Shown here: one piece after another, positions 1 through 51,796 of the stretch
Layout: each line of letters starts with the position of its first letter
How positions within the stretch are numbered: the first letter of the stretch is position 1
Virus record (IMG/VR): IMGVR_UViG_3300048918_000059
DNA length: 51,796 nucleotides
Source of the DNA: a virus
Direction: 5' to 3' (one strand)
Notes under the pieces: generated by a model
The model's input: the letters and a program-made list of their open reading frames with translations, nothing else
Database searches by the model: none
Told to the model about the DNA's origin: nothing
Program-made: the position numbers and the translations under genes

Positions 1-127
1 GAAAGCATTAAAAGACGATCTAATTTCGCACGGCTTAATTGGTACTTAGATTAATACGTTGGGTTTGGTATAGCCAATATCAACAAGGATAGCGTTAGCT
101 TTAGCAATATACCAATCTAGATCAATA
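1..127. repeat. Terminal direct repeat, left copy (identical to 51670-51796)
   Basis: Positions 1-127 are base-for-base identical to the last 127 nt of the window, so the unique sequence is 51669 bp. This fits a circularly closed contig (assembler k-mer-length overlap) or a short terminal redundancy. Confidence 0.95.
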
Positions 128-2007
128 TCAGAAGGCAATTGGGGCGGTAGCTGCATTAGTGGCACCGCCCCTTCTGTGTCGGGAACAGCATGACCCGACT
201 TGCACTTTAGGATTGGACCGGGGGTTGCTTGCGTGGAGTAGTACCAACGGACAAGTTTCCCGAGGTAATAACCATCTTTGTAGGCACCGCCTGTTGCGTT
301 TTTGATTGAGACGAAATCTTGAATGCGCTTGGCGTTGCGTATAGTAGTTTCAATTGGTGTTCCTTTCGTTAACAGCGCTTGAACGGCCATAGAGCAAACA
401 TAAACTTCCGGGTTAGTGCTGAGAGGGCTATTTAGCGCCGAACCCTTATCACTGTAGGCACCTTTGACTTTAACTTTGCCGTCCGTCTTTACTGCAAAGT
501 AAGCGTTAACATCCCTCGAATATATGGCGCTGTAGCGCGTTTCCTCGGTGCGCAGGCCAGTCTCGCGGCCCCATATGCCTACAGTTTTGTTTAACGCATC
601 ATACCGAGACTTAGGGCACACAACGACAATGCCGTCCGTATTAGCCGATACAACCTCTAAGCCCATATCGGTAAAGCGCTCAATCAGCATGACTAGGCTT
701 AGCTGCCCGGTTAGGGTAATTTGCACCATGTTAGCCGGATCATAGACAATGCTATAAGGGTCCGATGTTTTACCGAAAATACCGTTATTAGCGATCTTCA
801 AACCGCCAGCTTCGGCTTCAAGCAAATCGGCTTCCTTGATCTTCCCTGCATCGCGTAGGATAGGAAAGTTATCTTTAGCTGATGTACGGCGATCAACCAT
901 GCCGCCAAGGGCAACAAAGAAATGCTCGCCAAGGTGCGCAGGGCCAAACTTGTTATTAAGAATAAGGTTCGGATAATAGCCGGTAACGTCAATGTCTAAA
1001 ATATAGTTGTCAGAGCCAGCAACTACAGCTTGCTTTTTCTCGTTAGAGTGCAGCCCGCCAATGCCTACAGAATACTTGCGCCCCGCTATGGTTAGCTTCT
1101 TCTCGCGGATGTCTGGCGGACAATCGACGTGCCCTGTCTCCCCTACAGCGAGCGGAGTAGCCGCGAAGTCGCGCAGGGCGGCTGTCAGAGCCTCATTCTC
1201 GAACGCGATGTACGCAGGCGGGCTGTAATGGAAAACAAGCCCTGCGGCGCTCTCTGGACCCGGCTTCTTAGGCACGAAGCCAGCGGCCCGCCTGAGTTCC
1301 GCGACCATGACGGCTTCCGCCATCTGCGCATCTGATTTGGAGCGTAAATCAATGTTGCCGTAGAGCCGTCCGAAGTCCTCACGCAAAGCAATATGCGGCG
1401 CTAACTCGCGATAGATCAATTCGAGATTGTCAAGATCGTTAAAGCAATAATCTCTAATCTGTAGGCATTCCGCTTCGGTCAAGGTCGCGTGTGGATCAAT
1501 CGGCAACTCTTGAATGCGTTCCGCATGAAGCCGTGCGCCGTAAAGTTTCTGACTGCCTTTCAGCGGGCATACTTCCATAATGTCGATATGGTTAAACGGG
1601 CAGTCGAGCCAAGGCCGCTTAGCGTCGTTTAGGATTATTTCGTCGGATAGCGCCTTGACCGCATCGGCATCGGCACCCTTCAAAATGATACGCAATATCG
1701 GCATATCGTAACCAATGCCGTTGAACGTCACTAGCCGGAAGTGCGACAAAGCCCAACGCAGCGCGTCTAGGTTAAATGGCCGCTCCATAAAGAAGTATTG
1801 GCCGGAGTTAAGATGCTTAAACGCAATCAGATTGTAATTACGATAGTTCTCGGTATCTAGCGCTACTTCATCGCCAAAAGGCAAAGCCATGGGATCGCTG
1901 CACATTAGCCGCTCTGGCGCATCATACTCCAAGCGTTTAAGGGACGATGGATCAATGCCCACCGCCCCTTTTGGCTTTTTGGTCAATTCTTCGTCGGTGA
2001 AGAACAT
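46..2007 (-). CDS. DNA polymerase with N-terminal 3'-5' proofreading exonuclease (family-B-like motifs)
   Basis: 653-aa ORF. DnaQ-like exonuclease motifs ALDTENY, TFNGIGYDMPIL and YCFNDLDNL. Polymerase motifs LDIDVTGYYPNLIL (cf. DxxSLYPS), KIANNGIFGK (cf. KxxxNSxYG) and SANTDGIVV (cf. DTDS). The stop codon lies inside the terminal repeat and overlaps the tailspike stop. Confidence 0.8.
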   Translation of the reverse strand: MFFTDEELTKKPKGAVGIDPSSLKRLEYDAPERLMCSDPMALPFGDEVALDTENYRNYNLIAFKHLNSGQYFFMERPFNLDALRWALSHFRLVTFNGIGYDMPILRIILKGADADAVKALSDEIILNDAKRPWLDCPFNHIDIMEVCPLKGSQKLYGARLHAERIQELPIDPHATLTEAECLQIRDYCFNDLDNLELIYRELAPHIALREDFGRLYGNIDLRSKSDAQMAEAVMVAELRRAAGFVPKKPGPESAAGLVFHYSPPAYIAFENEALTAALRDFAATPLAVGETGHVDCPPDIREKKLTIAGRKYSVGIGGLHSNEKKQAVVAGSDNYILDIDVTGYYPNLILNNKFGPAHLGEHFFVALGGMVDRRTSAKDNFPILRDAGKIKEADLLEAEAGGLKIANNGIFGKTSDPYSIVYDPANMVQITLTGQLSLVMLIERFTDMGLEVVSANTDGIVVVCPKSRYDALNKTVGIWGRETGLRTEETRYSAIYSRDVNAYFAVKTDGKVKVKGAYSDKGSALNSPLSTNPEVYVCSMAVQALLTKGTPIETTIRNAKRIQDFVSIKNATGGAYKDGYYLGKLVRWYYSTQATPGPILKCKSGHAVPDTEGAVPLMQLPPQLPSDIDLDWYIAKANAILVDIGYTKPNVLI

Positions 2008-2198
2008 TATGCTTTAAGTTCTCGATAAGCTACAATTGTTCGTCCGGGTATTGTAGGAGCGTAAGCATTGCCTACATTCCAGTTGCCTTCGAAATATTCA
2101 TCGATATTAATAACTTCATCGTTGGCTAATTTGGCTTGTCCAAATTTGATAGGCTGTTCGCCGCCGTCCCATTTAATCCATTTGCCATAAATTGCCAT
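2007..2198 (-). CDS. hypothetical protein (63 aa)
   Basis: The track ORF 2007..2210 starts at the ATG inside a GATGGAGGA box. The ATG at 2198 sits 5 nt downstream of the GGAGGA and is the likelier start. The stop overlaps the polymerase start (TAATG). Confidence 0.6.
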   Translation of the reverse strand: MAIYGKWIKWDGGEQPIKFGQAKLANDEVINIDEYFEGNWNVGNAYAPTIPGRTIVAYRELKA

Positions 2199-2213
2199 AA
2201 TTTCCTCCATCCA

Positions 2214-3170
2214 TCAAGCCATCAAGGCAACAACCCCTCTGACATTCCCCTTATAGAAGTAGAATTTGCCATTGTCAATAGCAAAATGCTCTACGTAAGG
2301 CTTGACCGCTTTAAGATAGTCCGCATTGATACGAATTTCAGGATGGCTAACGCTCCATTCCACAGCGTAGCTAGCCGTAGGCGTTTCCATGCGCATATCG
2401 CTAAGCCTAATTGCGTCGCTGTTGCCACGAAACGGCATGACGTTATCTAAGCCTTCCCAAATGTCGGACATAGGGAACCATTCGCCATTCCAAGCGCAAA
2501 CGCTAGAATAAGGCAAGGGCTCCGCATCCATCGTACTTGTTCGTAGCCACGAATTATCCTCAAAAAATACCGTAAAGCTATTGTCCGAACAGCCAAAGCC
2601 TTTAATAGCTTTGCCTACAGATAGAACGCGAGTAACGAATTTCTTAGGCAACATCAATGTCGGCAGGTTAAGCCCGTGATATGCTTGCATGATGACGTTG
2701 CGGTTAGTAGTGCTAACGAGCCCTTCGCTAACGCAAATGCTTGCGCTTTGGATATGCTCTGCATCTTCGTCCGCAATGTGCGCGACTTGCGCGATTGCCT
2801 CGAATAGCGCCGGGGCAAGCTCGCTGTAATAGCCGTCCGGGGTACTCGCGGGCAGGCCTGCAACTGTAGGCAGGGTGACGCGCAAAGGGCCGCTATTGAC
2901 GCTTACGACGCCGCGAAGCTCGGACATGGCATAGCCGTCCTTGCACCGCTCTAGTGCCGCTATAAGCTGGTGGCACGGCGGGTTCGCAGAAATGGCGGCT
3001 TCGGTCAGGATGCCTGCCGACAGCGGCTTGTTGAAAGCTGTGATTGCACCGTTGGCTATAACGCAGCATGTTTCGTTAGGCTCACCTTTCTTTGCTAGGA
3101 TTGAGCTAATGAAGCGCAATTGTTCTAGCAGGGGGTTGGGTTCTACCGGGGGCTTTTTCTTAGCGGCCAT
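2214..3170 (-). CDS. hypothetical protein, possible sliding-clamp (DnaN-like) replication accessory factor
   Basis: 318-aa ORF between the helicase and polymerase genes. It shows loose resemblance to beta-clamp sequence logic (LVSTTNRNVIMQA..., LMLPKKFV). No decisive motif, so the function is tentative. Confidence 0.4.
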   Translation of the reverse strand: MAAKKKPPVEPNPLLEQLRFISSILAKKGEPNETCCVIANGAITAFNKPLSAGILTEAAISANPPCHQLIAALERCKDGYAMSELRGVVSVNSGPLRVTLPTVAGLPASTPDGYYSELAPALFEAIAQVAHIADEDAEHIQSASICVSEGLVSTTNRNVIMQAYHGLNLPTLMLPKKFVTRVLSVGKAIKGFGCSDNSFTVFFEDNSWLRTSTMDAEPLPYSSVCAWNGEWFPMSDIWEGLDNVMPFRGNSDAIRLSDMRMETPTASYAVEWSVSHPEIRINADYLKAVKPYVEHFAIDNGKFYFYKGNVRGVVALMA

Positions 3171-3334
3171 TACGATTTATCCGAAAGCCAAACAGTCCGT
3201 GCATATTCCCATCCGGCACGCCAAGCAATGCCTTTAAGAGTGCTTAACTTGTAAGGTGGCGTAAATTGCTGTTTTACAAAATCGCAATATCCCTCACAGA
3301 AATATGCGTTATGCATTCGTCTATCACCAGCCAT
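3170..3334 (-). CDS. hypothetical protein (54 aa)
   Basis: Internal ATG at 3334 of track ORF 3170..3403, preceded by GGAGG about 9 nt upstream. It overlaps the helicase 3' end by 11 nt, and its stop overlaps the next start. Confidence 0.5.
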   Translation of the reverse strand: MAGDRRMHNAYFCEGYCDFVKQQFTPPYKLSTLKGIAWRAGWEYARTVWLSDKS

Positions 3335-5021
3335 AACCTGTAACCTCCGGATACTTCCTATTAACCACAACATCAATTGTCTTAGGTTTAGCCAATTGTG
3401 CATTCAAACGCAAGGCTTCGTCAATGTTAGTCGGCGGTTCTGTCGCACTGCGCTGCCGCCACCAATCCCTTGCAATCTTACCAGCATAGCCGCCATGCTC
3501 AAAGCCCTTAAGCTCTGTGAATGACCGCAATCCGCATTGATACGTCGCTTTAAGCATCGCCTTGTTGCCCTTTACCTCTTGACGAGTGTAAAAGACGTTA
3601 TCGACAGGAAATGTCTCGACTTGCGGCGCATCGCTTTCGGGTATCTGAGTACCGCGAATGATTTCGTCCGTGCCTGCTTGGTCGTACACTTTTGGGATTA
3701 GCTTGAACTGCGCCCCGCATTCATCGCAGTAGCGTGCCGAAGCATGGTTATAGCCACCGCAGCCTATAGCAACGCCAAACTCAGGCTGTACCAGCTTTTC
3801 AGTCTCACAAATCTTGATCGGCGCAACGCCGCCCTTGTCGCCTTTACGCTTCGGAATAACCGGGTCGTTGATCGGGCCTAGACGCGGCACATTGCCTACA
3901 AAGTCAAGCCCTCTGCAATTGATTTTCACATGACCGCAAAGACGCGCATAACGCTCTTGCTGCTTTGGAGATAGCTTGAACCAGTCGAAAGGCCGCGTTC
4001 CACGTCCCCACTTTTGTACATGCTTGCCAGTCGAAGTTGTTAGCTGAATATCGGCAATCAAATCTAGAAACGGGTTGTTGATGCCTACAGTTAGCACGTT
4101 TTGGTTTACTGCAAACGCGACTTCGTTAGCAAGCCATGCTAGAATATTAGCCGTGCGTTGCTTAGGCGACATTTTGGAATGCACGCCAACTGTAGGCAAA
4201 CCCATCGCGTTCAAAATCGCAACAGCTTCGTCAACATGCTTGACCGAGCTAACAAACACCAAGCCAGAACGGCGCTTTTCATGTAGGAACCATGCAACTG
4301 TTTCACGCAAAGCAGGCTCTAGAATGTGCTGCGCATCAACCGCGCGCTCAACTTCCGACTGCACGAAATCGCCGTTGCTAATATGAATTCCGGTGCTATC
4401 TAGCTTAATATCAGTAGGGCGGGCTACTACAGGTGCAAGATAGCCTTCTTCAATCAAGCGATTAAAGTTCTCGCGCGAAGTGCAATCGTAAATCACATCA
4501 TCAAATAGGCCACTATCGGTAATCATACCTTGGCCTAGACGATAGGGCGTGGCCGAATAGCCTATTACTTTCATATTCGGATTTATCGAACGCAGCTTTT
4601 CAATTGTAAATTGATAGCGCGTATCATCATTAGGCGAAACTAGATGCGCTTCATCAATAAAGCAAAGATCGCGCCAACCAAACATTTCGACGCAATTAGC
4701 TACCGATTGAATAGAGCCGTAAATAATGTCGTGCGCGGTATCTTTACGCTTAAGCCCAGCCGAGAATACGCCTACAGGTGCATTAGGCCAAATATCGCGC
4801 ATAGTTTGCGCATTGCCATCGACTAGCTCTTGCACGTGCGTTAAGTTAATAAACCGCTGGCCTGCAAACATTGACATAAAACGGCGCTGCGTTTCAGCCA
4901 TGGTGAAGCTCTTGCCGGTGCCCGTTGGCAAGGCAATGACGCAATTACCCTTGTTGCCTTGTGAGTAATACTCCAAAGGCGCGGCAATCGCTTCTTCCTG
5001 AAACCACCGCTTTTCGTACAT
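3324..5021 (-). CDS. SF2 DEAH-box DNA helicase with internal zinc ribbon
   Basis: 565 aa. Walker A ALPTGTGKS, DEAH box FIDEAHLV, and a Cys motif CGGYNHASARYCDECG. Confidence 0.85.
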   Translation of the reverse strand: MYEKRWFQEEAIAAPLEYYSQGNKGNCVIALPTGTGKSFTMAETQRRFMSMFAGQRFINLTHVQELVDGNAQTMRDIWPNAPVGVFSAGLKRKDTAHDIIYGSIQSVANCVEMFGWRDLCFIDEAHLVSPNDDTRYQFTIEKLRSINPNMKVIGYSATPYRLGQGMITDSGLFDDVIYDCTSRENFNRLIEEGYLAPVVARPTDIKLDSTGIHISNGDFVQSEVERAVDAQHILEPALRETVAWFLHEKRRSGLVFVSSVKHVDEAVAILNAMGLPTVGVHSKMSPKQRTANILAWLANEVAFAVNQNVLTVGINNPFLDLIADIQLTTSTGKHVQKWGRGTRPFDWFKLSPKQQERYARLCGHVKINCRGLDFVGNVPRLGPINDPVIPKRKGDKGGVAPIKICETEKLVQPEFGVAIGCGGYNHASARYCDECGAQFKLIPKVYDQAGTDEIIRGTQIPESDAPQVETFPVDNVFYTRQEVKGNKAMLKATYQCGLRSFTELKGFEHGGYAGKIARDWWRQRSATEPPTNIDEALRLNAQLAKPKTIDVVVNRKYPEVTGYGW

Positions 5022-5368
5022 TATTCCACCTTATGAATATAAACGCCCTTAGCGGCAGCTTGCTTACACATATTAGCGGTGCCATTTCCTCCCGGAAAGG
5101 CAACTACAGCGTCAATTGGCGAGCAATGCTCAAGCATCCATCCGTTGCGGATAGAGCCCGCCGCTTTGCCATGCGTTGACCACGGAGCCCTTACACGTAG
5201 GCAGCAAATGCCGCGCGTCTCGCACCATAGCTCCGCTAGGCCGTCTGCACCTTTCGCGCCGCCTTGTATAACTACCGTTATCGGCTTCGCAGCGTGTATC
5301 GCGTCTAGCTCTGCGAACAAGCGGACTTGATCGCTATAATCTCGCCCGCCTGTTACTAGGATGCGCAT
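5021..5368 (-). CDS. SLOG-fold / DUF2493-family protein
   Basis: 115 aa. MRILVTGGRDY...VVIQGGAKGADGLAE...VAFPGGNGTANM, which is the Rossmann-like GGxxGxD pattern of DUF2493 (SLOG superfamily). Confidence 0.7.
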   Translation of the reverse strand: MRILVTGGRDYSDQVRLFAELDAIHAAKPITVVIQGGAKGADGLAELWCETRGICCLRVRAPWSTHGKAAGSIRNGWMLEHCSPIDAVVAFPGGNGTANMCKQAAAKGVYIHKVE

Positions 5369-5550
5369 TAGTTAGGCAACTGCATATCGCGTGGCGGATA
5401 ACCGGCTTTAACCGAACCTTCGCGGTAAGGGCGCCAAGCTTTGTCGATAACTTGATTTAGCCAAGTTGGACGCTTTCCGCTATGCTCAAGACCATGTTCA
5501 TAAATGTATCGCAATGCCATTTGCATTTGCTCTAATTCGTCGTGTGGCAT
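5368..5550 (-). CDS. hypothetical protein (60 aa)
   Basis: Track ORF. An AGATGGAGGA box lies 3 nt upstream of the ATG, and the stop overlaps the next start. Confidence 0.65.
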   Translation of the reverse strand: MPHDELEQMQMALRYIYEHGLEHSGKRPTWLNQVIDKAWRPYREGSVKAGYPPRDMQLPN

Positions 5551-5576
5551 ATTTCCTCCATCTATTTAGCAACCTA

Positions 5577-5605
5577 CCCCTAACCGCCATTCGCCTAACT
5601 GTCAA
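5577..5605 (-). promoter_or_regulatory. putative sigma70-type promoter (TTGACA-GTTAGG family)
   Basis: Minus-strand TTGACAGTTAGGCGAATGGCGGT-TAGGGG, immediately after the stop of 5609..5800. The -10 element is weak. Confidence 0.3.
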
Positions 5606-5608
5606 GGG

Positions 5609-5800
5609 TTAAAGCCGCTTATACGCTTCAAGCGAACGCTTGCCAAGCGCCGTAACAACATAGCCATAGCTAGGATTAGTACCCCAGCGATAGGCAAGAC
5701 AACCCTTGCGAACAAGCCCGCGAGGCGAACCATTGCGCGGATTGGCAAGATAAGCAGCCTGTGCCTCTGTAAGCTTTACCGTGTTCATCATATTCTCCAT
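5609..5800 (-). CDS. hypothetical protein (about 59-63 aa)
   Basis: Track ORF. Its first ATG is part of a GATGGAGAA box, so the true start is probably the ATG at 5791 or 5788. Confidence 0.6.
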   Translation of the reverse strand: MENMMNTVKLTEAQAAYLANPRNGSPRGLVRKGCLAYRWGTNPSYGYVVTALGKRSLEAYKRL

Positions 5801-5814
5801 CGTTTGATGGAATT

Positions 5815-5843
5815 TATCTAATAGCCAAACCTAACCCTGTCAA
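5815..5843 (-). promoter_or_regulatory. putative sigma70-type promoter (TTGACA-GGGTTAGG family)
   Basis: Minus-strand TTGACA (5843-5838), 17-nt spacer GGGTTAGGTTTGGCTAT, then TAGATA (5820-5815). Confidence 0.45.
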
Positions 5844-5846
5844 GCC

Positions 5847-6701
5847 CTAAATCACACTTTCCCATTGATCGCACGCTTTAGGCCAAAACTCTTTTGGTAT
5901 GACTGCACCATGCAAGTTACAATGCCATTCGCCATTTGCAACAGGAACACTATTGCGGCACGATCTGCAATTAACCTCAGGCTTCGCGCCATGATGGCAG
6001 ACATCATTGGCGAAGCAGCCTTTGCACAGCCAGAAAGTAGGGTTTGCCGATACGCGCTTAGGCGGCTCTTTCGTATAGATAATATCCTTTGCGCGCGCCT
6101 CTTTGCGCTCGCATTCCTCAAACGATAATTCTTCAATCTCTACATGGATTGTGTCGTCGTTCTTATTGATTGAGAGGTACAGAACGTGCTTAATTGAAAG
6201 CTTCGCACCGTAAATACTATTCTGGCTGAAATGCTCGGGGTGAACCTTCTTAACGCCTTCCGCGCAAAGCTTGTTAAAGCCTGAGCCCGTGCCTTTGGTT
6301 TTGTACTCAAGCAGGATAGGCCCGTCGCCATAGATTTCGGCAAACCATGAAGGCCCTTTAGCGATGCCATCAACAGAGCCGCCGAAATGCCCGTCAACTC
6401 CACTTACACGAAACTGCTTGCCGTTTTCGTCAACGTCCCAAACCGTAAAGCCGATGCCGCGCAGCCATTCCGTAAAGCGTTCTTCCTCGCGATGACCGCG
6501 ATTAAATAGGCGGTACATGCGGCCTGAAAAGTTAGCAGGCGCTAGCCACCGGAACGTTGCCCACAGTTGGAAGTCACACTCTTTGCCGATAATGCTTGCC
6601 CCCAAATGCGAGCGGTGCCCATCATTGTAGGCACGTTGGCAGTAGTTATCAATCTCGGTAGAGACGCGGCTTGCAAGCTGGCGACGGGTTTCAGCGTCCA
6701 T
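5847..6701 (-). CDS. PD-(D/E)XK (RecB/Cas4-like) exonuclease with C-terminal Cys cluster
   Basis: 284 aa from the ATG at 6701 (TAATG overlap with the upstream stop). VDGI...LLEYKTKG gives the D...ExK motif. C-terminal cysteines CKGCFANDVCHH...CRSCRN...HCNLHG. Confidence 0.7.
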   Translation of the reverse strand: MDAETRRQLASRVSTEIDNYCQRAYNDGHRSHLGASIIGKECDFQLWATFRWLAPANFSGRMYRLFNRGHREEERFTEWLRGIGFTVWDVDENGKQFRVSGVDGHFGGSVDGIAKGPSWFAEIYGDGPILLEYKTKGTGSGFNKLCAEGVKKVHPEHFSQNSIYGAKLSIKHVLYLSINKNDDTIHVEIEELSFEECERKEARAKDIIYTKEPPKRVSANPTFWLCKGCFANDVCHHGAKPEVNCRSCRNSVPVANGEWHCNLHGAVIPKEFWPKACDQWESVI

Positions 6702-6886
6702 TAGAAACAAAACCAAGCAGCGCACTTAGTGCATTTTACACCCCCGCCGCCATAGAAATTTGAATAGATAATACCATCGCAACCGGGGGTAGCTCCGTAA
6801 AGCTGGTCCAAAGGATGATTGCTGGCCTGCACGTCTTTACAAACATTGCTACTAGAAGGTTTTGCAAAAGTTTTAGTCTGTTCCAT
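6701..6886 (-). CDS. hypothetical Cys-containing small protein (61 aa)
   Basis: Track ORF. A GATGGAGG box lies 4 nt upstream of the ATG. Confidence 0.6.
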   Translation of the reverse strand: MEQTKTFAKPSSSNVCKDVQASNHPLDQLYGATPGCDGIIYSNFYGGGGVKCTKCAAWFCF

Positions 6887-6903
6887 ACAACCTCCATCTA
6901 ATT

Positions 6904-6995
6904 TGGTCCGGGCGGCGGGAGTCGAACCCGCGATGTGTCATTAACCGTGTCCGATTTTAAGTCGGATGCCTTTCAACCAGCTTGGCCACGCCCGG
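6904..6995 (-). tRNA. tRNA-Leu (anticodon UAA), type II with long variable arm, CCA encoded
   Basis: The reverse complement folds as acceptor CCGGGCG/CGCCCGG, anticodon arm TCCGA-CTTAAAA-TCGGA (anticodon TAA), T-arm GCGGG-TTCGACT-CCCGC, then ACCA at the 3' end. Confidence 0.85.
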
Positions 6996-7015
6996 TTTGT
7001 TCTAAACCATCAAAA

Positions 7016-7082
7016 GTAAGGCGATGCAACCTGTCCGCTGTTGCGCTAAGAGGGGAAGCACGGCCAATTCCCATCGCCTTAC
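7016..7082. repeat. 11-bp perfect inverted repeat enclosing 45 nt
   Basis: GTAAGGCGATG (7016-7026) and CATCGCCTTAC (7072-7082), lying between gene 7120..7383 and tRNA-Leu. Confidence 0.9.
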
Positions 7083-7095
7083 ATTTCATGGTAGT

Positions 7096-7111
7096 CGGGG
7101 CCGAAGCCCCG
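7096..7111 (-). terminator. GC-rich tetraloop hairpin downstream of 7120..7383 (no U-tract)
   Basis: CGGGGC-CGAA-GCCCCG, 9 nt after the stop. It lacks a T-run, so it may be a stabiliser or processing hairpin rather than an intrinsic terminator. Confidence 0.3.
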
Positions 7112-7119
7112 GCTATCAT

Positions 7120-7383
7120 TTACTTGCAAAAGCGCCGCTCAAGTTCATCGATAAGCGGGTTCAGCCAGCTTTCGCGATAAATGCGGGTCTGCTCCCTGCA
7201 AAAATCTTCAACACTTGGCATATTCTTATTAACTTGTTCATGCCAGCCTACATTGTAGGCAACTTCAATTTCGTTGTAACCGACGCTGAAACTTTCCATA
7301 TTTGCATACTTGCGAATTTCACGCAGAAGCTTTGCCTTGCTCCATTTCGTGTGATCGCTCGACATATCGTTATAGTGCGCCAT
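7120..7383 (-). CDS. hypothetical protein (87 aa)
   Basis: Track ORF. A CGATGGAGGA box lies 7 nt upstream of the ATG, with a promoter-like element just upstream. Confidence 0.7.
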   Translation of the reverse strand: MAHYNDMSSDHTKWSKAKLLREIRKYANMESFSVGYNEIEVAYNVGWHEQVNKNMPSVEDFCREQTRIYRESWLNPLIDELERRFCK

Positions 7384-7412
7384 TTCTATTCCTCCATCGT
7401 TCTAACAACACC

Positions 7413-7441
7413 CTTTTAACCGCTTCACCTAACCTTGTCAA
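7413..7441 (-). promoter_or_regulatory. putative sigma70-type promoter (TTGACA-AGGTTAGG family)
   Basis: Minus-strand TTGACA (7441-7436), 17-nt spacer AGGTTAGGTGAAGCGGT, then TAAAAG (7418-7413). Confidence 0.45.
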
Positions 7442-7460
7442 CACTTAATTCAAAAATAAT

Positions 7461-7537
7461 TGGCGACCCCGGCAGGACTCGAACCTGCAACATCAAAGAT
7501 AGAAGCTTCGTGGCCTATCCAGTTGGCCTACGGGGTC
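7461..7537 (-). tRNA. tRNA-Arg (anticodon UCU), CCA encoded
   Basis: Reverse complement: acceptor GACCCCG/CGGGGTC, D-arm GGCC...GGCC, anticodon arm CGAAG-CTTCTAT-CTTTG (anticodon TCT), T-arm GCAGG-TTCGAGT-CCTGC, then GCCA at the 3' end. Confidence 0.9.
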
Positions 7538-7544
7538 GCAATTA

Positions 7545-7619
7545 TGGTACTCGCATTAGGATTTGAACCTAAATCAACCCGTTATGAGCGGGCGGCTTTA
7601 ACCGTTAAGCTATGCGAGC
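7545..7619 (-). tRNA. tRNA with CAU anticodon (elongator Met, or Ile2 if lysidine-modified), CCA encoded
   Basis: Reverse complement: acceptor GCTCGCA/TGCGAGT, anticodon arm GCCCG-CTCATAA-CGGGT (anticodon CAT), T-arm TTAGG-TTCAAAT-CCTAA, then ACCA at the 3' end. It lacks the initiator-type GGG/CCC anticodon stem. Confidence 0.85.
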
Positions 7620-7784
7620 CCGAATGTTGCATACGTTCGCGCCTAGGTATGCAAGCCGAGCATTCACCGAACTAGGACGGAGGAGAACTAAAATTCGGTT
7701 GCGAAAATAAATACGGTTCGCGGAGCAATAAGACGACCTATCCCAACCGTTCTAAACTAGCGCGTCGTTCGCCAATTCAGCATT

Positions 7785-7821
7785 TCTGTAGGCACCTAGG
7801 GCACGATAAGATGCCTACAGA
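7785..7821. repeat. 10-bp inverted repeat built from two copies of the abundant 8-mer
   Basis: TCTGTAGGCA (7785-7794) and TGCCTACAGA (7812-7821) with a 17-nt loop. The right arm contains the stop codon of the HNH-AP2 gene. Confidence 0.9.
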
Positions 7822-8345
7822 TTATGGGGTACAACTTTTTCTCTGCCGTGATTTAAATTATAACCGTATTTAAATTCAGCATTGCGCCTAGCATTATAAG
7901 CTTCATCGAAGGTCGCGTGAGTTCCTAAACCTTTAGCTTTACCTCCGATACTAATAAATGCATAAAACATTCCACTAGGTCTAATTCTAATGCCCGTGTA
8001 TCCGCTTGTATTATTTTTAGGCGTAGACCTATTTCTATTACTTCTAACAATATCTACATTTGTAAGATTTTTCCAACGATTATTCTGCGGATTGCCATCT
8101 TTATGGTCAACAATTTCAGGGTCTTCGCCTGTCATCCATTTCCAAATAACACGATGTTTTCGAACATCTTTCTTTAGCAATTTGCCTTCAAAATAACCTT
8201 TTTCTGTAATTTTTGTAAAAGCTTCTTTGCCAATCATTGAAGGCCAAAAGCCTTTCATATTAGACCGCTCCCGCCACGTTAGAGAACCTGTTTCCGGGTC
8301 ATAGTCTAGAAGTTCGCGTAAGATATTCTGTGGCGGTAGTGGCAT
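7815..8345 (-). CDS. free-standing HNH homing endonuclease with AP2-type DNA-binding domain
   Basis: 176 aa. HNH_3-type motif VDHKDGNPQNNRWKNL. AP2-like segment SGYTGIRIRPSGMFYAFISIGGKAKGLGTHATFDEAYNARRNAE. It is clearly more AT-rich than the adjacent genes. Confidence 0.85.
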   Translation of the reverse strand: MPLPPQNILRELLDYDPETGSLTWRERSNMKGFWPSMIGKEAFTKITEKGYFEGKLLKKDVRKHRVIWKWMTGEDPEIVDHKDGNPQNNRWKNLTNVDIVRSNRNRSTPKNNTSGYTGIRIRPSGMFYAFISIGGKAKGLGTHATFDEAYNARRNAEFKYGYNLNHGREKVVPHNL

Positions 8346-8356
8346 TTCAAACTACC

Positions 8357-9034
8357 TTAAGAATTCCAAGGGGCGGCACCGCCTGCATTAGCGGGAGCCG
8401 CAGTGCCCCCGCCCGCACCCCACGGAGCCCCGCCAGCAGGCGCAGCACCGGCACCCGGAGGCGGGCTTGCCCATTCCGCCTTAGGCTGTTCAGAAGGGCT
8501 CGGGGCCGGAGTAGCGGCAGGGGCCGCATTGGCAGGCGGCGGGCTCGCAGTCGGGGTTGCCGCACCATTGCCGTTTCCCGTTCCATGCTTCGTGCCGTTA
8601 TTGCTGTCCCAATCCTTGACTTTGCTCTTACGGGTCTTAACCACTTCGGTCTTACCGTTCGGCGTATATTCTTCTTCCACAACCTCAGTCTTGACCCAAA
8701 ACGGCTTATTGCGAAGGTTCGACGCATGATTGTCAACAGGCTTAAACTCGCCAGTTGCATGGCAGTATGCACTAAACTGGCGCTGCCCGATTTCCTGCGC
8801 CTGTGGCTTTTCGTGGAAGACGTTGATAAAGTCGTCAATCGTCTTGCCGGTGTTCGGGCCGCTAACAGCCTTGAGATACAGCGTAAGACCAAAGCCGTTC
8901 TTGTTGCCGTTCTCTGCGCCCTTGCTGTCCGCAATTACACACTGCGTCCAGCCCGGTTCCCAAACTTCACGCCCAGCCGCTGCGGGCTGTACATCCTGCC
9001 AGTTTACACCGGCGAATACGTTATTCATATCCAT
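8357..9034 (-). CDS. putative ssDNA-binding protein (DUF669-like) with Pro/Ala/Gly-rich C-terminal tail
   Basis: 225 aa, located directly downstream of the Sak4-like ATPase as in known Sak4/SSB pairs. The globular N-terminal ~150 aa is followed by a low-complexity PAG tail ending APWNS. Assignment rests on context and general resemblance only. Confidence 0.5.
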   Translation of the reverse strand: MDMNNVFAGVNWQDVQPAAAGREVWEPGWTQCVIADSKGAENGNKNGFGLTLYLKAVSGPNTGKTIDDFINVFHEKPQAQEIGQRQFSAYCHATGEFKPVDNHASNLRNKPFWVKTEVVEEEYTPNGKTEVVKTRKSKVKDWDSNNGTKHGTGNGNGAATPTASPPPANAAPAATPAPSPSEQPKAEWASPPPGAGAAPAGGAPWGAGGGTAAPANAGGAAPWNS

Positions 9035-9056
9035 TATAACTAACTCCTAAATCTGT

Positions 9057-9920
9057 TTAACGCGACCACACATCATACTTGCCGCCCGAGCCATTCCAAA
9101 TTTGCTCGGCCAAACGGTTCCATAGCATTTTACTATTAGCTTCTTCCGTCTGGCTCCTATCATACACCATCGGAATATCGTCTGTCAAATTATATCTGTT
9201 CTTTGCCGTGAAACTAGGCTGCTTTTCTACTGACAAAACATGCCCTTGCCCTGCATCCATAGCTTGGCTGAACTTTTCGCCCTTTGATACAAGGATTGGC
9301 TTACGAAGCAAACCAATCATATCCGCGCGCTGTTCTAGATATTCTCTAGGGCCATACGACTTGGCGTTCTTGGGGCTGTAGAGTAGCAAAGAAGTCTTAT
9401 CAAATTCTCCTACAGTTGGATCAACTACACGCTCGGTAAACGTATGGCACGTAATAATATGATTGGTGCCTACATTTATAGCTAGCTGATCGCACTTTTC
9501 CAGAAACTCGCCAAAGCGGTCGCGAGCCCATGCGTAAGCCTTACCGTATGCCCCATGCGCAGTTTCCATAGTCAGCTTGTTAGCAAGCTTCTTGCCCGCA
9601 AGCGCGTCAGGATCATTGCGAATAGTGAAGTCAAAAAGCAATCGCTCCATCGCCGTAGCGCTGTCCCAAACGATAGAGCCGGGAATAGGCTTACCTGCCT
9701 TGGCTACTGCAATAAGTTCGTCCAACAGGCCGATAATGGTTTCCCACTGCGTAACCAGCGGAAGCGAGTTAGTCCGCGTGCCGCCAATCTCTGTAGGCAC
9801 GTAAAGGCGGTTCGGCGCACCCGAAGCAAGCGTTGATTTGCCGATACCCTCAGAGCCCGCAATGACAATAATTTGTCCTGTTGGCTTTGGGTTTGGCTGC
9901 ATGGTTGCTAGGTAGCTCAT
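9057..9920 (-). CDS. RecA-fold ATPase, AAA_24 / Sak4-like recombination protein
   Basis: 287 aa. Walker A VIAGSEGIGKST. Size and position (next to the SSB-like gene, within the nuclease/helicase module) are typical of Sak4-type annealases. Confidence 0.65.
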   Translation of the reverse strand: MSYLATMQPNPKPTGQIIVIAGSEGIGKSTLASGAPNRLYVPTEIGGTRTNSLPLVTQWETIIGLLDELIAVAKAGKPIPGSIVWDSATAMERLLFDFTIRNDPDALAGKKLANKLTMETAHGAYGKAYAWARDRFGEFLEKCDQLAINVGTNHIITCHTFTERVVDPTVGEFDKTSLLLYSPKNAKSYGPREYLEQRADMIGLLRKPILVSKGEKFSQAMDAGQGHVLSVEKQPSFTAKNRYNLTDDIPMVYDRSQTEEANSKMLWNRLAEQIWNGSGGKYDVWSR

Positions 9921-10120
9921 GACTTATAGCCCGGTAAGAATTGAACGCCAGCGGTGTTAACCTTAGCCGGTCGCCATACATGGCCGCAATGCTGACAAGC
10001 GTGAGTATGATGCGGCTTTTCTGCAAATGGGCCTTCGTCAATATGCCTGCCATTGCACATAGGGCAGTGTAAAATCATAGGAATGATATAATCATCCGCT
10101 AAGCTGGTTTGTTCTATCAA
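9917..10120 (-). CDS. small zinc-ribbon protein (67 aa)
   Basis: HCPMCNGRH...CQHCGH. Start/stop overlaps with both neighbours. Confidence 0.65.
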   Translation of the reverse strand: MIEQTSLADDYIIPMILHCPMCNGRHIDEGPFAEKPHHTHACQHCGHVWRPAKVNTAGVQFLPGYKS

Positions 10121-10323
10121 AGCGAAACGCCTTCTACTTCCAGCACCTTAATTGTAGGCACTGTGGTTAGCCATTCGGTTCCGAACTTTTCGCAAATGCG
10201 AATATAGCCGGAGCCATGCTTAAGATAATGCTTATCAGCGCGCTTATAGAGTTCACACTGACGATTAGTAGCGCCGAAGCGGCACCATGCTAGCGCGTCA
10301 TCGATCTTTGTAATGTGTTCCAT
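10117..10323 (-). CDS. hypothetical protein (68 aa)
   Basis: Track ORF, translationally coupled to both neighbours. Confidence 0.65.
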   Translation of the reverse strand: MEHITKIDDALAWCRFGATNRQCELYKRADKHYLKHGSGYIRICEKFGTEWLTTVPTIKVLEVEGVSL

Positions 10324-10490
10324 TAGCGGTTGAACCTTTCGCCTAGCTTATGCATGGTTTGCGGAATAGCGCCAGTTTCAAGCAATGCAATAAACCGCGC
10401 TCTAATGCTAGCAGGCACATGCTCAATCTTGCCCACAGTGTATCCCATAAATTCGATACGGTCGCCGATGATTTGTAAATCGCGGTGCAT
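10323..10490 (-). CDS. hypothetical protein (55 aa, below track cutoff)
   Basis: Hand translation MHRDLQIIGDRIEFMGYTVGKIEHVPASIRARFIALLETGAIPQTMHKLGERFNR. TAATG overlaps at both ends fill the gap in the minus-strand operon. Confidence 0.6.
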   Translation of the reverse strand: MHRDLQIIGDRIEFMGYTVGKIEHVPASIRARFIALLETGAIPQTMHKLGERFNR

Positions 10491-10744
10491 TAATTATCTA
10501 GCCTTTCATCAATAGCGCGATAACACAACTCTAAAGTTGCTTCATTACCGCATCTTCCATCTTCGGGGCCATCATAATCGTCGTGGATATAGTCGTAGCC
10601 CATAAACCACCCCGCATCTATACCGTAACCACGATATGATTGGGGCAATTGCTCTCCACGATCAGGCCAGTTCCCGCACGAAACGTCAACATGCTCAAAC
10701 AATGTAGGTACTTCACGTCCGCATGTTGGACAATTAACCATCAT
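10490..10744 (-). CDS. small zinc-ribbon protein (84 aa)
   Basis: The start at MMVNCPTCGREV follows GGAG and lies just after the upstream stop (10746). The track ORF extends to 10774. Confidence 0.6.
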   Translation of the reverse strand: MMVNCPTCGREVPTLFEHVDVSCGNWPDRGEQLPQSYRGYGIDAGWFMGYDYIHDDYDGPEDGRCGNEATLELCYRAIDERLDN

Positions 10745-10745
10745 C

Positions 10746-11150
10746 CTACGCTCCATCCGGCTTAACCAACTCAATAACCGGCAAACCCGGTGTAGTGGTA
10801 AGCACTTTGTCGATAATAGTCTTATACCCTTCCGAAAGCTTGCCGTACTCGCTAATCGAAAGTTCAGGCTTCCACTTAACCAAACGGTCAGCGATGAACG
10901 GGCCTTCGTTGCCTAGTGCAGCGATTTCGTCCAAAGCCGCCCGCGTGTTAGCATCCAGCTTGTAGCTAATAGGCCGCTTTGCCTTAAGCTTGTAGCCGTT
11001 GCCAAGTTCCTTGGTGTGCTGCTTGCCTAGCTCTGCTTCGGCGAAGTCCTGCCCCCAAATCATGCCCCGCAATTCAGCGTCGCGAGCCTTCCAGAATGCG
11101 GCCTGTTCGGCTGCTTTCTGTTGCTCTAGGATTAGTTCGTCGCGGGTCAT
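10746..11150 (-). CDS. hypothetical protein (134 aa)
   Basis: Track ORF. Its start overlaps the upstream stop. Confidence 0.7.
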   Translation of the reverse strand: MTRDELILEQQKAAEQAAFWKARDAELRGMIWGQDFAEAELGKQHTKELGNGYKLKAKRPISYKLDANTRAALDEIAALGNEGPFIADRLVKWKPELSISEYGKLSEGYKTIIDKVLTTTPGLPVIELVKPDGA

Positions 11151-11344
11151 TACCGGGGCACTCCGCTAAGGAAAGCGCGAGCGGCGTCAACCGCGTCGCT
11201 GCATTCATCGTTGCGCGTTTCATCGTAAACGGAATGCCTAAGCAAATTAACAATAACTCGCTTCGCTTCCTTCATTCGACTTTCATACATTGCCAACTGC
11301 GTTTCCGCGTTAGGCGTATGATCGTGGCCGCACTCTCTAATCAT
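11150..11344 (-). CDS. hypothetical protein (64 aa)
   Basis: Track ORF. A CGATGGAGGA box lies 6 nt upstream of the ATG. Confidence 0.65.
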   Translation of the reverse strand: MIRECGHDHTPNAETQLAMYESRMKEAKRVIVNLLRHSVYDETRNDECSDAVDAARAFLSGVPR

Positions 11345-11365
11345 CTTACTTCCTCCATCGTTAGC

Positions 11366-11437
11366 TTAGTGTAGTTGTGAAAACTATGCGTCATGCGCTT
11401 TGTTCGTTCGGCTCATGGCCTATCACAACTACACTAA
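11366..11437. repeat. 15-bp perfect inverted repeat with 42-nt spacer in an intergenic gap
   Basis: TTAGTGTAGTTGTGA (11366-11380) and TCACAACTACACTAA (11423-11437). Confidence 0.9.
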
Positions 11438-11492
11438 ACCGCCTAATCGCACTAGGCTATTAGTGGCGGGATATAGCGCCCGCCTTTCGCTG

Positions 11493-11714
11493 TTAGACAA
11501 CTTCCGCTGCCATAATCTTAGCAACTTCGCGCCGCGCCGAAGCGGTAGCGCCTTTGGCTAGCGTTTCATACTCTGAAACAGGATGATCAAAATCAATTTG
11601 GTCCCACTTGGTGCGACGGTAAATTGATACAATTGCAATATCTTGAAAGCGACTAACGAAAGCGGAATATTTCTCACTTCCAGGGTTCTTAATTGCGATT
11701 GCGTTATCGTACAT
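11493..11714 (-). CDS. hypothetical protein (73 aa)
   Basis: The track ORF runs to 11756. The ATG at 11714 (MYDNAIAIK...) follows a CAGATGGAGG box by 5 nt. A GGCGGG/CCCGCC hairpin follows the stop. Confidence 0.6.
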   Translation of the reverse strand: MYDNAIAIKNPGSEKYSAFVSRFQDIAIVSIYRRTKWDQIDFDHPVSEYETLAKGATASARREVAKIMAAEVV

Positions 11715-11798
11715 CCTAGCCTCCATCTGCTCTATAACCCCTTCTCGCACGGTCAATTGATAGTGTCAAGCGAAAAAGTTAGGGGGATGCGAATTATT

Positions 11799-12080
11799 TT
11801 AACCCTGTCGCCAGCTAACTAGCGGAATAGGCAAAGCATCTAAAACAGGTGCGATTGAGTTAATATAAACCGCCCACGCTTCTGCCATCTTAGCATTGCC
11901 TACAATGGTTATTTCAATGCGCTCATTAGGGCGGTTAGGCGAGCCGTTAGCGTTTCGTCCGTAAGTTGCTGCTATAGCTTCGCGCGTAATAGCACACTTG
12001 CCGCATGTATCAAAAACGCCTTCGCTAATCTGCCAACCGCATGTAAATTCATGTAGGCAATTTGCCTGTAGATCGTTCAT
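11799..12080 (-). CDS. hypothetical protein (93 aa)
   Basis: Track ORF. ATGA overlap with the upstream gene. Confidence 0.65.
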   Translation of the reverse strand: MNDLQANCLHEFTCGWQISEGVFDTCGKCAITREAIAATYGRNANGSPNRPNERIEITIVGNAKMAEAWAVYINSIAPVLDALPIPLVSWRQG

Positions 12081-12658
12081 GCCTCCAACACCTTTCGTTC
12101 GCCCTCCAAATCACGCTCAACCGCCTGCACGCTATCAAACTTCTCAGGATAGCGCTTACGCAGCTTCGCAATGTTACGTTGCATTTCGGCATCAATCGTT
12201 GTGTCAAGTGCATCGCAGGCAATAGCAATGTACCATAGCAAATCACCTACTTCCTCGCGTAGATTGACCAAATCCAACGGCTTGCCGTAGAACAAATGCT
12301 TTTTGATAGGGTCAAGAAATTCGCCTGCTTCTGTTGCCATGCCCATTGCGGCGTGTAGGAGGCGGTTATAATCGGTTCGGTTTTCGCCGTCTTCGCAGAT
12401 ATAGCGCGGTCCCAAAGGGCGCATGGCACTCTCAGTCCGCAAAGCTTCGGTTTGATAGTCCCATGATGCCTGTAGTTCCGATTCTAGTTGCTCGGGGCAA
12501 TCTAGCATATAAAGCATGTCATTGACGAAAGCGTTTGTTTCTTCCGAACTACAATTATTATGGGTAAAACCATTAGTGCAAACGTAAGATGTTGGCTCCA
12601 AATATTCGCATGCCTTCAACTGCATTCGCTTAAAGTGCTGTAATAGTTTGTTAGTCAT
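12077..12658 (-). CDS. MazG-like nucleoside triphosphate pyrophosphohydrolase with N-terminal extension
   Basis: The C-terminal half, LHAAMGMATEAGEFLD...EEVGDLLWYIAIACDAL...RNIAKLRKRYPEKF, matches the MazG EExxE/D helix pattern. Start at 12658 (ATGA overlap, GGAGGA upstream). Confidence 0.65.
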   Translation of the reverse strand: MTNKLLQHFKRMQLKACEYLEPTSYVCTNGFTHNNCSSEETNAFVNDMLYMLDCPEQLESELQASWDYQTEALRTESAMRPLGPRYICEDGENRTDYNRLLHAAMGMATEAGEFLDPIKKHLFYGKPLDLVNLREEVGDLLWYIAIACDALDTTIDAEMQRNIAKLRKRYPEKFDSVQAVERDLEGERKVLEA

Positions 12659-12852
12659 GCAAGTTCCTCCATTCCGCGCCATAAAACATAATCATCAGGA
12701 AATGCTTTAAAGAACCTATCGCCCGGATTATGCTCGTTAGCTGCTTTTGCTAGATATTCTGCCCAAATGTCTTTTACATTTTCGGCAATAAGAATATCAG
12801 CAATGCTTTCTCTATTGAAATTATCAACAGCTACTATCTTCATTTCAATCAA
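12655..12852 (-). CDS. hypothetical protein (65 aa)
   Basis: Track ORF, AT-rich, immediately downstream of the GC-rich cassette. Confidence 0.6.
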   Translation of the reverse strand: MIEMKIVAVDNFNRESIADILIAENVKDIWAEYLAKAANEHNPGDRFFKAFPDDYVLWRGMEELA

Positions 12853-13673
12853 TCCTGCTTGGAGAGGGTGGCGAGGGCTTGGCGGGCGTTTAGAACGTCC
12901 TGCACCGTGACGAAGATTGCGGCTTCATCGGAGGGGTTCTCGGCGCCGGTGAGGTATATGACTTCCTCGCCCACGAGCGCTTCCAGCGCCTCTACCATCA
13001 CGCTATCCGGCACAGACGATGCCGGGGCGGTGAGGATAGGCGTATCGTCCAGCTCATAGGATAGCGCATCGCGCGGGCCGTCGGGGCCGTTGGGGTGCGT
13101 GTAGCTGATGGCCTCTTCGAGCGTGTATCGCCCCGCTTCTGTCTTGCTGGCGGTGTAGCCTTGCGCGTTGGGGCGATAGTAATAGCCGTCCTTTCGGATC
13201 AGGTAGCGATCCACCACCGGCGCCTGCTCTTTGGCGTGGGCGAGGCGGGTGTTCCACTGTGCGATGGCACGATAGTATGGCTTGCGGTGCTCACTATCGC
13301 TGAACGCCTTCGCACCACAGTTCTTGCAGGCGACGTGCGGCATTAGGGCCGTTTCAAAGGTGCCGATATAGACCCCTTCCCCACCACAGAACGGGCACGC
13401 CAGCATCTCTACTGGCGTATTGGGGTTAGCGGGCATGGCGATCGGCACCAAGCCGGGCCGAATTTTTCGTGACGCCTTCGCCATAACCGTAGCCGGGTGG
13501 CCGGCGTGCTGCTTGCAATACCCGTGGCCGGTCTTGGGGTCGCGATAGATTGCGGCGCGTGAGCAATATCCGTCTCCCTTCACAACGGCGTAGTGCGGGG
13601 AATAAACGGAGGGCGCCTGGAGCATTCGGCAGCACCGTTCACGCCCGTCTGCGGTCAACCTAGGCTCACTCAT
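12849..13673 (-). CDS. Lar-like (restriction-alleviation family) zinc-ribbon domain protein, GC-rich cassette
   Basis: 274 aa from the ATG at 13673 (MSEPRL...). The central segment CPFCGGEGVYIGTF...HVACKNCGAKAF...AIAQWNTR fits the Lar family pattern. The 91-aa N-terminal extension in the track overlaps the upstream gene and looks like out-of-frame junk. Confidence 0.55.
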   Translation of the reverse strand: MSEPRLTADGRERCCRMLQAPSVYSPHYAVVKGDGYCSRAAIYRDPKTGHGYCKQHAGHPATVMAKASRKIRPGLVPIAMPANPNTPVEMLACPFCGGEGVYIGTFETALMPHVACKNCGAKAFSDSEHRKPYYRAIAQWNTRLAHAKEQAPVVDRYLIRKDGYYYRPNAQGYTASKTEAGRYTLEEAISYTHPNGPDGPRDALSYELDDTPILTAPASSVPDSVMVEALEALVGEEVIYLTGAENPSDEAAIFVTVQDVLNARQALATLSKQD

Positions 13674-13953
13674 GTCCGCCAGCCTCCGCTTGCTTGCGCC
13701 ATTCAGTCGGGCAAACGAGGCACCCGGCGCGCATAGCGAAGCAGCCAAAGCCGCTGGGATCGGGCGTATATACGGAGGTGAAAAACGTATCGTCCGGGTG
13801 GACGCCGTTGTCGGTCTGGTAGCCGCGCGTAGCGAGAACCGGATGCTCCATAACAGCGTTGCGGACCTCCACCACGGTCTGCCACGGCGCGGTCGCGATG
13901 GGTTGCCAGTCGCCCCGCCCCTCCCGGCTCTGCTTTTCGTTATCAATAGTCAT
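13666..13953 (-). CDS. DUF551-like phage protein (95 aa), GC-rich
   Basis: WQPIATAP motif. An AGATGGAGGA box lies 6 nt upstream of the ATG. Confidence 0.65.
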   Translation of the reverse strand: MTIDNEKQSREGRGDWQPIATAPWQTVVEVRNAVMEHPVLATRGYQTDNGVHPDDTFFTSVYTPDPSGFGCFAMRAGCLVCPTEWRKQAEAGGHE

Positions 13954-13994
13954 CTAGTTTCCTCCATCTAAATGCCGATGATTACGCCCATCGG

Positions 13995-14120
13995 CTAGGC
14001 TTGTTTAGGTGGGTGCCTCAACGCTTCGACGTTGTACAACCTAAATGCGTAATCCGGTGCGTAGGCTAGCACTAGCCGGGCAACATCTTCGGTGGTGGGT
14101 TTCGGCCCCACGGCTCCCAT
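13995..14120 (-). CDS. possible small ORF (41 aa, below track cutoff)
   Basis: Hand translation MGAVGPKPTTEDVARLVLAYAPDYAFRLYNVEALRHPPKQA. The start lies 4 nt after the upstream stop and there is no clear SD. Confidence 0.3.
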   Translation of the reverse strand: MGAVGPKPTTEDVARLVLAYAPDYAFRLYNVEALRHPPKQA

Positions 14121-14123
14121 AAA

Positions 14124-14273
14124 TCATTCGCCTAGCCTATCGCGTTCTGCATAGGCTTCGGCTTTAGTTGCAAAAGGTCCGGCCAACCAACTTTGCATAA
14201 CCGGCGTTTTGACAACATAGCCTTGCGGCTTTTTGTAAACCTTAAGGTTGCGACCTTGGTAAAGTTTGCCCAT
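14124..14273 (-). CDS. first leftward early protein (49 aa)
   Basis: The track ORF starts at a TTG at 14333. The ATG at 14273 (MGKLYQGRNLKVYKK...) follows a CAGATGGAGGA box by 7 nt. Confidence 0.6.
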   Translation of the reverse strand: MGKLYQGRNLKVYKKPQGYVVKTPVMQSWLAGPFATKAEAYAERDRLGE

Positions 14274-14298
14274 CGCTTCATCCTCCATCTGTAGGCAC

Positions 14299-14326
14299 AC
14301 CATACGCCTTGGAAATCGGGTGTCAA
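14299..14326 (-). promoter_or_regulatory. putative leftward early promoter
   Basis: Minus-strand TTGACA (14326-14321), 16-nt spacer, then TATGGT (14304-14299). Confidence 0.45.
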
Positions 14327-14334
14327 TAGCCAAT

Positions 14335-14349
14335 GTGAATTTTTTTCAC
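14335..14349. promoter_or_regulatory. operator-like palindrome between the divergent promoters
   Basis: GTGAA-TTTTT-TTCAC, lying between the two back-to-back -35 hexamers. Confidence 0.4.
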
Positions 14350-14359
14350 CACTGAGATA

Positions 14360-14388
14360 TTGACACGCTGGCGATATTGGGCCTATCG
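14360..14388 (+). promoter_or_regulatory. putative rightward early promoter
   Basis: TTGACA (14360-14365), 17-nt spacer, then CTATCG (14383-14388). It contains a direct repeat GATATTG x2 (14356-14362 and 14373-14379). Confidence 0.4.
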
Positions 14389-14419
14389 TCCGCTCGATCC
14401 TTATAAAGAGCGTAACAGC

Positions 14420-14608
14420 ATGAATTTTATGGAAGACACGCGGACCATGCTTTTGAAGCTGGACCGAACAATAACCCTTACCGAAGTAGGCAAGCACACC
14501 GGGCTAACCGTAGCGTGGCTAAGTCGCTTTGCACGTGGCGACGTTGACAACCCCGGTGTTAGGCAAGTCGAAATTCTGCGCAATTGGCTCAATGCGCGGG
14601 AGGGCTAA
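14420..14608 (+). CDS. Cro/C1-type helix-turn-helix regulator (62 aa)
   Basis: The ITLTEVGKHTGLTVAWLSRFARGDVDNP segment is HTH-like. It is the first gene of the rightward arm. The track ORF begins at 14360, inside the promoter. Confidence 0.6.
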   Translation: MNFMEDTRTMLLKLDRTITLTEVGKHTGLTVAWLSRFARGDVDNPGVRQVEILRNWLNAREG

Positions 14609-14610
14609 GC

Positions 14611-16992
14611 GTGCCTACAGTGTATGACAACATTCCCGCCGAGCTTAAGGCGCGCGATCAATGGGTAGTTTGGAAGTCCGAACGCCTAGAAAATGGCAAG
14701 CTGACAAAGCGGCTTTATCAGTGCTCCGGCTATGGCGCTTCTGTCAATGATCCTAAGCATTGGGCTTCGTTCGCTTGCGCTGTTGAGTGCGCAGAGCGTT
14801 ACGATGGCATAGGCTATGTCTTTGCCGAGGATGATCCTTATTGTGGCATTGATCTAGATAACGCTAACAAGCATCCTAACCCGGATTTCCAGCTTCGTCG
14901 CCAATTGGAAGTATGGGAACGCTTTCAGTCCTATGCCGAACGCTCGCCTAGCGGTGAAGGCGCGCATATTATTATCAAAGCGAATATCGGCAAAGGTGTT
15001 CGTGATGGCGCACTAGAGATTTATAGTCAGCAAAGGTTCTTTACCTTTACCGGCAATGTTATTCGCGATCTACCTATTAACGACTATCAAGAGCTAGCGC
15101 TTGCACTTAAGCACGATCTTCGCCCAGATGATGAAGAAGGCACTGCTTACGACGATGCTAATCAAGCCGAGCGGTCGGATGATGAAGTATTAGCTTCATG
15201 TCGCGCAGCTTCAAATGCGGAATTATTTAACTCGCTTTATGCGGGCTCTGATGCCGAACACGGCGGCGATACATCGCGCGGCGATCTTGCGCTAATGAAT
15301 TTCATTGCGTTCCATAGCCGTAACCGCGATCAATCTTATCGCCTGTTCATGGCGTCAAAGCGCGGCGAGAGAGATAAATGCCACAAGCATAAATCGTATG
15401 TACCCGGCCTTATTGACAAAGCATTTATTGCTTTGCCTGATCCGGTGCAATTGGTGGATTTCGGGCCTATGTATGAAGCCGCTATGGCTTTAACGCAAAC
15501 CGCCCCCGAGGCGATGGAGGAAGCCCCGAGAGCGGCGAGCATCCCCCAAAAGGGCGCTAATGAGGCAACGAGCCCTGACGACGATATAGACGCAATTGGA
15601 AAGACGTTCAAGTACGTTCCGCCACCCGGTCTATTGGGTGAAGTGGCGCAATTTATTTATGCCCAAGCGCCCCAGCAAATTCCCGAAATTGCCATAGGCG
15701 GCGCTTTCGGCTTTATGGCTGGTATCTGTGGGCAAGCTTATAACGTGTCCGACAAAGGCCTTAATATCTATCTCATGGTCTTAGCTGGTACCGGTGTAGG
15801 CAAGGAAAGCATGGCGACCGGCATTGATCGGCTAATGTCTGCTGTCATTGCCAAGGTTCCTGCTGCCACTACATTCCAAGGGCCGGGAGAATTTGCTAGC
15901 CCTAGCGCAATGATTAAGCAAATTGCTGATACGCCTTGCAGCTTGTCTATCGGCGGCGAATTTGGTCTGCGCCTAAGGCAATTGTGCGATCCTAACGCCA
16001 AACATAACGAAATTGGCATTCGCCGTGCTTTCCTTGATTTGTATTCCAAGTCAGGTAAATATGGCATGGTTAAGCCATTGGTTTATTCTGATCGCGCAAC
16101 CAACACGCCGCCAATTCCGCAGCCCGCATTTAGTTTCCTCGGTGAAAGTACGCCGATGCGTTTTTACGATGCGATTGAAGCCGAGATGGTTGCGGAAGGG
16201 CTTATTCCACGTTTCTCTTTCATTGAGTACACCGGGCCTGTGCCGCCGTTCAATGAAAACCATGGCAAAGTTTTGTTACCTGATAGCTTAGTCAACAAAG
16301 CATCCTCACTAGCAGCATATGCCTTAACTATCGCGCATAACAAAGTGCCGATTGATGTTAATTATACGCCAGACGCCAAAGCGCTGCTAGATAGCTTTCG
16401 CGACTATGCGCGGCATCAAAATAACAATTCCGATTTTGAAATTACCAAGGAAATGTTTAGCCGCTCGCATATGAAGGTATTGAAGATTGCAGCCCTTATT
16501 GCTGTTGGGTGCGATTATATTAATCCAACTATCGATGTGCTAATTGCAGAATACGCAATAGGGTTTGTACTAACCGAAACCAATATTATGATTGAACGGT
16601 TTCAAAAGGGCGAAGTTGGTAAGCTTAAAAGCTCAACAATTGAAACTAAGCGAATTGAAGAAGTTGTTAAAGCTATTGCAGTTTTCGCCTTTTCACAATT
16701 TGGTGCCTACAAGGTTATCGGTGCAACTCCGGATGAACACGCACAAGGAATTGTTCGTAAGAACGCAATCCAAACTCGCGTATCGCCGTTGAAGCCATTC
16801 AATAACGCTTTGCCAAATACTGCTACCGCCGTTTTTCAGGCTTTACAAACCTTGGTTGAATGGGGTTGGTTAGATGAATTGGAGTTGCCCGGCGGCTCTA
16901 GAGGTCGAAAGCCTACGGGTTATAAGATTAGGGAAGAAGAACCTTTCATAGCTGCGTTTGCTAAAATGCAAGCTCATGGCAAGGGTAAATGA
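14611..16992 (+). CDS. bifunctional primase-polymerase (AEP/PrimPol) fused to a DUF3987/SF3-like helicase domain
   Basis: AEP motifs GIDLDN (DxD) and SPSGEGAHIIIK (sGxGxH). P-loop-like LAGTGVGKES in the C-terminal half. GTG start at 14611, 6 nt after GGGAGGG. Confidence 0.75.
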   Translation: MPTVYDNIPAELKARDQWVVWKSERLENGKLTKRLYQCSGYGASVNDPKHWASFACAVECAERYDGIGYVFAEDDPYCGIDLDNANKHPNPDFQLRRQLEVWERFQSYAERSPSGEGAHIIIKANIGKGVRDGALEIYSQQRFFTFTGNVIRDLPINDYQELALALKHDLRPDDEEGTAYDDANQAERSDDEVLASCRAASNAELFNSLYAGSDAEHGGDTSRGDLALMNFIAFHSRNRDQSYRLFMASKRGERDKCHKHKSYVPGLIDKAFIALPDPVQLVDFGPMYEAAMALTQTAPEAMEEAPRAASIPQKGANEATSPDDDIDAIGKTFKYVPPPGLLGEVAQFIYAQAPQQIPEIAIGGAFGFMAGICGQAYNVSDKGLNIYLMVLAGTGVGKESMATGIDRLMSAVIAKVPAATTFQGPGEFASPSAMIKQIADTPCSLSIGGEFGLRLRQLCDPNAKHNEIGIRRAFLDLYSKSGKYGMVKPLVYSDRATNTPPIPQPAFSFLGESTPMRFYDAIEAEMVAEGLIPRFSFIEYTGPVPPFNENHGKVLLPDSLVNKASSLAAYALTIAHNKVPIDVNYTPDAKALLDSFRDYARHQNNNSDFEITKEMFSRSHMKVLKIAALIAVGCDYINPTIDVLIAEYAIGFVLTETNIMIERFQKGEVGKLKSSTIETKRIEEVVKAIAVFAFSQFGAYKVIGATPDEHAQGIVRKNAIQTRVSPLKPFNNALPNTATAVFQALQTLVEWGWLDELELPGGSRGRKPTGYKIREEEPFIAAFAKMQAHGKGK

Positions 16993-17445
16993 TATTAGTT
17001 ATTTAAGATTTCCAATATGCAGGAAGCGTGCCAAGTATTATTATTTGTTCTGTTTAGGAAATTGTTTTAGACTTAAATAATAATAAGTGCCTGAAAAAGC
17101 GTGACATTTTTATTATTATTTACGATTTAATTATTTTAGGGGGATTTAGGTTAAAGGGGTCTATTTCGTGGTATTGGATTGATGATTGATAACCTAACTA
17201 TTCATCCCCTAACTTATACGTGCGTCAGGATATATACTTAAATAATAAATAATTAAATAATAATACATATTAGAAGAAGAAACGGCAGAAAACCGCCATT
17301 TTTAATGTTTAAGGTGTCGGTTAAACGAGAAAAATATAAAATTTCGCTCCTACCGCTACACGGCAAAGCCTCGCATGATAAATTGTAGGCATGTTGGAAA
17401 TTAACGGCGGCGCGAAAATAAAATGCGGTTTATGCGAATTAGGTG
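16993..17445. other. AT-rich non-coding region with TTAAATAATAA iterons (candidate replication origin / regulatory hub)
   Basis: No credible ORF. TTAAATAATAA occurs at 17073, 17238 and 17253, with an inverted TAAATAATAATAA copy at 17109-17121. Local G+C is far below that of the flanks. Confidence 0.4.
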
Positions 17446-17474
17446 TTGACACGGTTAGGTGGGTAGTGCATAAC
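17446..17474 (+). promoter_or_regulatory. putative sigma70-type promoter (TTGACA-CGGTTAGG family)
   Basis: TTGACA, 17-nt spacer CGGTTAGGTGGGTAGTG, then CATAAC. It is followed by a leader of about 125 nt containing a GAGACTG/CAGTCTC hairpin. Confidence 0.45.
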
Positions 17475-17605
17475 AACATTGTCGGACAGGGAGTAAGCGA
17501 CACAAGCGGAAACGCTCAGCGGTCCAATTCTGCCCAAAGGCCTTAACCGACCGGAGACTGGCTAGGTGGCGCAGTCTCACTCTACCAAAACTAGGAGTGC
17601 AGAAG

Positions 17606-17803
17606 ATGGAACTTTTCGGATACGACGAAAACGGCGAATTGGCTTTCCGCCAAGGGCCTTTCACTTTCGATATTGATGCAATCAAGGTCTTCTATGCAGA
17701 GAAAGATTTCATGGTTGAAGGCGGCATCTTTCATCTTTCGCTTGAAAAGACTTATCTTGCAGTCAATCATAAAGAGCGTGTTTATATGTCGGCTGTGCGT
17801 TAA
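17606..17803 (+). CDS. hypothetical protein (65 aa)
   Basis: ATG 8 nt after AGGAG. The track ORF starts 9 nt earlier. Confidence 0.65.
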   Translation: MELFGYDENGELAFRQGPFTFDIDAIKVFYAEKDFMVEGGIFHLSLEKTYLAVNHKERVYMSAVR

Positions 17804-17847
17804 GCCTTATCCTAACACAACGAACGATAGATGGAGGAATGAGTGAT

Positions 17848-18015
17848 ATGCGCCGGGTTATTCGTAAAGCAACGCCAGTTGAGCTAATCGCGGCTTGCAT
17901 GGATAATGAAGGCGTTCGCCCGGTTGAGGGTCAATCGCGTACTGCTTGGCTTAATGCTAATTATGTGGTAACGGTTGATACGCGTAAGGGTGTTTATATC
18001 GCCACCAAACGCTAA
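17848..18015 (+). CDS. hypothetical protein (55 aa, below track cutoff)
   Basis: Hand translation MRRVIRKATPVELIAACMDNEGVRPVEGQSRTAWLNANYVVTVDTRKGVYIATKR. An AGATGGAGGA box lies upstream. Confidence 0.55.
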   Translation: MRRVIRKATPVELIAACMDNEGVRPVEGQSRTAWLNANYVVTVDTRKGVYIATKR

Positions 18016-18035
18016 TCTAAATTGGAGTTGGGATT

Positions 18036-18305
18036 GTGAGTGATGATAGACCGTTTCCAGAGTTGCTAGACAATGCGGAAACCAAAGCGCTTCTTGAGCG
18101 TGCGGAGTATCTATGGTCCGATCTACAGGCTAATAACCTTGGCGGTTATTCCGGCATCAATCGCCCGTTTTATATTCTCAATGAGTTTAAGCGAGTGATT
18201 GAAGAGTTTGGCAATCGTGATGTTGGTTTGAATTGGTCTAAAGATCAGCTTGACGCGCATTCTGGTAATCCGCTTAACAGGAGCAAAGCTCATGACACCG
18301 ATTGA
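18036..18305 (+). CDS. hypothetical protein (89 aa)
   Basis: Track ORF with a GTG start after GGAG. Confidence 0.65.
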   Translation: MSDDRPFPELLDNAETKALLERAEYLWSDLQANNLGGYSGINRPFYILNEFKRVIEEFGNRDVGLNWSKDQLDAHSGNPLNRSKAHDTD

Positions 18306-18564
18306 ACGTGTTGCGGTTAGTTTAGCCGAGGCTGATAATTGCGTTGAATGGAAAGAGCGAAGCGAGCGCAGTAAGGAATATTGGCGCAAACTCGCCAAAG
18401 CTGCTATTGCTGCGATGTTATCGGAGGAATGCGAAACGATCATCGAAGCATCGTTGTTTGAAGCTGAAATGGATCAATTGGAAGGCAGGGCCGACCTTGA
18501 CCATTCCGAAGTTGCCGTTCGTGTCCGCAAAGCCATACTACAAGCTGCTTTGGATGAAGGGTGA
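18292..18564 (+). CDS. hypothetical protein (90 aa)
   Basis: ATG at 18292, after AGGAG. Internal start of the track ORF 18250..18564. Confidence 0.65.
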   Translation: MTPIERVAVSLAEADNCVEWKERSERSKEYWRKLAKAAIAAMLSEECETIIEASLFEAEMDQLEGRADLDHSEVAVRVRKAILQAALDEG

Positions 18565-18570
18565 GTTGTG

Positions 18571-18744
18571 ATGGGCGCGGAAGCATGGCATTTTGAGTGC
18601 AAAGGTAAGCAGCGTAAGGGTGATAAGCCGGGTAGCGCTACTTTGCACGTTTGGCGTTTAAGCGATCAAGGATTAGGCTATTGCGTTAAGTGCGGCATCG
18701 TGCTAACGCTGCTAGAGACTTACAACTGCTTTAGGAGCCATTAA
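18571..18744 (+). CDS. hypothetical small Cys-containing protein (57 aa, below track cutoff)
   Basis: Hand translation MGAEAWHFECKGKQRKGDKPGSATLHVWRLSDQGLGYCVKCGIVLTLLETYNCFRSH. Confidence 0.5.
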   Translation: MGAEAWHFECKGKQRKGDKPGSATLHVWRLSDQGLGYCVKCGIVLTLLETYNCFRSH

Positions 18745-18746
18745 TC

Positions 18747-18887
18747 ATGACCCGCATGGAAGCTGAACGTTATGTGGCGGTAGCAAATCGCAACAAAGAC
18801 GGCTTTAACTATTGGAGCAAGTTTGCACTTGATACATGGCTTGTAATGCGCTCTAAAGGTGGCGAACATAACTGCATAGCGAGTTAG
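18747..18887 (+). CDS. hypothetical protein (46 aa, below track cutoff)
   Basis: Hand translation MTRMEAERYVAVANRNKDGFNYWSKFALDTWLVMRSKGGEHNCIAS. AGGAG lies upstream. Confidence 0.5.
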   Translation: MTRMEAERYVAVANRNKDGFNYWSKFALDTWLVMRSKGGEHNCIAS

Positions 18888-18891
18888 AACA

Positions 18892-19092
18892 ATGACACTT
18901 AAGGAACGCATTGCTAGGGCGATTAGCGACGCAAGCCACCTTCCGCCTGACGATCAAGCACAAGCCGCCCTTGAAGCGATGTTGGATTTAGACGGCGCGG
19001 CACTAGAGGAGCTTTATGCTGCGAAGTATCATGTGCTAGATTACGGTGCTCGCTACCATGCTGCAATCAAAGCAGCTATTGCGGAAAGGTGA
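18892..19092 (+). CDS. hypothetical protein (66 aa)
   Basis: Track ORF. Confidence 0.65.
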   Translation: MTLKERIARAISDASHLPPDDQAQAALEAMLDLDGAALEELYAAKYHVLDYGARYHAAIKAAIAER

Positions 19093-19095
19093 ATT

Positions 19096-19281
19096 ATGAG
19101 AAGCTATGTTGACGCTATAGCGCAAAAGGAATATATGGCTAACAACACGCCTGAAAAACGAGTTATGCGAAACTCTTGTCCTAAGTGTAACGGTGACTTA
19201 GATACCGGATACGAATGTACTGTTTGCGGCTTTGACGCTATTGACATTGCTAACAAACTAAACAAGGCTAATTCAAAATGA
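19096..19281 (+). CDS. small zinc-ribbon protein (61 aa)
   Basis: CPKCNG...CTVCG. Confidence 0.65.
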   Translation: MRSYVDAIAQKEYMANNTPEKRVMRNSCPKCNGDLDTGYECTVCGFDAIDIANKLNKANSK

Positions 19282-19418
19282 CCAAAGGCGAAGCGATCAA
19301 GATTGTGGAAACGATGTTCCAGCTTGATAAATATAACGAGACTGGTAATATGCGACCTGAAACCGCAGTTGCCATTAAGCGACTGCTACGGGAGGTTAAG
19401 GGTAATGGAAAGGGATGA
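19278..19418 (+). CDS. hypothetical protein (46 aa, below track cutoff)
   Basis: ATGA overlap with the upstream stop. Hand translation MTKGEAIKIVETMFQLDKYNETGNMRPETAVAIKRLLREVKGNGKG. Confidence 0.5.
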   Translation: MTKGEAIKIVETMFQLDKYNETGNMRPETAVAIKRLLREVKGNGKG

Positions 19419-19548
19419 CGAAGAATACGCGGAAGGGCGCGGAGCTTATTTCACTGGCGTACCGTATAGCGAAGTAGGGCGACACCCTGATTGGTGCGAA
19501 GGCTATCGTGATGCGGAGGAAGAAGATGGCGGCGATTGGATGTATTAA
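19405..19548 (+). CDS. hypothetical acidic protein (47 aa)
   Basis: MERDDEEYAEGRG..., an internal start of the track ORF 19303..19548 that follows GGAGG. Confidence 0.5.
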   Translation: MERDDEEYAEGRGAYFTGVPYSEVGRHPDWCEGYRDAEEEDGGDWMY

Positions 19549-19577
19549 CAGCATCCTTCCACCTGTAGGTATGTGAT

Positions 19578-19682
19578 ATGATGGACGATGAAGGCGAATG
19601 GGACGGTGACGGCAAGCCTAGTTTGTTAGGCTGCTTAATGCTGTTAATTCTAATTGGTGTGGTATGGACCCCGCTAAGCTAG
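19578..19682 (+). CDS. possible small membrane peptide (34 aa)
   Basis: MMDDEGEWDGDGKPSLLGCLMLLILIGVVWTPLS. No clear SD. Confidence 0.3.
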   Translation: MMDDEGEWDGDGKPSLLGCLMLLILIGVVWTPLS

Positions 19683-20068
19683 CCAAACCCGGCAATGAGG
19701 ATAGTCATCAATGCGCGGTGATGTGTTGGGCGGCTAAGCATAAAGCTAAATGGCCTTGTCTCGAATGGCTGCATCATATCCCCAACGGCGGCACTCGAAA
19801 CAAGATTGAGGCTGGACGATTGAAAGCTATGGGAGTGAGGCGCGGTATCTGCGACTTGTTCCTACCCTTCCCTAGCAAAGGCTATCATGGCCTTGTGCTG
19901 GAAATGAAGCATGAAGCAACCGGGCTTAGCGAAGTCGCTAAAGCGGGAATGGTTAGCACAGAGCAAAAGAAATATCTTGACTACTGTGCCGCCAACGGCT
20001 ATGCGTGCGGTGTCTGCTATGGCTATCTTGAGGCGATTGCAGCTATGGAATGGTACTTAAGCGACTAG
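19664..20068 (+). CDS. VRR-NUC domain nuclease
   Basis: 134 aa. HIPNGG...GICDLFL...LVLEMKHE...STEQKKYL matches the VRR-NUC D...ExK...Q pattern. Confidence 0.7.
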   Translation: MDPAKLAKPGNEDSHQCAVMCWAAKHKAKWPCLEWLHHIPNGGTRNKIEAGRLKAMGVRRGICDLFLPFPSKGYHGLVLEMKHEATGLSEVAKAGMVSTEQKKYLDYCAANGYACGVCYGYLEAIAAMEWYLSD

Positions 20069-20079
20069 ATGGAGGTATT

Positions 20080-20358
20080 ATGACTAATGAAGAATTGGAA
20101 AAGGCGTTGGAAGCTGAAAAGGCTTCGCACAAGGAAACGCGACAGCGTTTGCGCGCTGCAAAGGACGTTCAGCTAGTTGCTGAAATTCGAGCCGGTGCTA
20201 TGCGGTTGGAAGCTGTGCGCCATCGTAACTTTGACGGTAGCGAGGGAAATATTACCTTTGCTATGATTTACGATAACGATTTGATGGCACACATGGGCGA
20301 ACAGGCTGCGAAGCTTTTCGCTTCGTTTGTCACTGATAACTTGGAAGGTCGCAAGTAA
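20080..20358 (+). CDS. hypothetical coiled-coil protein (92 aa)
   Basis: ATG at 20080, 4 nt after the AGATGGAGG box. The track ORF begins at 20050. Confidence 0.65.
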   Translation: MTNEELEKALEAEKASHKETRQRLRAAKDVQLVAEIRAGAMRLEAVRHRNFDGSEGNITFAMIYDNDLMAHMGEQAAKLFASFVTDNLEGRK

Positions 20359-20708
20359 TGACCGAATACGCAGAACAGTGCCTACAGCGCATGGAAGCAT
20401 TGGTACGCAGGATGGCTACGGGCAACGTGGCGCACACCGTCTCAACCGAAGAAGCCCGCGCTATCGTTGCGGAGATTGATGGTGGGAAAACGGTTGATCG
20501 ATCATGTAAAGAACTTGCCGATAAGTGGATTGACGATTTTGTTACGCCGCTCCCTTCTGCTAGGCGGACTTCGCTTGAAGCTGCTATAGGGGAAGCCATC
20601 GCCAAAGGTCGCGAGTTGGAACGATTGGATAGAGGCTGGAAGAATGGCGAGTTGGTGGATGCCATTAGCATTGAAGCTAAGACGGCAGCGTTTAGAGATA
20701 TTCGCTAA
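20358..20708 (+). CDS. hypothetical protein (116 aa)
   Basis: Track ORF with a TAATG overlap. Confidence 0.7.
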   Translation: MTEYAEQCLQRMEALVRRMATGNVAHTVSTEEARAIVAEIDGGKTVDRSCKELADKWIDDFVTPLPSARRTSLEAAIGEAIAKGRELERLDRGWKNGELVDAISIEAKTAAFRDIR

Positions 20709-20848
20709 TGTCAGAGCCACACAACCCCAAGCGCTTTACGCATGATCGTAGGCACGTTTCTACGTACTACGCTAAGGAGCGGCGTGACTTGCTAGCAATG
20801 GCATTAGCAAGCTGGCGGCTTCGTGATAGTGGAGGGATGCAGGAATGA
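20708..20848 (+). CDS. hypothetical basic protein (46 aa, below track cutoff)
   Basis: TAATG and ATGA overlaps with the neighbours. Hand translation MSEPHNPKRFTHDRRHVSTYYAKERRDLLAMALASWRLRDSGGMQE. Confidence 0.45.
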   Translation: MSEPHNPKRFTHDRRHVSTYYAKERRDLLAMALASWRLRDSGGMQE

Positions 20849-21042
20849 GTGAGCAACGCACACCGCTAGAGCTAGCTATGCTTGCTGCATGGCTTGGCGT
20901 TAGGCCCGATCAGCTTCCAAAGGAAATGCGAGCGCATACATGTAGGGATACTATGGAGCGTTGGCGTAAGGTTGGTGAGGCTGCATTGCAATTGTATAAG
21001 GAAAATGGCGATGCAATCACCACGCCTAACCATAACGCTTGA
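20845..21042 (+). CDS. hypothetical protein (65 aa)
   Basis: Track ORF. GGAGGG lies upstream. Confidence 0.6.
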   Translation: MSEQRTPLELAMLAAWLGVRPDQLPKEMRAHTCRDTMERWRKVGEAALQLYKENGDAITTPNHNA

Positions 21043-21160
21043 CAAAGCCACAGAAAGGCTTATCGAACGTTACAGCAAGGAATGGCAATGCACTAAAGCT
21101 ACTGCTATTCGGACTTTGTTGCATGATGGGGCTAGGTATAATGACAGAGCAAGAGATTAG
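21005..21160 (+). CDS. possible ribbon-helix-helix (CopG/Arc-like) DNA-binding protein (51 aa)
   Basis: MAMQSPRLTITLDKATERLIERYSKEWQCTKATAIRTLLHDG has a beta-strand plus two-helix RHH-like pattern. It is an internal start of the track ORF 20882..21160. Confidence 0.4.
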   Translation: MAMQSPRLTITLDKATERLIERYSKEWQCTKATAIRTLLHDGARYNDRARD

Positions 21161-21299
21161 GGACGACGAACGCCAGAAGATTGTTAATAACATTGCTGAG
21201 GTTGTCGCAGAACGCGATAAAGTACATAAGGGACGAAATGCCGAAAACACTGAAGTGATTAAAGGTGTTGCTCGTATGATTGCTCAGAGGAGAGTGTGA
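21141..21299 (+). CDS. hypothetical protein (52 aa)
   Basis: MTEQEIRDDERQK..., an internal start of the track ORF 21039..21299. Confidence 0.45.
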   Translation: MTEQEIRDDERQKIVNNIAEVVAERDKVHKGRNAENTEVIKGVARMIAQRRV

Positions 21300-21535
21300 T
21301 GCGCAGCAATATAGATGAATGCGAAGATTGGTATATCGAGATGGAGATTGATAAGATGAACCGAGATTATTTTAGCACGCCTATTCAGCATAGCCGCTCA
21401 ACGCACGACTACGGGCGTTCCGGTCATATTGAACCGATGGACTACCCTAAGCCTAGCGTGCTTTGGGATTTGCTTGGCTACTTCGCAGGCGGCGTTGTTG
21501 TTGGGCTTATGCTTTTCGCTTGGATTGCGCGATGA
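21296..21535 (+). CDS. hypothetical protein with C-terminal transmembrane helix (79 aa)
   Basis: Track ORF. Hydrophobic C-terminus LLGYFAGGVVVGLMLFAWIA. Confidence 0.65.
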   Translation: MMRSNIDECEDWYIEMEIDKMNRDYFSTPIQHSRSTHDYGRSGHIEPMDYPKPSVLWDLLGYFAGGVVVGLMLFAWIAR

Positions 21536-21675
21536 CTACAGCTGAGATTATCGTTATCGCATTGCTTGGCGGTGCTGCTTTGTATTGTATTTTTATGAGC
21601 GGCTTTCATTTTGGTAAGGTCGCCGGTCGCCGGGAAATGTACGACGAAATGGATACGTCGCCCTGTGACTATTGA
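21532..21675 (+). CDS. small membrane protein (47 aa)
   Basis: ATGA overlap. MTTAEIIVIALLGGAALYCIFMSGFHF... Confidence 0.5.
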   Translation: MTTAEIIVIALLGGAALYCIFMSGFHFGKVAGRREMYDEMDTSPCDY

Positions 21676-21722
21676 CACGCCCCGCCCGATATGCCAGCCC
21701 TTGCACGAAACAGGAGCTAGCT

Positions 21723-22112
21723 ATGCGTCTCACCTATGTAGGCATTACCCTCGCAGCGCTAGCGCTCCCATTTGCCGCACAGGCGCAGTCTCAGGATGCT
21801 GTGAGGCCATTAGCCAATGCGACGGCGGCAGGCTCGGTAATCGCCTCTACGCGCCCTGTGGTGCTTTCCCGGCTCGCTGTGACGGCAGGCGCGAGCGCGG
21901 GCTATTTGATGGTTTTTGACGCTACTACGGTTCCAGCGGATGGCACGGTTACGCCTGTCATCTGTCGGGCGGTTACGGCTAATGGCTCGGTTGCTGTGAG
22001 TTTGGATGCACCGGCTAGGTTTGCTACCGGCTTAGTTCTGGTGTTTAGCACGACCGGATGCTTTTCGAAGACGATTAGTGCGACTGCATTTTTTGAGTAT
22101 GCTGTGCGGTAA
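21723..22112 (+). CDS. secreted protein of unknown function (signal peptide), GC-rich moron
   Basis: 129 aa. MRLTYVGITLAALALPFAAQA-QS is a Sec-type signal. AGGAG lies 7 nt upstream, the gene is GC-rich, and it is followed by an intrinsic terminator. Confidence 0.7.
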   Translation: MRLTYVGITLAALALPFAAQAQSQDAVRPLANATAAGSVIASTRPVVLSRLAVTAGASAGYLMVFDATTVPADGTVTPVICRAVTANGSVAVSLDAPARFATGLVLVFSTTGCFSKTISATAFFEYAVR

Positions 22113-22138
22113 CAACTGCCTACAGCTAGTGCTATCAA

Positions 22139-22168
22139 GCGGGCTCCTAACGGGGTCCGCTTTTTTGT
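22139..22168 (+). terminator. rho-independent terminator
   Basis: GCGGGCTCC-TAAC-GGGGTCCGC followed by TTTTTTGTTG. Confidence 0.8.
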
Positions 22169-22180
22169 TGTTAGGCGGGG

Positions 22181-22208
22181 TTGACAAGGCTTATTGGTTA
22201 TGCTATAA
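22181..22208 (+). promoter_or_regulatory. putative sigma70-type promoter
   Basis: TTGACA, 16-nt spacer, then CTATAA, directly after the terminator and 27 nt upstream of the next start. Confidence 0.55.
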
Positions 22209-22234
22209 GCATTGTGTTAGATGGAGGAAATGTT

Positions 22235-22420
22235 ATGGCTACGCCCGTATGGTGCGAAATTGTGTGCGCTAATTGTTCTAAGACAGCGCCAGGAAAATAT
22301 TGGCATGGCGTTGTGCGTATTCGCGAAATTAAAGCGGATGCAAAGCGTTATGGTTTTATTTTCACGCAGGATGATTGCTTTTGCAGCGATTATTGCTTAA
22401 AGGCTTGGAACAATGATTAA
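22235..22420 (+). CDS. small Cys-rich protein (61 aa)
   Basis: ATG 6 nt after the AGATGGAGGA box. CEIVCANC...CFCSDYC. Confidence 0.65.
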   Translation: MATPVWCEIVCANCSKTAPGKYWHGVVRIREIKADAKRYGFIFTQDDCFCSDYCLKAWNND

Positions 22421-22604
22421 CAACACAATCACAATCCCCGGCTATCCCCACAAGGTGACTGCTTTTGGTGGCGTGGCAGAAGCACGCGAAGCACGCAACA
22501 TTGCAATGGCAGAAGACAACCTAGACGGCGCCATGGTTAGTTGGTATAAGCCCGCTAAGGTTTACGTTGTTTGGTGCGTTGGTAAGACGGAGTATTATTT
22601 GTGA
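22413..22604 (+). CDS. hypothetical protein (63 aa)
   Basis: Track ORF. Confidence 0.6.
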   Translation: MINNTITIPGYPHKVTAFGGVAEAREARNIAMAEDNLDGAMVSWYKPAKVYVVWCVGKTEYYL

Positions 22605-23233
22605 CCCAAGACACAGCATCGCAGGCCGAAGCGCGGGAAGTGCTGGCAAAGTGTCCGTTTTGCGGAAACGACGGTGGGCCCGACGACGCCAGCATCGGTC
22701 TCATCGCGGTGCAGGTTCGCAGCTACGAGGCTGTATCTGGCCTTACCGCGTTCAACGTCGAATGCGGCTGCGGCGCCAAGGGTTCGCCCTCCTATGATCG
22801 CGCGAAGGCCGTCAGGCATTGGAACGACCGTAGCCCGCTCGCCTTCTCCGCTCGCTCTGCTGACGATGGGGCGGGGGAGATTGATGCTGAAAGCGAGGCG
22901 GAGATCGCGCATGCGGAAAAGACGCGCATCATAGCGTGGCTCCGCCATCAATCCGACCTTGGCGCGAACATCGGTGTGGAGGCGGAGAAAGGGTCAACGC
23001 GTCGCGCCGCTTTCGGCGGTGGATCGCTGGCACTGAAACGCGCCGCCGACGCCATTGAGGCGGACGATCATATCAGCAATGACAACCCCGCCGCTCGCCC
23101 TGCTGTGAGCAGGGAGGCGGTAATTGCAGCGGTGAAGTCCTATCGCGAGGAACGCCGCATGTGGCCGTTCACCGAGGATATGATTGCAGACGTCTTCTTC
23201 CGGCTTCTCCAAAAGCAGGGGGAGCGGGCATGA
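22601..23233 (+). CDS. Lar-like (restriction-alleviation family) zinc-ribbon domain protein, GC-rich cassette
   Basis: 210 aa. CPFCGNDGGPDD...NVECGCGAKGS...AVRHWNDR. GTG start with a GTGA overlap. The composition jumps to about 63% G+C exactly at the gene borders. Confidence 0.55.
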   Translation: MTQDTASQAEAREVLAKCPFCGNDGGPDDASIGLIAVQVRSYEAVSGLTAFNVECGCGAKGSPSYDRAKAVRHWNDRSPLAFSARSADDGAGEIDAESEAEIAHAEKTRIIAWLRHQSDLGANIGVEAEKGSTRRAAFGGGSLALKRAADAIEADDHISNDNPAARPAVSREAVIAAVKSYREERRMWPFTEDMIADVFFRLLQKQGERA

Positions 23234-23469
23234 GCGCGGTTGATAGGATGAAAGATTTAAATTCGCCTAAAGCGTTAGTTTGCCATCAACAACATAGAGC
23301 AGATTGTGGAGTAGGAACGGTATGGTTTGTTTGCTTGGCGGATGGCTATTTAATTGATTGCGGCGCAGAAGTTTATTCAGAGGCAAGAGCTGATATTTTG
23401 GCTAGCTTTATAAACACAGCCCCTGAGAAATTAGATAGAGATAGCCTAAAAGCATGGAGGAAAGTTTGA
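23230..23469 (+). CDS. hypothetical protein (79 aa)
   Basis: ATGA overlap with 22601..23233. Internal start of the track ORF 23161..23469. Confidence 0.6.
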   Translation: MSAVDRMKDLNSPKALVCHQQHRADCGVGTVWFVCLADGYLIDCGAEVYSEARADILASFINTAPEKLDRDSLKAWRKV

Positions 23470-23816
23470 TTTTCGATTGGCACAACAGCAAAATTGGCCG
23501 CAACGCTCAATCTGTAGGCATGATACACGAAGGTGCGCATTATCTGCTAACGGCAAGTCCGACTATTCGCGAAGGCGAGTTTCAAGCTATGTGTAACTCG
23601 GTAAGGGTTACAAAGGATTTGTTTGCAAGCATTAGTGAAGCTAAGATCGCTTGCGAAAAGTGGTTTCGGCGTGAAGTGTTGGGTGAGGTTTGGGATGCGG
23701 AAGCAGAGCTAGGTAAATGGTTTTATGATAATTGTAACGCAATTCGCGATGGTGTGCTAGATTGCGAAGCCTTCGCAAAAGCAATTCTTGCTAACTTCAA
23801 GGTAGAACCGCTGTGA
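23454..23816 (+). CDS. hypothetical protein (about 116-120 aa)
   Basis: Track ORF. Its ATG is part of a CATGGAGGA box, so a TTG at 23466 may be the real start. Confidence 0.65.
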   Translation: MEESLIFDWHNSKIGRNAQSVGMIHEGAHYLLTASPTIREGEFQAMCNSVRVTKDLFASISEAKIACEKWFRREVLGEVWDAEAELGKWFYDNCNAIRDGVLDCEAFAKAILANFKVEPL

Positions 23817-24076
23817 GCGACTATAGCAACCACCCGCCTACTATCGGCGAAATTCGTTCGGACAAGAGCGAAAGCGCCGCTGATTGGTCGCCACGCGATG
23901 CGCTGATTACGGCGCTTAGGGCTATTGATAGCGGCGAATGGAAGCCCGAATATCTGCTTATTGCAGGCATTGCCCGCGATAAGGACGGTTATAATAATTT
24001 CGAACATTATTTTGCGGGTGGATACATTTTGGACTTGCTTGCGTTAATGGAGCGAGTTAAGATGGCTCGCGCTTAA
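23813..24076 (+). CDS. hypothetical protein (87 aa)
   Basis: Track ORF with a GTGA overlap. Confidence 0.65.
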   Translation: MSDYSNHPPTIGEIRSDKSESAADWSPRDALITALRAIDSGEWKPEYLLIAGIARDKDGYNNFEHYFAGGYILDLLALMERVKMARA

Positions 24077-24101
24077 ATTCGCGCTATGGAGAAATTACAA
24101 A

Positions 24102-24731
24102 ATGGCTAAGAAGAAGCAGGCCCCGACGATGGAGCTTACGGAAATTGAACAGGGCAACCTTGCCTACATTGTGGAACAGAATGACGGCGGTGCCGTTACG
24201 TATGCGGACGATAATTATTTCGGCACCCTAGTTGACAAGGGCTTTGTTGAAGTCAATAAGGAGCTTCTGGACGCAACCGGCAATAACTACGCAGGCCGTC
24301 CTACCGAATTGGGCATTAAGTTTATTAAGGATAATAACGTGAGTGACGAAGTTCAGGCCCCGGCAGTTACGGCGGCTTTTGCGATTGAAGATAACGTTGC
24401 ACTTCCGGAAGTGAAGCGCGGCGGTGGCGGCGGGCGTAAGGGTCCGCGCGGTTCCAAGTATCCGTTTGACACCATGGAGAATGGTCAGTCGTTCTTCGTT
24501 CCGGCTACCGAGGAAATGCCGAACCCGGCTAAGACGCTGGCTAGCACTGCCTCAACGTTCGCCAAGAAGTATGCAACTGAGAACGGTACGCGTACTATTA
24601 CGCGTAAGGGTGAGACTAAGACCGTTGCAGCCTATGACTACACGCGCAAGTTTGTCGTGCGTGCGGTTGAAGAAAACGGTGTTAAGGGCGCTCGTGTGTG
24701 GCGTCATGACGGTGCCATTGACGGCGAGTAA
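24102..24731 (+). CDS. conserved-looking protein of unknown function (209 aa), possible DNA-binding / late-regulatory protein
   Basis: Lys-rich N-terminus, a central GGGGGRKGPRG linker, and a KYPFDTMENGQSFFVP segment. It is the last gene before a strong terminator and the late operon. Function unassigned. Confidence 0.7.
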   Translation: MAKKKQAPTMELTEIEQGNLAYIVEQNDGGAVTYADDNYFGTLVDKGFVEVNKELLDATGNNYAGRPTELGIKFIKDNNVSDEVQAPAVTAAFAIEDNVALPEVKRGGGGGRKGPRGSKYPFDTMENGQSFFVPATEEMPNPAKTLASTASTFAKKYATENGTRTITRKGETKTVAAYDYTRKFVVRAVEENGVKGARVWRHDGAIDGE

Positions 24732-24933
24732 GAATTGATGCAATGGCCTTTTGCTACGGGCCGCATCATAAAGCCGAGGCTGATTAGGGTTCTGCTCCTT
24801 TCGACTAATTAGTTTTCATACCTAGCTAGCATACCTAGGGGCTTATGTATGCTTTTCGCAACTAGGACGTGATGCATGTAATAGATTAGTCGCGATCCTA
24901 CGGCTTTCGTACAGTCGGCGCTAAGTGCGAGTT

Positions 24934-24961
24934 AAAGGCGGTGCTTCGGTGCCGCCTTTTT
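24934..24961 (+). terminator. rho-independent terminator
   Basis: AAAGGCGGTGC-TTCG-GTGCCGCCTTTTT, an 8-bp stem (two G-U pairs) with a T-run, about 200 nt downstream of the 24102..24731 stop. Confidence 0.75.
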
Positions 24962-25050
24962 CGCGCTGTCAAGATAGTAATTGCCCTTGCCCAATGTAGG
25001 CATATCTGGCATTCTCTCCAAGGCCAATTCCGGCCAACGGAGCAACCCTA

Positions 25051-25251
25051 ATGCTTCATGAGCCTATCTCACGTCGCACAACTGCGGAGCAGCTTGAAGA
25101 CCTAATTGCCATCGGCAATCGCATTGCCCGCAGTCTTGAAGACCTTGCAGGACAAGCGTTTAATATGTATGGCCCCGGTCCTAATGATCCGCCGCCTGAG
25201 CCTTCCCCGCCGCCCCCGCCGAGTGATCCCGGCCCAATTGAAGGTGGTTAA
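25051..25251 (+). CDS. hypothetical protein with Pro-rich C-terminus (66 aa)
   Basis: Track ORF and first gene of the late operon. Confidence 0.6.
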   Translation: MLHEPISRRTTAEQLEDLIAIGNRIARSLEDLAGQAFNMYGPGPNDPPPEPSPPPPPSDPGPIEGG

Positions 25252-25742
25252 TGCTTAACCATGTTATCGATAGCCTATTTAGTGTAATGTTGTGGGTGGC
25301 GGGCTATGTGTTCGCCACCCACGCTCCTATTACCGAGCGCCGTATTGTTAAGCGTTGTTCAATGGCCGGTTTGCTTGGATGCATTGCCTATAATGCAGCA
25401 TGGTATCCGCCTTATCCGCAGTTAATACTAGGCGTGCCGTCAACAACTTATTTCTCGTTCATTTCTGTAATAGTCGGGGGCTATTGCGCTGAGAAAGCAA
25501 TAGATCGAGAATGGGGGCTTCCGCTTTTCACGCTTTTCATTCTTGACATTTGCTGCCATATTGCCCGCGCTTTTAATGAGATAGAATTTTATCCTTATTC
25601 AATTATGGTTGACTTAGTTGGATATGCACAAATTCTTATCTTTATTGCGTTAGGGGGTAAGGGTGTACGAGATAGGCTCTTTAATACTTCTAGCCTTCTG
25701 CGGAATGGTTTGGGTTCGGGTAAAACAGCGCGGGAAAACTAA
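25251..25742 (+). CDS. polytopic membrane protein (163 aa), function unknown (holin/antiholin-like?)
   Basis: At least 4 hydrophobic helices, located upstream of the endolysin. Confidence 0.6.
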   Translation: MLNHVIDSLFSVMLWVAGYVFATHAPITERRIVKRCSMAGLLGCIAYNAAWYPPYPQLILGVPSTTYFSFISVIVGGYCAEKAIDREWGLPLFTLFILDICCHIARAFNEIEFYPYSIMVDLVGYAQILIFIALGGKGVRDRLFNTSSLLRNGLGSGKTAREN

Positions 25743-25744
25743 GA

Positions 25745-26215
25745 ATGTCCGAAATAAGCGCAATCCTTAGTTTTCTAGCTTCTAGCACGCCTACAGGTTA
25801 TGCGCTTGTAATGATCGGGCTGTGGATAGCTTGGCGAATTTCTGCGCTTGTTCCTACATTGATTGATACTTGGGAAAAGCGATCTACAGGCATCGAGGCT
25901 CGCTTGCAGGCTAGCATGGTTGCTTATACCGAGCGCATGGACGCTCAATTAGAATTAGCCGATAAGCAGCATAAGGCTTGCAAAGAAGAGCAAGACCGTT
26001 TGGCTACTAGAGTTGCGCAGCAAGATACCACTATCGCAACTCAAAACGAAACCATCGCCAAACAATCCGCCACAATTGTAAACTTGACAGATCAGGTGAA
26101 CGCGCTCAAAACCTCCAACATGCAACAGCAAATTGCCATTGCTGAAAGCGGGCCGCATAGCCCCGAAATGCATAAGGCTTTAGGCGTATTGAAAAAGGTG
26201 CATTACGATGGATAA
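25745..26215 (+). CDS. membrane-anchored coiled-coil protein (156 aa)
   Basis: N-terminal TM helix (GYALVMIGLWIAWRISALV) followed by a long coiled coil. Overlaps the endolysin start. Confidence 0.6.
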   Translation: MSEISAILSFLASSTPTGYALVMIGLWIAWRISALVPTLIDTWEKRSTGIEARLQASMVAYTERMDAQLELADKQHKACKEEQDRLATRVAQQDTTIATQNETIAKQSATIVNLTDQVNALKTSNMQQQIAIAESGPHSPEMHKALGVLKKVHYDG

Positions 26216-26792
26216 GGCAGCGGCAAACGAAGCCTTTGTGCGCGAATTTCAAGCGCGGTGCGGGCTTGCGGTAGACGGATGGGCCGGGACTGCAACTAAG
26301 GCGGCTTTGGACGCTCTGAAGCCCTTGGCACCCATTGTAGGCATTAAGACGACCAGTTTTGCCGGTCGTGAACTGATCCAGTCTTTCGAAAGCTATCAGG
26401 CTACGACCTATGCCGATCCGGGGCCGACTGGTTTGCCTGTCACGGGCGGATGGGGAACGACCAAGGACGCTGCGGGAGAGCCGTTTAAGCTTGGTGTCAC
26501 CTATGAGCGGCAATATTGGGAGAGCCTCTTTGCGCGCGATCTGGGCAAGTTTGAGCGTGCGGTATCGGCATTGTGTCCAATCACTACGCAGAACCAGTTC
26601 GATGCTCTGGTAAGCTTTGCCTACAATGTTGGTGAGGGTGCGCTTAAGGATAGTAGTTTGCGGCGCTTGCATAATGAAGGCAATTATGCTGCGGCAAAGG
26701 AACAGTTCGCACGTTGGAACAAGTCTGGCGGGGTTGTGCTTAAGGGCTTGGTCCGTAGGCGGGCTGCGGAAGCGGAGTTGTACGGGAAATGA
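26208..26792 (+). CDS. endolysin: N-terminal peptidoglycan-binding domain plus GH24 lysozyme domain
   Basis: FQARCGLAVDGWAGTATKAAL resembles PG_binding_1. ELIQSFESYQATTYADPGPTGLPVTGGWG...FDALVSFAYNVGEGAL...GLVRRRAAEAELY shows T4/lambda-type lysozyme motifs. Confidence 0.85.
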   Translation: MDKAAANEAFVREFQARCGLAVDGWAGTATKAALDALKPLAPIVGIKTTSFAGRELIQSFESYQATTYADPGPTGLPVTGGWGTTKDAAGEPFKLGVTYERQYWESLFARDLGKFERAVSALCPITTQNQFDALVSFAYNVGEGALKDSSLRRLHNEGNYAAAKEQFARWNKSGGVVLKGLVRRRAAEAELYGK

Positions 26793-27037
26793 GCGAACAA
26801 TTTATTAGAGATTTGCCGCGATTAGTCTTGACTTTTGCAATTATTGCGTTGTTCGCTTTTGGCATCTTCGCTCATTACAGCAATGGACTTGAGGAAACGC
26901 TAAAGAACATTGTAATGCTTGCCGTTGGCTTTTGGCTTGGTTCTAGCAAGGGGACTAGCGAAAGCAACGACCGAGCCGACAAGGCTTTGGATTTAGCTAA
27001 GGGCGCGCAAGATAGCGCCAGTGAGGCAAAGCAATGA
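26789..27037 (+). CDS. putative holin (82 aa, two TM helices)
   Basis: LVLTFAIIALFAFGIFAHY and IVMLAVGFWLGSS, with a charged C-terminus. Located between the endolysin and the spanins. Confidence 0.5.
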   Translation: MSEQFIRDLPRLVLTFAIIALFAFGIFAHYSNGLEETLKNIVMLAVGFWLGSSKGTSESNDRADKALDLAKGAQDSASEAKQ

Positions 27038-27411
27038 ATTGGATTAAAGCCAATCTGACCATTGTAGGCATTATTGTCGTTTTAGTGCTTTGTTTCGCTT
27101 TGCTCTTGTCGGTAAAGAGTTGCAGTGAACGTGGCCAGCGCGAAGCACAGGCAAAGCAGGACGTTAAATCGGCAGATGCCTATGCTGGCGCGGCACAAGA
27201 GGCTGTTGCAACGGTAACTAGTCGTGCTAAAGCTGATACGGACGTTGACGCTATTGTTGCGGCGGCAACTTTGGAGATTGACAATGCCGAAAACCCTGTT
27301 GCCGCTCGCGCTGCCGTTATTAGTGCTGTCTGCGGGTTGCAGTCATACCGTTACCGGCCCGAGTGCAAAATGCTCCCTACTAATTCCGGCAATGTGGCAG
27401 AAGCCCGTTGA
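27034..27411 (+). CDS. i-spanin (inner-membrane spanin subunit)
   Basis: 125 aa with an N-terminal TM helix LTIVGIIVVLVLCFALLL and a periplasmic helical domain. It contains the start of the o-spanin gene in another frame. Confidence 0.7.
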   Translation: MNWIKANLTIVGIIVVLVLCFALLLSVKSCSERGQREAQAKQDVKSADAYAGAAQEAVATVTSRAKADTDVDAIVAAATLEIDNAENPVAARAAVISAVCGLQSYRYRPECKMLPTNSGNVAEAR

Positions 27412-27571
27412 AGGCGCAGCGGTGCCAGATGGCACGGCGGTAGGGGACTGGATGGCAGCTTTTGTTGCGCAGGCGGGACAGTTAGAGAAGGCTAACGGTC
27501 GCACGACCGATACTATTTCGATTATTAAAAATTGTGAAGATTTAATTAATGCAAGTCGCGGTCGTAAATAG
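27284..27571 (+). CDS. o-spanin (outer-membrane lipoprotein subunit), overlapped architecture
   Basis: MPKTLLPLALPLLVLSAGC has the lipobox LSAG-C. It starts inside the i-spanin gene in the +1 frame and extends beyond it. Confidence 0.75.
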   Translation: MPKTLLPLALPLLVLSAGCSHTVTGPSAKCSLLIPAMWQKPVEGAAVPDGTAVGDWMAAFVAQAGQLEKANGRTTDTISIIKNCEDLINASRGRK

Positions 27572-28067
27572 AGAAGAACAAATCCGATTAGTGGCGGCCG
27601 AAATCGTCAAGCTTGGCGCTGCTAATGATCAGGCGACAGGCTACAAGGCTGCGTGGAATGTGCTGAATGCCCATCCTAATATTGGTTGGGATACTGGCAC
27701 TTGCATGATTATTTCGGAATGCTGGCAAACCGATCCTGATTTGCAAGCTGAAATTCAGCGTTTGCGCGACGAACGCGGGGAAGCTGGTTTTGGATGGACT
27801 AAGCGCGAGTTTCTAGAGGAACTTCGGCGCAGGGCGGAAAAGTCAATTCACGATAAGGACCGCTTTGCGGGAATGAAGCTTTACGCCGATGTTGCGGGCT
27901 TTATGCCAAAGGATGCTGCGCCGCAAGTCAATGTTACTACCAATGTAGGCATTGCTAATAATGTAATGCGCTTGCCTCCTGAACCGACCGATATTGACGA
28001 ATGGGAAATGAAAACCGTTAAGCAGCAAACTAAGCTTATCGAACATGCGAGCGGGCCGGATGCTTGA
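27549..28067 (+). CDS. putative terminase small subunit
   Basis: 172 aa, located two genes upstream of TerL. Assignment is by position and size only. Confidence 0.4.
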   Translation: MQVAVVNREEQIRLVAAEIVKLGAANDQATGYKAAWNVLNAHPNIGWDTGTCMIISECWQTDPDLQAEIQRLRDERGEAGFGWTKREFLEELRRRAEKSIHDKDRFAGMKLYADVAGFMPKDAAPQVNVTTNVGIANNVMRLPPEPTDIDEWEMKTVKQQTKLIEHASGPDA

Positions 28068-28269
28068 TATTGTGGCGATTAGTTTAGGTTTAATGCAAGT
28101 TGCTACCAATGAAGGCGACATTTTGCCAATTGTTGATTTGTTGGACGAATTTGGCGATTACACGCTTGATGTTCATGAAACAGCAAGTGCTGTTGCCGGA
28201 CCTGATAAAAACGGACAATGGTGGCTTGTAGTTGTAGACGATTTCTCTACCGAGACGAAGCGGCACTAA
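28060..28269 (+). CDS. hypothetical acidic protein (69 aa)
   Basis: ATG at 28060 or 28045. The stop overlaps the TerL start (TAATG). Confidence 0.55.
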   Translation: MLDIVAISLGLMQVATNEGDILPIVDLLDEFGDYTLDVHETASAVAGPDKNGQWWLVVVDDFSTETKRH

Positions 28270-30707
28270 TGCAACCTAACGTTAATGTTGTTTGGGCTCC
28301 CCTTGCGGGTACATCGCAGGAGCTAGCAATCACAAGCCCTTGCGATATTACCATGTATCACGGCGCAAGAGGCCCCGGCAAAACCATTACTCAGCTAATG
28401 CGCTTTCGTAGCCGAGTAGGCCAAGGCTATGGCTCCTATTGGCGTGGTGTTATCTTTGACCGCGAGTTTAAGAACCTTGGCGATCTTGTCGCACAGTCCC
28501 GCCGTTTCTTTCCTAAGTTTGATGACGGCTGCAAGTTCCTGTCATCGGCACAGGAATATAAATGGGTTTGGCCTACTGGCGAGGAATTGCTATTCCGTCA
28601 TGTAAAGAAGATTGGCGACTATGACGGTTTCCACGGTTGGGAAGTGCCGTTCTTGGGTTGGAACGAGTTAACCAAGCATCCTACATCGGAACTTTACGAT
28701 AAGCTAATGTCAATTAACCGTAGTTCCTACACGCCTGAAAAAGACGGTTGGGTTGGGAGCGATACGGGTTATGGGCCGAATGGCGAAGTGCCGCCGCCTA
28801 TTCCGCTGGAAGTGTTTATTACTACCAACCCTTCCGGCCCCGGTCACAATTGGGTTAAGCGCCAATTTATCGACCCTGCACCTAATGGAACGATTGTCAA
28901 GAAAGAAGCGGCAATTTTTAACCCGCAAACTCAACTTGACGAAATTTACACAAAGACGCAAGTTGCAATTTTCGGCTCTTACCGTGAGAACAAGTTTCTT
29001 GATCCTAAGTACATTGCCGAACTTGACGCAATTACAAATGAGAACCTTCGTAGGGCTTGGCTTTATGGAGATTGGAACGTAACCGCAGGAGGCGCGCTAG
29101 ATGACCTATGGAACGAACGAAAGCACGTATTGCCGCGCTTCCCGATCCCGCGAAATTGGCGCATCGACAGAAGCATGGATTGGGGTTCTACTCACCCCTT
29201 TGCTTGTGCTTGGTGGGCTGAAACGAATGGCGAAGAAGTTATACTACCGGATGGCCGCACGTTTGCGCCTGCGAAGGGGAGCATAATTCAGATTGCCGAA
29301 TTGTACGCAACCGAGGGTGTCGGTACCAATAAGGGCTTGAAGTGGGGGCCTGCTTTATGTGCTGAAAAGATCATTGCGAAAGAAAAGGCGTTGATGCAAG
29401 GCGGTTGGATTGTAACACAGCCTTGGCCGGGACCGGCTGACAATCAAATTCGCAATGTCATAGACAGCGAAAGCGATACGATTGAAACCAAGTTCGCCAA
29501 GGCTGGCGTAAAGTGGACCGAAAGCGACAAATCGCCCGGTTCGCGTAAGAACGGACTAATTCTGTTGCGTGATCGTCTAGAGGCTGTCATAAGTAAACCC
29601 GAACTGCCCGGTTTATATGTAATGACACACTGTAGGGACAGCATTGATACGGTTACTAGCATTCAATATGACGAAGATAATGTTGAGGACGTTGATTGTT
29701 GGGTTGCCGGAACTTTAGTAGCAACGCCTAATGGTTCTAAGCCAATCGAACTAATCTCAGTTGGCGAAATTGTTAATACTCCCATCGGTCCTAGAATTGT
29801 CGAAGCGTCTTACGTTTCAGGCAAATCTAAAACCGTGCGCGTTACTCTGGAAAACGGGAAAATTCTTGAGGGGACGCCAGAGCATAAGATTTTCGTTTGC
29901 GGGAAGGGCCTTGTTCCTCTAGAACAGTTACAGCCGGATACGTTTGTAACAGAGGAAGAAAATCAGTGCCTACAAAAGTTGTCGTTTACAATGGCCTCAC
30001 TTATCGCCGCTATGAGGGCCGAAACTACTACAACCCCGGAATTTTTGCGCTCCAAGCAGGAGGAACAAGCCTTCATCGCCAAATATGGCTCGATGCTGGA
30101 CGCGAAATACCGGAAGGCTACCATATCCACCATGTTGACGGTGATCTTGATAACAACACTCTTGAAAATTTCGAGTGTTTATCGCCTACCGATCATGCTA
30201 ACGAGCATTTTGCAGAGCGCCGCGAAAAGCTTGCTGAGCAACTTGTTGTTTGGCGAGCAAGCGACGAAGGCAAAGCAATCTTACGGGACAACGCCCGCAA
30301 GTGTAGGGAGCGAACGCCAGAACGCGAACTTGCGTGCGGAAATTGTGGTAAGCAATTTGTTACTCAACACCCTACTGCTAAATACTGCTCAAACGAATGT
30401 GGAGAAAGCGCAGGGTATTGCCAAGTTCTCAAGAATTGTAAAATCTGCGATAAGCAATTTTGGGCAAAGCGTCATTCAACTAAAGAAGTCCAAACCTGTT
30501 CGCGTACTTGCGGTTGGGCATTGCGCCGAAGAAACGCTAGTGTATAATATCTCTGTAGCAGAGGCGCGATTGTTCTATGCAAACGGTATTCTTTCGAGTA
30601 ACACTAACTCGGAAGATCATATGTACGATGCTTGGCGTTATCGTTGCTTGAAGGGCGCGAACCGTGCTGCTGCGCCCGGTAGTGTTAAGATTAGGATGCC
30701 TACATGA
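28269..30707 (+). CDS. terL: terminase large subunit precursor, interrupted by an intein (29697..30602)
   Basis: Walker A HGARGPGKT, the ATPase region WNELTKH / ITTNPSGPGHNWV, and nuclease-domain motifs DRSMDWGSTHPFA and (after the intein) EDHMYDAWRY. The mature protein would be about 510 aa. Confidence 0.9.
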   Translation: MQPNVNVVWAPLAGTSQELAITSPCDITMYHGARGPGKTITQLMRFRSRVGQGYGSYWRGVIFDREFKNLGDLVAQSRRFFPKFDDGCKFLSSAQEYKWVWPTGEELLFRHVKKIGDYDGFHGWEVPFLGWNELTKHPTSELYDKLMSINRSSYTPEKDGWVGSDTGYGPNGEVPPPIPLEVFITTNPSGPGHNWVKRQFIDPAPNGTIVKKEAAIFNPQTQLDEIYTKTQVAIFGSYRENKFLDPKYIAELDAITNENLRRAWLYGDWNVTAGGALDDLWNERKHVLPRFPIPRNWRIDRSMDWGSTHPFACAWWAETNGEEVILPDGRTFAPAKGSIIQIAELYATEGVGTNKGLKWGPALCAEKIIAKEKALMQGGWIVTQPWPGPADNQIRNVIDSESDTIETKFAKAGVKWTESDKSPGSRKNGLILLRDRLEAVISKPELPGLYVMTHCRDSIDTVTSIQYDEDNVEDVDCWVAGTLVATPNGSKPIELISVGEIVNTPIGPRIVEASYVSGKSKTVRVTLENGKILEGTPEHKIFVCGKGLVPLEQLQPDTFVTEEENQCLQKLSFTMASLIAAMRAETTTTPEFLRSKQEEQAFIAKYGSMLDAKYRKATISTMLTVILITTLLKISSVYRLPIMLTSILQSAAKSLLSNLLFGEQATKAKQSYGTTPASVGSERQNANLRAEIVVSNLLLNTLLLNTAQTNVEKAQGIAKFSRIVKSAISNFGQSVIQLKKSKPVRVLAVGHCAEETLVYNISVAEARLFYANGILSSNTNSEDHMYDAWRYRCLKGANRAAAPGSVKIRMPT
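29697..30602 (+). mobile_element. intein (302 codons) in the TerL nuclease domain
   Basis: Block A CWVAGTLVAT (Cys1 at 29697-29699), block B GTPEHKIF, blocks F/G ETLVYNISVAEARLFYANGILSSN followed by a +1 Thr (30603). The central ~190 codons show no recognisable domain in this frame. Confidence 0.8.
29966..30547 (+). CDS. HNH endonuclease nested inside the intein in a different reading frame
   Basis: EGYHIHHVDGDLDNNTLENFECLSPTDHANEH is an HNH motif. It is followed by CGNCGKQF...YCSNECG and CKICDKQF...TCSRTCG zinc modules. Candidate GTG start at 29966, 8 nt after GAGGAAG (the track uses a TTG at 29897). There is no ATG in this frame. Confidence 0.8.
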   Translation: MPTKVVVYNGLTYRRYEGRNYYNPGIFALQAGGTSLHRQIWLDAGREIPEGYHIHHVDGDLDNNTLENFECLSPTDHANEHFAERREKLAEQLVVWRASDEGKAILRDNARKCRERTPERELACGNCGKQFVTQHPTAKYCSNECGESAGYCQVLKNCKICDKQFWAKRHSTKEVQTCSRTCGWALRRRNASV

Positions 30708-30838
30708 TTACCTATTGCAGCGAAAAGGCGTTCGCTAGAGTGCTTGAAGTTTGCGAAAACCCGCCGAAACCTTCCGCTGCGCTTATTGAGTTAGTGCGCA
30801 AGGGCCGTGCAATGCGAAAGGCCGAGTATGTCCGCTGA
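30704..30838 (+). CDS. hypothetical protein (44 aa, below track cutoff)
   Basis: ATGA overlap with the TerL stop. Hand translation MITYCSEKAFARVLEVCENPPKPSAALIELVRKGRAMRKAEYVR. Confidence 0.45.
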   Translation: MITYCSEKAFARVLEVCENPPKPSAALIELVRKGRAMRKAEYVR

Positions 30839-32303
30839 CTTCATCCACCCTGAACTTGTAGAAGTTCAAGACCAATACCAGCTAATCAGCGACTGCATCA
30901 AAGGCGCTAAGGCTGTTAAGGCGAGGGGCATCCTCTACTTGCCCGATCCTGATAGCGGGCTAGGCACAGCACAGTTAGGCGCTAATCCTCGCTATTACGG
31001 CTACATCGCAAGGGCAAACTTCTATAACGTTGCACAGCGCACGTTAGAAGGTTTGATTGGGCAAATCTTCCTACGCAATCCAAATATTGATGTTCCGAAC
31101 CGGCTTAACATTGTCAAGGCTGACGTTGACGGCGCTGGTGTTACGGCTGTGCAGCAAGCTAAGCTGGCTTGCGAGTATGTGTTGGGACATAGTAGAGCGG
31201 GACTGTATGTTGATTATCCTAAAGCCGAAGGTGCTACGACTGTAGCGGACCTAGAGTCAGGCAACATTCGCCCGACAATCGCGCTTTATCATCCCGAACG
31301 TATTAGGAATTGGGATTACATTAAGGTAGGTGCGAAGTCCAAGCTTTCACTTGTGGTTTTGGATGAGGATTATCGCAAGGAAGCCGCCGACCGCTTCACG
31401 CGGGAGATTGCTATTCAGCAACGTTGCTTAATCCTAGAGAACGGTGCCTACAAGGTTGAGATTTGGCGTGATGGCGTTTTGCATGAAACTATCACGCCGC
31501 AAGGGCCTAACCGCCAAGCATTAGACGAAATTCCATTTACCTTCATCGGCGTTAAGGCAAATGATGGTAAGGTTGAGCCGCCTGCAATGTACGCGCTTTG
31601 CGATTTAAACATAAGCCATTACCGCAACTCAGCCGATCATGAAGAGATGCTTTTCATCTGTGGGCAGGCTACGCCGGTTGCATCAGGATTGACGGCGGAA
31701 TGGGCGGAAAAGTTTGGTGAGATTAAGCTAGGCTCACGCACGGGCGTTCTGTTGCCTGCGGAGGGTAAGTTTGAGCTAGTCCAAGCCGAAGAACGCGACG
31801 CCATTTCAGCCGAGATGGAGCGCAAAGAGAAGCGCATGGTTGCCTTGGGCGCTAAATTGGTAGAGGAAAAGCAAGTCCAACGCACGGCCACCGAAGCAAG
31901 TCAGGACGAAGCGGCTGAAACTAGCGTGCTTTCGTCGGTCGCAAAGAATGTTGGTGCTGCCTACAAGTTTGCTTTTGAATGGTGCGCGTACTTAGTTGGG
32001 CTAGGCGACCGTACTAGCGTTGAGGGTGATAGCAAAATTACGTTTGACCTTAATTCGGAATTTGATCTTGTGCAGCTTTCGCCAGAAGAACGTAAGCAGT
32101 TGTTCGCAGAGTGGCAAGGCGGCGCTATTACTGATATGGAATACAGGGATAGCATGGTGCGCGCCGGTATTGCTACTGAGGACTTTGATTTGTGGGAAGC
32201 TGACCGCGATGCACGCGCGGAAAGAGAGGTTGCAAACGCTGCGGCAATGCTGCAAACTGAAGTTGAGATAACCGGCGATGGAGCTAAAAATGACGGAAGT
32301 TAA
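30828..32303 (+). CDS. portal protein
   Basis: About 491 aa, directly downstream of TerL and upstream of the head-morphogenesis gene, with an acidic C-terminal region. Start is the ATG at 30828 or the GTG at 30807. Confidence 0.7.
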   Translation: MSADFIHPELVEVQDQYQLISDCIKGAKAVKARGILYLPDPDSGLGTAQLGANPRYYGYIARANFYNVAQRTLEGLIGQIFLRNPNIDVPNRLNIVKADVDGAGVTAVQQAKLACEYVLGHSRAGLYVDYPKAEGATTVADLESGNIRPTIALYHPERIRNWDYIKVGAKSKLSLVVLDEDYRKEAADRFTREIAIQQRCLILENGAYKVEIWRDGVLHETITPQGPNRQALDEIPFTFIGVKANDGKVEPPAMYALCDLNISHYRNSADHEEMLFICGQATPVASGLTAEWAEKFGEIKLGSRTGVLLPAEGKFELVQAEERDAISAEMERKEKRMVALGAKLVEEKQVQRTATEASQDEAAETSVLSSVAKNVGAAYKFAFEWCAYLVGLGDRTSVEGDSKITFDLNSEFDLVQLSPEERKQLFAEWQGGAITDMEYRDSMVRAGIATEDFDLWEADRDARAEREVANAAAMLQTEVEITGDGAKNDGS

Positions 32304-32610
32304 GAACGTTAAGGAACTTATTGAAAATTGGCCTTATAAGGATAGTTTTCTTAATAATAGCTACGACCGCTATCAGTGCATTTTGCAACTTGAAAGTGTA
32401 ATGGCGCAATTGATCGAAGGAACTGCGCCAAAGGATTTGGTAAAGTATATGTTTCCTGTAATTAACTATATGCTTTCTCAAAGTATAAACGAAGAACATT
32501 ACCGCGAAGCCTATAAGGGCGAGTTGGCAGAAGCTTTGGCTACGGGCGCGGCAATTCCTGATAATGAAAATCCGCTTAAGATGTTCGCTAATGCCAACGC
32601 TAACGGATAA
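32290..32610 (+). CDS. hypothetical protein (106 aa)
   Basis: ATG 6 nt after GGAG. Relatively AT-rich. Confidence 0.6.
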   Translation: MTEVKNVKELIENWPYKDSFLNNSYDRYQCILQLESVMAQLIEGTAPKDLVKYMFPVINYMLSQSINEEHYREAYKGELAEALATGAAIPDNENPLKMFANANANG

Positions 32611-33517
32611 GATTATCCGCCACCAAGTCTATTTGGAAGGTTTGAAGTACGGCGCATTGTCAAGTGCCAATCCAATCCTTGTAGGCATGGAACGAGACAT
32701 ACGCGCATCCCTTGTAGGTATTCGTTCGGACGGCTTAGGTTTTTTGTCTAAAGCTGCTTTGCGTAAGTTAATGCGAACTTTGCGCATTAGTATCCTGCGC
32801 CGATACAATACTTACAGCGATAGCTTGTTAAAGTTCCTTGAAGCGTTCTTAGCTGTTGAGGTTCGACAAATGCGTTCGATCTTTGACAGCGAGCCGACGC
32901 CAGAGCCAAAGGAGGAAGATGATAACACCTTCGCCGCGCTTTGGTGGCCCCGCTTCAAATCGAGCATCCTCCCGGCAAACGGTATCGCGATGGACAGCTT
33001 CGTTAAAGCCCTTGGCCCCGCTGCGGCTATTGCTGCCACACAGGTGCTACAGAGGGCGGCGGTAAACCGATCTACGCTAGACGAGACGCTAGAGGCTGTT
33101 GCGGGCCTGCGCGGGCGCATGGAGGCTCAGACGCGAGCGGTTCTCGCCACGGCTCTGCAATCGGTATCCGCGCAATCCCAAGCCGCCTTTGCTAAGATTG
33201 TAGGCATAGAAGAATACGAATGGGTTTCGATCCTTGATAGCCGCACAAGCGAGATTTGCCGTACTCGCTCCGGTTTGCGTTACCTTTACGGTAAAGGGCC
33301 TTTGCCTCCTGCTCATCCTAATTGCCGCTCTATGATCGTTCCCGTAGTTGACGGTGCAGCGGTTCCAAACCCCTCTTTTAAAGATTGGGTTTCGGGCTTG
33401 CCTACAAAGGTAAGGAAGGATATGTTTGCGGGCGATGTTGGTGAGAAATTTGAAGGTACTCGCGCAATATCGTTGAAGGTTTATAAAGATAAGATTGAAT
33501 TGATTTTGATGGATTGA
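32591..33517 (+). CDS. head morphogenesis protein (SPP1 gp7 / Mu F-like minor capsid protein)
   Basis: SILDSRTSEICRTRSGLRYLYGKGPLPPAHPNCRSMIVPV matches the family signature D.rT...C.......P.HpnCRc. Confidence 0.8.
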   Translation: MPTLTDKIIRHQVYLEGLKYGALSSANPILVGMERDIRASLVGIRSDGLGFLSKAALRKLMRTLRISILRRYNTYSDSLLKFLEAFLAVEVRQMRSIFDSEPTPEPKEEDDNTFAALWWPRFKSSILPANGIAMDSFVKALGPAAAIAATQVLQRAAVNRSTLDETLEAVAGLRGRMEAQTRAVLATALQSVSAQSQAAFAKIVGIEEYEWVSILDSRTSEICRTRSGLRYLYGKGPLPPAHPNCRSMIVPVVDGAAVPNPSFKDWVSGLPTKVRKDMFAGDVGEKFEGTRAISLKVYKDKIELILMD

Positions 33518-33762
33518 TTATGAATATTCCCGATAGATGTTCTTCTGATAGTGATAGTATTTGGTTCATGCCTACATTTATAGAATGCATCGAACTAATA
33601 ACTATAAATGGCGAAAAGAAGTTCTGTGTTGAATTTTGTATTAGTGAGCAATGGGCCAAGTGTATTGCTCTAGATGCTGATGGCAACACTATTTTAGACG
33701 GCGACGAAATTAAACTAGAAACAATTGAAAACGCAACTATCGAAGTAACTCTAAAAGACTAA
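33514..33762 (+). CDS. hypothetical Cys-containing protein (82 aa), AT-rich insert in the head module
   Basis: Track ORF with markedly lower G+C than the flanking head genes. Confidence 0.55.
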   Translation: MIMNIPDRCSSDSDSIWFMPTFIECIELITINGEKKFCVEFCISEQWAKCIALDADGNTILDGDEIKLETIENATIEVTLKD

Positions 33763-33798
33763 CAGTGTTAGTCTTAATTTTAATGGAAGGTTTCCAAA

Positions 33799-34536
33799 GT
33801 GGCACTTAAGTTAAACATTTCTACCGCAGAGCATGAAGCTTTAGACGATCATGTTAAGCCTCTTTATACCGCAGATGGTGACAACTTTAAGCTTGCTGTT
33901 GACGGCATTGAAGATACCGGCGCATTGAAGCGCGCTAAGGATCGCGAAGCTTTGGCGGCTAAAGAAGCTAAAGAGCGCGCTGATTTATTGCAAGCCGAAC
34001 TTGACGAAATTAAAGCGCGCGAAGCTGACGCGGACAAAGACGGTAAGCGTAAGAAGGGCGATATTGAAGCTTTAGAAAAGTCATGGAAGGATGAAAAGGA
34101 TAAGGCTGTTGCCGCAGAAGTAGCTAAGCGCGAACGTCGCGAAAAGCAGTTGCAGGAATTGCTTGTTGATAGCAAAGCCGATAGCCTTGCCCATGAACTT
34201 TTTACCGTTCCTGAGATTGGGCGCGACTATATCAAAAAGTTCCTGCGAGCCGAGTTGGACGGCGATGTCCCTACAACTCGTGTGCTTGATAGCATGGGCC
34301 AGCCTACCGCTAAAACTCTTGACGATTTTAAGAATGATATGCTTGACAACACAGCATTGAAGGGTATTTTAGTTGCGTCAAATGCCTCCGGTGGCGGTGC
34401 CGGTAACGGGGGCGGAAGTGGTTCCGGTGGTTCTACGAAGAAATTGGCTGATATGAGTGACGCCGAACGGGTGGAACTCTATAAGACTAATCCAACGGTC
34501 TTTAATCAGCTTGTAGCAGCACAAGGGACCACGTAA
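33799..34536 (+). CDS. putative scaffolding protein
   Basis: 245 aa, highly charged coiled coil (KE/DA-rich) with a Gly-rich stretch, immediately upstream of the capsid gene. Confidence 0.6.
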   Translation: MALKLNISTAEHEALDDHVKPLYTADGDNFKLAVDGIEDTGALKRAKDREALAAKEAKERADLLQAELDEIKAREADADKDGKRKKGDIEALEKSWKDEKDKAVAAEVAKRERREKQLQELLVDSKADSLAHELFTVPEIGRDYIKKFLRAELDGDVPTTRVLDSMGQPTAKTLDDFKNDMLDNTALKGILVASNASGGGAGNGGGSGSGGSTKKLADMSDAERVELYKTNPTVFNQLVAAQGTT

Positions 34537-35570
34537 TGGCAACTACTCAGCTTTCGGACGCATATGTTTATCCGGTGTATCAGTCGTATTCGGCGCTTAA
34601 TGGCGTAGAAACAACCAACTTCTATCGTTCGGGCATTATCCGCCGTACTGCACAGCTTGACGCAATCGCGCGTGGAGCCGGTAAGGTTACGGAAATGCCT
34701 TTCTGGCTTGATCTGGACGCTTCGGGCGAGCCTGATTACACGAACGATGATCCGGCAGACTTCGCGGTCCCCGCAAAGATCACTTCGGCCAACATGGTTG
34801 CGCGCAAGGCATTCGTGCATAAGGCGTTCTCGACTATGGATTTGACCGAGGAACTTACTCGCGCCAATCCGATGCAGCACATTCGCAATCGTTTCGGTGT
34901 CTATTGGGAGCGTCAGGCAAGCAAGCGCGTCATTGCCATTGTGCAGGGCGTTATTGCCGATAACATTGCTAATGATAACAGCGATATGGGCCTTGATATT
35001 TCGGCTGGCAGCGGTGACGCGGCTATCTTCAATTCGGACGCTTTCACCGATGCTTCGTTTACGATGGGCGAACTTACGGGCGGCATGAATGTTATTGCAG
35101 TTCATAGCAAGATCATGGCTCGCATGTCGAAAAATGACGACATTGTCATGATCCCGGATAGCGAAGGCAAGCTGATTATCCCGACTTATAAGGGCGTTCG
35201 CGTTGTCATGGATGACAAGATGCCTAAGACGGGTTCGGGCGACGACACGATTTACACTTCGGTTGTATTCGGTGCCGGTGCATTCGGCTTCGGCGGTGTT
35301 GAAGGCCAGCTTATGGGCCTTGGTGAAGGTGTGCCGGTCAATCCCAGCTATGTCGAGCGCGAGGAACTTGCTGGCGCAGGCGGCGGCATGGAAGTGATTG
35401 GCGAGCGTAAAACTTGGCTCCTACATCCGTTCGGCTTTAGCTACACGGCTACCGATCAGAACCTTGCAGAGCTTAGCCCGACGCTGGCTAACCTTAGCGC
35501 GGCTACCTACTGGAACCGTGTTGTTGATCGCCGTAACGTTCCTATGGCTTGGATTAAGTCGAAGGCTTGA
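34536..35570 (+). CDS. major capsid protein
   Basis: 344 aa. Position after the scaffold gene, TAATG coupling, and a stable stem-loop after the stop, as expected for a highly expressed gene. Confidence 0.75.
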   Translation: MATTQLSDAYVYPVYQSYSALNGVETTNFYRSGIIRRTAQLDAIARGAGKVTEMPFWLDLDASGEPDYTNDDPADFAVPAKITSANMVARKAFVHKAFSTMDLTEELTRANPMQHIRNRFGVYWERQASKRVIAIVQGVIADNIANDNSDMGLDISAGSGDAAIFNSDAFTDASFTMGELTGGMNVIAVHSKIMARMSKNDDIVMIPDSEGKLIIPTYKGVRVVMDDKMPKTGSGDDTIYTSVVFGAGAFGFGGVEGQLMGLGEGVPVNPSYVEREELAGAGGGMEVIGERKTWLLHPFGFSYTATDQNLAELSPTLANLSAATYWNRVVDRRNVPMAWIKSKA

Positions 35571-35576
35571 TTTAAC

Positions 35577-35598
35577 GGGGGAGGCTTCGGCTTCCCCC
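35577..35598 (+). terminator. UUCG-tetraloop stem-loop after the capsid gene (attenuator/stabiliser, no T-run)
   Basis: GGGGGAGGC-TTCG-GCTTCCCCC, 7 nt after the stop. Confidence 0.4.
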
Positions 35599-35620
35599 AA
35601 CAGCTATAGGAGTTAAAGTT

Positions 35621-36202
35621 ATGGGTAGTCGGGTTCTAAAGTCTAAGAAAGACTTTCGCACGCTTTACGATGAAAAGCATGGGTCGGGCGGCAATGTCGC
35701 GGGTACTGGTGTTTCAGGCAATGCCACTTCGGGCGGTTTTACCAAGCAAGTTCTAACCTTCAAGAATACGCCAATTGTGCTTGCTGATAATGCAGGTGTT
35801 GTTGCCTACGGTTCATTGAAGATTTTGGACTTTCCGCAGGGTTCGGTTATCATCGAAGGCGCTACGGCAAACCTTGTAGTTACCAAGACTAGCGCAGGCG
35901 TCAACGCAACTTGGAATGGTGATTTTGGCGTAGGCACGGCGGCGGCGGATAATACTAACACGCTTAGCAGCACTGAGCAGAATATCATCCCCACTACGCC
36001 GACGCCTGCGGCTGTTGCTGGCGTTACTAGCGCAAAGGGACGTTCTACCGCGAGCGTTACGCTTGATGGCACCACTACGGCGGTTGATGCCTACATTAAC
36101 TTCCTTGTAGATGATGCTAATCAGGACGTAACGACCACGCCTTGCAATCTTATCCTGAACGGAACGGTTACGATCCTTTGGGCGAATATGGGAGATTATT
36201 AA
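35621..36202 (+). CDS. structural protein, possible head decoration protein
   Basis: 193 aa with a strong SD (AGGAG), Gly/Thr/Ala-rich beta-type sequence. Function is inferred from position after the capsid gene only. Confidence 0.4.
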   Translation: MGSRVLKSKKDFRTLYDEKHGSGGNVAGTGVSGNATSGGFTKQVLTFKNTPIVLADNAGVVAYGSLKILDFPQGSVIIEGATANLVVTKTSAGVNATWNGDFGVGTAAADNTNTLSSTEQNIIPTTPTPAAVAGVTSAKGRSTASVTLDGTTTAVDAYINFLVDDANQDVTTTPCNLILNGTVTILWANMGDY

Positions 36203-36203
36203 A

Positions 36204-36407
36204 ATGCAGAGTTTAGCAGAGCGCATTGCCGACCGTGAAGCACGCGGCAAAGAACTTGCCAAGGAAGCTTCGCCCGATGGCAAGCCGACTAAGGAGCAGA
36301 TTGAGGCCGCGACTACGCAGACCATTGTTGCGCCGGGCACGACTTCGGAGGAGCTTAAGGCCAAGGGCGGCGGCAACAAGGCTCCTGAGTGGAAGGCTAA
36401 TGCTTAA
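36204..36407 (+). CDS. hypothetical protein (67 aa)
   Basis: Track ORF. Confidence 0.55.
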   Translation: MQSLAERIADREARGKELAKEASPDGKPTKEQIEAATTQTIVAPGTTSEELKAKGGGNKAPEWKANA

Positions 36408-36431
36408 GGGCGATGGTGGGAGTGCTTTCTA

Positions 36432-36689
36432 ATGCCTAATCCGGCCAACATCGTCTTTTTCACTAAAGGCGGAATGCCGACGCGAGCCGAAAAGGATTAC
36501 GCCGCTACCTTAGACGGTACGGTTGCCTTTCGGCACGCGGAAGCGGCTACTTTAGAGCATGATAAGGCGTCGAAGTATATTGGTTATATTCCGGCAGCTT
36601 TCTTAGGCGAACCGGGCATTATCAAGGACTTTAACAAGACGCCTTTGCCAACGCCTGTAACCCCAACTGTAGGCAAGAAAGACAAGTAA
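36432..36689 (+). CDS. hypothetical protein (85 aa)
   Basis: Track ORF. Confidence 0.6.
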   Translation: MPNPANIVFFTKGGMPTRAEKDYAATLDGTVAFRHAEAATLEHDKASKYIGYIPAAFLGEPGIIKDFNKTPLPTPVTPTVGKKDK

Positions 36690-37190
36690 ATGTTAATTGT
36701 GGAAGATGGCAGCGGCGTTGCCAATGCCAATTCCTACGTTAGTGTTGCAGAATACAGGGCTTACGCTACTCCGCGTGGCGTAAGCCTTCCTGTATCTGAC
36801 AGCGAAGTTGAGACGCAGCTAATCCTTGCAATGGATTATCTTGAGGTTCAATGCTGGCGTGGTATCCCTAGTTATGATGGTCAATCGCTGGCATTGCCGC
36901 GCGATGAAGTTTACATTGGCGGTTCCTTAATTGCCAATGACGTTATCCCCGGCAAGATCAAATTTGCACAAATGCAGTTAGCTTTGCAAGTCAACAATGG
37001 CGTCGATTTGATGCCTACAGTTGTGGGCGGCTCTGCATCCGTGGTTCGCGAGAAAGTCGGCCCGCTTGAAACCGAATATGCAACCTCACTCACTGTAGGC
37101 ACGCAGCCTTATTTTCGCTCGATTAACGCTTTGCTAGGTCCATACCTTTGTAGCCCCGGCTTCGGGCAGTTTAGAGCAACTCGTGGCTAG
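36690..37190 (+). CDS. head-tail connector/adaptor (gp6-like, DnaT-type fold)
   Basis: The N-terminus MLIVEDGSGVANANSYVSVAEYRAYA is typical of phage gp6-like head-tail connector proteins. Confidence 0.5.
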   Translation: MLIVEDGSGVANANSYVSVAEYRAYATPRGVSLPVSDSEVETQLILAMDYLEVQCWRGIPSYDGQSLALPRDEVYIGGSLIANDVIPGKIKFAQMQLALQVNNGVDLMPTVVGGSASVVREKVGPLETEYATSLTVGTQPYFRSINALLGPYLCSPGFGQFRATRG

Positions 37191-37560
37191 GTTTGACGAT
37201 GCCATAGCTACTTGTATCCGTTTGATTAAAAAGAACGGGATGCAATGCAATTGGGAAAAAGCAGCTTCGACTTTGATTGATCCCGATCAGCCTTGGTTGG
37301 GCAGCACAGAAGTTGTTACGGTTTACAATCCCTACATTTGCTTCGTGCCTGCTACGGGTAACATGTACAATCTTATTAGGTTCCTTAAAGGCACTGAGAC
37401 GCCAAATGTTACGACATTCGGCCTTATGGCTCCACAAGCCTTTGCTCCGAACGTGACGGACTTGGTTATGCGAAGCGGCGAGCCATTAAAGATGGTTTAT
37501 CTCGACACGTTGCAGCCGAATGAGCAGCAAGTTTTGCATATTTTAGGATTGACAAGTTGA
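37183..37560 (+). CDS. head-tail joining protein (by position)
   Basis: 125 aa with a GTG start and overlaps with its neighbours. Confidence 0.4.
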   Translation: MARFDDAIATCIRLIKKNGMQCNWEKAASTLIDPDQPWLGSTEVVTVYNPYICFVPATGNMYNLIRFLKGTETPNVTTFGLMAPQAFAPNVTDLVMRSGEPLKMVYLDTLQPNEQQVLHILGLTS

Positions 37561-37997
37561 ACCGCTTAGACGCCAAGAATGAGATATTCGGCGTTGTGGC
37601 ATCGCAGTGGGCAACCGTGCTTACTCCCATTGTAGGCACTAACCATGAAATACGTTATTTTGGCGTAAAGTATCCTACAGAAGTTGCTGTTACTAAGTAT
37701 TGGGGACGGCTTTCGCTTCAAACGGTTAGTGAAGATCAAGAGAATTTGCGTAACATTGAACGGCGTTATCGCTCTTACGGCATTGCTATGCTTTTGTTGT
37801 TCGTGCCGATCAACGACAGCCAAGCGGCCACCAAGCTAGACCAAATCAGCGATGGCCTACGAAACCTATTCCGCCATTGCACCGCCGCTGATAATGTGCA
37901 ATTCTCGCGCGCAAGAGTAGTTGACAACATTGACCCGGAAGCGGCTTGGCTGCGCGCCAACGTTGTAGCCGAATTTGAATATAACCAATTTGTCTAG
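37557..37997 (+). CDS. tail completion/terminator-like protein (by position)
   Basis: 146 aa with a TTG start (TTGA overlap). Confidence 0.4.
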   Translation: MNRLDAKNEIFGVVASQWATVLTPIVGTNHEIRYFGVKYPTEVAVTKYWGRLSLQTVSEDQENLRNIERRYRSYGIAMLLLFVPINDSQAATKLDQISDGLRNLFRHCTAADNVQFSRARVVDNIDPEAAWLRANVVAEFEYNQFV

Positions 37998-38008
37998 GAA
38001 TAAGCGAT

Positions 38009-39562
38009 ATGGCTGATACGCAATCGGGCAATCTTACCGGCCTTTATTACGCCGAGGAAACGAGCCTTAAGGTGCTTCCCGGCACCGATGGGGCGGATGC
38101 TATTTGGTACGAGCGCGAGCCTAATTCGTATTCAGATTTTGGCGGCGAGTACAGCCTAACCACACGCGCACCGATTACACATGATCGCCAGCGCCGCAAG
38201 GGTGCTGTGACGGATGTAGAGCCTAGCGGCGGCTGGAATGAGGATTTGACGGCCAACAACTTTCCCCGGCTGTTGCAGGGCTTCCTTTTCGCCAATGCCC
38301 GCGAGAAGGCCAGCACGCAGCCCCTTAACGGCACGCAACGCACGATTACGGGTGTGACTGCCACGGACGACCGTTACGCCGCTGCGGCGGGCATGACGAT
38401 GTTTGTTGTCGGGCATTTGGTGTTCGCTAGTGGTTTCACGACCGCAGCAAACAATGGGCTTAAGCGCGTCACTAGCAGCGCAGCCGGTTACGCTGGCGTT
38501 GCCGAAGCATTGACCGACGAAACCCCGTCTAGCACGGCCAAGGTTCAGGCCGTTGGTTTCCAATTTGGTTCTGCTACGTCTGCATTAGACGTTTCGGCAG
38601 ATAACCTTAAGCTTACCGAAAGCACTACCGATCTAACTACGCTTGGCCTTAGCGTTGGTGAATGGATTATTGTTGGCGGAGACAGCGCGGCTTATCGTTT
38701 TGCTGACACTGGCGACAATTCGCCTTTCTATGCTCGCATTAGTGCAATTACCACCGGCTCTTTGACGTTTGATAAAACTACTGGCGTTCAAACTGACGTT
38801 GCAGGCACTGGTAAGACGATCCGCATTTTCTTTCCTAATCGCATTATTCGCAATGAGGAAGATTGCACGCTAATCCGCATGAAGTCTTACACTTTGGAAA
38901 GGCAGTACGGTTGCGGTGCCGGGAATGTAGAAGCTGAGTATATCTTGGGTAGCATCCCGAACGAACTGACGATCAACATTCCTACACCGGGGGCAGATGC
39001 AAAGGTAAACTTAGACCTTGCCTTTGTAGGCATGGAAGTTGATTACCGCAACGTTACGGATGGCGTTTATGTCGGTACGCGCGTTTCTTCGCTTAACGAA
39101 GGCTTCTTTGGCACTTCGTTAAATGTCTATCAGAATAAGCTTGCTGTGCTTGATCCGGCTACGCTCAACCCGACTGCACTTGTTGCTTACTTGTCAGAAG
39201 CAACTATTACAGTTAACAACAATGTCTCTGGCGTTAAGGCAATCGGCAGCTTTGGCAACGCAGGCACCAATGTAGGCACGTTTGATGTAGGCGCTTCTAC
39301 AACGGGTTGGTGGAACGGTGTTGCTGTTCCGCTCGCTGTGCGCAACTCGACGGATGCAACGTGGCATACGATTTTAACCAAGCAGAACGCAGCAATTGTG
39401 TTCGATATGCCTCTGGTAGCCTTGGGCAACGGTCGTGCGGCTGTCGAGGCTAATGCGCCGGTTACGATCCCGCTGGACGTTTCAGCGGCTAAGGGTTCGG
39501 CGGGCTACACCCTTATGACTTGCTTTTTCCCTTATGTGCCTACGGTGGCAATGGCCGCTTGA
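38009..39562 (+). CDS. major tail protein (large, probably with extra decoration domain)
   Basis: 517 aa, located just upstream of the chaperone/tape-measure genes and followed by a strong terminator. No separate tube gene follows, so a sheath is unlikely. Confidence 0.5.
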   Translation: MADTQSGNLTGLYYAEETSLKVLPGTDGADAIWYEREPNSYSDFGGEYSLTTRAPITHDRQRRKGAVTDVEPSGGWNEDLTANNFPRLLQGFLFANAREKASTQPLNGTQRTITGVTATDDRYAAAAGMTMFVVGHLVFASGFTTAANNGLKRVTSSAAGYAGVAEALTDETPSSTAKVQAVGFQFGSATSALDVSADNLKLTESTTDLTTLGLSVGEWIIVGGDSAAYRFADTGDNSPFYARISAITTGSLTFDKTTGVQTDVAGTGKTIRIFFPNRIIRNEEDCTLIRMKSYTLERQYGCGAGNVEAEYILGSIPNELTINIPTPGADAKVNLDLAFVGMEVDYRNVTDGVYVGTRVSSLNEGFFGTSLNVYQNKLAVLDPATLNPTALVAYLSEATITVNNNVSGVKAIGSFGNAGTNVGTFDVGASTTGWWNGVAVPLAVRNSTDATWHTILTKQNAAIVFDMPLVALGNGRAAVEANAPVTIPLDVSAAKGSAGYTLMTCFFPYVPTVAMAA

Positions 39563-39586
39563 TAATTCGAGCGAAGGGGCTTAAGG

Positions 39587-39617
39587 TAAGGCGGGCTTTC
39601 GGGTCCGCCTTATTTTT
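39587..39617 (+). terminator. rho-independent terminator
   Basis: TAAGGCGGGC-TTTCGG-GTCCGCCTTA followed by TTTTTATG. Confidence 0.75.
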
Positions 39618-39635
39618 ATGTATGGAATGAGATTG

Positions 39636-39776
39636 ATGGCAGATGTTTATGGAGCAACGTCTAAAGATGGCGTTGATATTTGGGCTAATAGCCAAGAGGA
39701 AGCCGATAAAATTGCAACTATGACGGCAGAAGAATATCTTGGCCCTAAGCCGGAAGCAAAGGACGATAACAAGTGA
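39636..39776 (+). CDS. hypothetical acidic protein (46 aa, below track cutoff)
   Basis: Hand translation MADVYGATSKDGVDIWANSQEEADKIATMTAEEYLGPKPEAKDDNK. The stop overlaps the next GTG start. Confidence 0.45.
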   Translation: MADVYGATSKDGVDIWANSQEEADKIATMTAEEYLGPKPEAKDDNK

Positions 39777-40180
39777 GCATTAAGAAATTCAAGCAGGACG
39801 GCAGCAAGGCAAACGAAGGCGTTTGGTTTGATTACCCTGCAAATACCGATAACACTATTCCGCGAGTAAAGCTTGCGCGCGAAGGCCGCTCTAACAAGAA
39901 GTGGCTTGCAACCTTCCGTGACGTAACGAAGGACTTGGACACCGATAACCTTTCGGCGGAAGAAGATTTTGCGACGGGTGTTGAAGTGTTCTCGCGTGCC
40001 GTTGTTTTAGTTTGGGAAAATATCCAGCCTAACGATGATGGCGTTGCCCTTGCCGACACGGTAGAAGCAAAGCTTGCCCTTCTTTCCGATCCTGATTGGA
40101 CTGACTTTTATAGCGATCTAAAGGACAAGGCTAACGACCGTGCTAACTTTAAGTCGAAGGAAAAGGCCGCAAAAAACTAA
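39773..40180 (+). CDS. tail assembly chaperone (lambda G-like)
   Basis: 135 aa, located upstream of the tape measure. It ends with the slippery heptamer A-AAA-AAC immediately before the stop. Confidence 0.7.
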   Translation: MSIKKFKQDGSKANEGVWFDYPANTDNTIPRVKLAREGRSNKKWLATFRDVTKDLDTDNLSAEEDFATGVEVFSRAVVLVWENIQPNDDGVALADTVEAKLALLSDPDWTDFYSDLKDKANDRANFKSKEKAAKN

Positions 40181-40551
40181 TAAACGCGGTAGTTTTTCAA
40201 AGTGATTTCAAAGGCACCGACGAACAACTAACCGCGCAGATGATAAGGGACGGCGTAAAACCTGTAGGCAGAATATTGCAACGGCCTAAATTGCCTACAG
40301 GTTTAATTCTCTATTACGAAGCGTTCTTTGACCTTGACACAGAACGTAATCACGGAATGGGCTTTACGGCTATTCCGTGGAGTGCTATTGTCCGCTATGG
40401 CGAGTATTACGAGCTAGATACGGATGAGTTAATTTACTTTATCCGCAAAATAGACAACGCACATTTAGAACGTTTAGCTAGGGAAAGCAAGAGTGGGAAA
40501 AACACTACTAGACCTAGCGAAACGAATGGAAGCGCTACCGGACAAAATTGA
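39773..40551 (+). CDS. tail assembly chaperone frameshift product (lambda GT-like), -1 shift at 40171-40177
   Basis: The -1 frame from 40177 is continuous with the track ORF 40240..40551 (...MIRDGVKPVGRILQ...). This is the conserved G/GT arrangement upstream of tape-measure genes. Confidence 0.65.
40171..40177 (+). promoter_or_regulatory. -1 programmed ribosomal frameshift slippery site A_AAA_AAC
   Basis: Zero frame reads GCA AAA AAC TAA. After a -1 slip the frame starting at 40177 is open (21 codons with no stop) and runs into ORF 40240..40551. Confidence 0.7.
40261..40301. repeat. 10-bp inverted repeat built from two copies of the abundant 8-mer
   Basis: CCTGTAGGCA (40261-40270) and TGCCTACAGG (40292-40301) with a 21-nt loop, inside the T extension. 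Confidence 0.9.
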
Positions 40552-40927
40552 AAAAGGTGCGAGCAACGTTGTGGTTTCAGTAGTCAAGGCTATTGATCGC
40601 GACGTTGTTCCGCATACGCCGGTTGATACCACAGAAGCTTTATCCAACTGGCAAGCTTCGCTTAATCAAAAAGCTGGTTTTGGCTTAGACGCCATTTTTC
40701 TCGGTAAAGCAGGCTCAACGGCTCCGCAATCGCAAGCTGCGGCTATATCGCATGTTGACAGAACATTACAGGCTAAGAAACCCGGCGAGCAGGTGTACTT
40801 GTCAAATCTTGCAAAGCATATCGTGCCTTTGAACAATGGTACTTCGGCGCAAGAGCCTAAAGGCTTTGTTGAGCGTGCAACCCTTATCGGCAGGCTTACA
40901 GCACGCCGCACCAAGCTAGGACTGTAG
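40493..40927 (+). CDS. HK97 gp10-like tail/neck component (144 aa)
   Basis: The pattern DRDVVPHTPVDTTEALSNWQAS resembles the gp10 family (P.dTG.L). Its placement between the chaperone and tape-measure genes is unusual. Confidence 0.45.
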   Translation: MGKTLLDLAKRMEALPDKIEKGASNVVVSVVKAIDRDVVPHTPVDTTEALSNWQASLNQKAGFGLDAIFLGKAGSTAPQSQAAAISHVDRTLQAKKPGEQVYLSNLAKHIVPLNNGTSAQEPKGFVERATLIGRLTARRTKLGL

Positions 40928-40929
40928 GC

Positions 40930-43900
40930 ATGGATGAACGTATTGACATCGAAGTTGTCGATAAGGTTGCTAAGTCGATCAAGCCTGAACTTTTGGGCAT
41001 CAGCGCAGCGGCTAAGAACGCCTATACTCAGATTGCCAAGCTAAAGCGCGAACTAGGTGTTACTGGCGGGTCCGGTATGGGCGCGACCATGAAGGCTGTT
41101 GCCAGCGCAGAGCGAGACGCTACTAGGGCAAGTCGTGAGAGGGCTTCGCAGGCCAGCGCTACCGCGAGAGCCTTAGATAAGGAAGCAGCCGCAGCCGCTA
41201 AGCTGGCGGCGAAATATCAGCAACAGGCGCGGGCGGCGTCCTCGCAATCTGCTTACAACAAATCGGCGGGGATTGGACGCTCTACGAAGTCGGCTGCGGA
41301 TAGCTACAAAGCTTTTGATGATCACGGTTTGATTGATAAAACTTCTGCTAGCTTAGACAACATGGGCAAGAAAGCCGAGCTTGGCCGTCATCATCTTTTG
41401 AATTTAGGTTTTCAGCTTCAAGATTTGTTTGTGTCCCTGCAAGCTGGTCAAAATCCGCTTACCGTGTTTATTCAGCAAGGCGGGCAAATTGGTCAGATTG
41501 CCGCGCAGTCCGGTGTAGGTATTGGCGGCATGGCTAAGGCTATTGGTGGAGTGCTGGCTAAAGCTGTGTTTTCCGCAACCGCTGGGTTAGTTGCTCTTGG
41601 GGCCGGGGCTGTTGCTGTAGGCTATGCTTTTATTTCTGGCTCGCAGGATAGTGCAAGACTTAGCAATTCGCTTTCTATTAGCACGAACAAAGCAAATCTA
41701 ACTACACAGTCGCTATATAAGCTTTCCGATAGCATTGCAGATAGTACCAATAAAAGTGTTTCTTCTGTTCGCGAGATTGCATCTGCTTATGCAATTGATG
41801 GGCGATACTCGCTTAAAGCTGTCACAGACCTTACGATTGCAACTCAGAAATTTGCAGACCTTACCGGCAAGAGCGCTAGTGATGTTGTTTCCGAATGGTC
41901 TAAAATGGCTGAAGGTCCAACGGACTTTGCCTACAAGTTGGCCGAAAGCTACGACTTATTAACGCTTAAGCAGATCGAACAAATTCGTAAACTTGAAGAA
42001 CAAGGCCAAGCTTCTCAGGCTACCGAAGTGCTAGTTTCTTCGCTTAAGAGTAAGCTAGAACAACAGACGGTCAATCTTGGTTATCTTGAGCAAGCATGGC
42101 GCGGTGTAACCAATGCTATTTCCGATGCTTGGACTGCACTTAAGAATTGGGGTGCGGAAGCTAACACAGCACGACCTTGGACACAAGTTGTTAACGATTT
42201 AGAGCGCGAGCGTGCTAAATTAAAAGGCACTACTGTTGGCGATCAAGATTATGTCGGCAGGCGTTTAAAGCAACTTGACGGTGAAATTGGCAAAGCAAAG
42301 CAATGGGCTGCTATCGAGGAAAAGCGGCGTAAGACTTCCGCCGAAACGGCTAAAGTTCAACGCGAGGGCATTGCGGCTAGTGCGGCTGTAACGGCTCAAA
42401 CTGCACGGTTTGCGGATGATAGCGAACGCGCCGCGCGAGCGGTTAAAGAATATAAGGATAATATTGAAAAGATTAAGCGTGCTGGTGGTACTGTACCTAC
42501 AGATAAGCAACAGGCGCAGACTATCGCCGGTATTGAAAAGCAATATACGCCTTATACCAATTCGCACAAGCCTAAGAAGCTCAAGGAAAGCGAAGCTGAA
42601 AAGCTCGCAAAACGCCAACAAAAGGCATTGAGAGAAATAAATGCCGATCTTGCTCGCGAAGCTGATATTTTAGCCCAAGGCAACGTAGGCATTGATGCGA
42701 CGATTGCCGAGCGCATGAATAGCATTGCAGATAGCTTAGATAATGTAAAGATTTCGCTTAAAGATGCTAATGGTAATTGGACTGAATACGGTAAGAAAGT
42801 TCTTGTTGCTGTAACTGCTAATGAAGAAGCTAAACGATCTTTAGCAACCTTTGCTTCCATTTACGATGCTGCTGTAAAGCCTGCCGGCGATTGGGCTATT
42901 GCACAAGAGCAAGCGGCCAAAGCTATTGAAAAATGGGGTGCTGAGGCTGATAAGGCTGATTTAATTAATAAATGGCTTGCTGAACAAAAGGAAGATTATC
43001 TTAACGCAACTAACCCGATGCTTGCTTACAACAAGTCTATGCGGGATCAATCGACGCTTTTAAAGTACTACGGTAAAGAATTAGAAATACAGACTGAAAT
43101 TCAACGGCGCTATAACGACATGGTTGCCGCCAATCCTGCGTTGAAAGATACTTTAGACAAAAATTCGCTAAGAGGGGAAGTTGCTAAGGATCGCAACGCT
43201 AATGACAATCAAAGCTTTCTTAGCGATCTTGAGCAATCAGGTTTGCAAAATAGCGGGCAAAATGTTGGTGGTAATAATTGGTTACTTGACAACTACAAAA
43301 ATTTGTATGCGCAAATCGATGCGATGCGTAAGGGTGATGTTGAAAGCGAGCGCAACGCACAGGCTGCAAAGCGCGAGTTGGATAGGCGCTATCTAGACGC
43401 GCGCTTAGAAGGTACTCGAACTACGCTAGATGCTCTTTCCAGTCTTCAAGATAGCAAGACCAAGGAATTTGCAGCTATCGGCAAAGCGGCGGCTGTAGCA
43501 CAAGCAACTATTGATGGCATTCTTGCCGTTCAAAAAGCATTGGCTACTTTACCGCCTCCTGTTAACTTTGTAGCTGCGGCTGCTATTGGCGTTGCTACTG
43601 CCGCAAATGTTGCAAAGATTACCGGTATCGGCTTTCAGAAGGGCGGCTATACCGGCGATATGCCCGCGCACGCTGCTGTAGGGGCCGTGCATGGTCGGGA
43701 GTACGTTATGGACGCTAATGCTACCGCTCGCATTGGTGTGCCTGCTCTAGATGCTCTTCGCTCGGGACGCTTGAACCCCGGCCCTGCAAATGATAATCGC
43801 GGTGCTAAGGTGACTGTAATTAATAACGCCAATGCCGAAATTGTGGTAAGAGAACGCAGCGATGGAGAATTGGAAATTATGGTCGATCGTCGTTTAGAAG

Positions 43901-43998
43901 CAAAGTTTGGCGAAACGATGCAAAGGCATATGAGCCAGCCGAACTCAAAGGCCAGCCAAGCTGTAGGCAGCAACTTCAAAGTAAGGCGCAATCGTTAA
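40930..43998 (+). CDS. tape measure protein
   Basis: 1022 aa, long helical/coiled-coil sequence with a central hydrophobic Gly/Ala-rich segment, located after the G/GT genes. Confidence 0.9.
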   Translation: MDERIDIEVVDKVAKSIKPELLGISAAAKNAYTQIAKLKRELGVTGGSGMGATMKAVASAERDATRASRERASQASATARALDKEAAAAAKLAAKYQQQARAASSQSAYNKSAGIGRSTKSAADSYKAFDDHGLIDKTSASLDNMGKKAELGRHHLLNLGFQLQDLFVSLQAGQNPLTVFIQQGGQIGQIAAQSGVGIGGMAKAIGGVLAKAVFSATAGLVALGAGAVAVGYAFISGSQDSARLSNSLSISTNKANLTTQSLYKLSDSIADSTNKSVSSVREIASAYAIDGRYSLKAVTDLTIATQKFADLTGKSASDVVSEWSKMAEGPTDFAYKLAESYDLLTLKQIEQIRKLEEQGQASQATEVLVSSLKSKLEQQTVNLGYLEQAWRGVTNAISDAWTALKNWGAEANTARPWTQVVNDLERERAKLKGTTVGDQDYVGRRLKQLDGEIGKAKQWAAIEEKRRKTSAETAKVQREGIAASAAVTAQTARFADDSERAARAVKEYKDNIEKIKRAGGTVPTDKQQAQTIAGIEKQYTPYTNSHKPKKLKESEAEKLAKRQQKALREINADLAREADILAQGNVGIDATIAERMNSIADSLDNVKISLKDANGNWTEYGKKVLVAVTANEEAKRSLATFASIYDAAVKPAGDWAIAQEQAAKAIEKWGAEADKADLINKWLAEQKEDYLNATNPMLAYNKSMRDQSTLLKYYGKELEIQTEIQRRYNDMVAANPALKDTLDKNSLRGEVAKDRNANDNQSFLSDLEQSGLQNSGQNVGGNNWLLDNYKNLYAQIDAMRKGDVESERNAQAAKRELDRRYLDARLEGTRTTLDALSSLQDSKTKEFAAIGKAAAVAQATIDGILAVQKALATLPPPVNFVAAAAIGVATAANVAKITGIGFQKGGYTGDMPAHAAVGAVHGREYVMDANATARIGVPALDALRSGRLNPGPANDNRGAKVTVINNANAEIVVRERSDGELEIMVDRRLEAKFGETMQRHMSQPNSKASQAVGSNFKVRRNR

Positions 43999-44474
43999 TG
44001 GAGAAGTTGCAGCTCAGGCCAGATACCCAAGGCTATTCCGTACAGGATGGCGAAGACGTTATCGCTATTGAATTGGACGGCGGCGCAGGGCGTTACATTC
44101 GCGATAAATGGGGAAGCACAAGCCGTGTTGCTGTAACTTGGACTTTGTTACCTGCGCAGCATCAATACTTGCGGGCTTTCTATAACACAACAATCCAAAA
44201 AGGCGCGCTGCCCTTTCTGTGCGATCTTATTCTAGACAATCCGCAGCCGGTTGAGCATGTTTGTCGTATTGTTCCTAAAACGATGAATTTGGGTAGCCAA
44301 CAAGGCTACGCCTACATTTCTAGTTGCACGTTTGAAGTAGAACCGATTGAGGCAGATTCAGAGTTAGATAACGGGCTGGTAATGCTTTATGAAGAATACG
44401 GCGAAGGCGCTTGGGATATACTAAATCTTTTAGAAAAATTAGTCAATGAAGATTTGCCTGAGATTAATCCATGA
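43998..44474 (+). CDS. distal/minor tail protein (lambda M-like position)
   Basis: 158 aa, TAATG-coupled to the tape measure. Confidence 0.5.
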   Translation: MEKLQLRPDTQGYSVQDGEDVIAIELDGGAGRYIRDKWGSTSRVAVTWTLLPAQHQYLRAFYNTTIQKGALPFLCDLILDNPQPVEHVCRIVPKTMNLGSQQGYAYISSCTFEVEPIEADSELDNGLVMLYEEYGEGAWDILNLLEKLVNEDLPEINP

Positions 44475-44959
44475 GCGATCTAACCGAATACTTTTTGAAC
44501 CGAACAGCAGACGTTGGGCGTTATGAATGTCTTTCGATTAGCCATCCGTCCTTTTCCAAAGTTTACAATATTGTCCGCAATGCTCGCTTGGGCATTGAAG
44601 CGGAAGACGTTGAGTACAGTTACTATCCGCTAGAAATTACTAGTATCAGCGCACGACCTAATCTTGACAGCGGCTTTAAGATTAACATGGGCGATCTTGG
44701 CGAGATTGTTCCAGTTGAATTAGATTTAGTAGCGGCGGAAGATACGTTTAACGTTAAACCTATCGTTGTGTGGCGCATGTATCGTTCGGACGATTTGACG
44801 CAGCCGTTGCAAGGTCCAGTTACTCTAGAAATTAAGGATTTTGCATTCAAGCGCGAAGGTTGTTCATTTGAGGCTAAAGCCCCTTCTTTGAACAATAATA
44901 GGACCGGCGAGTTGTATTCGTTGACGCGCTTCCCAATGTTGCGCGGGCTAATGACTTAG
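44471..44959 (+). CDS. minor tail protein (lambda L-like position)
   Basis: 162 aa with an ATGA overlap. Confidence 0.5.
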   Translation: MSDLTEYFLNRTADVGRYECLSISHPSFSKVYNIVRNARLGIEAEDVEYSYYPLEITSISARPNLDSGFKINMGDLGEIVPVELDLVAAEDTFNVKPIVVWRMYRSDDLTQPLQGPVTLEIKDFAFKREGCSFEAKAPSLNNNRTGELYSLTRFPMLRGLMT

Positions 44960-45267
44960 TGGAACAATGGTTAACTAAATATCGCCATAAAGGCTACGAT
45001 TGCTCAGACTTCGCAGCGGAAGTTCTAAACGTGCCTACAGAAGCGATTTCAGGGGCCTTGGCGACTCGAAAGGGCTGGCAACCTATTCGCGTGCCGGTTG
45101 AGCGTTCCTTGGTCATCCTGCGCCGCAATTCGGCGCCTCCCCATGTAGGCATATATACTTCAAACGGCGTCTTACACCTTGGCGAACGCTCTGCTATGTG
45201 GCAACCTATGCACGTAATCAGGCGCGACTATAACAATTTGAGATTTTATGCTCAGCGTAATAATTAA
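44959..45267 (+). CDS. tail tip assembly protein with NlpC/P60-type Cys-His motif (lambda K-like)
   Basis: 102 aa. GYDCSDFAAEV (Cys) and PPHVGIYTSNGVLH (His). Confidence 0.55.
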   Translation: MEQWLTKYRHKGYDCSDFAAEVLNVPTEAISGALATRKGWQPIRVPVERSLVILRRNSAPPHVGIYTSNGVLHLGERSAMWQPMHVIRRDYNNLRFYAQRNN

Positions 45268-46291
45268 TCGAAACGATCCGTTTTCGCTTGACGATTACGT
45301 ATTGTATGAAACTGATGATTTATGCGGGTTGCTCCAAAAAGAGTTTCCGGTATGGCCGGAACATGCGCGTATTTATCACAATCAAGTTGCAGAAGATTGC
45401 GATGTTACACCGACTGACACGCGAAGCATTGCCCGCTTGGAGCAATTAGAAGGCACGGTTTACGTTGTAGTTTATCCCGGCGACCCCGGAACCTTGGCAA
45501 TTATTGCTATTGCTGTTGCTGTTTTAAGCGCAGCGGCATTTTTGTTTCTTAGTCCTAAACTACCTGAAATGGGCTCAAGTCCATCTTCTAATAATTCGCT
45601 TAGTGAACGCTCTAATAAAGCTAGGCCTAATTCGCGCATTCCTGATATTTTCGGACAAGTCCGAAGCATACCGGACCTTATTGCAGTTCCTTACCGTATC
45701 TTTGAAAATAATGTGGAAGTTGAGATTGCTTACATGTGTGTGGGGCGGGGCTCATATCTTTTAGAGGACATTCGAGACGGCGATACCTACTTAAGTTCTA
45801 TTTCAGGTGCGGGCGCTACCTTTTATGGTCCTAACACTTCTCCAAACTATGGAACCCCGCAACTTCAAATCGGCTCTAGCATTACGGAGGATTTATACTC
45901 TGCTACCAAGCTAAATGAAGTCAACGGCCAAACACTAAAGCCGCCTAATGCAAATGCTGTCAAAGGTGCCGGAAATATTCGTTTCAACACGCCTAATCTT
46001 ATCGAAAGCATAGGTATAGACTTTACTAAAACTTTTGAAGATGGGCAGACGCTAATTGTAGGCAACGCTAATTACGGTGGAGGATATTCCTACAATACGG
46101 CGTTAGAAGATGCTCGTTTTTATCCAGACAAGACTATTGAATTTGATACGTTCGATCCTTCCAGCATTTTTACCGTAGGGCAGTCTTTGACTATCTCTAA
46201 CGCTGTGTTTACAGATGGCACGATTGTTGTTGATCTTTCTGGCACTTACATCATAGCTACTATTAACAGTACAACTATAGAGTTGATATAA
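45248..46291 (+). CDS. tail tip protein: lambda I-like N-terminal region fused to the start of a J-like host-specificity protein
   Basis: TVYVVVYPGDPGTLAIIAIAVAVLSAAAFLF is an I-like hydrophobic segment. It is followed by RPNSRIPDIFGQVRSIPDLI, which is typical of J-family N-termini. Confidence 0.5.
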   Translation: MLSVIINRNDPFSLDDYVLYETDDLCGLLQKEFPVWPEHARIYHNQVAEDCDVTPTDTRSIARLEQLEGTVYVVVYPGDPGTLAIIAIAVAVLSAAAFLFLSPKLPEMGSSPSSNNSLSERSNKARPNSRIPDIFGQVRSIPDLIAVPYRIFENNVEVEIAYMCVGRGSYLLEDIRDGDTYLSSISGAGATFYGPNTSPNYGTPQLQIGSSITEDLYSATKLNEVNGQTLKPPNANAVKGAGNIRFNTPNLIESIGIDFTKTFEDGQTLIVGNANYGGGYSYNTALEDARFYPDKTIEFDTFDPSSIFTVGQSLTISNAVFTDGTIVVDLSGTYIIATINSTTIELI

Positions 46292-48147
46292 TGGCAATAC
46301 CTGTTGAGCCAGACGAACCGTTAGAGCCCGACGCGCCGCCTTCGCAAAGTGGCGATTGGGCGGCTATTGCTGGTTTTTCAGGAGGGGTAACACCTTACAA
46401 GCCGGTTAACTTTGCGGGGTTAGTTGATGACGGTGTAATAGATTTAGCTGGCAGCTATACTATTGTGTCTGTTACTACAAATCAAATAGTGCTTTCTAAT
46501 CCAAACATTGTTAACCCGGATTGGGATGATCTTACCGAAGCAACAGACTATTCAAGCCCATCTCTAAATACTACGGGAGAAGTTTGGGTTGGCTGGTTTG
46601 ACATTGACGCTTTGAACATGGACAAGGTTGCGTTTAACGTCATTGCTCCGCAAGGCATGTATGGTATTAACAAAGCTGGTGAGCAAATTGCGCGCGCTGA
46701 GACTGCCTATATTGAAATGGTGCCTATCGCTAAGGACGGAACTGTTTTAGGGGCAGTAGAGACGTTTACTCAGACGTTGACCGGAAGCGCAGTTGAAAAA
46801 GAGCAAGTTGCTATGACGATCATGGCAACGCCCGCAACTGGCTACCGCTATAAGGCGCGTATGAAACGCTCAACGCCTACTGATCTTAATCCGAAGCATC
46901 AAGCTGTTGACGAAATGAAGTGGGAAAGTTGCTACGGTCTTTCTACGGTAACGCAAGACCATTTTGGCAATGTAACAACCGTGTTTACGCGCACTTATGC
47001 AACGCAGTCTGCTACTGCTGTGAAGGAACGCCGCTTCAACCTTCAAGCAACACGGCTTATTTCAGAGTGGAACGGAACCACCTTTGTAGGCATGGAGCCG
47101 CAAACCAGCGCGGCACCGATCATTTGTGCCATGGCGTTAGATGCCTACATAGGTAATCGTTCTATAGAAGAATTGAACGTAGCGCAAATCTATGCTGAAA
47201 TTGAGGCTTTAACGGACTATTTTGGTATAGATGAAGCAACGCAATTCAACTATACCTTTGACGATGATAATATTTCGTTTGAAGAAAGTGTGCAGACTGT
47301 AGCGCAATCTGTTTTCTCTACTGCTTACAGGTTGGGCAACGTGTTGCACCTTTACGGCGAAATGGCAACTGAGACTTCGCTCCTGTTGTTTAATCATCGT
47401 AATAAATTGCCTAAATCTGAAACGCGCACAGTTACGTTTGGCCCAACTAATGATTATGACGGCGTAGAACTAACTTACGTCGATCCTAAAGACGATGTTG
47501 TCCAAACGATATATCTGCCAGATGACCAATCGGCGCGCAATCCAAAGAAGATTGAAACTGTAGGCATTCGTAACGAACCGCAGGCAATGCTACATGCTCA
47601 CCGTGCCTACAATAAAATTATATATCAAAATACAACTACGCAATTTGATTGCTTGGAAGAAGCTGAATATTTAATAAATAACAACCGTATTTTGGTAGCT
47701 GACAATACTCGTTCTGATACTAAGGACGGCCATGTAAAAGGGCAAATCGGCCTTGTTTTACAATTAAGCCAATCCTTTGTAGGTATACCGGGAACCGTTT
47801 ACACGATATTCTTACAACATACAGACGGCACAGTGGAAGCTATAGAATGCGAGCCGGGGGCTGACCAATGGCAGGTTGTGTTAAGCGAAGCTCCGGCCCG
47901 TCCACTGTCTCTTGGCGACGAACAATCGGTGGTTGCACAATATTGGATTGTGGGCGATAATGAGCCGAGAGCGTCGGCTTTTCTTATGTCTGAGAAAGAA
48001 CCGTCTAGTAAGAATACTTATTCCATCACAGCAATCAATTACGATGCTCGATATTATCAAGACGACCGGAATTTTGCGATAATAACGGCAGATGCTACAT
48101 TTAGAACGGCAGACAATGTTAACGTTACAGCGGACGGATCGCAATAA
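46291..48147 (+). CDS. central tail fibre / host-specificity protein (J-like, continuation)
   Basis: 618 aa, TAATG-coupled to the previous gene. Size and position fit the tail tip. Confidence 0.55.
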   Translation: MAIPVEPDEPLEPDAPPSQSGDWAAIAGFSGGVTPYKPVNFAGLVDDGVIDLAGSYTIVSVTTNQIVLSNPNIVNPDWDDLTEATDYSSPSLNTTGEVWVGWFDIDALNMDKVAFNVIAPQGMYGINKAGEQIARAETAYIEMVPIAKDGTVLGAVETFTQTLTGSAVEKEQVAMTIMATPATGYRYKARMKRSTPTDLNPKHQAVDEMKWESCYGLSTVTQDHFGNVTTVFTRTYATQSATAVKERRFNLQATRLISEWNGTTFVGMEPQTSAAPIICAMALDAYIGNRSIEELNVAQIYAEIEALTDYFGIDEATQFNYTFDDDNISFEESVQTVAQSVFSTAYRLGNVLHLYGEMATETSLLLFNHRNKLPKSETRTVTFGPTNDYDGVELTYVDPKDDVVQTIYLPDDQSARNPKKIETVGIRNEPQAMLHAHRAYNKIIYQNTTTQFDCLEEAEYLINNNRILVADNTRSDTKDGHVKGQIGLVLQLSQSFVGIPGTVYTIFLQHTDGTVEAIECEPGADQWQVVLSEAPARPLSLGDEQSVVAQYWIVGDNEPRASAFLMSEKEPSSKNTYSITAINYDARYYQDDRNFAIITADATFRTADNVNVTADGSQ

Positions 48148-49388
48148 TGGCTAAGCAAGTAATTAATGTTGGTTCCGCTCCTGATGACGGCACTGGCGAT
48201 CTTTTGCGCGATGCGTTTATTAAATCTAATGATAACTTTGATGATTTATATACGCAAGTTGCGTCTAAACAACCTTCTGACGCCGACTTAACCGCAATTG
48301 CCGCCTTATCTACAACTTCATTCGGTCGTGCATTATTAGAATTGATTGATGAAAATGCTTTGCGTACAACGGCTGGTTTGGGTACATTAGCTACGCAAAA
48401 TGGAACCTTCTCGGGGACTTCTAGTGGAACTAATACGGGAGACCAAACTGCAATTACCGGTAATGCAGGAAGTGCGACTGTATTACAAACTGCTAGAACT
48501 ATAAACGGTGTTTCATTTAACGGTTCTGCTAATATTACAATAAACGCAGTTGATGCTACCGCGAGAGTTCCGGATACACGTACCATAAATACTACCGCCC
48601 CGCTTACAGGCGGGGGCGATCTATCAGCTAATCGCACGCTCGCTATTAGCGCCGCAACAACCGGCGCAGCGGGCAGCATGTCGTCGGCAGACAAGACCAA
48701 GCTGGACGCCATTACGGGAACTAATACCGGCGATCAGACGAGCGTTACCGGCAATGCCGGGACGGCCACGGCTCTACAAACTGCGCGCAATTTTTCAATA
48801 AGCGGCGGCGGGATTAGTGCTAGTACGGTTAGTTTCAATGGCAGTGCGGCGGTTATCCTCAACGCCTCGGTGGATGCGGGACATATTACGCTCGCCCGCA
48901 TGGCGAACCTTGCGGCAAATAGTTTCATCGGGAACAATACCGGGTCTGCGGCCACGCCGATTGCGCTGACGGTTGCACAGGCGAAAACGCTTCTTGCCAT
49001 TGGTACAGCGGACGTAAGCGGCTTGGGCACTATTTCTACGCAAGCGGCAAGTTCGGTTGCCATTACTGGCGGCTCGATGCTGAATATCTCGGCGTTTAGC
49101 TGGCGTAGTGCGTCGGGCACCGCCGACAACCGCCTTTGGGACTTGGACTTTGGCGCAGGCAACACCTTTACCTTGCGCGCCGTGAATGATGCGATTAGCG
49201 CGGCAAGCGGGGTGTTCTCGGTCAGCCGTAGCGGTGCGACCGTCACGGAGTTCCGCGTCCCTACGGCATTCCGATGCAACACCCTGCGCGTCGATGTGAC
49301 GCCTACAGCTAAGACCATTACATGCACGCATGTTGCGGTGTTTAGCGTTAACGGCACTGACTACGAATTTCCGTGCAAGACCGCTTAG
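48147..49388 (+). CDS. tail fibre protein with two phage-tail-fibre repeats
   Basis: GTNTGDQTAITGNAGSATVLQTARTINGVSFNGSANITINA and GTNTGDQTSVTGNAGTATALQTARNFSISGG...FNGSAAVILNA, plus SMSSADKTKLD. These match the Phage_fiber_2-type repeat. Confidence 0.8.
   Translation: MAKQVINVGSAPDDGTGDLLRDAFIKSNDNFDDLYTQVASKQPSDADLTAIAALSTTSFGRALLELIDENALRTTAGLGTLATQNGTFSGTSSGTNTGDQTAITGNAGSATVLQTARTINGVSFNGSANITINAVDATARVPDTRTINTTAPLTGGGDLSANRTLAISAATTGAAGSMSSADKTKLDAITGTNTGDQTSVTGNAGTATALQTARNFSISGGGISASTVSFNGSAAVILNASVDAGHITLARMANLAANSFIGNNTGSAATPIALTVAQAKTLLAIGTADVSGLGTISTQAASSVAITGGSMLNISAFSWRSASGTADNRLWDLDFGAGNTFTLRAVNDAISAASGVFSVSRSGATVTEFRVPTAFRCNTLRVDVTPTAKTITCTHVAVFSVNGTDYEFPCKTA
48426..48548 (+). 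repeat. tail-fibre repeat unit 1 (AT-rich codon usage)
   Basis: aa 94-134 of the fibre. Same peptide motif as unit 2 but encoded with A/T-ending codons. Confidence 0.8.
48717..48866 (+). repeat. tail-fibre repeat unit 2 (GC-rich codon usage)
   Basis: aa 191-240 of the fibre. Same motif as unit 1 but encoded with G/C-ending codons. Confidence 0.8.
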
Positions 49389-49418
49389 CCGCCCCATGCT
49401 TTATAGGATTTTGCGACA

Positions 49419-50057
49419 ATGACTGTTGTTACTAAAACGCAATTAGAAAATGCCTCACTAGATTGCGAAAGCCTAGGCATTGTAATTAATGGCGATGAAG
49501 ATGCGATAGCTGTAACCAGAACAGGGCGGCAAATCAAAAGTTTGTCGAATATAGTTTATAATCAACAAGTTCAAGAAACAAATGCTTGGGAGGCGGCTAC
49601 CGTTGCGCAAAGTGCTGTTGAAGTGGCACTAGGCGCTAATCATTATTATATCAGCGTAATCGCCGCTGAGGCTGATAGTGATTTAGAAGAAGGCGATATT
49701 TACGTAACGGGCGGCGCTCAAGACACGCTTATTTATTACAGGCGCACCTCCGTAGGTTCAGTTAAAGTTGCTGAAACAGTTACAGCGGCCACTGTAGGCA
49801 ATATTGTTAAGCAGTATAAGGGTAAAGTTTGGACTTCTAGCACCCAACCTGATGTAAATTTTAGTAATATCGGCGACGTTTGGTTTGCTCCCGATGGTGT
49901 TATTTACGAACGAAATAGCGCGCAAGGCATTACTATAGGCGGACGCGTGCTTTTAGTAAAAAATGCAGCGCCGATCATTCCTTGGGATCACGCCGATAGT
50001 CAGCCCATTAAACGTCTTTACGATGCGTTAGCTTTAGAAGGAATACCAGTAGCATGA
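49419..50057 (+). CDS. hypothetical tail-associated protein (212 aa)
   Basis: Track ORF between the fibre and tailspike genes, with an ATGA overlap to the next gene. Confidence 0.6.
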   Translation: MTVVTKTQLENASLDCESLGIVINGDEDAIAVTRTGRQIKSLSNIVYNQQVQETNAWEAATVAQSAVEVALGANHYYISVIAAEADSDLEEGDIYVTGGAQDTLIYYRRTSVGSVKVAETVTAATVGNIVKQYKGKVWTSSTQPDVNFSNIGDVWFAPDGVIYERNSAQGITIGGRVLLVKNAAPIIPWDHADSQPIKRLYDALALEGIPVA

Positions 50058-51718
50058 ATTATTATGATAGCACACCGTATATTTATACGTCTAGCGGAGG
50101 CGATGACGCTGTTGCGATCAAGGCGCTAATTGAAGCTGGTGAGCGTTGGATACAATGCGCAAGCTCCAGTTTAATATTTGACACGCCTTGTATTTTAACA
50201 GATGGTGGCGTTCCGGCCCACGGTTTTCGTTTCGAGCCTGTCGATGGCTTAGCGACAATTCTAATAAACGTTGACGGCATTGGCCGCGATCCAGTTACGC
50301 CAAGCAATCCTAGTTATGCAGGCTTTGAATACAATGGCGGTTTTGCTACGGCGGGCTATCTAGCTTCGCCTTCTAGCGTTGGCGATTTGCAGATTACCGT
50401 GAATAACGGCGCGCTATATACTGTGGGTCAATGGGTCTTTATATCCGATGCTTCCACAAATCCGGGCACAACCTTACAGCCGTTAGATGGGCCTATGGAA
50501 ACTAGGCAAATTTTAGTAATTGCAGGAAACATACTTACTGTAAACGAAGCTTTGGATAGGGCGCATATCGCCAACACTATTGTTGCAAAATGCGTACCCA
50601 TTAAAAATGTTTATTTTAAAAGTCTGACATTCACAGGCGATGCCGGTAACGGTGTGCATGTTCATGCTTCGCATGATGGCTATTTTAAAAACATAACAAC
50701 TAATTCCGATTGGAGCGGCGGAACCATGTTGTTAATAGATAACGCAGGCATAGGCAATCTAATTGAGGATTGCTACTGCAATGGTTCTGTACCGGGACTA
50801 AGTGCAGGGCAACAAGTGTGGGGAGTTGCTATTGAAGGTCAAAAACGCACCCGTGTTGTAAATTCAGGAGGAGAGTATTGCGGCGCTGGCTTTACTGCAA
50901 ATTATTGCATAGACTGCAATATTTTTAATCCGCCTGCCCATAGAAACAATGTCAATGTAGGAATTTATTCAAAAAGTATTAGAACTAGCATCATAACTCC
51001 TTATGTAGCAAACGCTAATAATTCTGATACAGTTATATCAGGGGATTGCACAGATTGCGTAATTGTAGATGCGCAGGCTTATATTGATCCAGAGGAAAGC
51101 GAAACTACTAAGGAATGGAGAAGCTACCCGGTAGCAACTAGTGTTGGTGCAACTGACTCGTTTCTTGTAGTTACGGAAAACAATGCAGGTTTTCAAGTCA
51201 GTAAGTCAGTTGTTGTTTGTAGAGAAGCGGACGGTAGTATAAGCGGTAATGGGCCGTGGTATAACACCGGCGTAAATTACGGGCCGATGTTTGTAGGCCA
51301 GAATACTAACCAAATCTGGGGTTGGGGAATGAGCGGCGCCCCTAATTCTAGAAATTGGGTTCTAGTTAATGCTACATTGGGTGACAGCCAAGCTATTACC
51401 GTGGATTATTCTAATAATAATATAGCGTTTGTAGGCAGCATTAATATTCCTACAGCCAAGACTTATAATATCAATAGCTTACAAGTTGTTGCGGCGCGTA
51501 AAACTGGTTGGGCTGCTGATACGGGTACGTCTAAGCGTACCGCTAATGCAACTTACGCTACTGGTTCGGCGCTGTCTGTTAGCGCCAGTTATACGCCAGC
51601 CGAAGTTACCGCTATTATCACACGCTTGGCCTTGGTAGAAGCCGCTTTACAAAATAGTACGCAATCTCAGAAAGCATTAAAAGACGATCTAATTTCGCAC
51701 GGCTTAATTGGTACTTAG
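50054..51718 (+). CDS. tailspike / tail fibre, probable beta-helix (depolymerase-like) with conserved C-terminal fibre motif
   Basis: 554 aa. The repetitive Asn/Gly/Cys-containing central region suggests a right-handed beta-helix. The C-terminus ARKTGWAADTGTSKRTANATY...ALKDDLISHGLIGT resembles a widespread phage fibre terminus. The stop lies inside the terminal repeat. Confidence 0.55.
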   Translation: MNYYDSTPYIYTSSGGDDAVAIKALIEAGERWIQCASSSLIFDTPCILTDGGVPAHGFRFEPVDGLATILINVDGIGRDPVTPSNPSYAGFEYNGGFATAGYLASPSSVGDLQITVNNGALYTVGQWVFISDASTNPGTTLQPLDGPMETRQILVIAGNILTVNEALDRAHIANTIVAKCVPIKNVYFKSLTFTGDAGNGVHVHASHDGYFKNITTNSDWSGGTMLLIDNAGIGNLIEDCYCNGSVPGLSAGQQVWGVAIEGQKRTRVVNSGGEYCGAGFTANYCIDCNIFNPPAHRNNVNVGIYSKSIRTSIITPYVANANNSDTVISGDCTDCVIVDAQAYIDPEESETTKEWRSYPVATSVGATDSFLVVTENNAGFQVSKSVVVCREADGSISGNGPWYNTGVNYGPMFVGQNTNQIWGWGMSGAPNSRNWVLVNATLGDSQAITVDYSNNNIAFVGSINIPTAKTYNINSLQVVAARKTGWAADTGTSKRTANATYATGSALSVSASYTPAEVTAIITRLALVEAALQNSTQSQKALKDDLISHGLIGT

Positions 51719-51796
51719 ATTAATACGTTGGGTTTGGTATAGCCAATATCAACAAGGATAGCGTTAGCTTTAGCAATATACCAATCTAGATCAATA
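51670..51796. repeat. Terminal direct repeat, right copy (identical to 1-127)
   Basis: See the left copy. Confidence 0.95.

Follow-up and report, generated by a model that had tools for sequence, protein, structure and literature searches.

The 8-nt word TGTAGGCA, which recurs throughout the phage genome studied here, is probably the site that the phage's own AEP primase-helicase (14584..16992) recognizes on its template, a reading that draws on sequence comparison and to which we assign a probability of roughly 0.6. If it is true, the word copies would let DNA copying restart on both strands at intervals of roughly 1.5 kb. We found no published description of such genome-wide primase recognition sites in the literature.

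The window (the whole stretch of 51,796 nt that was analyzed) holds 64 exact copies of the word when both strands are counted, 36 on the + strand and 28 on the − strand, where the + strand reads TGCCTACA. This confirms the hyper-abundance claimed in an earlier note on this DNA, and it holds against every null model used. Dinucleotide shuffles (n = 100) gave a mean of 1.49 copies and a maximum of 4; an order-3 Markov model gave 3.08 expected copies (z ~35), with TGTAGGCA the top word of the window; and synonymous-codon shuffles inside 90 ORF calls (n = 200) gave a mean of 9.0 (sd 2.2, maximum 15). The last of these nulls is generous, because it retains both the amino-acid sequences and the word-shaped codon pool. 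The core is sharply 8 bp, with 72 and 71 copies of the 7-mers, 64 of the 8-mer and 26 of the best 9-mer, and variants with one mismatch, 24 in all, together account for 60 copies (0–7 each) vs. ~36 expected. Word density is 1.24 per kb in the window, compared to 0.034 per kb across the other loci that were fetched (3.0 Mb). Mean spacing per strand is 1.46 and 1.74 kb, and no word-free gap exceeds 2995 bp, an unremarkable length (P = 0.82). The window assembles as a circle whose ends overlap by 127 bp, and this duplicated overlap has no word copy inside it.

Copies on the + strand, all exact matches, lie at 279..286, 453..460, 1460..1467, 2865..2872, 4191..4198, 6626..6633, 7254..7261, 7787..7794, 9792..9799, 10153..10160, 12052..12059, 14290..14297, 15795..15802, 17384..17391 (the right edge of an AT-rich gap), 21737..21744, 23513..23520, 24995..25002, 26336..26343, 27063..27070, 27944..27951, 32680..32687, 33199..33206, 36668..36675, 37094..37101, 37631..37638, 39025..39032, 39271..39278, 40263..40270, 40923..40930 (whose final A also opens the tape-measure ATG), 43962..43969, 45144..45151, 46057..46064, 47085..47092, 47559..47566, 49793..49800 and 51430..51437. 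Those on the − strand, likewise exact, lie at 576..583, 1062..1069, 2069..2076, 2612..2619, 3893..3900, 4082..4089, 7812..7819, 9467..9474, 11897..11904, 14612..14619 (at the start of the primase gene), 16704..16711, 20379..20386, 22117..22124, 24161..24168, 26618..26625, 29967..29974, 30697..30704 (at the TerL stop), 31445..31452, 31958..31965, 33399..33406, 33569..33576, 36088..36095, 37012..37019, 40292..40299, 41928..41935, 45032..45039, 47142..47149 and 47604..47611. The earlier note had counted 63 copies by eye; all 36 of its + strand coordinates are right, but its − strand list missed the copy at 3893 and gave 9467 as 9468 and 31958 as 31957. It had also held that the word is missing from compositionally foreign segments and so sets the phage backbone apart from foreign cassettes, for which we see no statistical support: the probability of zero copies is 0.26–0.62 per segment, and the joint value of P = 0.014 applies to segments picked post hoc.

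As had been proposed, it is the DNA that is under constraint, and not the protein sequence or the polarity of transcripts. Fifty-nine copies fall within ORFs, 30 in the sense and 29 in the antisense direction and in four reading frames, and the other five sit at junctions or in intergenic DNA. Amino-acid contexts capable of encoding the word do so in 59 of 105 cases, so that 56% of the synonymous capacity is used. A relative with ~80% nucleotide identity (L005) exactly keeps four of six sites (30697..30704, 31445..31452, 31958..31965 and 32680..32687; chance 17%), while two are lost (33199..33206, where it has TGTAGGTA, and 33399..33406) and two are gained; from this comparison, word sites are under purifying selection with turnover. 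The flanks are constrained on one side. At positions −7 to −1, G makes up 7.8% vs. a background of 25.6% (p = 6e-22), and this G-poor 5′ tract is present for sense and antisense sites alike. Of the 64 copies, 50 (78%; p = 2e-6) have a pyrimidine at position −1, the kind of base predicted if primers start with a purine templated immediately 5′ of the word. The strong 7-nt tract is particular to the window phage; its relatives are biased at −3 to −1 only.

Where the earlier note treated the word as peculiar to one phage, it proves to be the trait of a clade. Words of the form TGTRGNYA, dispersed and on both strands, rank first among enriched 8-mers in dozens of phages with a common module of divergent PolB, clamp, SF2 helicase, Cas4 exonuclease and AEP primase-helicase. 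The group (9g, XAJ2, Loki, BcepGomr and VCLv21 among its members) covers different hosts and 35 to 64% G+C, and the single word TGTGGGCA is seen in loci of G+C 0.35–0.58. XAJ2 has 20 core copies of TAATGTGGGCA, BcepGomr 14 of TGTGGTCA and 13 of TGTGGCTA, E. coli phage 9g 30 of TGTGGTCA and 17 of TGTGGTTA, VCLv21 25 of YGTGGGCA, and Loki 12 of AATGTGGGCA; locus L042 packs 37 copies of TGTGGTYA into 21.8 kb, and L138–L142 have 19–28 word copies apiece. No such words were found in PolA-module phages with related capsids (AXL3, PW916, JWX and Cruim01), nor in 20 loci that match the AEP protein at its N-terminus only. Loci L112/113, L117, L129, L130 and L136 encode a full-length primase homolog and the rest of the module, yet have no enriched word. 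Because PolB, clamp, helicase, exonuclease and primase are inherited as a set, presence or absence cannot single out the primase. In a tree of primase N-termini, the sequences cluster according to word variant, which is what vertical descent alone would yield.

In the window, the module is encoded mostly on the − strand: PolB at 46..2007 (phrog_1252, E 8e-163; 41% identity to XAJ2 and 39% to BcepGomr), a sliding-clamp-like processivity factor at 2214..3170 (phrog_947), an SF2 (ResIII/UvsW-like) helicase at 3324..5021 (Pfam ResIII and Helicase_C) and a Cas4-domain exonuclease at 5847..6725 (phrog_1990, E 5e-94), along with a single-strand DNA-binding protein at 8357..9034 (phrog_6015) and a Sak4-like ssDNA annealing protein at 9057..9920 (phrog_124). 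The proposed reader of the word, the 802-aa AEP primase-helicase, is on the + strand (PHROG phrog_3022, E 4e-177). Its N-terminal Prim/Pol and helix-bundle region is homologous to the NrS-1 primase-polymerase (PDB NrS-1 N300, E 1e-14 with a single sequence and about 1e-44 to 3e-44 with a profile), with DxD and SPSGxGxH motifs that align, and the N-terminus also matches the SaPI5 primase 7OLA (profile E 1e-50). A P-loop lies in the C-terminal half, and G404, G406 and K407 are invariant. Directly upstream, the + strand encodes a 62-aa protein with a weak HTH_31 match (14420..14608), which is an alternative candidate for the word reader. This ORF aligns with its counterparts in XAJ2 and BcepGomr; it gave no alignment with its 9g counterpart and no match in the densest relatives, L138–L144. 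On the 3′ side, the primase gene adjoins an AT-rich gap (16993..17300), a candidate unwinding element or origin judging from its sequence and repeats.

From these observations we infer that the genome-wide words serve as primase recognition sites for lagging-strand priming. The helix-bundle domain would bind the word on the template strand of unwound ssDNA, and synthesis would start at the first base or bases 5′ of it, crossing the G-poor 7-nt tract, before the primer passes to the phage PolB and clamp. By chance, 8-nt specificity would offer about one site per 65 kb of strand; selection would therefore have written the word into both strands every ~1.5–1.7 kb, a spacing on the scale of Okazaki fragments, using over half of the synonymous opportunities. 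Whichever way a fork travels, and wherever it is on a circularly permuted genome, its lagging strand could then be primed.

Among the roles the earlier note had listed, that of a binding or loading site for a phage protein comes close to this explanation, and the others found no support. A host-derived word, whether skewed or uptake-sequence-like, a host Chi or a product of amelioration, is largely refuted. In the genomes of Neisseriaceae and Pasteurellaceae, DNA uptake sequences (DUS/USS) do resemble the word in its density (~1.2 per kb) and its indifference to orientation. However, identical or sister words turn up in phages whose hosts are unrelated and whose G+C ranges from 0.35 to 0.64, AATGTGGGCA being found in both a Xanthomonas and an Acinetobacter phage, and two Burkholderia phages, BcepGomr and L106 (putatively KL1), carry different words. 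In E. coli DNA, TGTGGTYA was counted at a random rate of 3 per 50 kb vs. 47 in 9g, and E. coli Chi is GCTGGTGG. A lack of host specificity and of any bias in orientation also speaks against a host Chi. We also consider it unlikely that the word is a Chi-like self-marker for a phage helicase-nuclease, made up of the SF2 helicase and Cas4 exonuclease, that limits degradation of phage DNA or sets off recombination on it, leaving host DNA without the word to be degraded. Chi sites are asymmetric words of 5–8 nt over-represented in the genomes they protect, the two enzymes are co-inherited with the words, and a permuted genome would require such a marker in both orientations everywhere. Nevertheless, neither the helicase nor the 292-aa Cas4 nuclease has an evident RecC- or AddB-like recognition domain, the copies lack orientation structure, the words match primase recognition sites and no known Chi, and NrS-1 has the same helicase/RecB/SSB genes yet has its words at the presumed origin.

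Sequence-specific nicking (T5- or tf-type) or base modification (DpdA-type 7-deazaguanine insertion) at the word is very improbable. The window encodes an HNH endonuclease, the words contain GG or GGC, and 9g, BcepGomr and Me-ZS1 encode 7-deazaguanine pathways, but the HNH gene is not common to the clade, and the words are also present where no modification genes appear, in the window's scanned ORFs and the XAJ2 and Loki annotations. A modification target is not expected to be over-represented, and the CAjan modification motifs are reportedly short (GA and GGC); the phage nick sites known so far are confined to one strand. Somewhat better placed, though still doubtful, is a duplex binding or loading site that makes the copies dispersed mini-origins or helicase entry points, with the DNA opened by a self-loading C-terminal domain of the primase-helicase or by the small HTH protein. 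The match to SaPI5, a self-loading primase-helicase, favors it, as do the small HTH ORF before the primase in the window, XAJ2, BcepGomr, Loki, Me-ZS1, KL1 and Kakheti25, the suitability of an asymmetric 8–10-bp site for a monomeric DNA-binding domain, and NrS-1 itself, where family words and iterons cluster at the presumed origin beside the primase gene. On the other hand, 64 mini-origins in 52 kb are without precedent; known origin iterons cluster, and the AT-rich gap after the window's primase gene has none; and the HTH is unrecognizable in 9g and L138–L144. The one-sided 7-nt constraint and the pyrimidine at −1 fit template copying better than duplex binding, and the published readout of the homologous NrS-1 sites is priming on single-stranded templates (PMC8718748).

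Priming by the NrS-1 enzyme relies on the 8-nt template site 5′-TTTGGTTA-3′, as well as on 5′-GTGG/GTGA-3′ (PMC8718748; PMC7102993); the first template base to be copied lies immediately 5′ of the recognition site (PMC8718748). The 8-nt site is rare in NrS-1 and located at the presumed origin rather than dispersed (PMC7102993). Just 3′ of the NrS-1 primase gene, we found six family words clustered within ~390 bp (TGTGGTTA on both strands, TTTGGTTA, TGTGGTCA, TTTGGTCA and TGTAGGCA); iterons and this cluster occupy the position that the AT-rich gap holds in the window phage. The window word itself agrees with TTTGGTTA in no more than 4 of 8 positions and carries GTA where NrS-1 and pRN1 require GTG; it is connected with the known sites by way of TGTGGGCA, a sister word that differs from the window word by one mismatch. 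The clade words TGTGGTTA and TGTGGGCA unite both NrS-1 sites (TTTGGTTA and GTGG), and TGTGGTTA is one mismatch from TTTGGTTA and includes GTGG in the same orientation. Thus, although the earlier note could match the word to no described signal, the words of its clade match the published NrS-1 primase recognition sites.

In an exact search of both strands, the 8-mer TGTAGGCA (reverse complement TGCCTACA) turns up 64 times in the window, with 36 (+) and 28 (−) copies. The hand count of 63 in an earlier note, made from the sequence alone, was right about the enrichment and one short in the total: the copy at 3893 (−) had been overlooked, and those at 9467 and 31958 were each misplaced by one base. 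Dinucleotide-preserving shuffles yield a mean of 1.49 copies and a maximum of 4, and an order-3 Markov model, under which no other 8-mer of the window comes close in enrichment, predicts 3.08. The core is exactly 8 bp long (72 and 71 copies for the 7-mers, 64 for the 8-mer, 26 for the best 9-mer), and one-mismatch variants are only mildly enriched.

The copies lie ~1.5–1.7 kb apart on each strand. Their spacing is not significantly more regular than random (gap CV 0.86), and the largest word-free gap, 2995 bp, is ordinary. Both orientations are present in both arms, with no switch at the putative origin near 17 kb (13 (+) and 11 (−) to its left, 23 (+) and 17 (−) to its right). The avoidance of compositionally foreign segments that had been reported for the word is not supported, as the chance of zero copies is 0.26–0.62 for each segment taken singly. 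Positions 1–127 and 51670–51796 are an exact 127-bp direct repeat free of word copies; because this repeat stands at both ends, the assembly is circular (or circularly permuted), and 51,669 of its bases are unique.

Most copies (59 of 64) fall inside ORFs, 30 in the sense and 29 in the antisense direction. When synonymous codons were shuffled 200 times within each of 90 mechanically called ORFs, which cover 95% of the sequence, 9.0 ± 2.2 copies resulted and no shuffle exceeded 15. Since both the amino-acid sequence and the codon pool are retained, this is a generous null. The sense copies encode x-Val-Gly-[IKMNRST], and the antisense copies [LMV]-Pro-Thr (12), x-Ala-Tyr-[IKMNRST] (13) or Cys-Leu-[HQ] (4). 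Fifty-nine of the 105 amino-acid contexts able to hold the word do so (56%), and this use of synonymous capacity, together with the parity of sense and antisense copies, argues for a strong constraint that acts on DNA and is blind to transcription, as the earlier note had supposed. In comparison with a relative (~80% nucleotide identity), four of six alignable sites are kept exactly, where chance gives 17%, while two are lost and two gained, a pattern that indicates purifying selection on word sites with turnover.

With all 64 copies turned to read TGTAGGCA, the flanks are constrained on one side. Positions −7 to −1 are poor in G (35 of 448, or 7.8% vs. 25.6%; p = 6e-22) in sense and antisense copies alike, and 50 of the 64 copies have a pyrimidine at −1 (p = 2e-6). 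The 3′ flank shows almost no constraint. A weaker form of this signature is seen in relatives, where position −2 favors A and position −3 is poor in G. Such a one-sided constraint, beginning at the 5′ edge of the word, is what would be expected of a template copied from that point by a purine-initiated primer of ~7 nt.

The window, which comes from a Logan assembly, is a genome of the siphovirus type. Its capsid protein shares 56% identity with the one of Xanthomonas phage XAJ2, and a search of genome contigs with this protein matched only distant Erwinia and Xenorhabdus prophages. The genes of its replication module match their counterparts in XAJ2 and in Burkholderia phage BcepGomr and comprise a divergent PolB, clamp, SF2 helicase, Cas4 exonuclease, SSB, Sak4, MazG and an 802-aa AEP primase-helicase (14584–16992, +). 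The N-terminal ~260 residues of the primase match crystal structures of the NrS-1 primase-polymerase N300 fragment with E = 1e-14 as a single sequence and E = 3e-44 as a profile of ten clade members, and match the SaPI5 primase-helicase with E = 1e-50. The catalytic motifs DxD (D90, D92) and SPSGxGxH (H128) align with NrS-1 and are invariant among relatives. The profile alignment reaches residue ~255 of the 289–320-residue N300 chains and takes in the conserved SQSEADxAL...AFY...R-F segment. A helix-bundle domain, the template-reading part, may follow the catalytic domain.

Several other features of the genome were recorded. Directly 3′ of the primase gene lies an AT-rich, gene-free stretch (16993–17300) with short A/T repeats, which contains neither iterons nor word copies and may be an unwinding element, an origin or an early promoter region; a TTGACA occurs at 17446. 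An HNH endonuclease gene (phrog_99; 7815–8345, −) within the replication arm is absent from XAJ2 and BcepGomr and is probably a mobile homing-endonuclease insertion. The large terminase ORF (28218–30707, +) is 829 aa long, of which only ~490 aa can be aligned with relatives, and it probably carries an intein, given a weak Intein_splicing match at residues 529–794. The GC-rich cassettes at 12849–13946 (−) and 22601–23233 (+), also absent from XAJ2 and BcepGomr, both code for proteins that bear a Lar-like restriction-alleviation domain. Next in enrichment after the 8-mer comes (TA)GATGGAGGAA, an ordinary signal: it is a strong Shine-Dalgarno sequence 5–8 nt ahead of start codons, at 2211, 5562, 7398, 11359, 13968 and 14289 on the (−) strand and at 17830 and 22220 on the (+) strand; a ninth copy, at 15513, is inside the primase gene.

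We surveyed IMG/VR for sister words, which take the form TGTRGNYA, at 80 loci with a PolB homologue and 80 with a primase homologue. At dozens of these loci, Markov enrichment among 8-mers is highest for TGTGGGCA, TGTGGTTA, TGTGGTCA, TGTGGACA, TGTAGGCA (in one locus, L086) or TGTTAGGG (in L131), dispersed over both strands at 0.3–1.7 per kb in loci with G+C of 0.35–0.64. XAJ2 has no TGTAGGCA and 20 dispersed, two-strand copies of TGTGGGCA, which is one mismatch away, mostly as TAATGTGGGCA; the 10-mer of Acinetobacter phage Loki (AATGTGGGCA, 12 copies) is identical to that of XAJ2. BcepGomr carries TGTGGTCA (14 copies) and TGTGGCTA (13), E. coli phage 9g TGTGGTCA (30) and TGTGGTTA (17) in 50 kb, Variovorax phage VCLv21 YGTGGGCA (25), and L106, which appears to be Burkholderia phage KL1, nine TGTGGGCA in 18.9 kb. 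The divergent word TGTTAGGG of L131 (IMGVR_UViG_3300020048_000948) occurs 14 times in 15 kb, dispersed on both strands beside a full-length primase homologue.

No such word was seen in AXL3, PW916, JWX and Cruim01, which have related capsids and PolA-type modules, nor in 20 loci that match the N-terminal AEP domain only. In some further loci (L112/L113, L117, L129, L130 and L136) a primase homologue of full length is present, yet no dispersed word is clearly enriched. PolB, helicase and exonuclease accompany it at least in L112/L113 and L130; four TGTAGGCA occur in 17 kb of L112/L113. The primases of these loci may have a relaxed or shorter specificity. Microcystis phage Me-ZS1 has GAGTTATGAACAG-type 10–13-mers (~10 occurrences) and, despite a full module, only a weak TGTGG-type signal (CTGTGGA, 29 vs. 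8.5 expected). Alternative words in eight loci (L023, L027, L072, L081, L134, L158, L165 and L174) proved to be tandem arrays or iterons rather than dispersed, and the TGTAAC words of Achromobacter phage JWX are confined to its terminal repeats (1–3300 and 46350–49700), where clustered TGTAACCA/GTGTAACGA resemble the NrS-1 iteron AGTGTAACC; JWX has a different AEP primase. No gene family separates the 20 word-bearing from the 7 word-free loci around primase homologues, and since the whole module is co-inherited, presence and absence cannot single out the primase. Clustering of the primase N-terminus agrees with the word variant, a pattern that vertical descent alone would also give.

For priming, the primase-polymerase of Nitratiruptor phage NrS-1 needs a template site of unusual length, the 8-nt 5′-TTTGGTTA-3′; the enzyme also primes on 5′-GTGG-3′ and 5′-GTGA-3′, with GTG essential, and pRN1 ORF904 likewise needs GTG, which is read by its helix-bundle domain (PMC8718748; PMC7102993). 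The 8-mer was reported as two copies, one per strand, near the genome centre, the presumed origin (PMC7102993); we found exact TTTGGTTA only once in the NrS-1 genome. The clade word TGTGGTTA (T-GTGG-TTA) is identical to TTTGGTTA at 7 of 8 positions in the same orientation, and GTGG is contained in TGTGGTTA, TGTGGTCA, TGTGGGCA and TGTGGACA, so that, as far as sequence comparison goes, the clade words combine both NrS-1 sites in the same orientation. The window word has GTA and matches TTTGGTTA at only 4 of 8 positions. NrS-1 itself has, at 17050–17590 and 3′ of its primase gene, ~11 iterons (GGTTACACTT/AAGTGTAACC), and among the GGTTACACTT iterons are six words of the TGTRGNYA/TTTGGTYA family within ~390 bp: TGTGGTTA on both strands, TTTGGTTA, TGTGGTCA, TTTGGTCA and even TGTAGGCA.

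Taken together, these observations favor, with a probability of roughly 0.6, the reading that the word is the recognition site of the phage's own AEP primase for lagging-strand priming. Written in both strands every ~1.5–1.7 kb, it would allow priming whichever way a fork travels on the permuted genome, with PolB and clamp as the replicase. The weak points of this reading are that the window word has GTA rather than GTG, that the module is co-inherited, that some loci with a full-length primase are word-free, and that the NrS-1 site is rare and placed at a presumed origin. A considerably less probable rival is that the copies are duplex loading sites for a self-loading helicase or for a small HTH protein (14420–14608) encoded upstream of the primase; against the HTH version, no such protein is recognisable in 9g or the densest relatives. 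Self-loading primase-helicases (SaPI Rep, P4 alpha) have origin iterons that cluster within a few hundred bp beside an AT-rich unwinding element. The window word does not fit this pattern, as the copies are dispersed and the AT-rich gap at 16993–17300 is without copies or iterons; NrS-1, by contrast, has such a cluster. A resemblance to the DnaA box (TGTGGATAA) was rejected, since the box requires A where the family words carry T, G or C, and TGTGGATA is not enriched.

A host source for the word, raised in the earlier note as amelioration, is the least credible of the explanations. In a 50-kb sample of E. coli K-12, TGTGGTYA occurs three times, the random expectation, compared to 47 in 9g. Phages of different hosts, Xanthomonas (XAJ2) and Acinetobacter (Loki), have one word in common, and different words are found in two Burkholderia phages (BcepGomr and L106). 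Because the word follows the phage module and not the host, amelioration, uptake sequences and host Chi appear excluded for practical purposes, judging from E. coli and the clade phages. The Chi-like role suggested earlier is likewise not borne out for host Chi, which is host-specific and biased in orientation relative to DNA ends or replication: the window has 36 (+) and 28 (−) copies, with both orientations in both arms, and the words of 9g bear no relation to the Chi of its host E. coli. It is improbable that the word serves the phage's own helicase and Cas4 nuclease as a Chi-like self-marker. A nicking or modification target is more doubtful still. Nick sites of the T5, tf and phiKMV type are single-strand interruptions at a consensus on one strand only, and the two-strand distribution of the word argues against them, while modification is hard to reconcile with a trait common to phages with and without deazaguanine genes.

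Primase recognition sites, including an 8-nt AEP site, are already known. Searches of the literature for TGTAGGCA, TGTGGTCA, TGTGGGCA, BcepGomr or 9g repeats and phage primase-site enrichment found no description of the word, and no account was found of a phage genome saturated with such a site genome-wide or of a family of site dialects across a large phage clade. A broader proposal would be an obligate priming code, in which primers are made only at the phage's own word, phage DNA is discriminated and incompatible dialects co-evolve; as a whole we regard it as speculative. The AEP primase-helicase of the clade may start only at its own 8–10-nt word, with Okazaki-fragment starts hard-wired in the genome, and the replisome may then distinguish phage DNA from that of the host or of competitors. 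The word may co-evolve with the helix-bundle domain into mutually incompatible dialects (TGTGGGCA, TGTGGTYA, TGTGGACA, TGTAGGCA, TGTTAGGG), which may form a replication-level barrier between phage lineages and constrain protein-coding sequence genome-wide.

If the primase reading is correct, a large and widespread phage group (9g, Loki, BcepGomr, apparently KL1, XAJ2 and many uncultured relatives) has its lagging-strand starts written out as a readable 8–10-nt code, which takes up over half of the synonymous space on offer. Such a code would be a selective constraint of a new kind, acting on phage coding sequence genome-wide. Primase specificity would be predictable from sequence alone, codon-recoded or synthetic versions of these phages would be predicted to replicate poorly, and the words could offer parts for an orthogonal replication system. 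The long NrS-1 primase site would be extended from a presumed origin signal to whole-genome architecture. Phage 9g, which can be cultured on E. coli K-12, lends itself to a direct test of the idea.

Among known systems, NrS-1 is alike in its homologous N-terminus, an AEP Prim/Pol domain with a probable helix-bundle counterpart, fused to a C-terminal ring helicase/ATPase, in its neighbouring genes (helicase, RecB/Cas4 nuclease, SSB and MazG) and, if the proposal is right, in its asymmetric 8-nt template word; the first base 5′ of the site is where NrS-1 synthesis begins, in keeping with the flank signature of the window, which is likewise one-sided. NrS-1 differs in being a temperate phage whose enzyme is itself the replicative polymerase, whereas the window is of lytic type with PolB and clamp, and its site is rare and at a presumed origin, whereas the window word is dispersed in 64 copies over both strands. 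Both NrS-1 and pRN1 require GTG where the window word has GTA. ORF904 of pRN1 shares the enzyme superfamily, the domain logic and the GTG core of most clade words; however, it belongs to an archaeal plasmid, and its motif, at 3 nt, arises often by chance, without any need for enrichment in the genome.

T7 gp4 (5′-GTC-3′) and T4 gp61 (5′-GTT/GCT-3′) are also primase-helicase systems that prime the lagging strand at defined template sites, and there too the content of the primer constrains the template bases at the flanks, but they are of the DnaG/TOPRIM type with 3–5-nt sites, for which saturation by an 8-mer is not needed and, to our knowledge, not described. Chi and DUS/USS are likewise short asymmetric words hugely over-represented genome-wide, the latter at ~1 per kb and independent of orientation; they differ as words of cellular genomes read by host machinery (RecBCD/AddAB; competence pilus/ComP). 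The stoperators of cluster A mycobacteriophages (L5 gp71) are dozens of dispersed, asymmetric 13-bp sites with a phage-encoded reader, but they point in the direction of transcription, sit in short gaps between genes and occur in temperate phages with a repressor. Stoperators or other dispersed repressor sites were rejected for the window, whose copies lie mostly inside ORFs (59 of 64) without polarity (30 sense vs. 29 antisense), in a genome with no integrase or repressor among the families scanned.

Follow-up and report, generated by a model that had tools for sequence, protein, structure and literature searches.

A class-1 intein in a viral large terminase gene with an HNH homing-endonuclease gene predicted in an overlapping frame

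Analysis of the window, i.e. the whole 51,796-nucleotide stretch of viral DNA studied here (IMG/VR record IMGVR_UViG_3300048918_000059), indicates that its gene for the large terminase subunit (TerL) very probably houses a composite selfish element, in which a complete I-HmuI-like HNH gene is overprinted in the loop between blocks B and F of a class-1 intein. That a free-standing-type HNH gene lies overprinted inside the intein was the main proposal of an earlier sequence-only reading, and it is supported by comparative data, the same nesting being present in 80 of 104 distinct loci that encode this HNH family. The novelty claimed for it was overstated, because inteins with an out-of-frame endonuclease had already been described; unlike the architecture, the HNH family, the insertion site and the wide distribution appear to be undescribed. 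The features of the locus are as follows:

28218..29696 (+), TerL N-extein, spanning the ATPase domain and the greater part of the nuclease domain (Pfam and homologue alignment)
29697..30602 (+), class-1 intein of 302 aa, Cys1 to Asn302, then Thr+1 (exact excision, Hint homology)
29697..29945 (+), Hint N-lobe, in which block A is CWVAGTLVATPNG and block B is GTPEHK (T60/H63) (conserved columns)
29946..30491 (+), stop-free "shadow" segment of about 182 codons that the TerL frame reads through within the intein, with hardly any conserved residues
29952..29958 (+), Shine-Dalgarno (SD)-like GAGGAAG, 7 nt 5' of the HNH start (sequence)
29966..30547 (+), nested HNH homing-endonuclease gene of 193 aa, with GTG start and TAA stop, at offset +2 relative to TerL (Pfam, homologues)
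30071..30208 (+), HNH (His-Me finger) catalytic core, with H55-H56, N64/N68, H77 and H81 (HNH_3)
30335..30400 (+), zinc ribbon 1, C124-x2-C127 ... C141-S-x2-C145, four Cys invariant
30437..30511 (+), zinc ribbon 2, C158-x2-C161 ... C178-S-x2-C182, four Cys invariant
30492..30547 (+), doubly constrained overlap in which the Hint C-lobe begins (KPVRVLAVGHCAEETLVY) and the HNH protein ends (..CSRTCGWALRRRNASV and stop), conserved in both frames
30537..30602 (+), intein blocks F/G (LVYNISVAEARLFYANGILSSN), closing with Ser and the terminal Asn (conserved among homologues)
30603..30707 (+), TerL C-extein (TNSEDHMYDAWRY...), which carries the final nuclease motif before the stop codon (aligns to intein-less TerL C-termini)

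The host gene and its intein

The TerL frame runs without a stop for 829 codons (28218..30707, + strand). Homologues align from residue 24, and the start is therefore probably the second ATG, at 28266 (MQPNVNVVW), counted from which the predicted spliced TerL has 511 aa. The N-extein is matched by the Pfam models Terminase_3 and Terminase_6N, both under their curated cut-offs, and from residue 24 onward TerL is 58-62% identical to its counterparts in the Pseudomonas phage Kakheti25 and the Xanthomonas phage Pfeifenkraut. When the intein is excised in silico, the alignment with the intein-less TerLs of these two phages and with a further one, L158, has no gap over EDVD/TNSEDH. The insertion point lies five codons 5' of the C-terminal DH..D nuclease motif of TerL, 35 codons from the C-terminus of the protein. 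The canonical extein/intein junctions described previously (...EDVD/CWVAGTLV, GTPEHK and ...ANGILSSN/T) all read as claimed.

Within the intein, Cys1 (29697-29699) is conserved in all related loci; block B spans 29871-29888, with T60-P-E-H63 at 29874-29885 and GT..H kept across the family; and Asn302 (30600-30602) is followed by Thr+1 from 30603, relatives having either N/T or N/C. The Hint N-lobe shows dense invariant columns, both against P0002 and P0003 and over about 80 loci, across which blocks A, B, F and G are all conserved. The Pfam models Intein_splicing (27.3 bits) and Hint_2 (22.4 bits) both scored below their gathering scores; the joined N- and C-lobes, taken as a conceptual mini-intein, matched the gp41-1 intein (6QAZ, residues 6-127) over its full length with E=5e-7. 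An AlphaFold2 model of the whole intein, built on a 3-sequence alignment, was uninformative (pLDDT 38). The usual penultimate His is absent, Ser301 occupying that intein position. The sequence-only reading had identified this Ser correctly, but it is a trait of an intein subclade rather than an anomaly of one copy: inteins of the DVD/C...N/T subclade have S, T, A or C in the penultimate position (SSN/T, CSN/T, VTN/T), and those of other clades have VHN/C. Inteins without a penultimate His can splice, and splicing is predicted in the present case from the viability of the isolated phages phiCDHM19 and TJE1, which have the same architecture.

The nested HNH gene and its two open frames

The HNH frame runs without a stop from 29888 up to its TAA (30545-30547), and the ORF contains no ATG, as had been noted. 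A separate HMM search of the HNH part matched only the Pfam model HNH_3, above its curated cut-off (39.1 bits vs 24.8, E=6e-10), and bears out its reading as a nuclease. Homologues of 45-62% identity begin at an aligned position with M[AV]K..VY.G..Y.RY, and H55, H56, N64, N68, H77 and H81 are invariant in 17 sequences; the two CxxC...CSxxC zinc modules recognized earlier after the HNH core are likewise upheld, all 8 Cys being invariant. The AlphaFold2 model of the HNH protein has a mean pLDDT of 91. Its best Foldseek match in the PDB, I-HmuI (1U3E), is not significant (E=0.069, TM 0.23), and phmmer likewise gives a weak match to 1U3E (E=0.61). Going by the model, the protein would have in common with I-HmuI-type HNHs the HNH_3 core, N-terminal beta-hairpins, long helices and a C-terminal DNA-binding module; I-HmuI ends in a helix-turn-helix, and the protein here ends in two zinc ribbons. 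The proposed start context holds as regards the GAGGAAG motif and the GTG, while the spacing between them is N7 and not N8.

The HNH gene was confirmed to lie in a frame other than that of TerL, and the TerL frame to have no stops across it. The stretch open twice, put at about 580 nt in the sequence-only reading, measures 660 nt, or 582 nt when counted from the GTG at 29966. The comparison made there, in which no other off-frame run exceeded about 110 codons, needs correction, the longest being 122 codons in the window's other long open frames (250 aa or more). In a chance test that resampled synonymous codons from the window's own codon usage, 4.9 TerL-frame stops were expected (P(0)=0.002) and 0 were observed; the third frame over the same HNH ORF has 15 stops. 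Chance openness of the TerL frame is excluded by this resampling, by the 80 independent loci and by the stop counts of phiCDHM19 given below.

The two frames differ in how they evolve. The shadow segment has only 12 invariant columns among 3 homologues, and its mean pairwise identity is 25% in the TerL frame versus 45% in the HNH frame. Across the overlap, substitution rates at codon positions 1, 2 and 3 are 0.44/0.39/0.62 in the HNH frame, with the peak at position 3, and 0.40/0.62/0.45 in the TerL frame, with the peak at TerL codon position 2; the Hint part, in the TerL frame, has the classical 3>1>2 pattern (0.46/0.34/0.70). These rates and identities support purifying selection on the HNH frame of the overlap and not on its TerL frame. 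In the short stretch 30492..30547 invariant residues occur in both: K266, P267, R269, A272, V273 and G274 in the TerL frame, and C178, S179, C182, G183, W184 and R187 in the HNH frame.

Recurrence, recoding and rival explanations

Alignment of homologous loci showed the HNH gene nested off-frame with a host frame (HNH+1) of 0 stops in the 80 loci mentioned above, at an offset identical in all of them; among these 80, no homologue with TerL-frame stops in the segment was found. The third frame of the nested loci has a median of 12 stops, and where the contig is complete the host ORF is mostly a TerL of 560-1250 aa. The equivalent host frame of free-standing homologues has 1-12 stops. Two isolated phages, Clostridium phiCDHM19 and Tetrasphaera TJE1, carry the arrangement, and in both the HNH match lies under a single CDS annotated as 'terminase large subunit'; in the AT-rich phiCDHM19, 208 codons have 0 host-frame stops vs 31 in the third frame. 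The HNH family ranges over phages or prophages of Proteobacteria, Firmicutes, Actinobacteria, Bacteroidota and Chloroflexota, with further members in archaeal MAGs; no SEA-PHAGES phage was found among the tblastn matches to it. Other layouts of the family include a member inside a broken TerL with a split-intein layout in Vibrio phage 1.238.A, free-standing homologues that adjoin terminase genes in PAE1 (TerL-HNH-portal) and BP10 (HNH-TerS-TerL), and decayed copies, with frame switches in P0018 and P0019 and neither frame intact in L088.

The codon usage of the nested genes bears the mark of their position. The share of Leu/Ile/Val codons that end in A or G is 25.5% in nested HNH ORFs, compared with 43.4% in the N-extein of the same gene (p=4e-13) and 51.9% among the free-standing homologues (p=2.5e-9), and Met is depleted 3-4-fold in nested ORFs. 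The scarcity of both kinds of codon implies that host-frame stops have been removed: as TerL is essential, a stop in its frame would be lethal, and the HNH gene would consequently have been synonymously recoded. The earlier suggestion of selection to keep the TerL precursor translatable across the nested gene is thus borne out by recurrence, recoding and frame-specific substitutions. A start codon stands at the aligned HNH N-terminus in 75 of the 80 nested loci, and in 65 of these it is ATG; an SD-like motif of four or more bases precedes it in 51 of 75 nested homologues, against a background of 23%, about a third having no obvious SD. In 46 of 80 loci the HNH-frame stop that precedes the aligned N-terminus is no more than 30 nt away, and in 31 of the 80 no more than 15 nt.

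The distribution of the intein points to mobility. None of the 15 IMG/VR TerLs nearest to this one (up to 76% identity) has it, and neither do the cultured TerL relatives Kakheti25 and Pfeifenkraut. Among the carriers compared, inteins 41-64% identical sit within exteins 28-41% identical, both intein and HNH being more alike than the exteins, and the identities of extein and HNH are not correlated (rho 0.25, p 0.41). Closest TerLs without the intein and similar inteins in distant TerLs fit homing; conservation of the intein above the extein could in principle also reflect constraint instead of transfer. Splicing, internal initiation, the cleavage target and homing, which we infer from the sequence, would combine as follows. 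Ribosomes on TerL would pass through the HNH DNA in the TerL frame, making about 180 residues of unselected linker; the two Hint lobes would fold together and splice, leaving a functional TerL of about 511 aa. Separate initiation at the internal SD-GTG (29952-29968) would yield the 193-aa HNH protein. On co-infection the HNH protein would nick or cut intein-less TerL alleles near the insertion site, and repair would copy the intein and the HNH gene into the cut alleles.

Two alternatives deny that the second frame is a gene translated from its own start. An assembly or sequencing artefact, in which two compensating indels had shifted the middle of a canonical in-frame HNH intein, has a practically negligible probability. 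Errors of this sort exist in public data, for instance in the related contig L003, a long-read-style 'contig_' record with extra frame switches and a fragmented TerL. Indels, however, would neither leave the host frame open nor produce the depletion of NTR and ATG codons, and the offset is the same in 80 distinct loci, which come from independently assembled sequences and include complete genomes of phage isolates; the HNH's own start codon, placed where its homologues start, and the residues conserved in both frames at 30492-30547 also speak against it. Production of the HNH as a fusion, either through programmed -1 frameshifting or through two shifts that would give an in-frame HNH intein, is highly improbable. 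It would suit the HNH frame being the -1 frame of TerL and open in the window for 78 nt 5' of the GTG, as well as those nested copies that have no recognisable SD. Yet only 5 of 80 loci, the one under study not among them, have a canonical X_XXY_YYZ heptamer in the stretch where a shift would be permissible, the stops within 15 nt upstream would intervene in 31 loci, the conserved feature is the ATG at the aligned N-terminus, and completion of the intein would need a second shift back to the TerL frame.

The remaining alternatives concern what the nested gene does. The HNH could be a terminase packaging cofactor like HK97 gp74, merely housed in the intein loop, an alternative already raised in the sequence-only reading. 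The free-standing family members beside the terminase genes of PAE1 and BP10 would agree with this, as would the observation that phage zinc-ribbon HNH proteins encoded beside terminase genes in many cases act by nicking (Xu and Gupta 2012, PMC3592412). We nevertheless consider it quite improbable and find it not supported: the domain is HNH_3, of the I-HmuI type, and not the small gp74-type HNH; the gene is nested in terL, while those of the gp74 type stand alone beside terS, at a genome end or by cos, and encode a protein that terminase requires to cleave; Kakheti25 and Pfeifenkraut have TerS-TerL-portal with no HNH annotated in that region; the 15 closest IMG/VR relatives, compared over TerL, are without the intein that would house it; and its sporadic co-occurrence with an intein at a conserved catalytic motif, patchy against the extein tree, is the pattern of a selfish element. 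That the HNH gene here is a silent relic, leaving a mini-intein with a long junk loop on which only stop avoidance acts, is unlikely. Its GTG start in place of ATG, a candidate hairpin that might hide the SD in the window (sequestration not significant, z=-1.5) and the decayed copies elsewhere would fit such a relic; the 193-codon ORF is intact all the same, with every invariant catalytic and Cys residue kept, and an unselected HNH frame would soon gain stops, as in the third frame with its 15.

The HNH_3/zinc-ribbon gene and its Hint shell might together form an old, highly successful mobile module and be no rarity, with interconverting forms, across many unrelated TerL families in phages of most bacterial phyla and some archaea; this is a tentative extension, in our estimate slightly less probable than its denial. 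Such a module, seated at the C-terminal nuclease motif of TerL, may nearly always take the form of one recoded +2 overprint, and may still interconvert with free-standing HEGs just 3' of terL (PAE1, L058, L047), with split TerL (Vibrio phage 1.238.A) and with decayed forms. If true, these would be a living series of intermediates for the acquisition of endonucleases by inteins and for the origin of split inteins. On this tentative view, translation of the nested gene could also be coupled to, or gated by, the ribosomes that translate TerL.

Comparison with known systems

Canonical HNH inteins carry their nuclease as a domain in frame; here it is out of frame. Kelley et al. 2016 (PMC5050341) showed experimentally that mycobacteriophage TerL inteins splice and that some cleave intein-less alleles, both cleavage-active inteins having an identifiable HEN domain within the intein. 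The intein described here likewise resides in a large terminase, but all seven of their sites are in the N-terminal ATPase domain and the present one is at the C-terminal nuclease motif. The fractured genes and split inteins of Dassa et al. 2009 (PMC2677866), with terminase among the host genes, similarly have a free-standing-type HEG flanked by the two intein parts, N and C, within a phage gene that is essential, and their gp41-1 split intein is the closest solved relative of the Hint domain here. Their HEGs are GIY-YIG or Vsr-like, whereas ours is HNH; and since the host frame, unlike in those loci, is unbroken, the present intein would be contiguous (cis-splicing).

Overprinting by itself has precedents. 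The ShiLan domain (Arsenault et al. 2025, PMC11855218), a hidden out-of-frame HNH in a mycobacteriophage DNA methylase, is comparable as a GTG-start HNH overprinted on an open host ORF with the behaviour of a homing element. It has no Hint or splicing domain, and the read-through peptide remains in the host protein, whereas here Hint lobes flank the HNH and the intein would remove that peptide; and it has no detectable RBS, leaderless initiation being proposed, whereas SD-like motifs are enriched here. Phillips et al. (bioRxiv 10.64898/2026.09.14.751524) described a cyanobacterial dnaX intein with a LAGLIDADG HE in the +2 frame, and credit Gorbalenya 1998, on 'non-canonical inteins', with the first proposal. 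The dnaX case resembles ours in the overlapping +2 ORF, in purifying selection on the HE frame with a relaxed host frame and in its sporadic occurrence, and differs in involving a cellular gene and a LAGLIDADG enzyme, not a phage terminase.

The nearest parallel in architecture, which its authors called rare, is that of actinophage TerL inteins with an out-of-frame EndoVII-like nuclease (Gosselin et al. 2025). As here, a same-strand endonuclease ORF lies between the splicing blocks of a TerL intein in 'frame 3' (offset +2); on re-examining the Keitabear intein from their supplement we found the extein/intein frame open and the endonuclease at offset +2. The origin they proposed, in which a free-standing HEG invades an intein, may apply here too. 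Their nuclease has the EndoVII motif CVDHDH..GLLC..CN (about 125 aa, IPR004211), as against HNH_3 with two zinc ribbons in 193 aa; the Hint subtype differs; and their intein begins at nt 1147 of the TerL gene (about codon 383), as against 35 codons from the TerL C-terminus. As the Keitabear HEN is unrelated in sequence and the HNH protein here matches HNH_3 alone, the element of the present virus represents a distinct variant.

An intein in the nuclease domain of the large terminase

The relevant features of the window, including the large terminase (TerL) gene, are as follows:

28218..30707, + strand: TerL ORF of 829 codons, in which the large terminase comprises the N-terminal 490 and the last 35 residues
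29697..30602, in the TerL frame: intein of 302 aa
29966..30547, offset +2 relative to TerL: HNH gene with a GTG start, 193 aa
30704-30838: 44-aa ORF that overlaps both TerL, at its stop (ATGA), and the beginning of the following gene
30807-32303: DUF4055-containing protein, at the position of the portal gene in homologous phages
32564-33517: Mu F-like head protein, following the DUF4055 gene
12849-13946, - strand: 364-aa protein with a Lar restriction-alleviation domain, in the early region
3324-5021, - strand: ResIII/DEAD-type helicase, in the early region on the strand opposite to TerL

The gene order from TerL to the head protein matches that of Septimatrevirus-like phages. For an identical sequence on a 38,230-bp contig, the public JGI annotation calls only a 231-aa 'hypothetical protein' (P0001, a protein-search match equivalent to 30017-30707), beginning at a Met within the TerL frame (MRAETTTT...); there the terminase looks fragmented.

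Matches of the TerL ORF to Pfam Terminase_3 and Terminase_6N fall below the curated cut-offs, and none of the TerL-annotated DNA matches from 230 phage records covers the insert. Three-frame translation of 29697..30650 bore out the frames described by the sequence-only reading: frame 0 reads CWVAGTLVATPNG...GTPEHKIF...LVYNISVAEARLFYANGILSSN/TNSEDH with zero stops, frame +1 has many stops across the intein, and frame +2 stays open between 29888 and the TAA at 30545-30547, encoding ...HIHHVDGDLDNNTLENFECLSPTDHANEH... followed by two CxxC...CSxxC modules. In-silico removal of 29697..30602 yields an end-to-end alignment, gapless at the junction, with two intein-less TerLs, namely those of Xanthomonas phage Pfeifenkraut (61% identity to the spliced window TerL; ...VDDVD/TTAEDHSWD...) and Pseudomonas phage Kakheti25 (58%; ...IDDVD/TNAEDHCYD...). 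The empty, intein-less site would read ...GAGGACGTTGAT/ACTAACTCGGAAGATCAT..., with the slash marking the insertion point. Pfam Intein_splicing and Hint_2 matches to the frame-0 intein are sub-threshold only; a 128-aa mini-intein obtained by joining the two Hint lobes matches the solved gp41-1 intein 6QAZ over its full length (E=5e-7). The insert is therefore a class-1 intein (Cys1, TxxH, Asn/Thr+1) with exact junctions. The insertion point lies in the TerL nuclease domain, five codons upstream of the C-terminal DH..D motif, which, from TerL nuclease structures, we take to be the catalytic motif of this domain. In a three-way frame-0 alignment invariance is dense at intein residues 1-75 and 266-302 and nearly absent between them. 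An AlphaFold2 model of the 302-aa intein, based on a 3-sequence alignment, was unusable (pLDDT 37.6), and scanning the intein for promoters and terminators gave no signal above shuffled expectation.

The +2 frame matches Pfam HNH_3 with 39.1 bits (curated cut-off 24.8, E=6e-10), and H55, H56, N64, N68, H77, H81 and all eight cysteines are invariant in the HNH alignment. The AlphaFold2 model of this protein is confident (pLDDT 91); a Foldseek search of the PDB with it returned no match at E<=0.001, the top match, I-HmuI, being only suggestive, and phmmer matches in the PDB were weak too. Two details of the sequence-only reading required revision: the spacing between the Shine-Dalgarno (SD) motif and the GTG is 7 nt rather than 8 (GAGGAAG-N7-GTG), and the longest off-frame open stretch within the window's other long ORFs is 122 codons rather than about 110.

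Recurrence and selection in the overlapping frames

Used as a protein query, the frame-0 intein recovered two distant homologues (P0002 and P0003; 37-38% identity, 100% coverage) that are likewise stop-free through the central region, and their contigs (L001 and L002 among the fetched DNA loci) each contain an intact HNH ORF, again at offset +2, that begins with its own ATG. The HNH frame recovered 19 homologues, the closest 13 full-length ones being 191-208 aa with 49-61% identity. With an HNH-family profile we then retrieved 80 IMG/VR loci (of at least 547 confirmed tblastn matches) and 67 loci from GTDB genomes, counting a locus as nested if the host frame, HNH+1, had zero stops across the HNH and continued for at least 60 codons beyond it. 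By local tblastn and stop counting, 80 of the 104 distinct loci with a near-full-length HNH are nested; their host frame is usually a 560-1250-aa ORF with a TerL N-terminus, and the median number of stops in their third frame is 12. The other 24 are free-standing copies with 1-12 stops in the HNH+1 frame. Source genomes in GTDB include Streptomyces, Corynebacterium, Nocardiopsis, Chloroflexota, Bacteroidota and Peptococcus, as well as MAGs assigned to Halobacteriales and Methanimicrococcus. The profile matches 729 representative clusters at E<=1e-30 and 6303 at E<=1e-10, nested and other copies taken together.

Standard annotation misses the nested gene. In four isolated phages in GenBank the HNH-matching region falls within a CDS labelled 'terminase large subunit': Tetrasphaera phage TJE1, Clostridium phage phiCDHM19, Acinetobacter phage Highwayman and Rhodobacteraceae phage LS06-2018-MD07. 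The feature tables of TJE1 (L152, terL 13379-15565) and phiCDHM19 (L153, gp2 443-2842) each give one TerL CDS and list neither intein nor HNH. In the AT-rich phiCDHM19, 208 codons contain 0 stops in the host frame versus 31 in the third frame.

Could the doubly open stretch have arisen by chance or through sequencing error? When the HNH protein was held fixed and synonymous codons were redrawn from the window's own codon usage, 4.9 stops were expected in the TerL frame and zero occurred in only 0.2% of trials; permuting the HNH ORF's own codons left the TerL frame stop-free in 3.5%. Paired indel errors, which the sequence-only reading had named as a possible artefact, cannot explain the pattern, since a stop-free host frame recurs across many loci and in isolated phage genomes. 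We regard this comparative sequence evidence as decisive against both chance and artefact. An apparent in-frame intein-HNH fusion (L003/P0012) was excluded as evidence because frameshifts run all through the TerL of its contig, which is error-prone or decaying.

Per-position substitution rates point to the frame under selection:

Substitution rates at codon positions 1/2/3 among 16 members of the window's subclade
HNH region, HNH frame: 0.44/0.39/0.62
HNH region, TerL frame: 0.40/0.62/0.45
Hint N-lobe, TerL frame: 0.46/0.34/0.70

Within the HNH region, position 2 of the TerL codons is the most substituted, the opposite of a selected coding frame; mean amino-acid identity there is 45% when the HNH frame is translated and 25% for the TerL frame. 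In mid-intein, stop avoidance is the only visible selection on the TerL frame. Host-frame stops come from HNH codons NTA or NTG before a purine and from ATG before A, and codon usage in the nested copies is skewed as follows:

Codon usage: Leu/Ile/Val codons ending in A or G; Met codons
Nested HNH ORFs: 25.5%; 0.5%
N-extein, same gene: 43.4% (p=4e-13); 2.0%
Free-standing homologues: 51.9% (p=2.5e-9); 1.5%

Such recoding explains why the HNH frame of the window is free of ATG, as the sequence-only reading had observed. With unbiased codons the host frame in use would need about 5 stops removed and the other frame about 17, and this lower load may explain the usual offset. That offset is not obligatory, given that a relative in a Rhodobacteraceae MAG (L136, JAGRDO010000066.1, 1531-3210), nested in an intein of the form C...SHN/T within a different, non-TerL-looking 560-aa ORF, has its host frame at HNH+2 instead of HNH+1.

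Expression, mobility and decay of the nested gene

A start codon is present at the aligned N-terminus in 75 of the 80 nested loci (65 ATG, 7 GTG, 3 TTG), and 51 of these 75 have an SD-like motif of at least 4 nt at -18..-4, against a background of 23%. In 46 of the 80 an HNH-frame stop lies within 30 nt upstream of the aligned N-terminus, and only 5 contain a canonical -1 slippery heptamer. This combination makes independent internal initiation the best-supported route to the HNH protein, as judged from sequence; programmed frameshifting was rejected for want of conserved slippery heptamers. In the window, UCCUCU (29915-29920) pairs with the SD region AGAGGA (29951-29956) in a hairpin of -19.6 kcal/mol that might sequester the ribosome-binding site; the hairpin is not significant (z=-1.5), and RNAalifold over 11 loci found zero consensus pairs at the HNH start.

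The intein is absent from the closest TerL relatives, namely Kakheti25, Pfeifenkraut and the 15 nearest in IMG/VR (at most 76% identity); one of the intein-less IMG/VR relatives (L158) has the junction ...EDVA/TDAEDHMYDAWRY.... Intein carriers of the subclade share 41-64% identity with the window in the Hint N-lobe and 40-57% in the HNH, but only 28-41% in the exteins, and extein identity is no guide to HNH identity (rho 0.25, p 0.41, n=13), a weak correlation that is compatible with transfer though not a formal phylogenetic test. The Hint/HNH module occupies homologous positions in several TerL families (DVD/C...N/T, DH/C...HN/CDALRY, DA/C...HN/CVWA). Together with the free-standing copies beside terminase genes described below, these observations fit a homing element that would target and cleave conserved nuclease-motif DNA. 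An HK97-type packaging HNH, offered by the sequence-only reading as an alternative identity, was judged unlikely.

Free-standing family members are found in Pseudomonas phage PAE1 (L151, 2265-2882; order TerL-HNH-portal) and Acinetobacter phage BP10 (L154; order HNH-TerS-TerL), and in two further loci (L058, L047) the HNH begins directly after an intein-less TerL with its DH/CDA.RY site intact. These four copies, which either directly follow an intein-less terL or precede terS, lie at most about 100 bp from the site that nested copies occupy elsewhere.

Several relatives are split, decayed or rearranged. The isolated, N4-like Vibrio phage 1.238.A (L157, NC_055735.1 3375-9022; locus 2100-3420) has the HNH family at the same +2 offset with 10 TerL-frame stops inside the match; its TerL-N plus IntN stops at record position 5941, and its 'hedgehog/hint domain protein' (6476-6793) is IntC plus TerL-C (...DDVVVHN/CDTISML). 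This phage has a fractured TerL whose intein is split, with an HNH gene, absent from the annotation, between the two halves. In two decayed proteins (P0018, P0019) the N-terminal half of the HNH frame-switches into the intein C-lobe and C-extein, with loss of the zinc ribbons, and in a decayed Methanimicrococcus MAG locus (L088, 4480-4495) one spot breaks both frames. In an uncultured Clostridia MAG (L119, CAKUKM010000009.1, 3104-4691) the HNH forms an in-frame fusion with an unrelated domain of about 290 aa at its N-terminus, and after the HNH the +1 frame encodes IntC and the TerL C-extein (...GGLIVHN/CIDSARY); this locus may be rearranged or fractured.

Significance and relation to published systems

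Strong comparative evidence upholds both the observation and the main interpretation of the sequence-only reading; for the window itself we infer splicing, internal initiation and homing from sequence comparison. The system is a clean natural case of dual coding with a measurable recoding signature, in which the nested selfish gene, constrained by an essential host frame, must avoid about five codon contexts prone to stops and almost every Met codon. Its family spans free-standing, nested-contiguous and split forms, and is a good test system for the model in which free-standing homing endonuclease genes (HEGs) invade inteins and for the origin of split inteins. It may also supply compact gp41-1-related inteins able to accommodate a loop of some 180 residues, as well as putative site-specific HNH nickases.

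The architecture of an out-of-frame intein endonuclease is already published. Our literature search found no description of an HNH_3 with two zinc ribbons as a nested intein gene, of the insertion site in the C-terminal nuclease motif of TerL, or of the breadth of this family; mycobacteriophage TerL inteins are all in the ATPase domain (Kelley et al. 2016, PMC5050341). Dassa et al. 2009 (PMC2677866) described a free-standing HEG between split-intein halves and a model of HEGs invading inteins, and gp41-1 is a split intein from their 'fractured genes'. Phillips et al. (bioRxiv 10.64898/2026.09.14.751524) report a cyanobacterial dnaX intein with a +2-frame LAGLIDADG gene and credit Gorbalenya 1998 with the idea, and Arsenault et al. 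2025 (PMC11855218) describe a methylase without a splicing domain that hides an out-of-frame HNH. Gosselin et al. 2025, who called an out-of-frame intein endonuclease previously unreported and rare, propose that a free-standing HEG invaded an intein. With at least 80 distinct nested loci in a small sample and at least 547 tblastn-positive IMG/VR stretches, the arrangement is less rare than published. Sequence comparison found no relation between the present family and the published actinophage EndoVII-type elements: the nuclease of the Keitabear TerL intein of Gosselin et al. is an EndoVII-type protein (CVDHDHETGRVRGLLCNDCN) unrelated to the window HNH, and the intein is shorter, but its translation here revealed the same +2 overprint as in the window.
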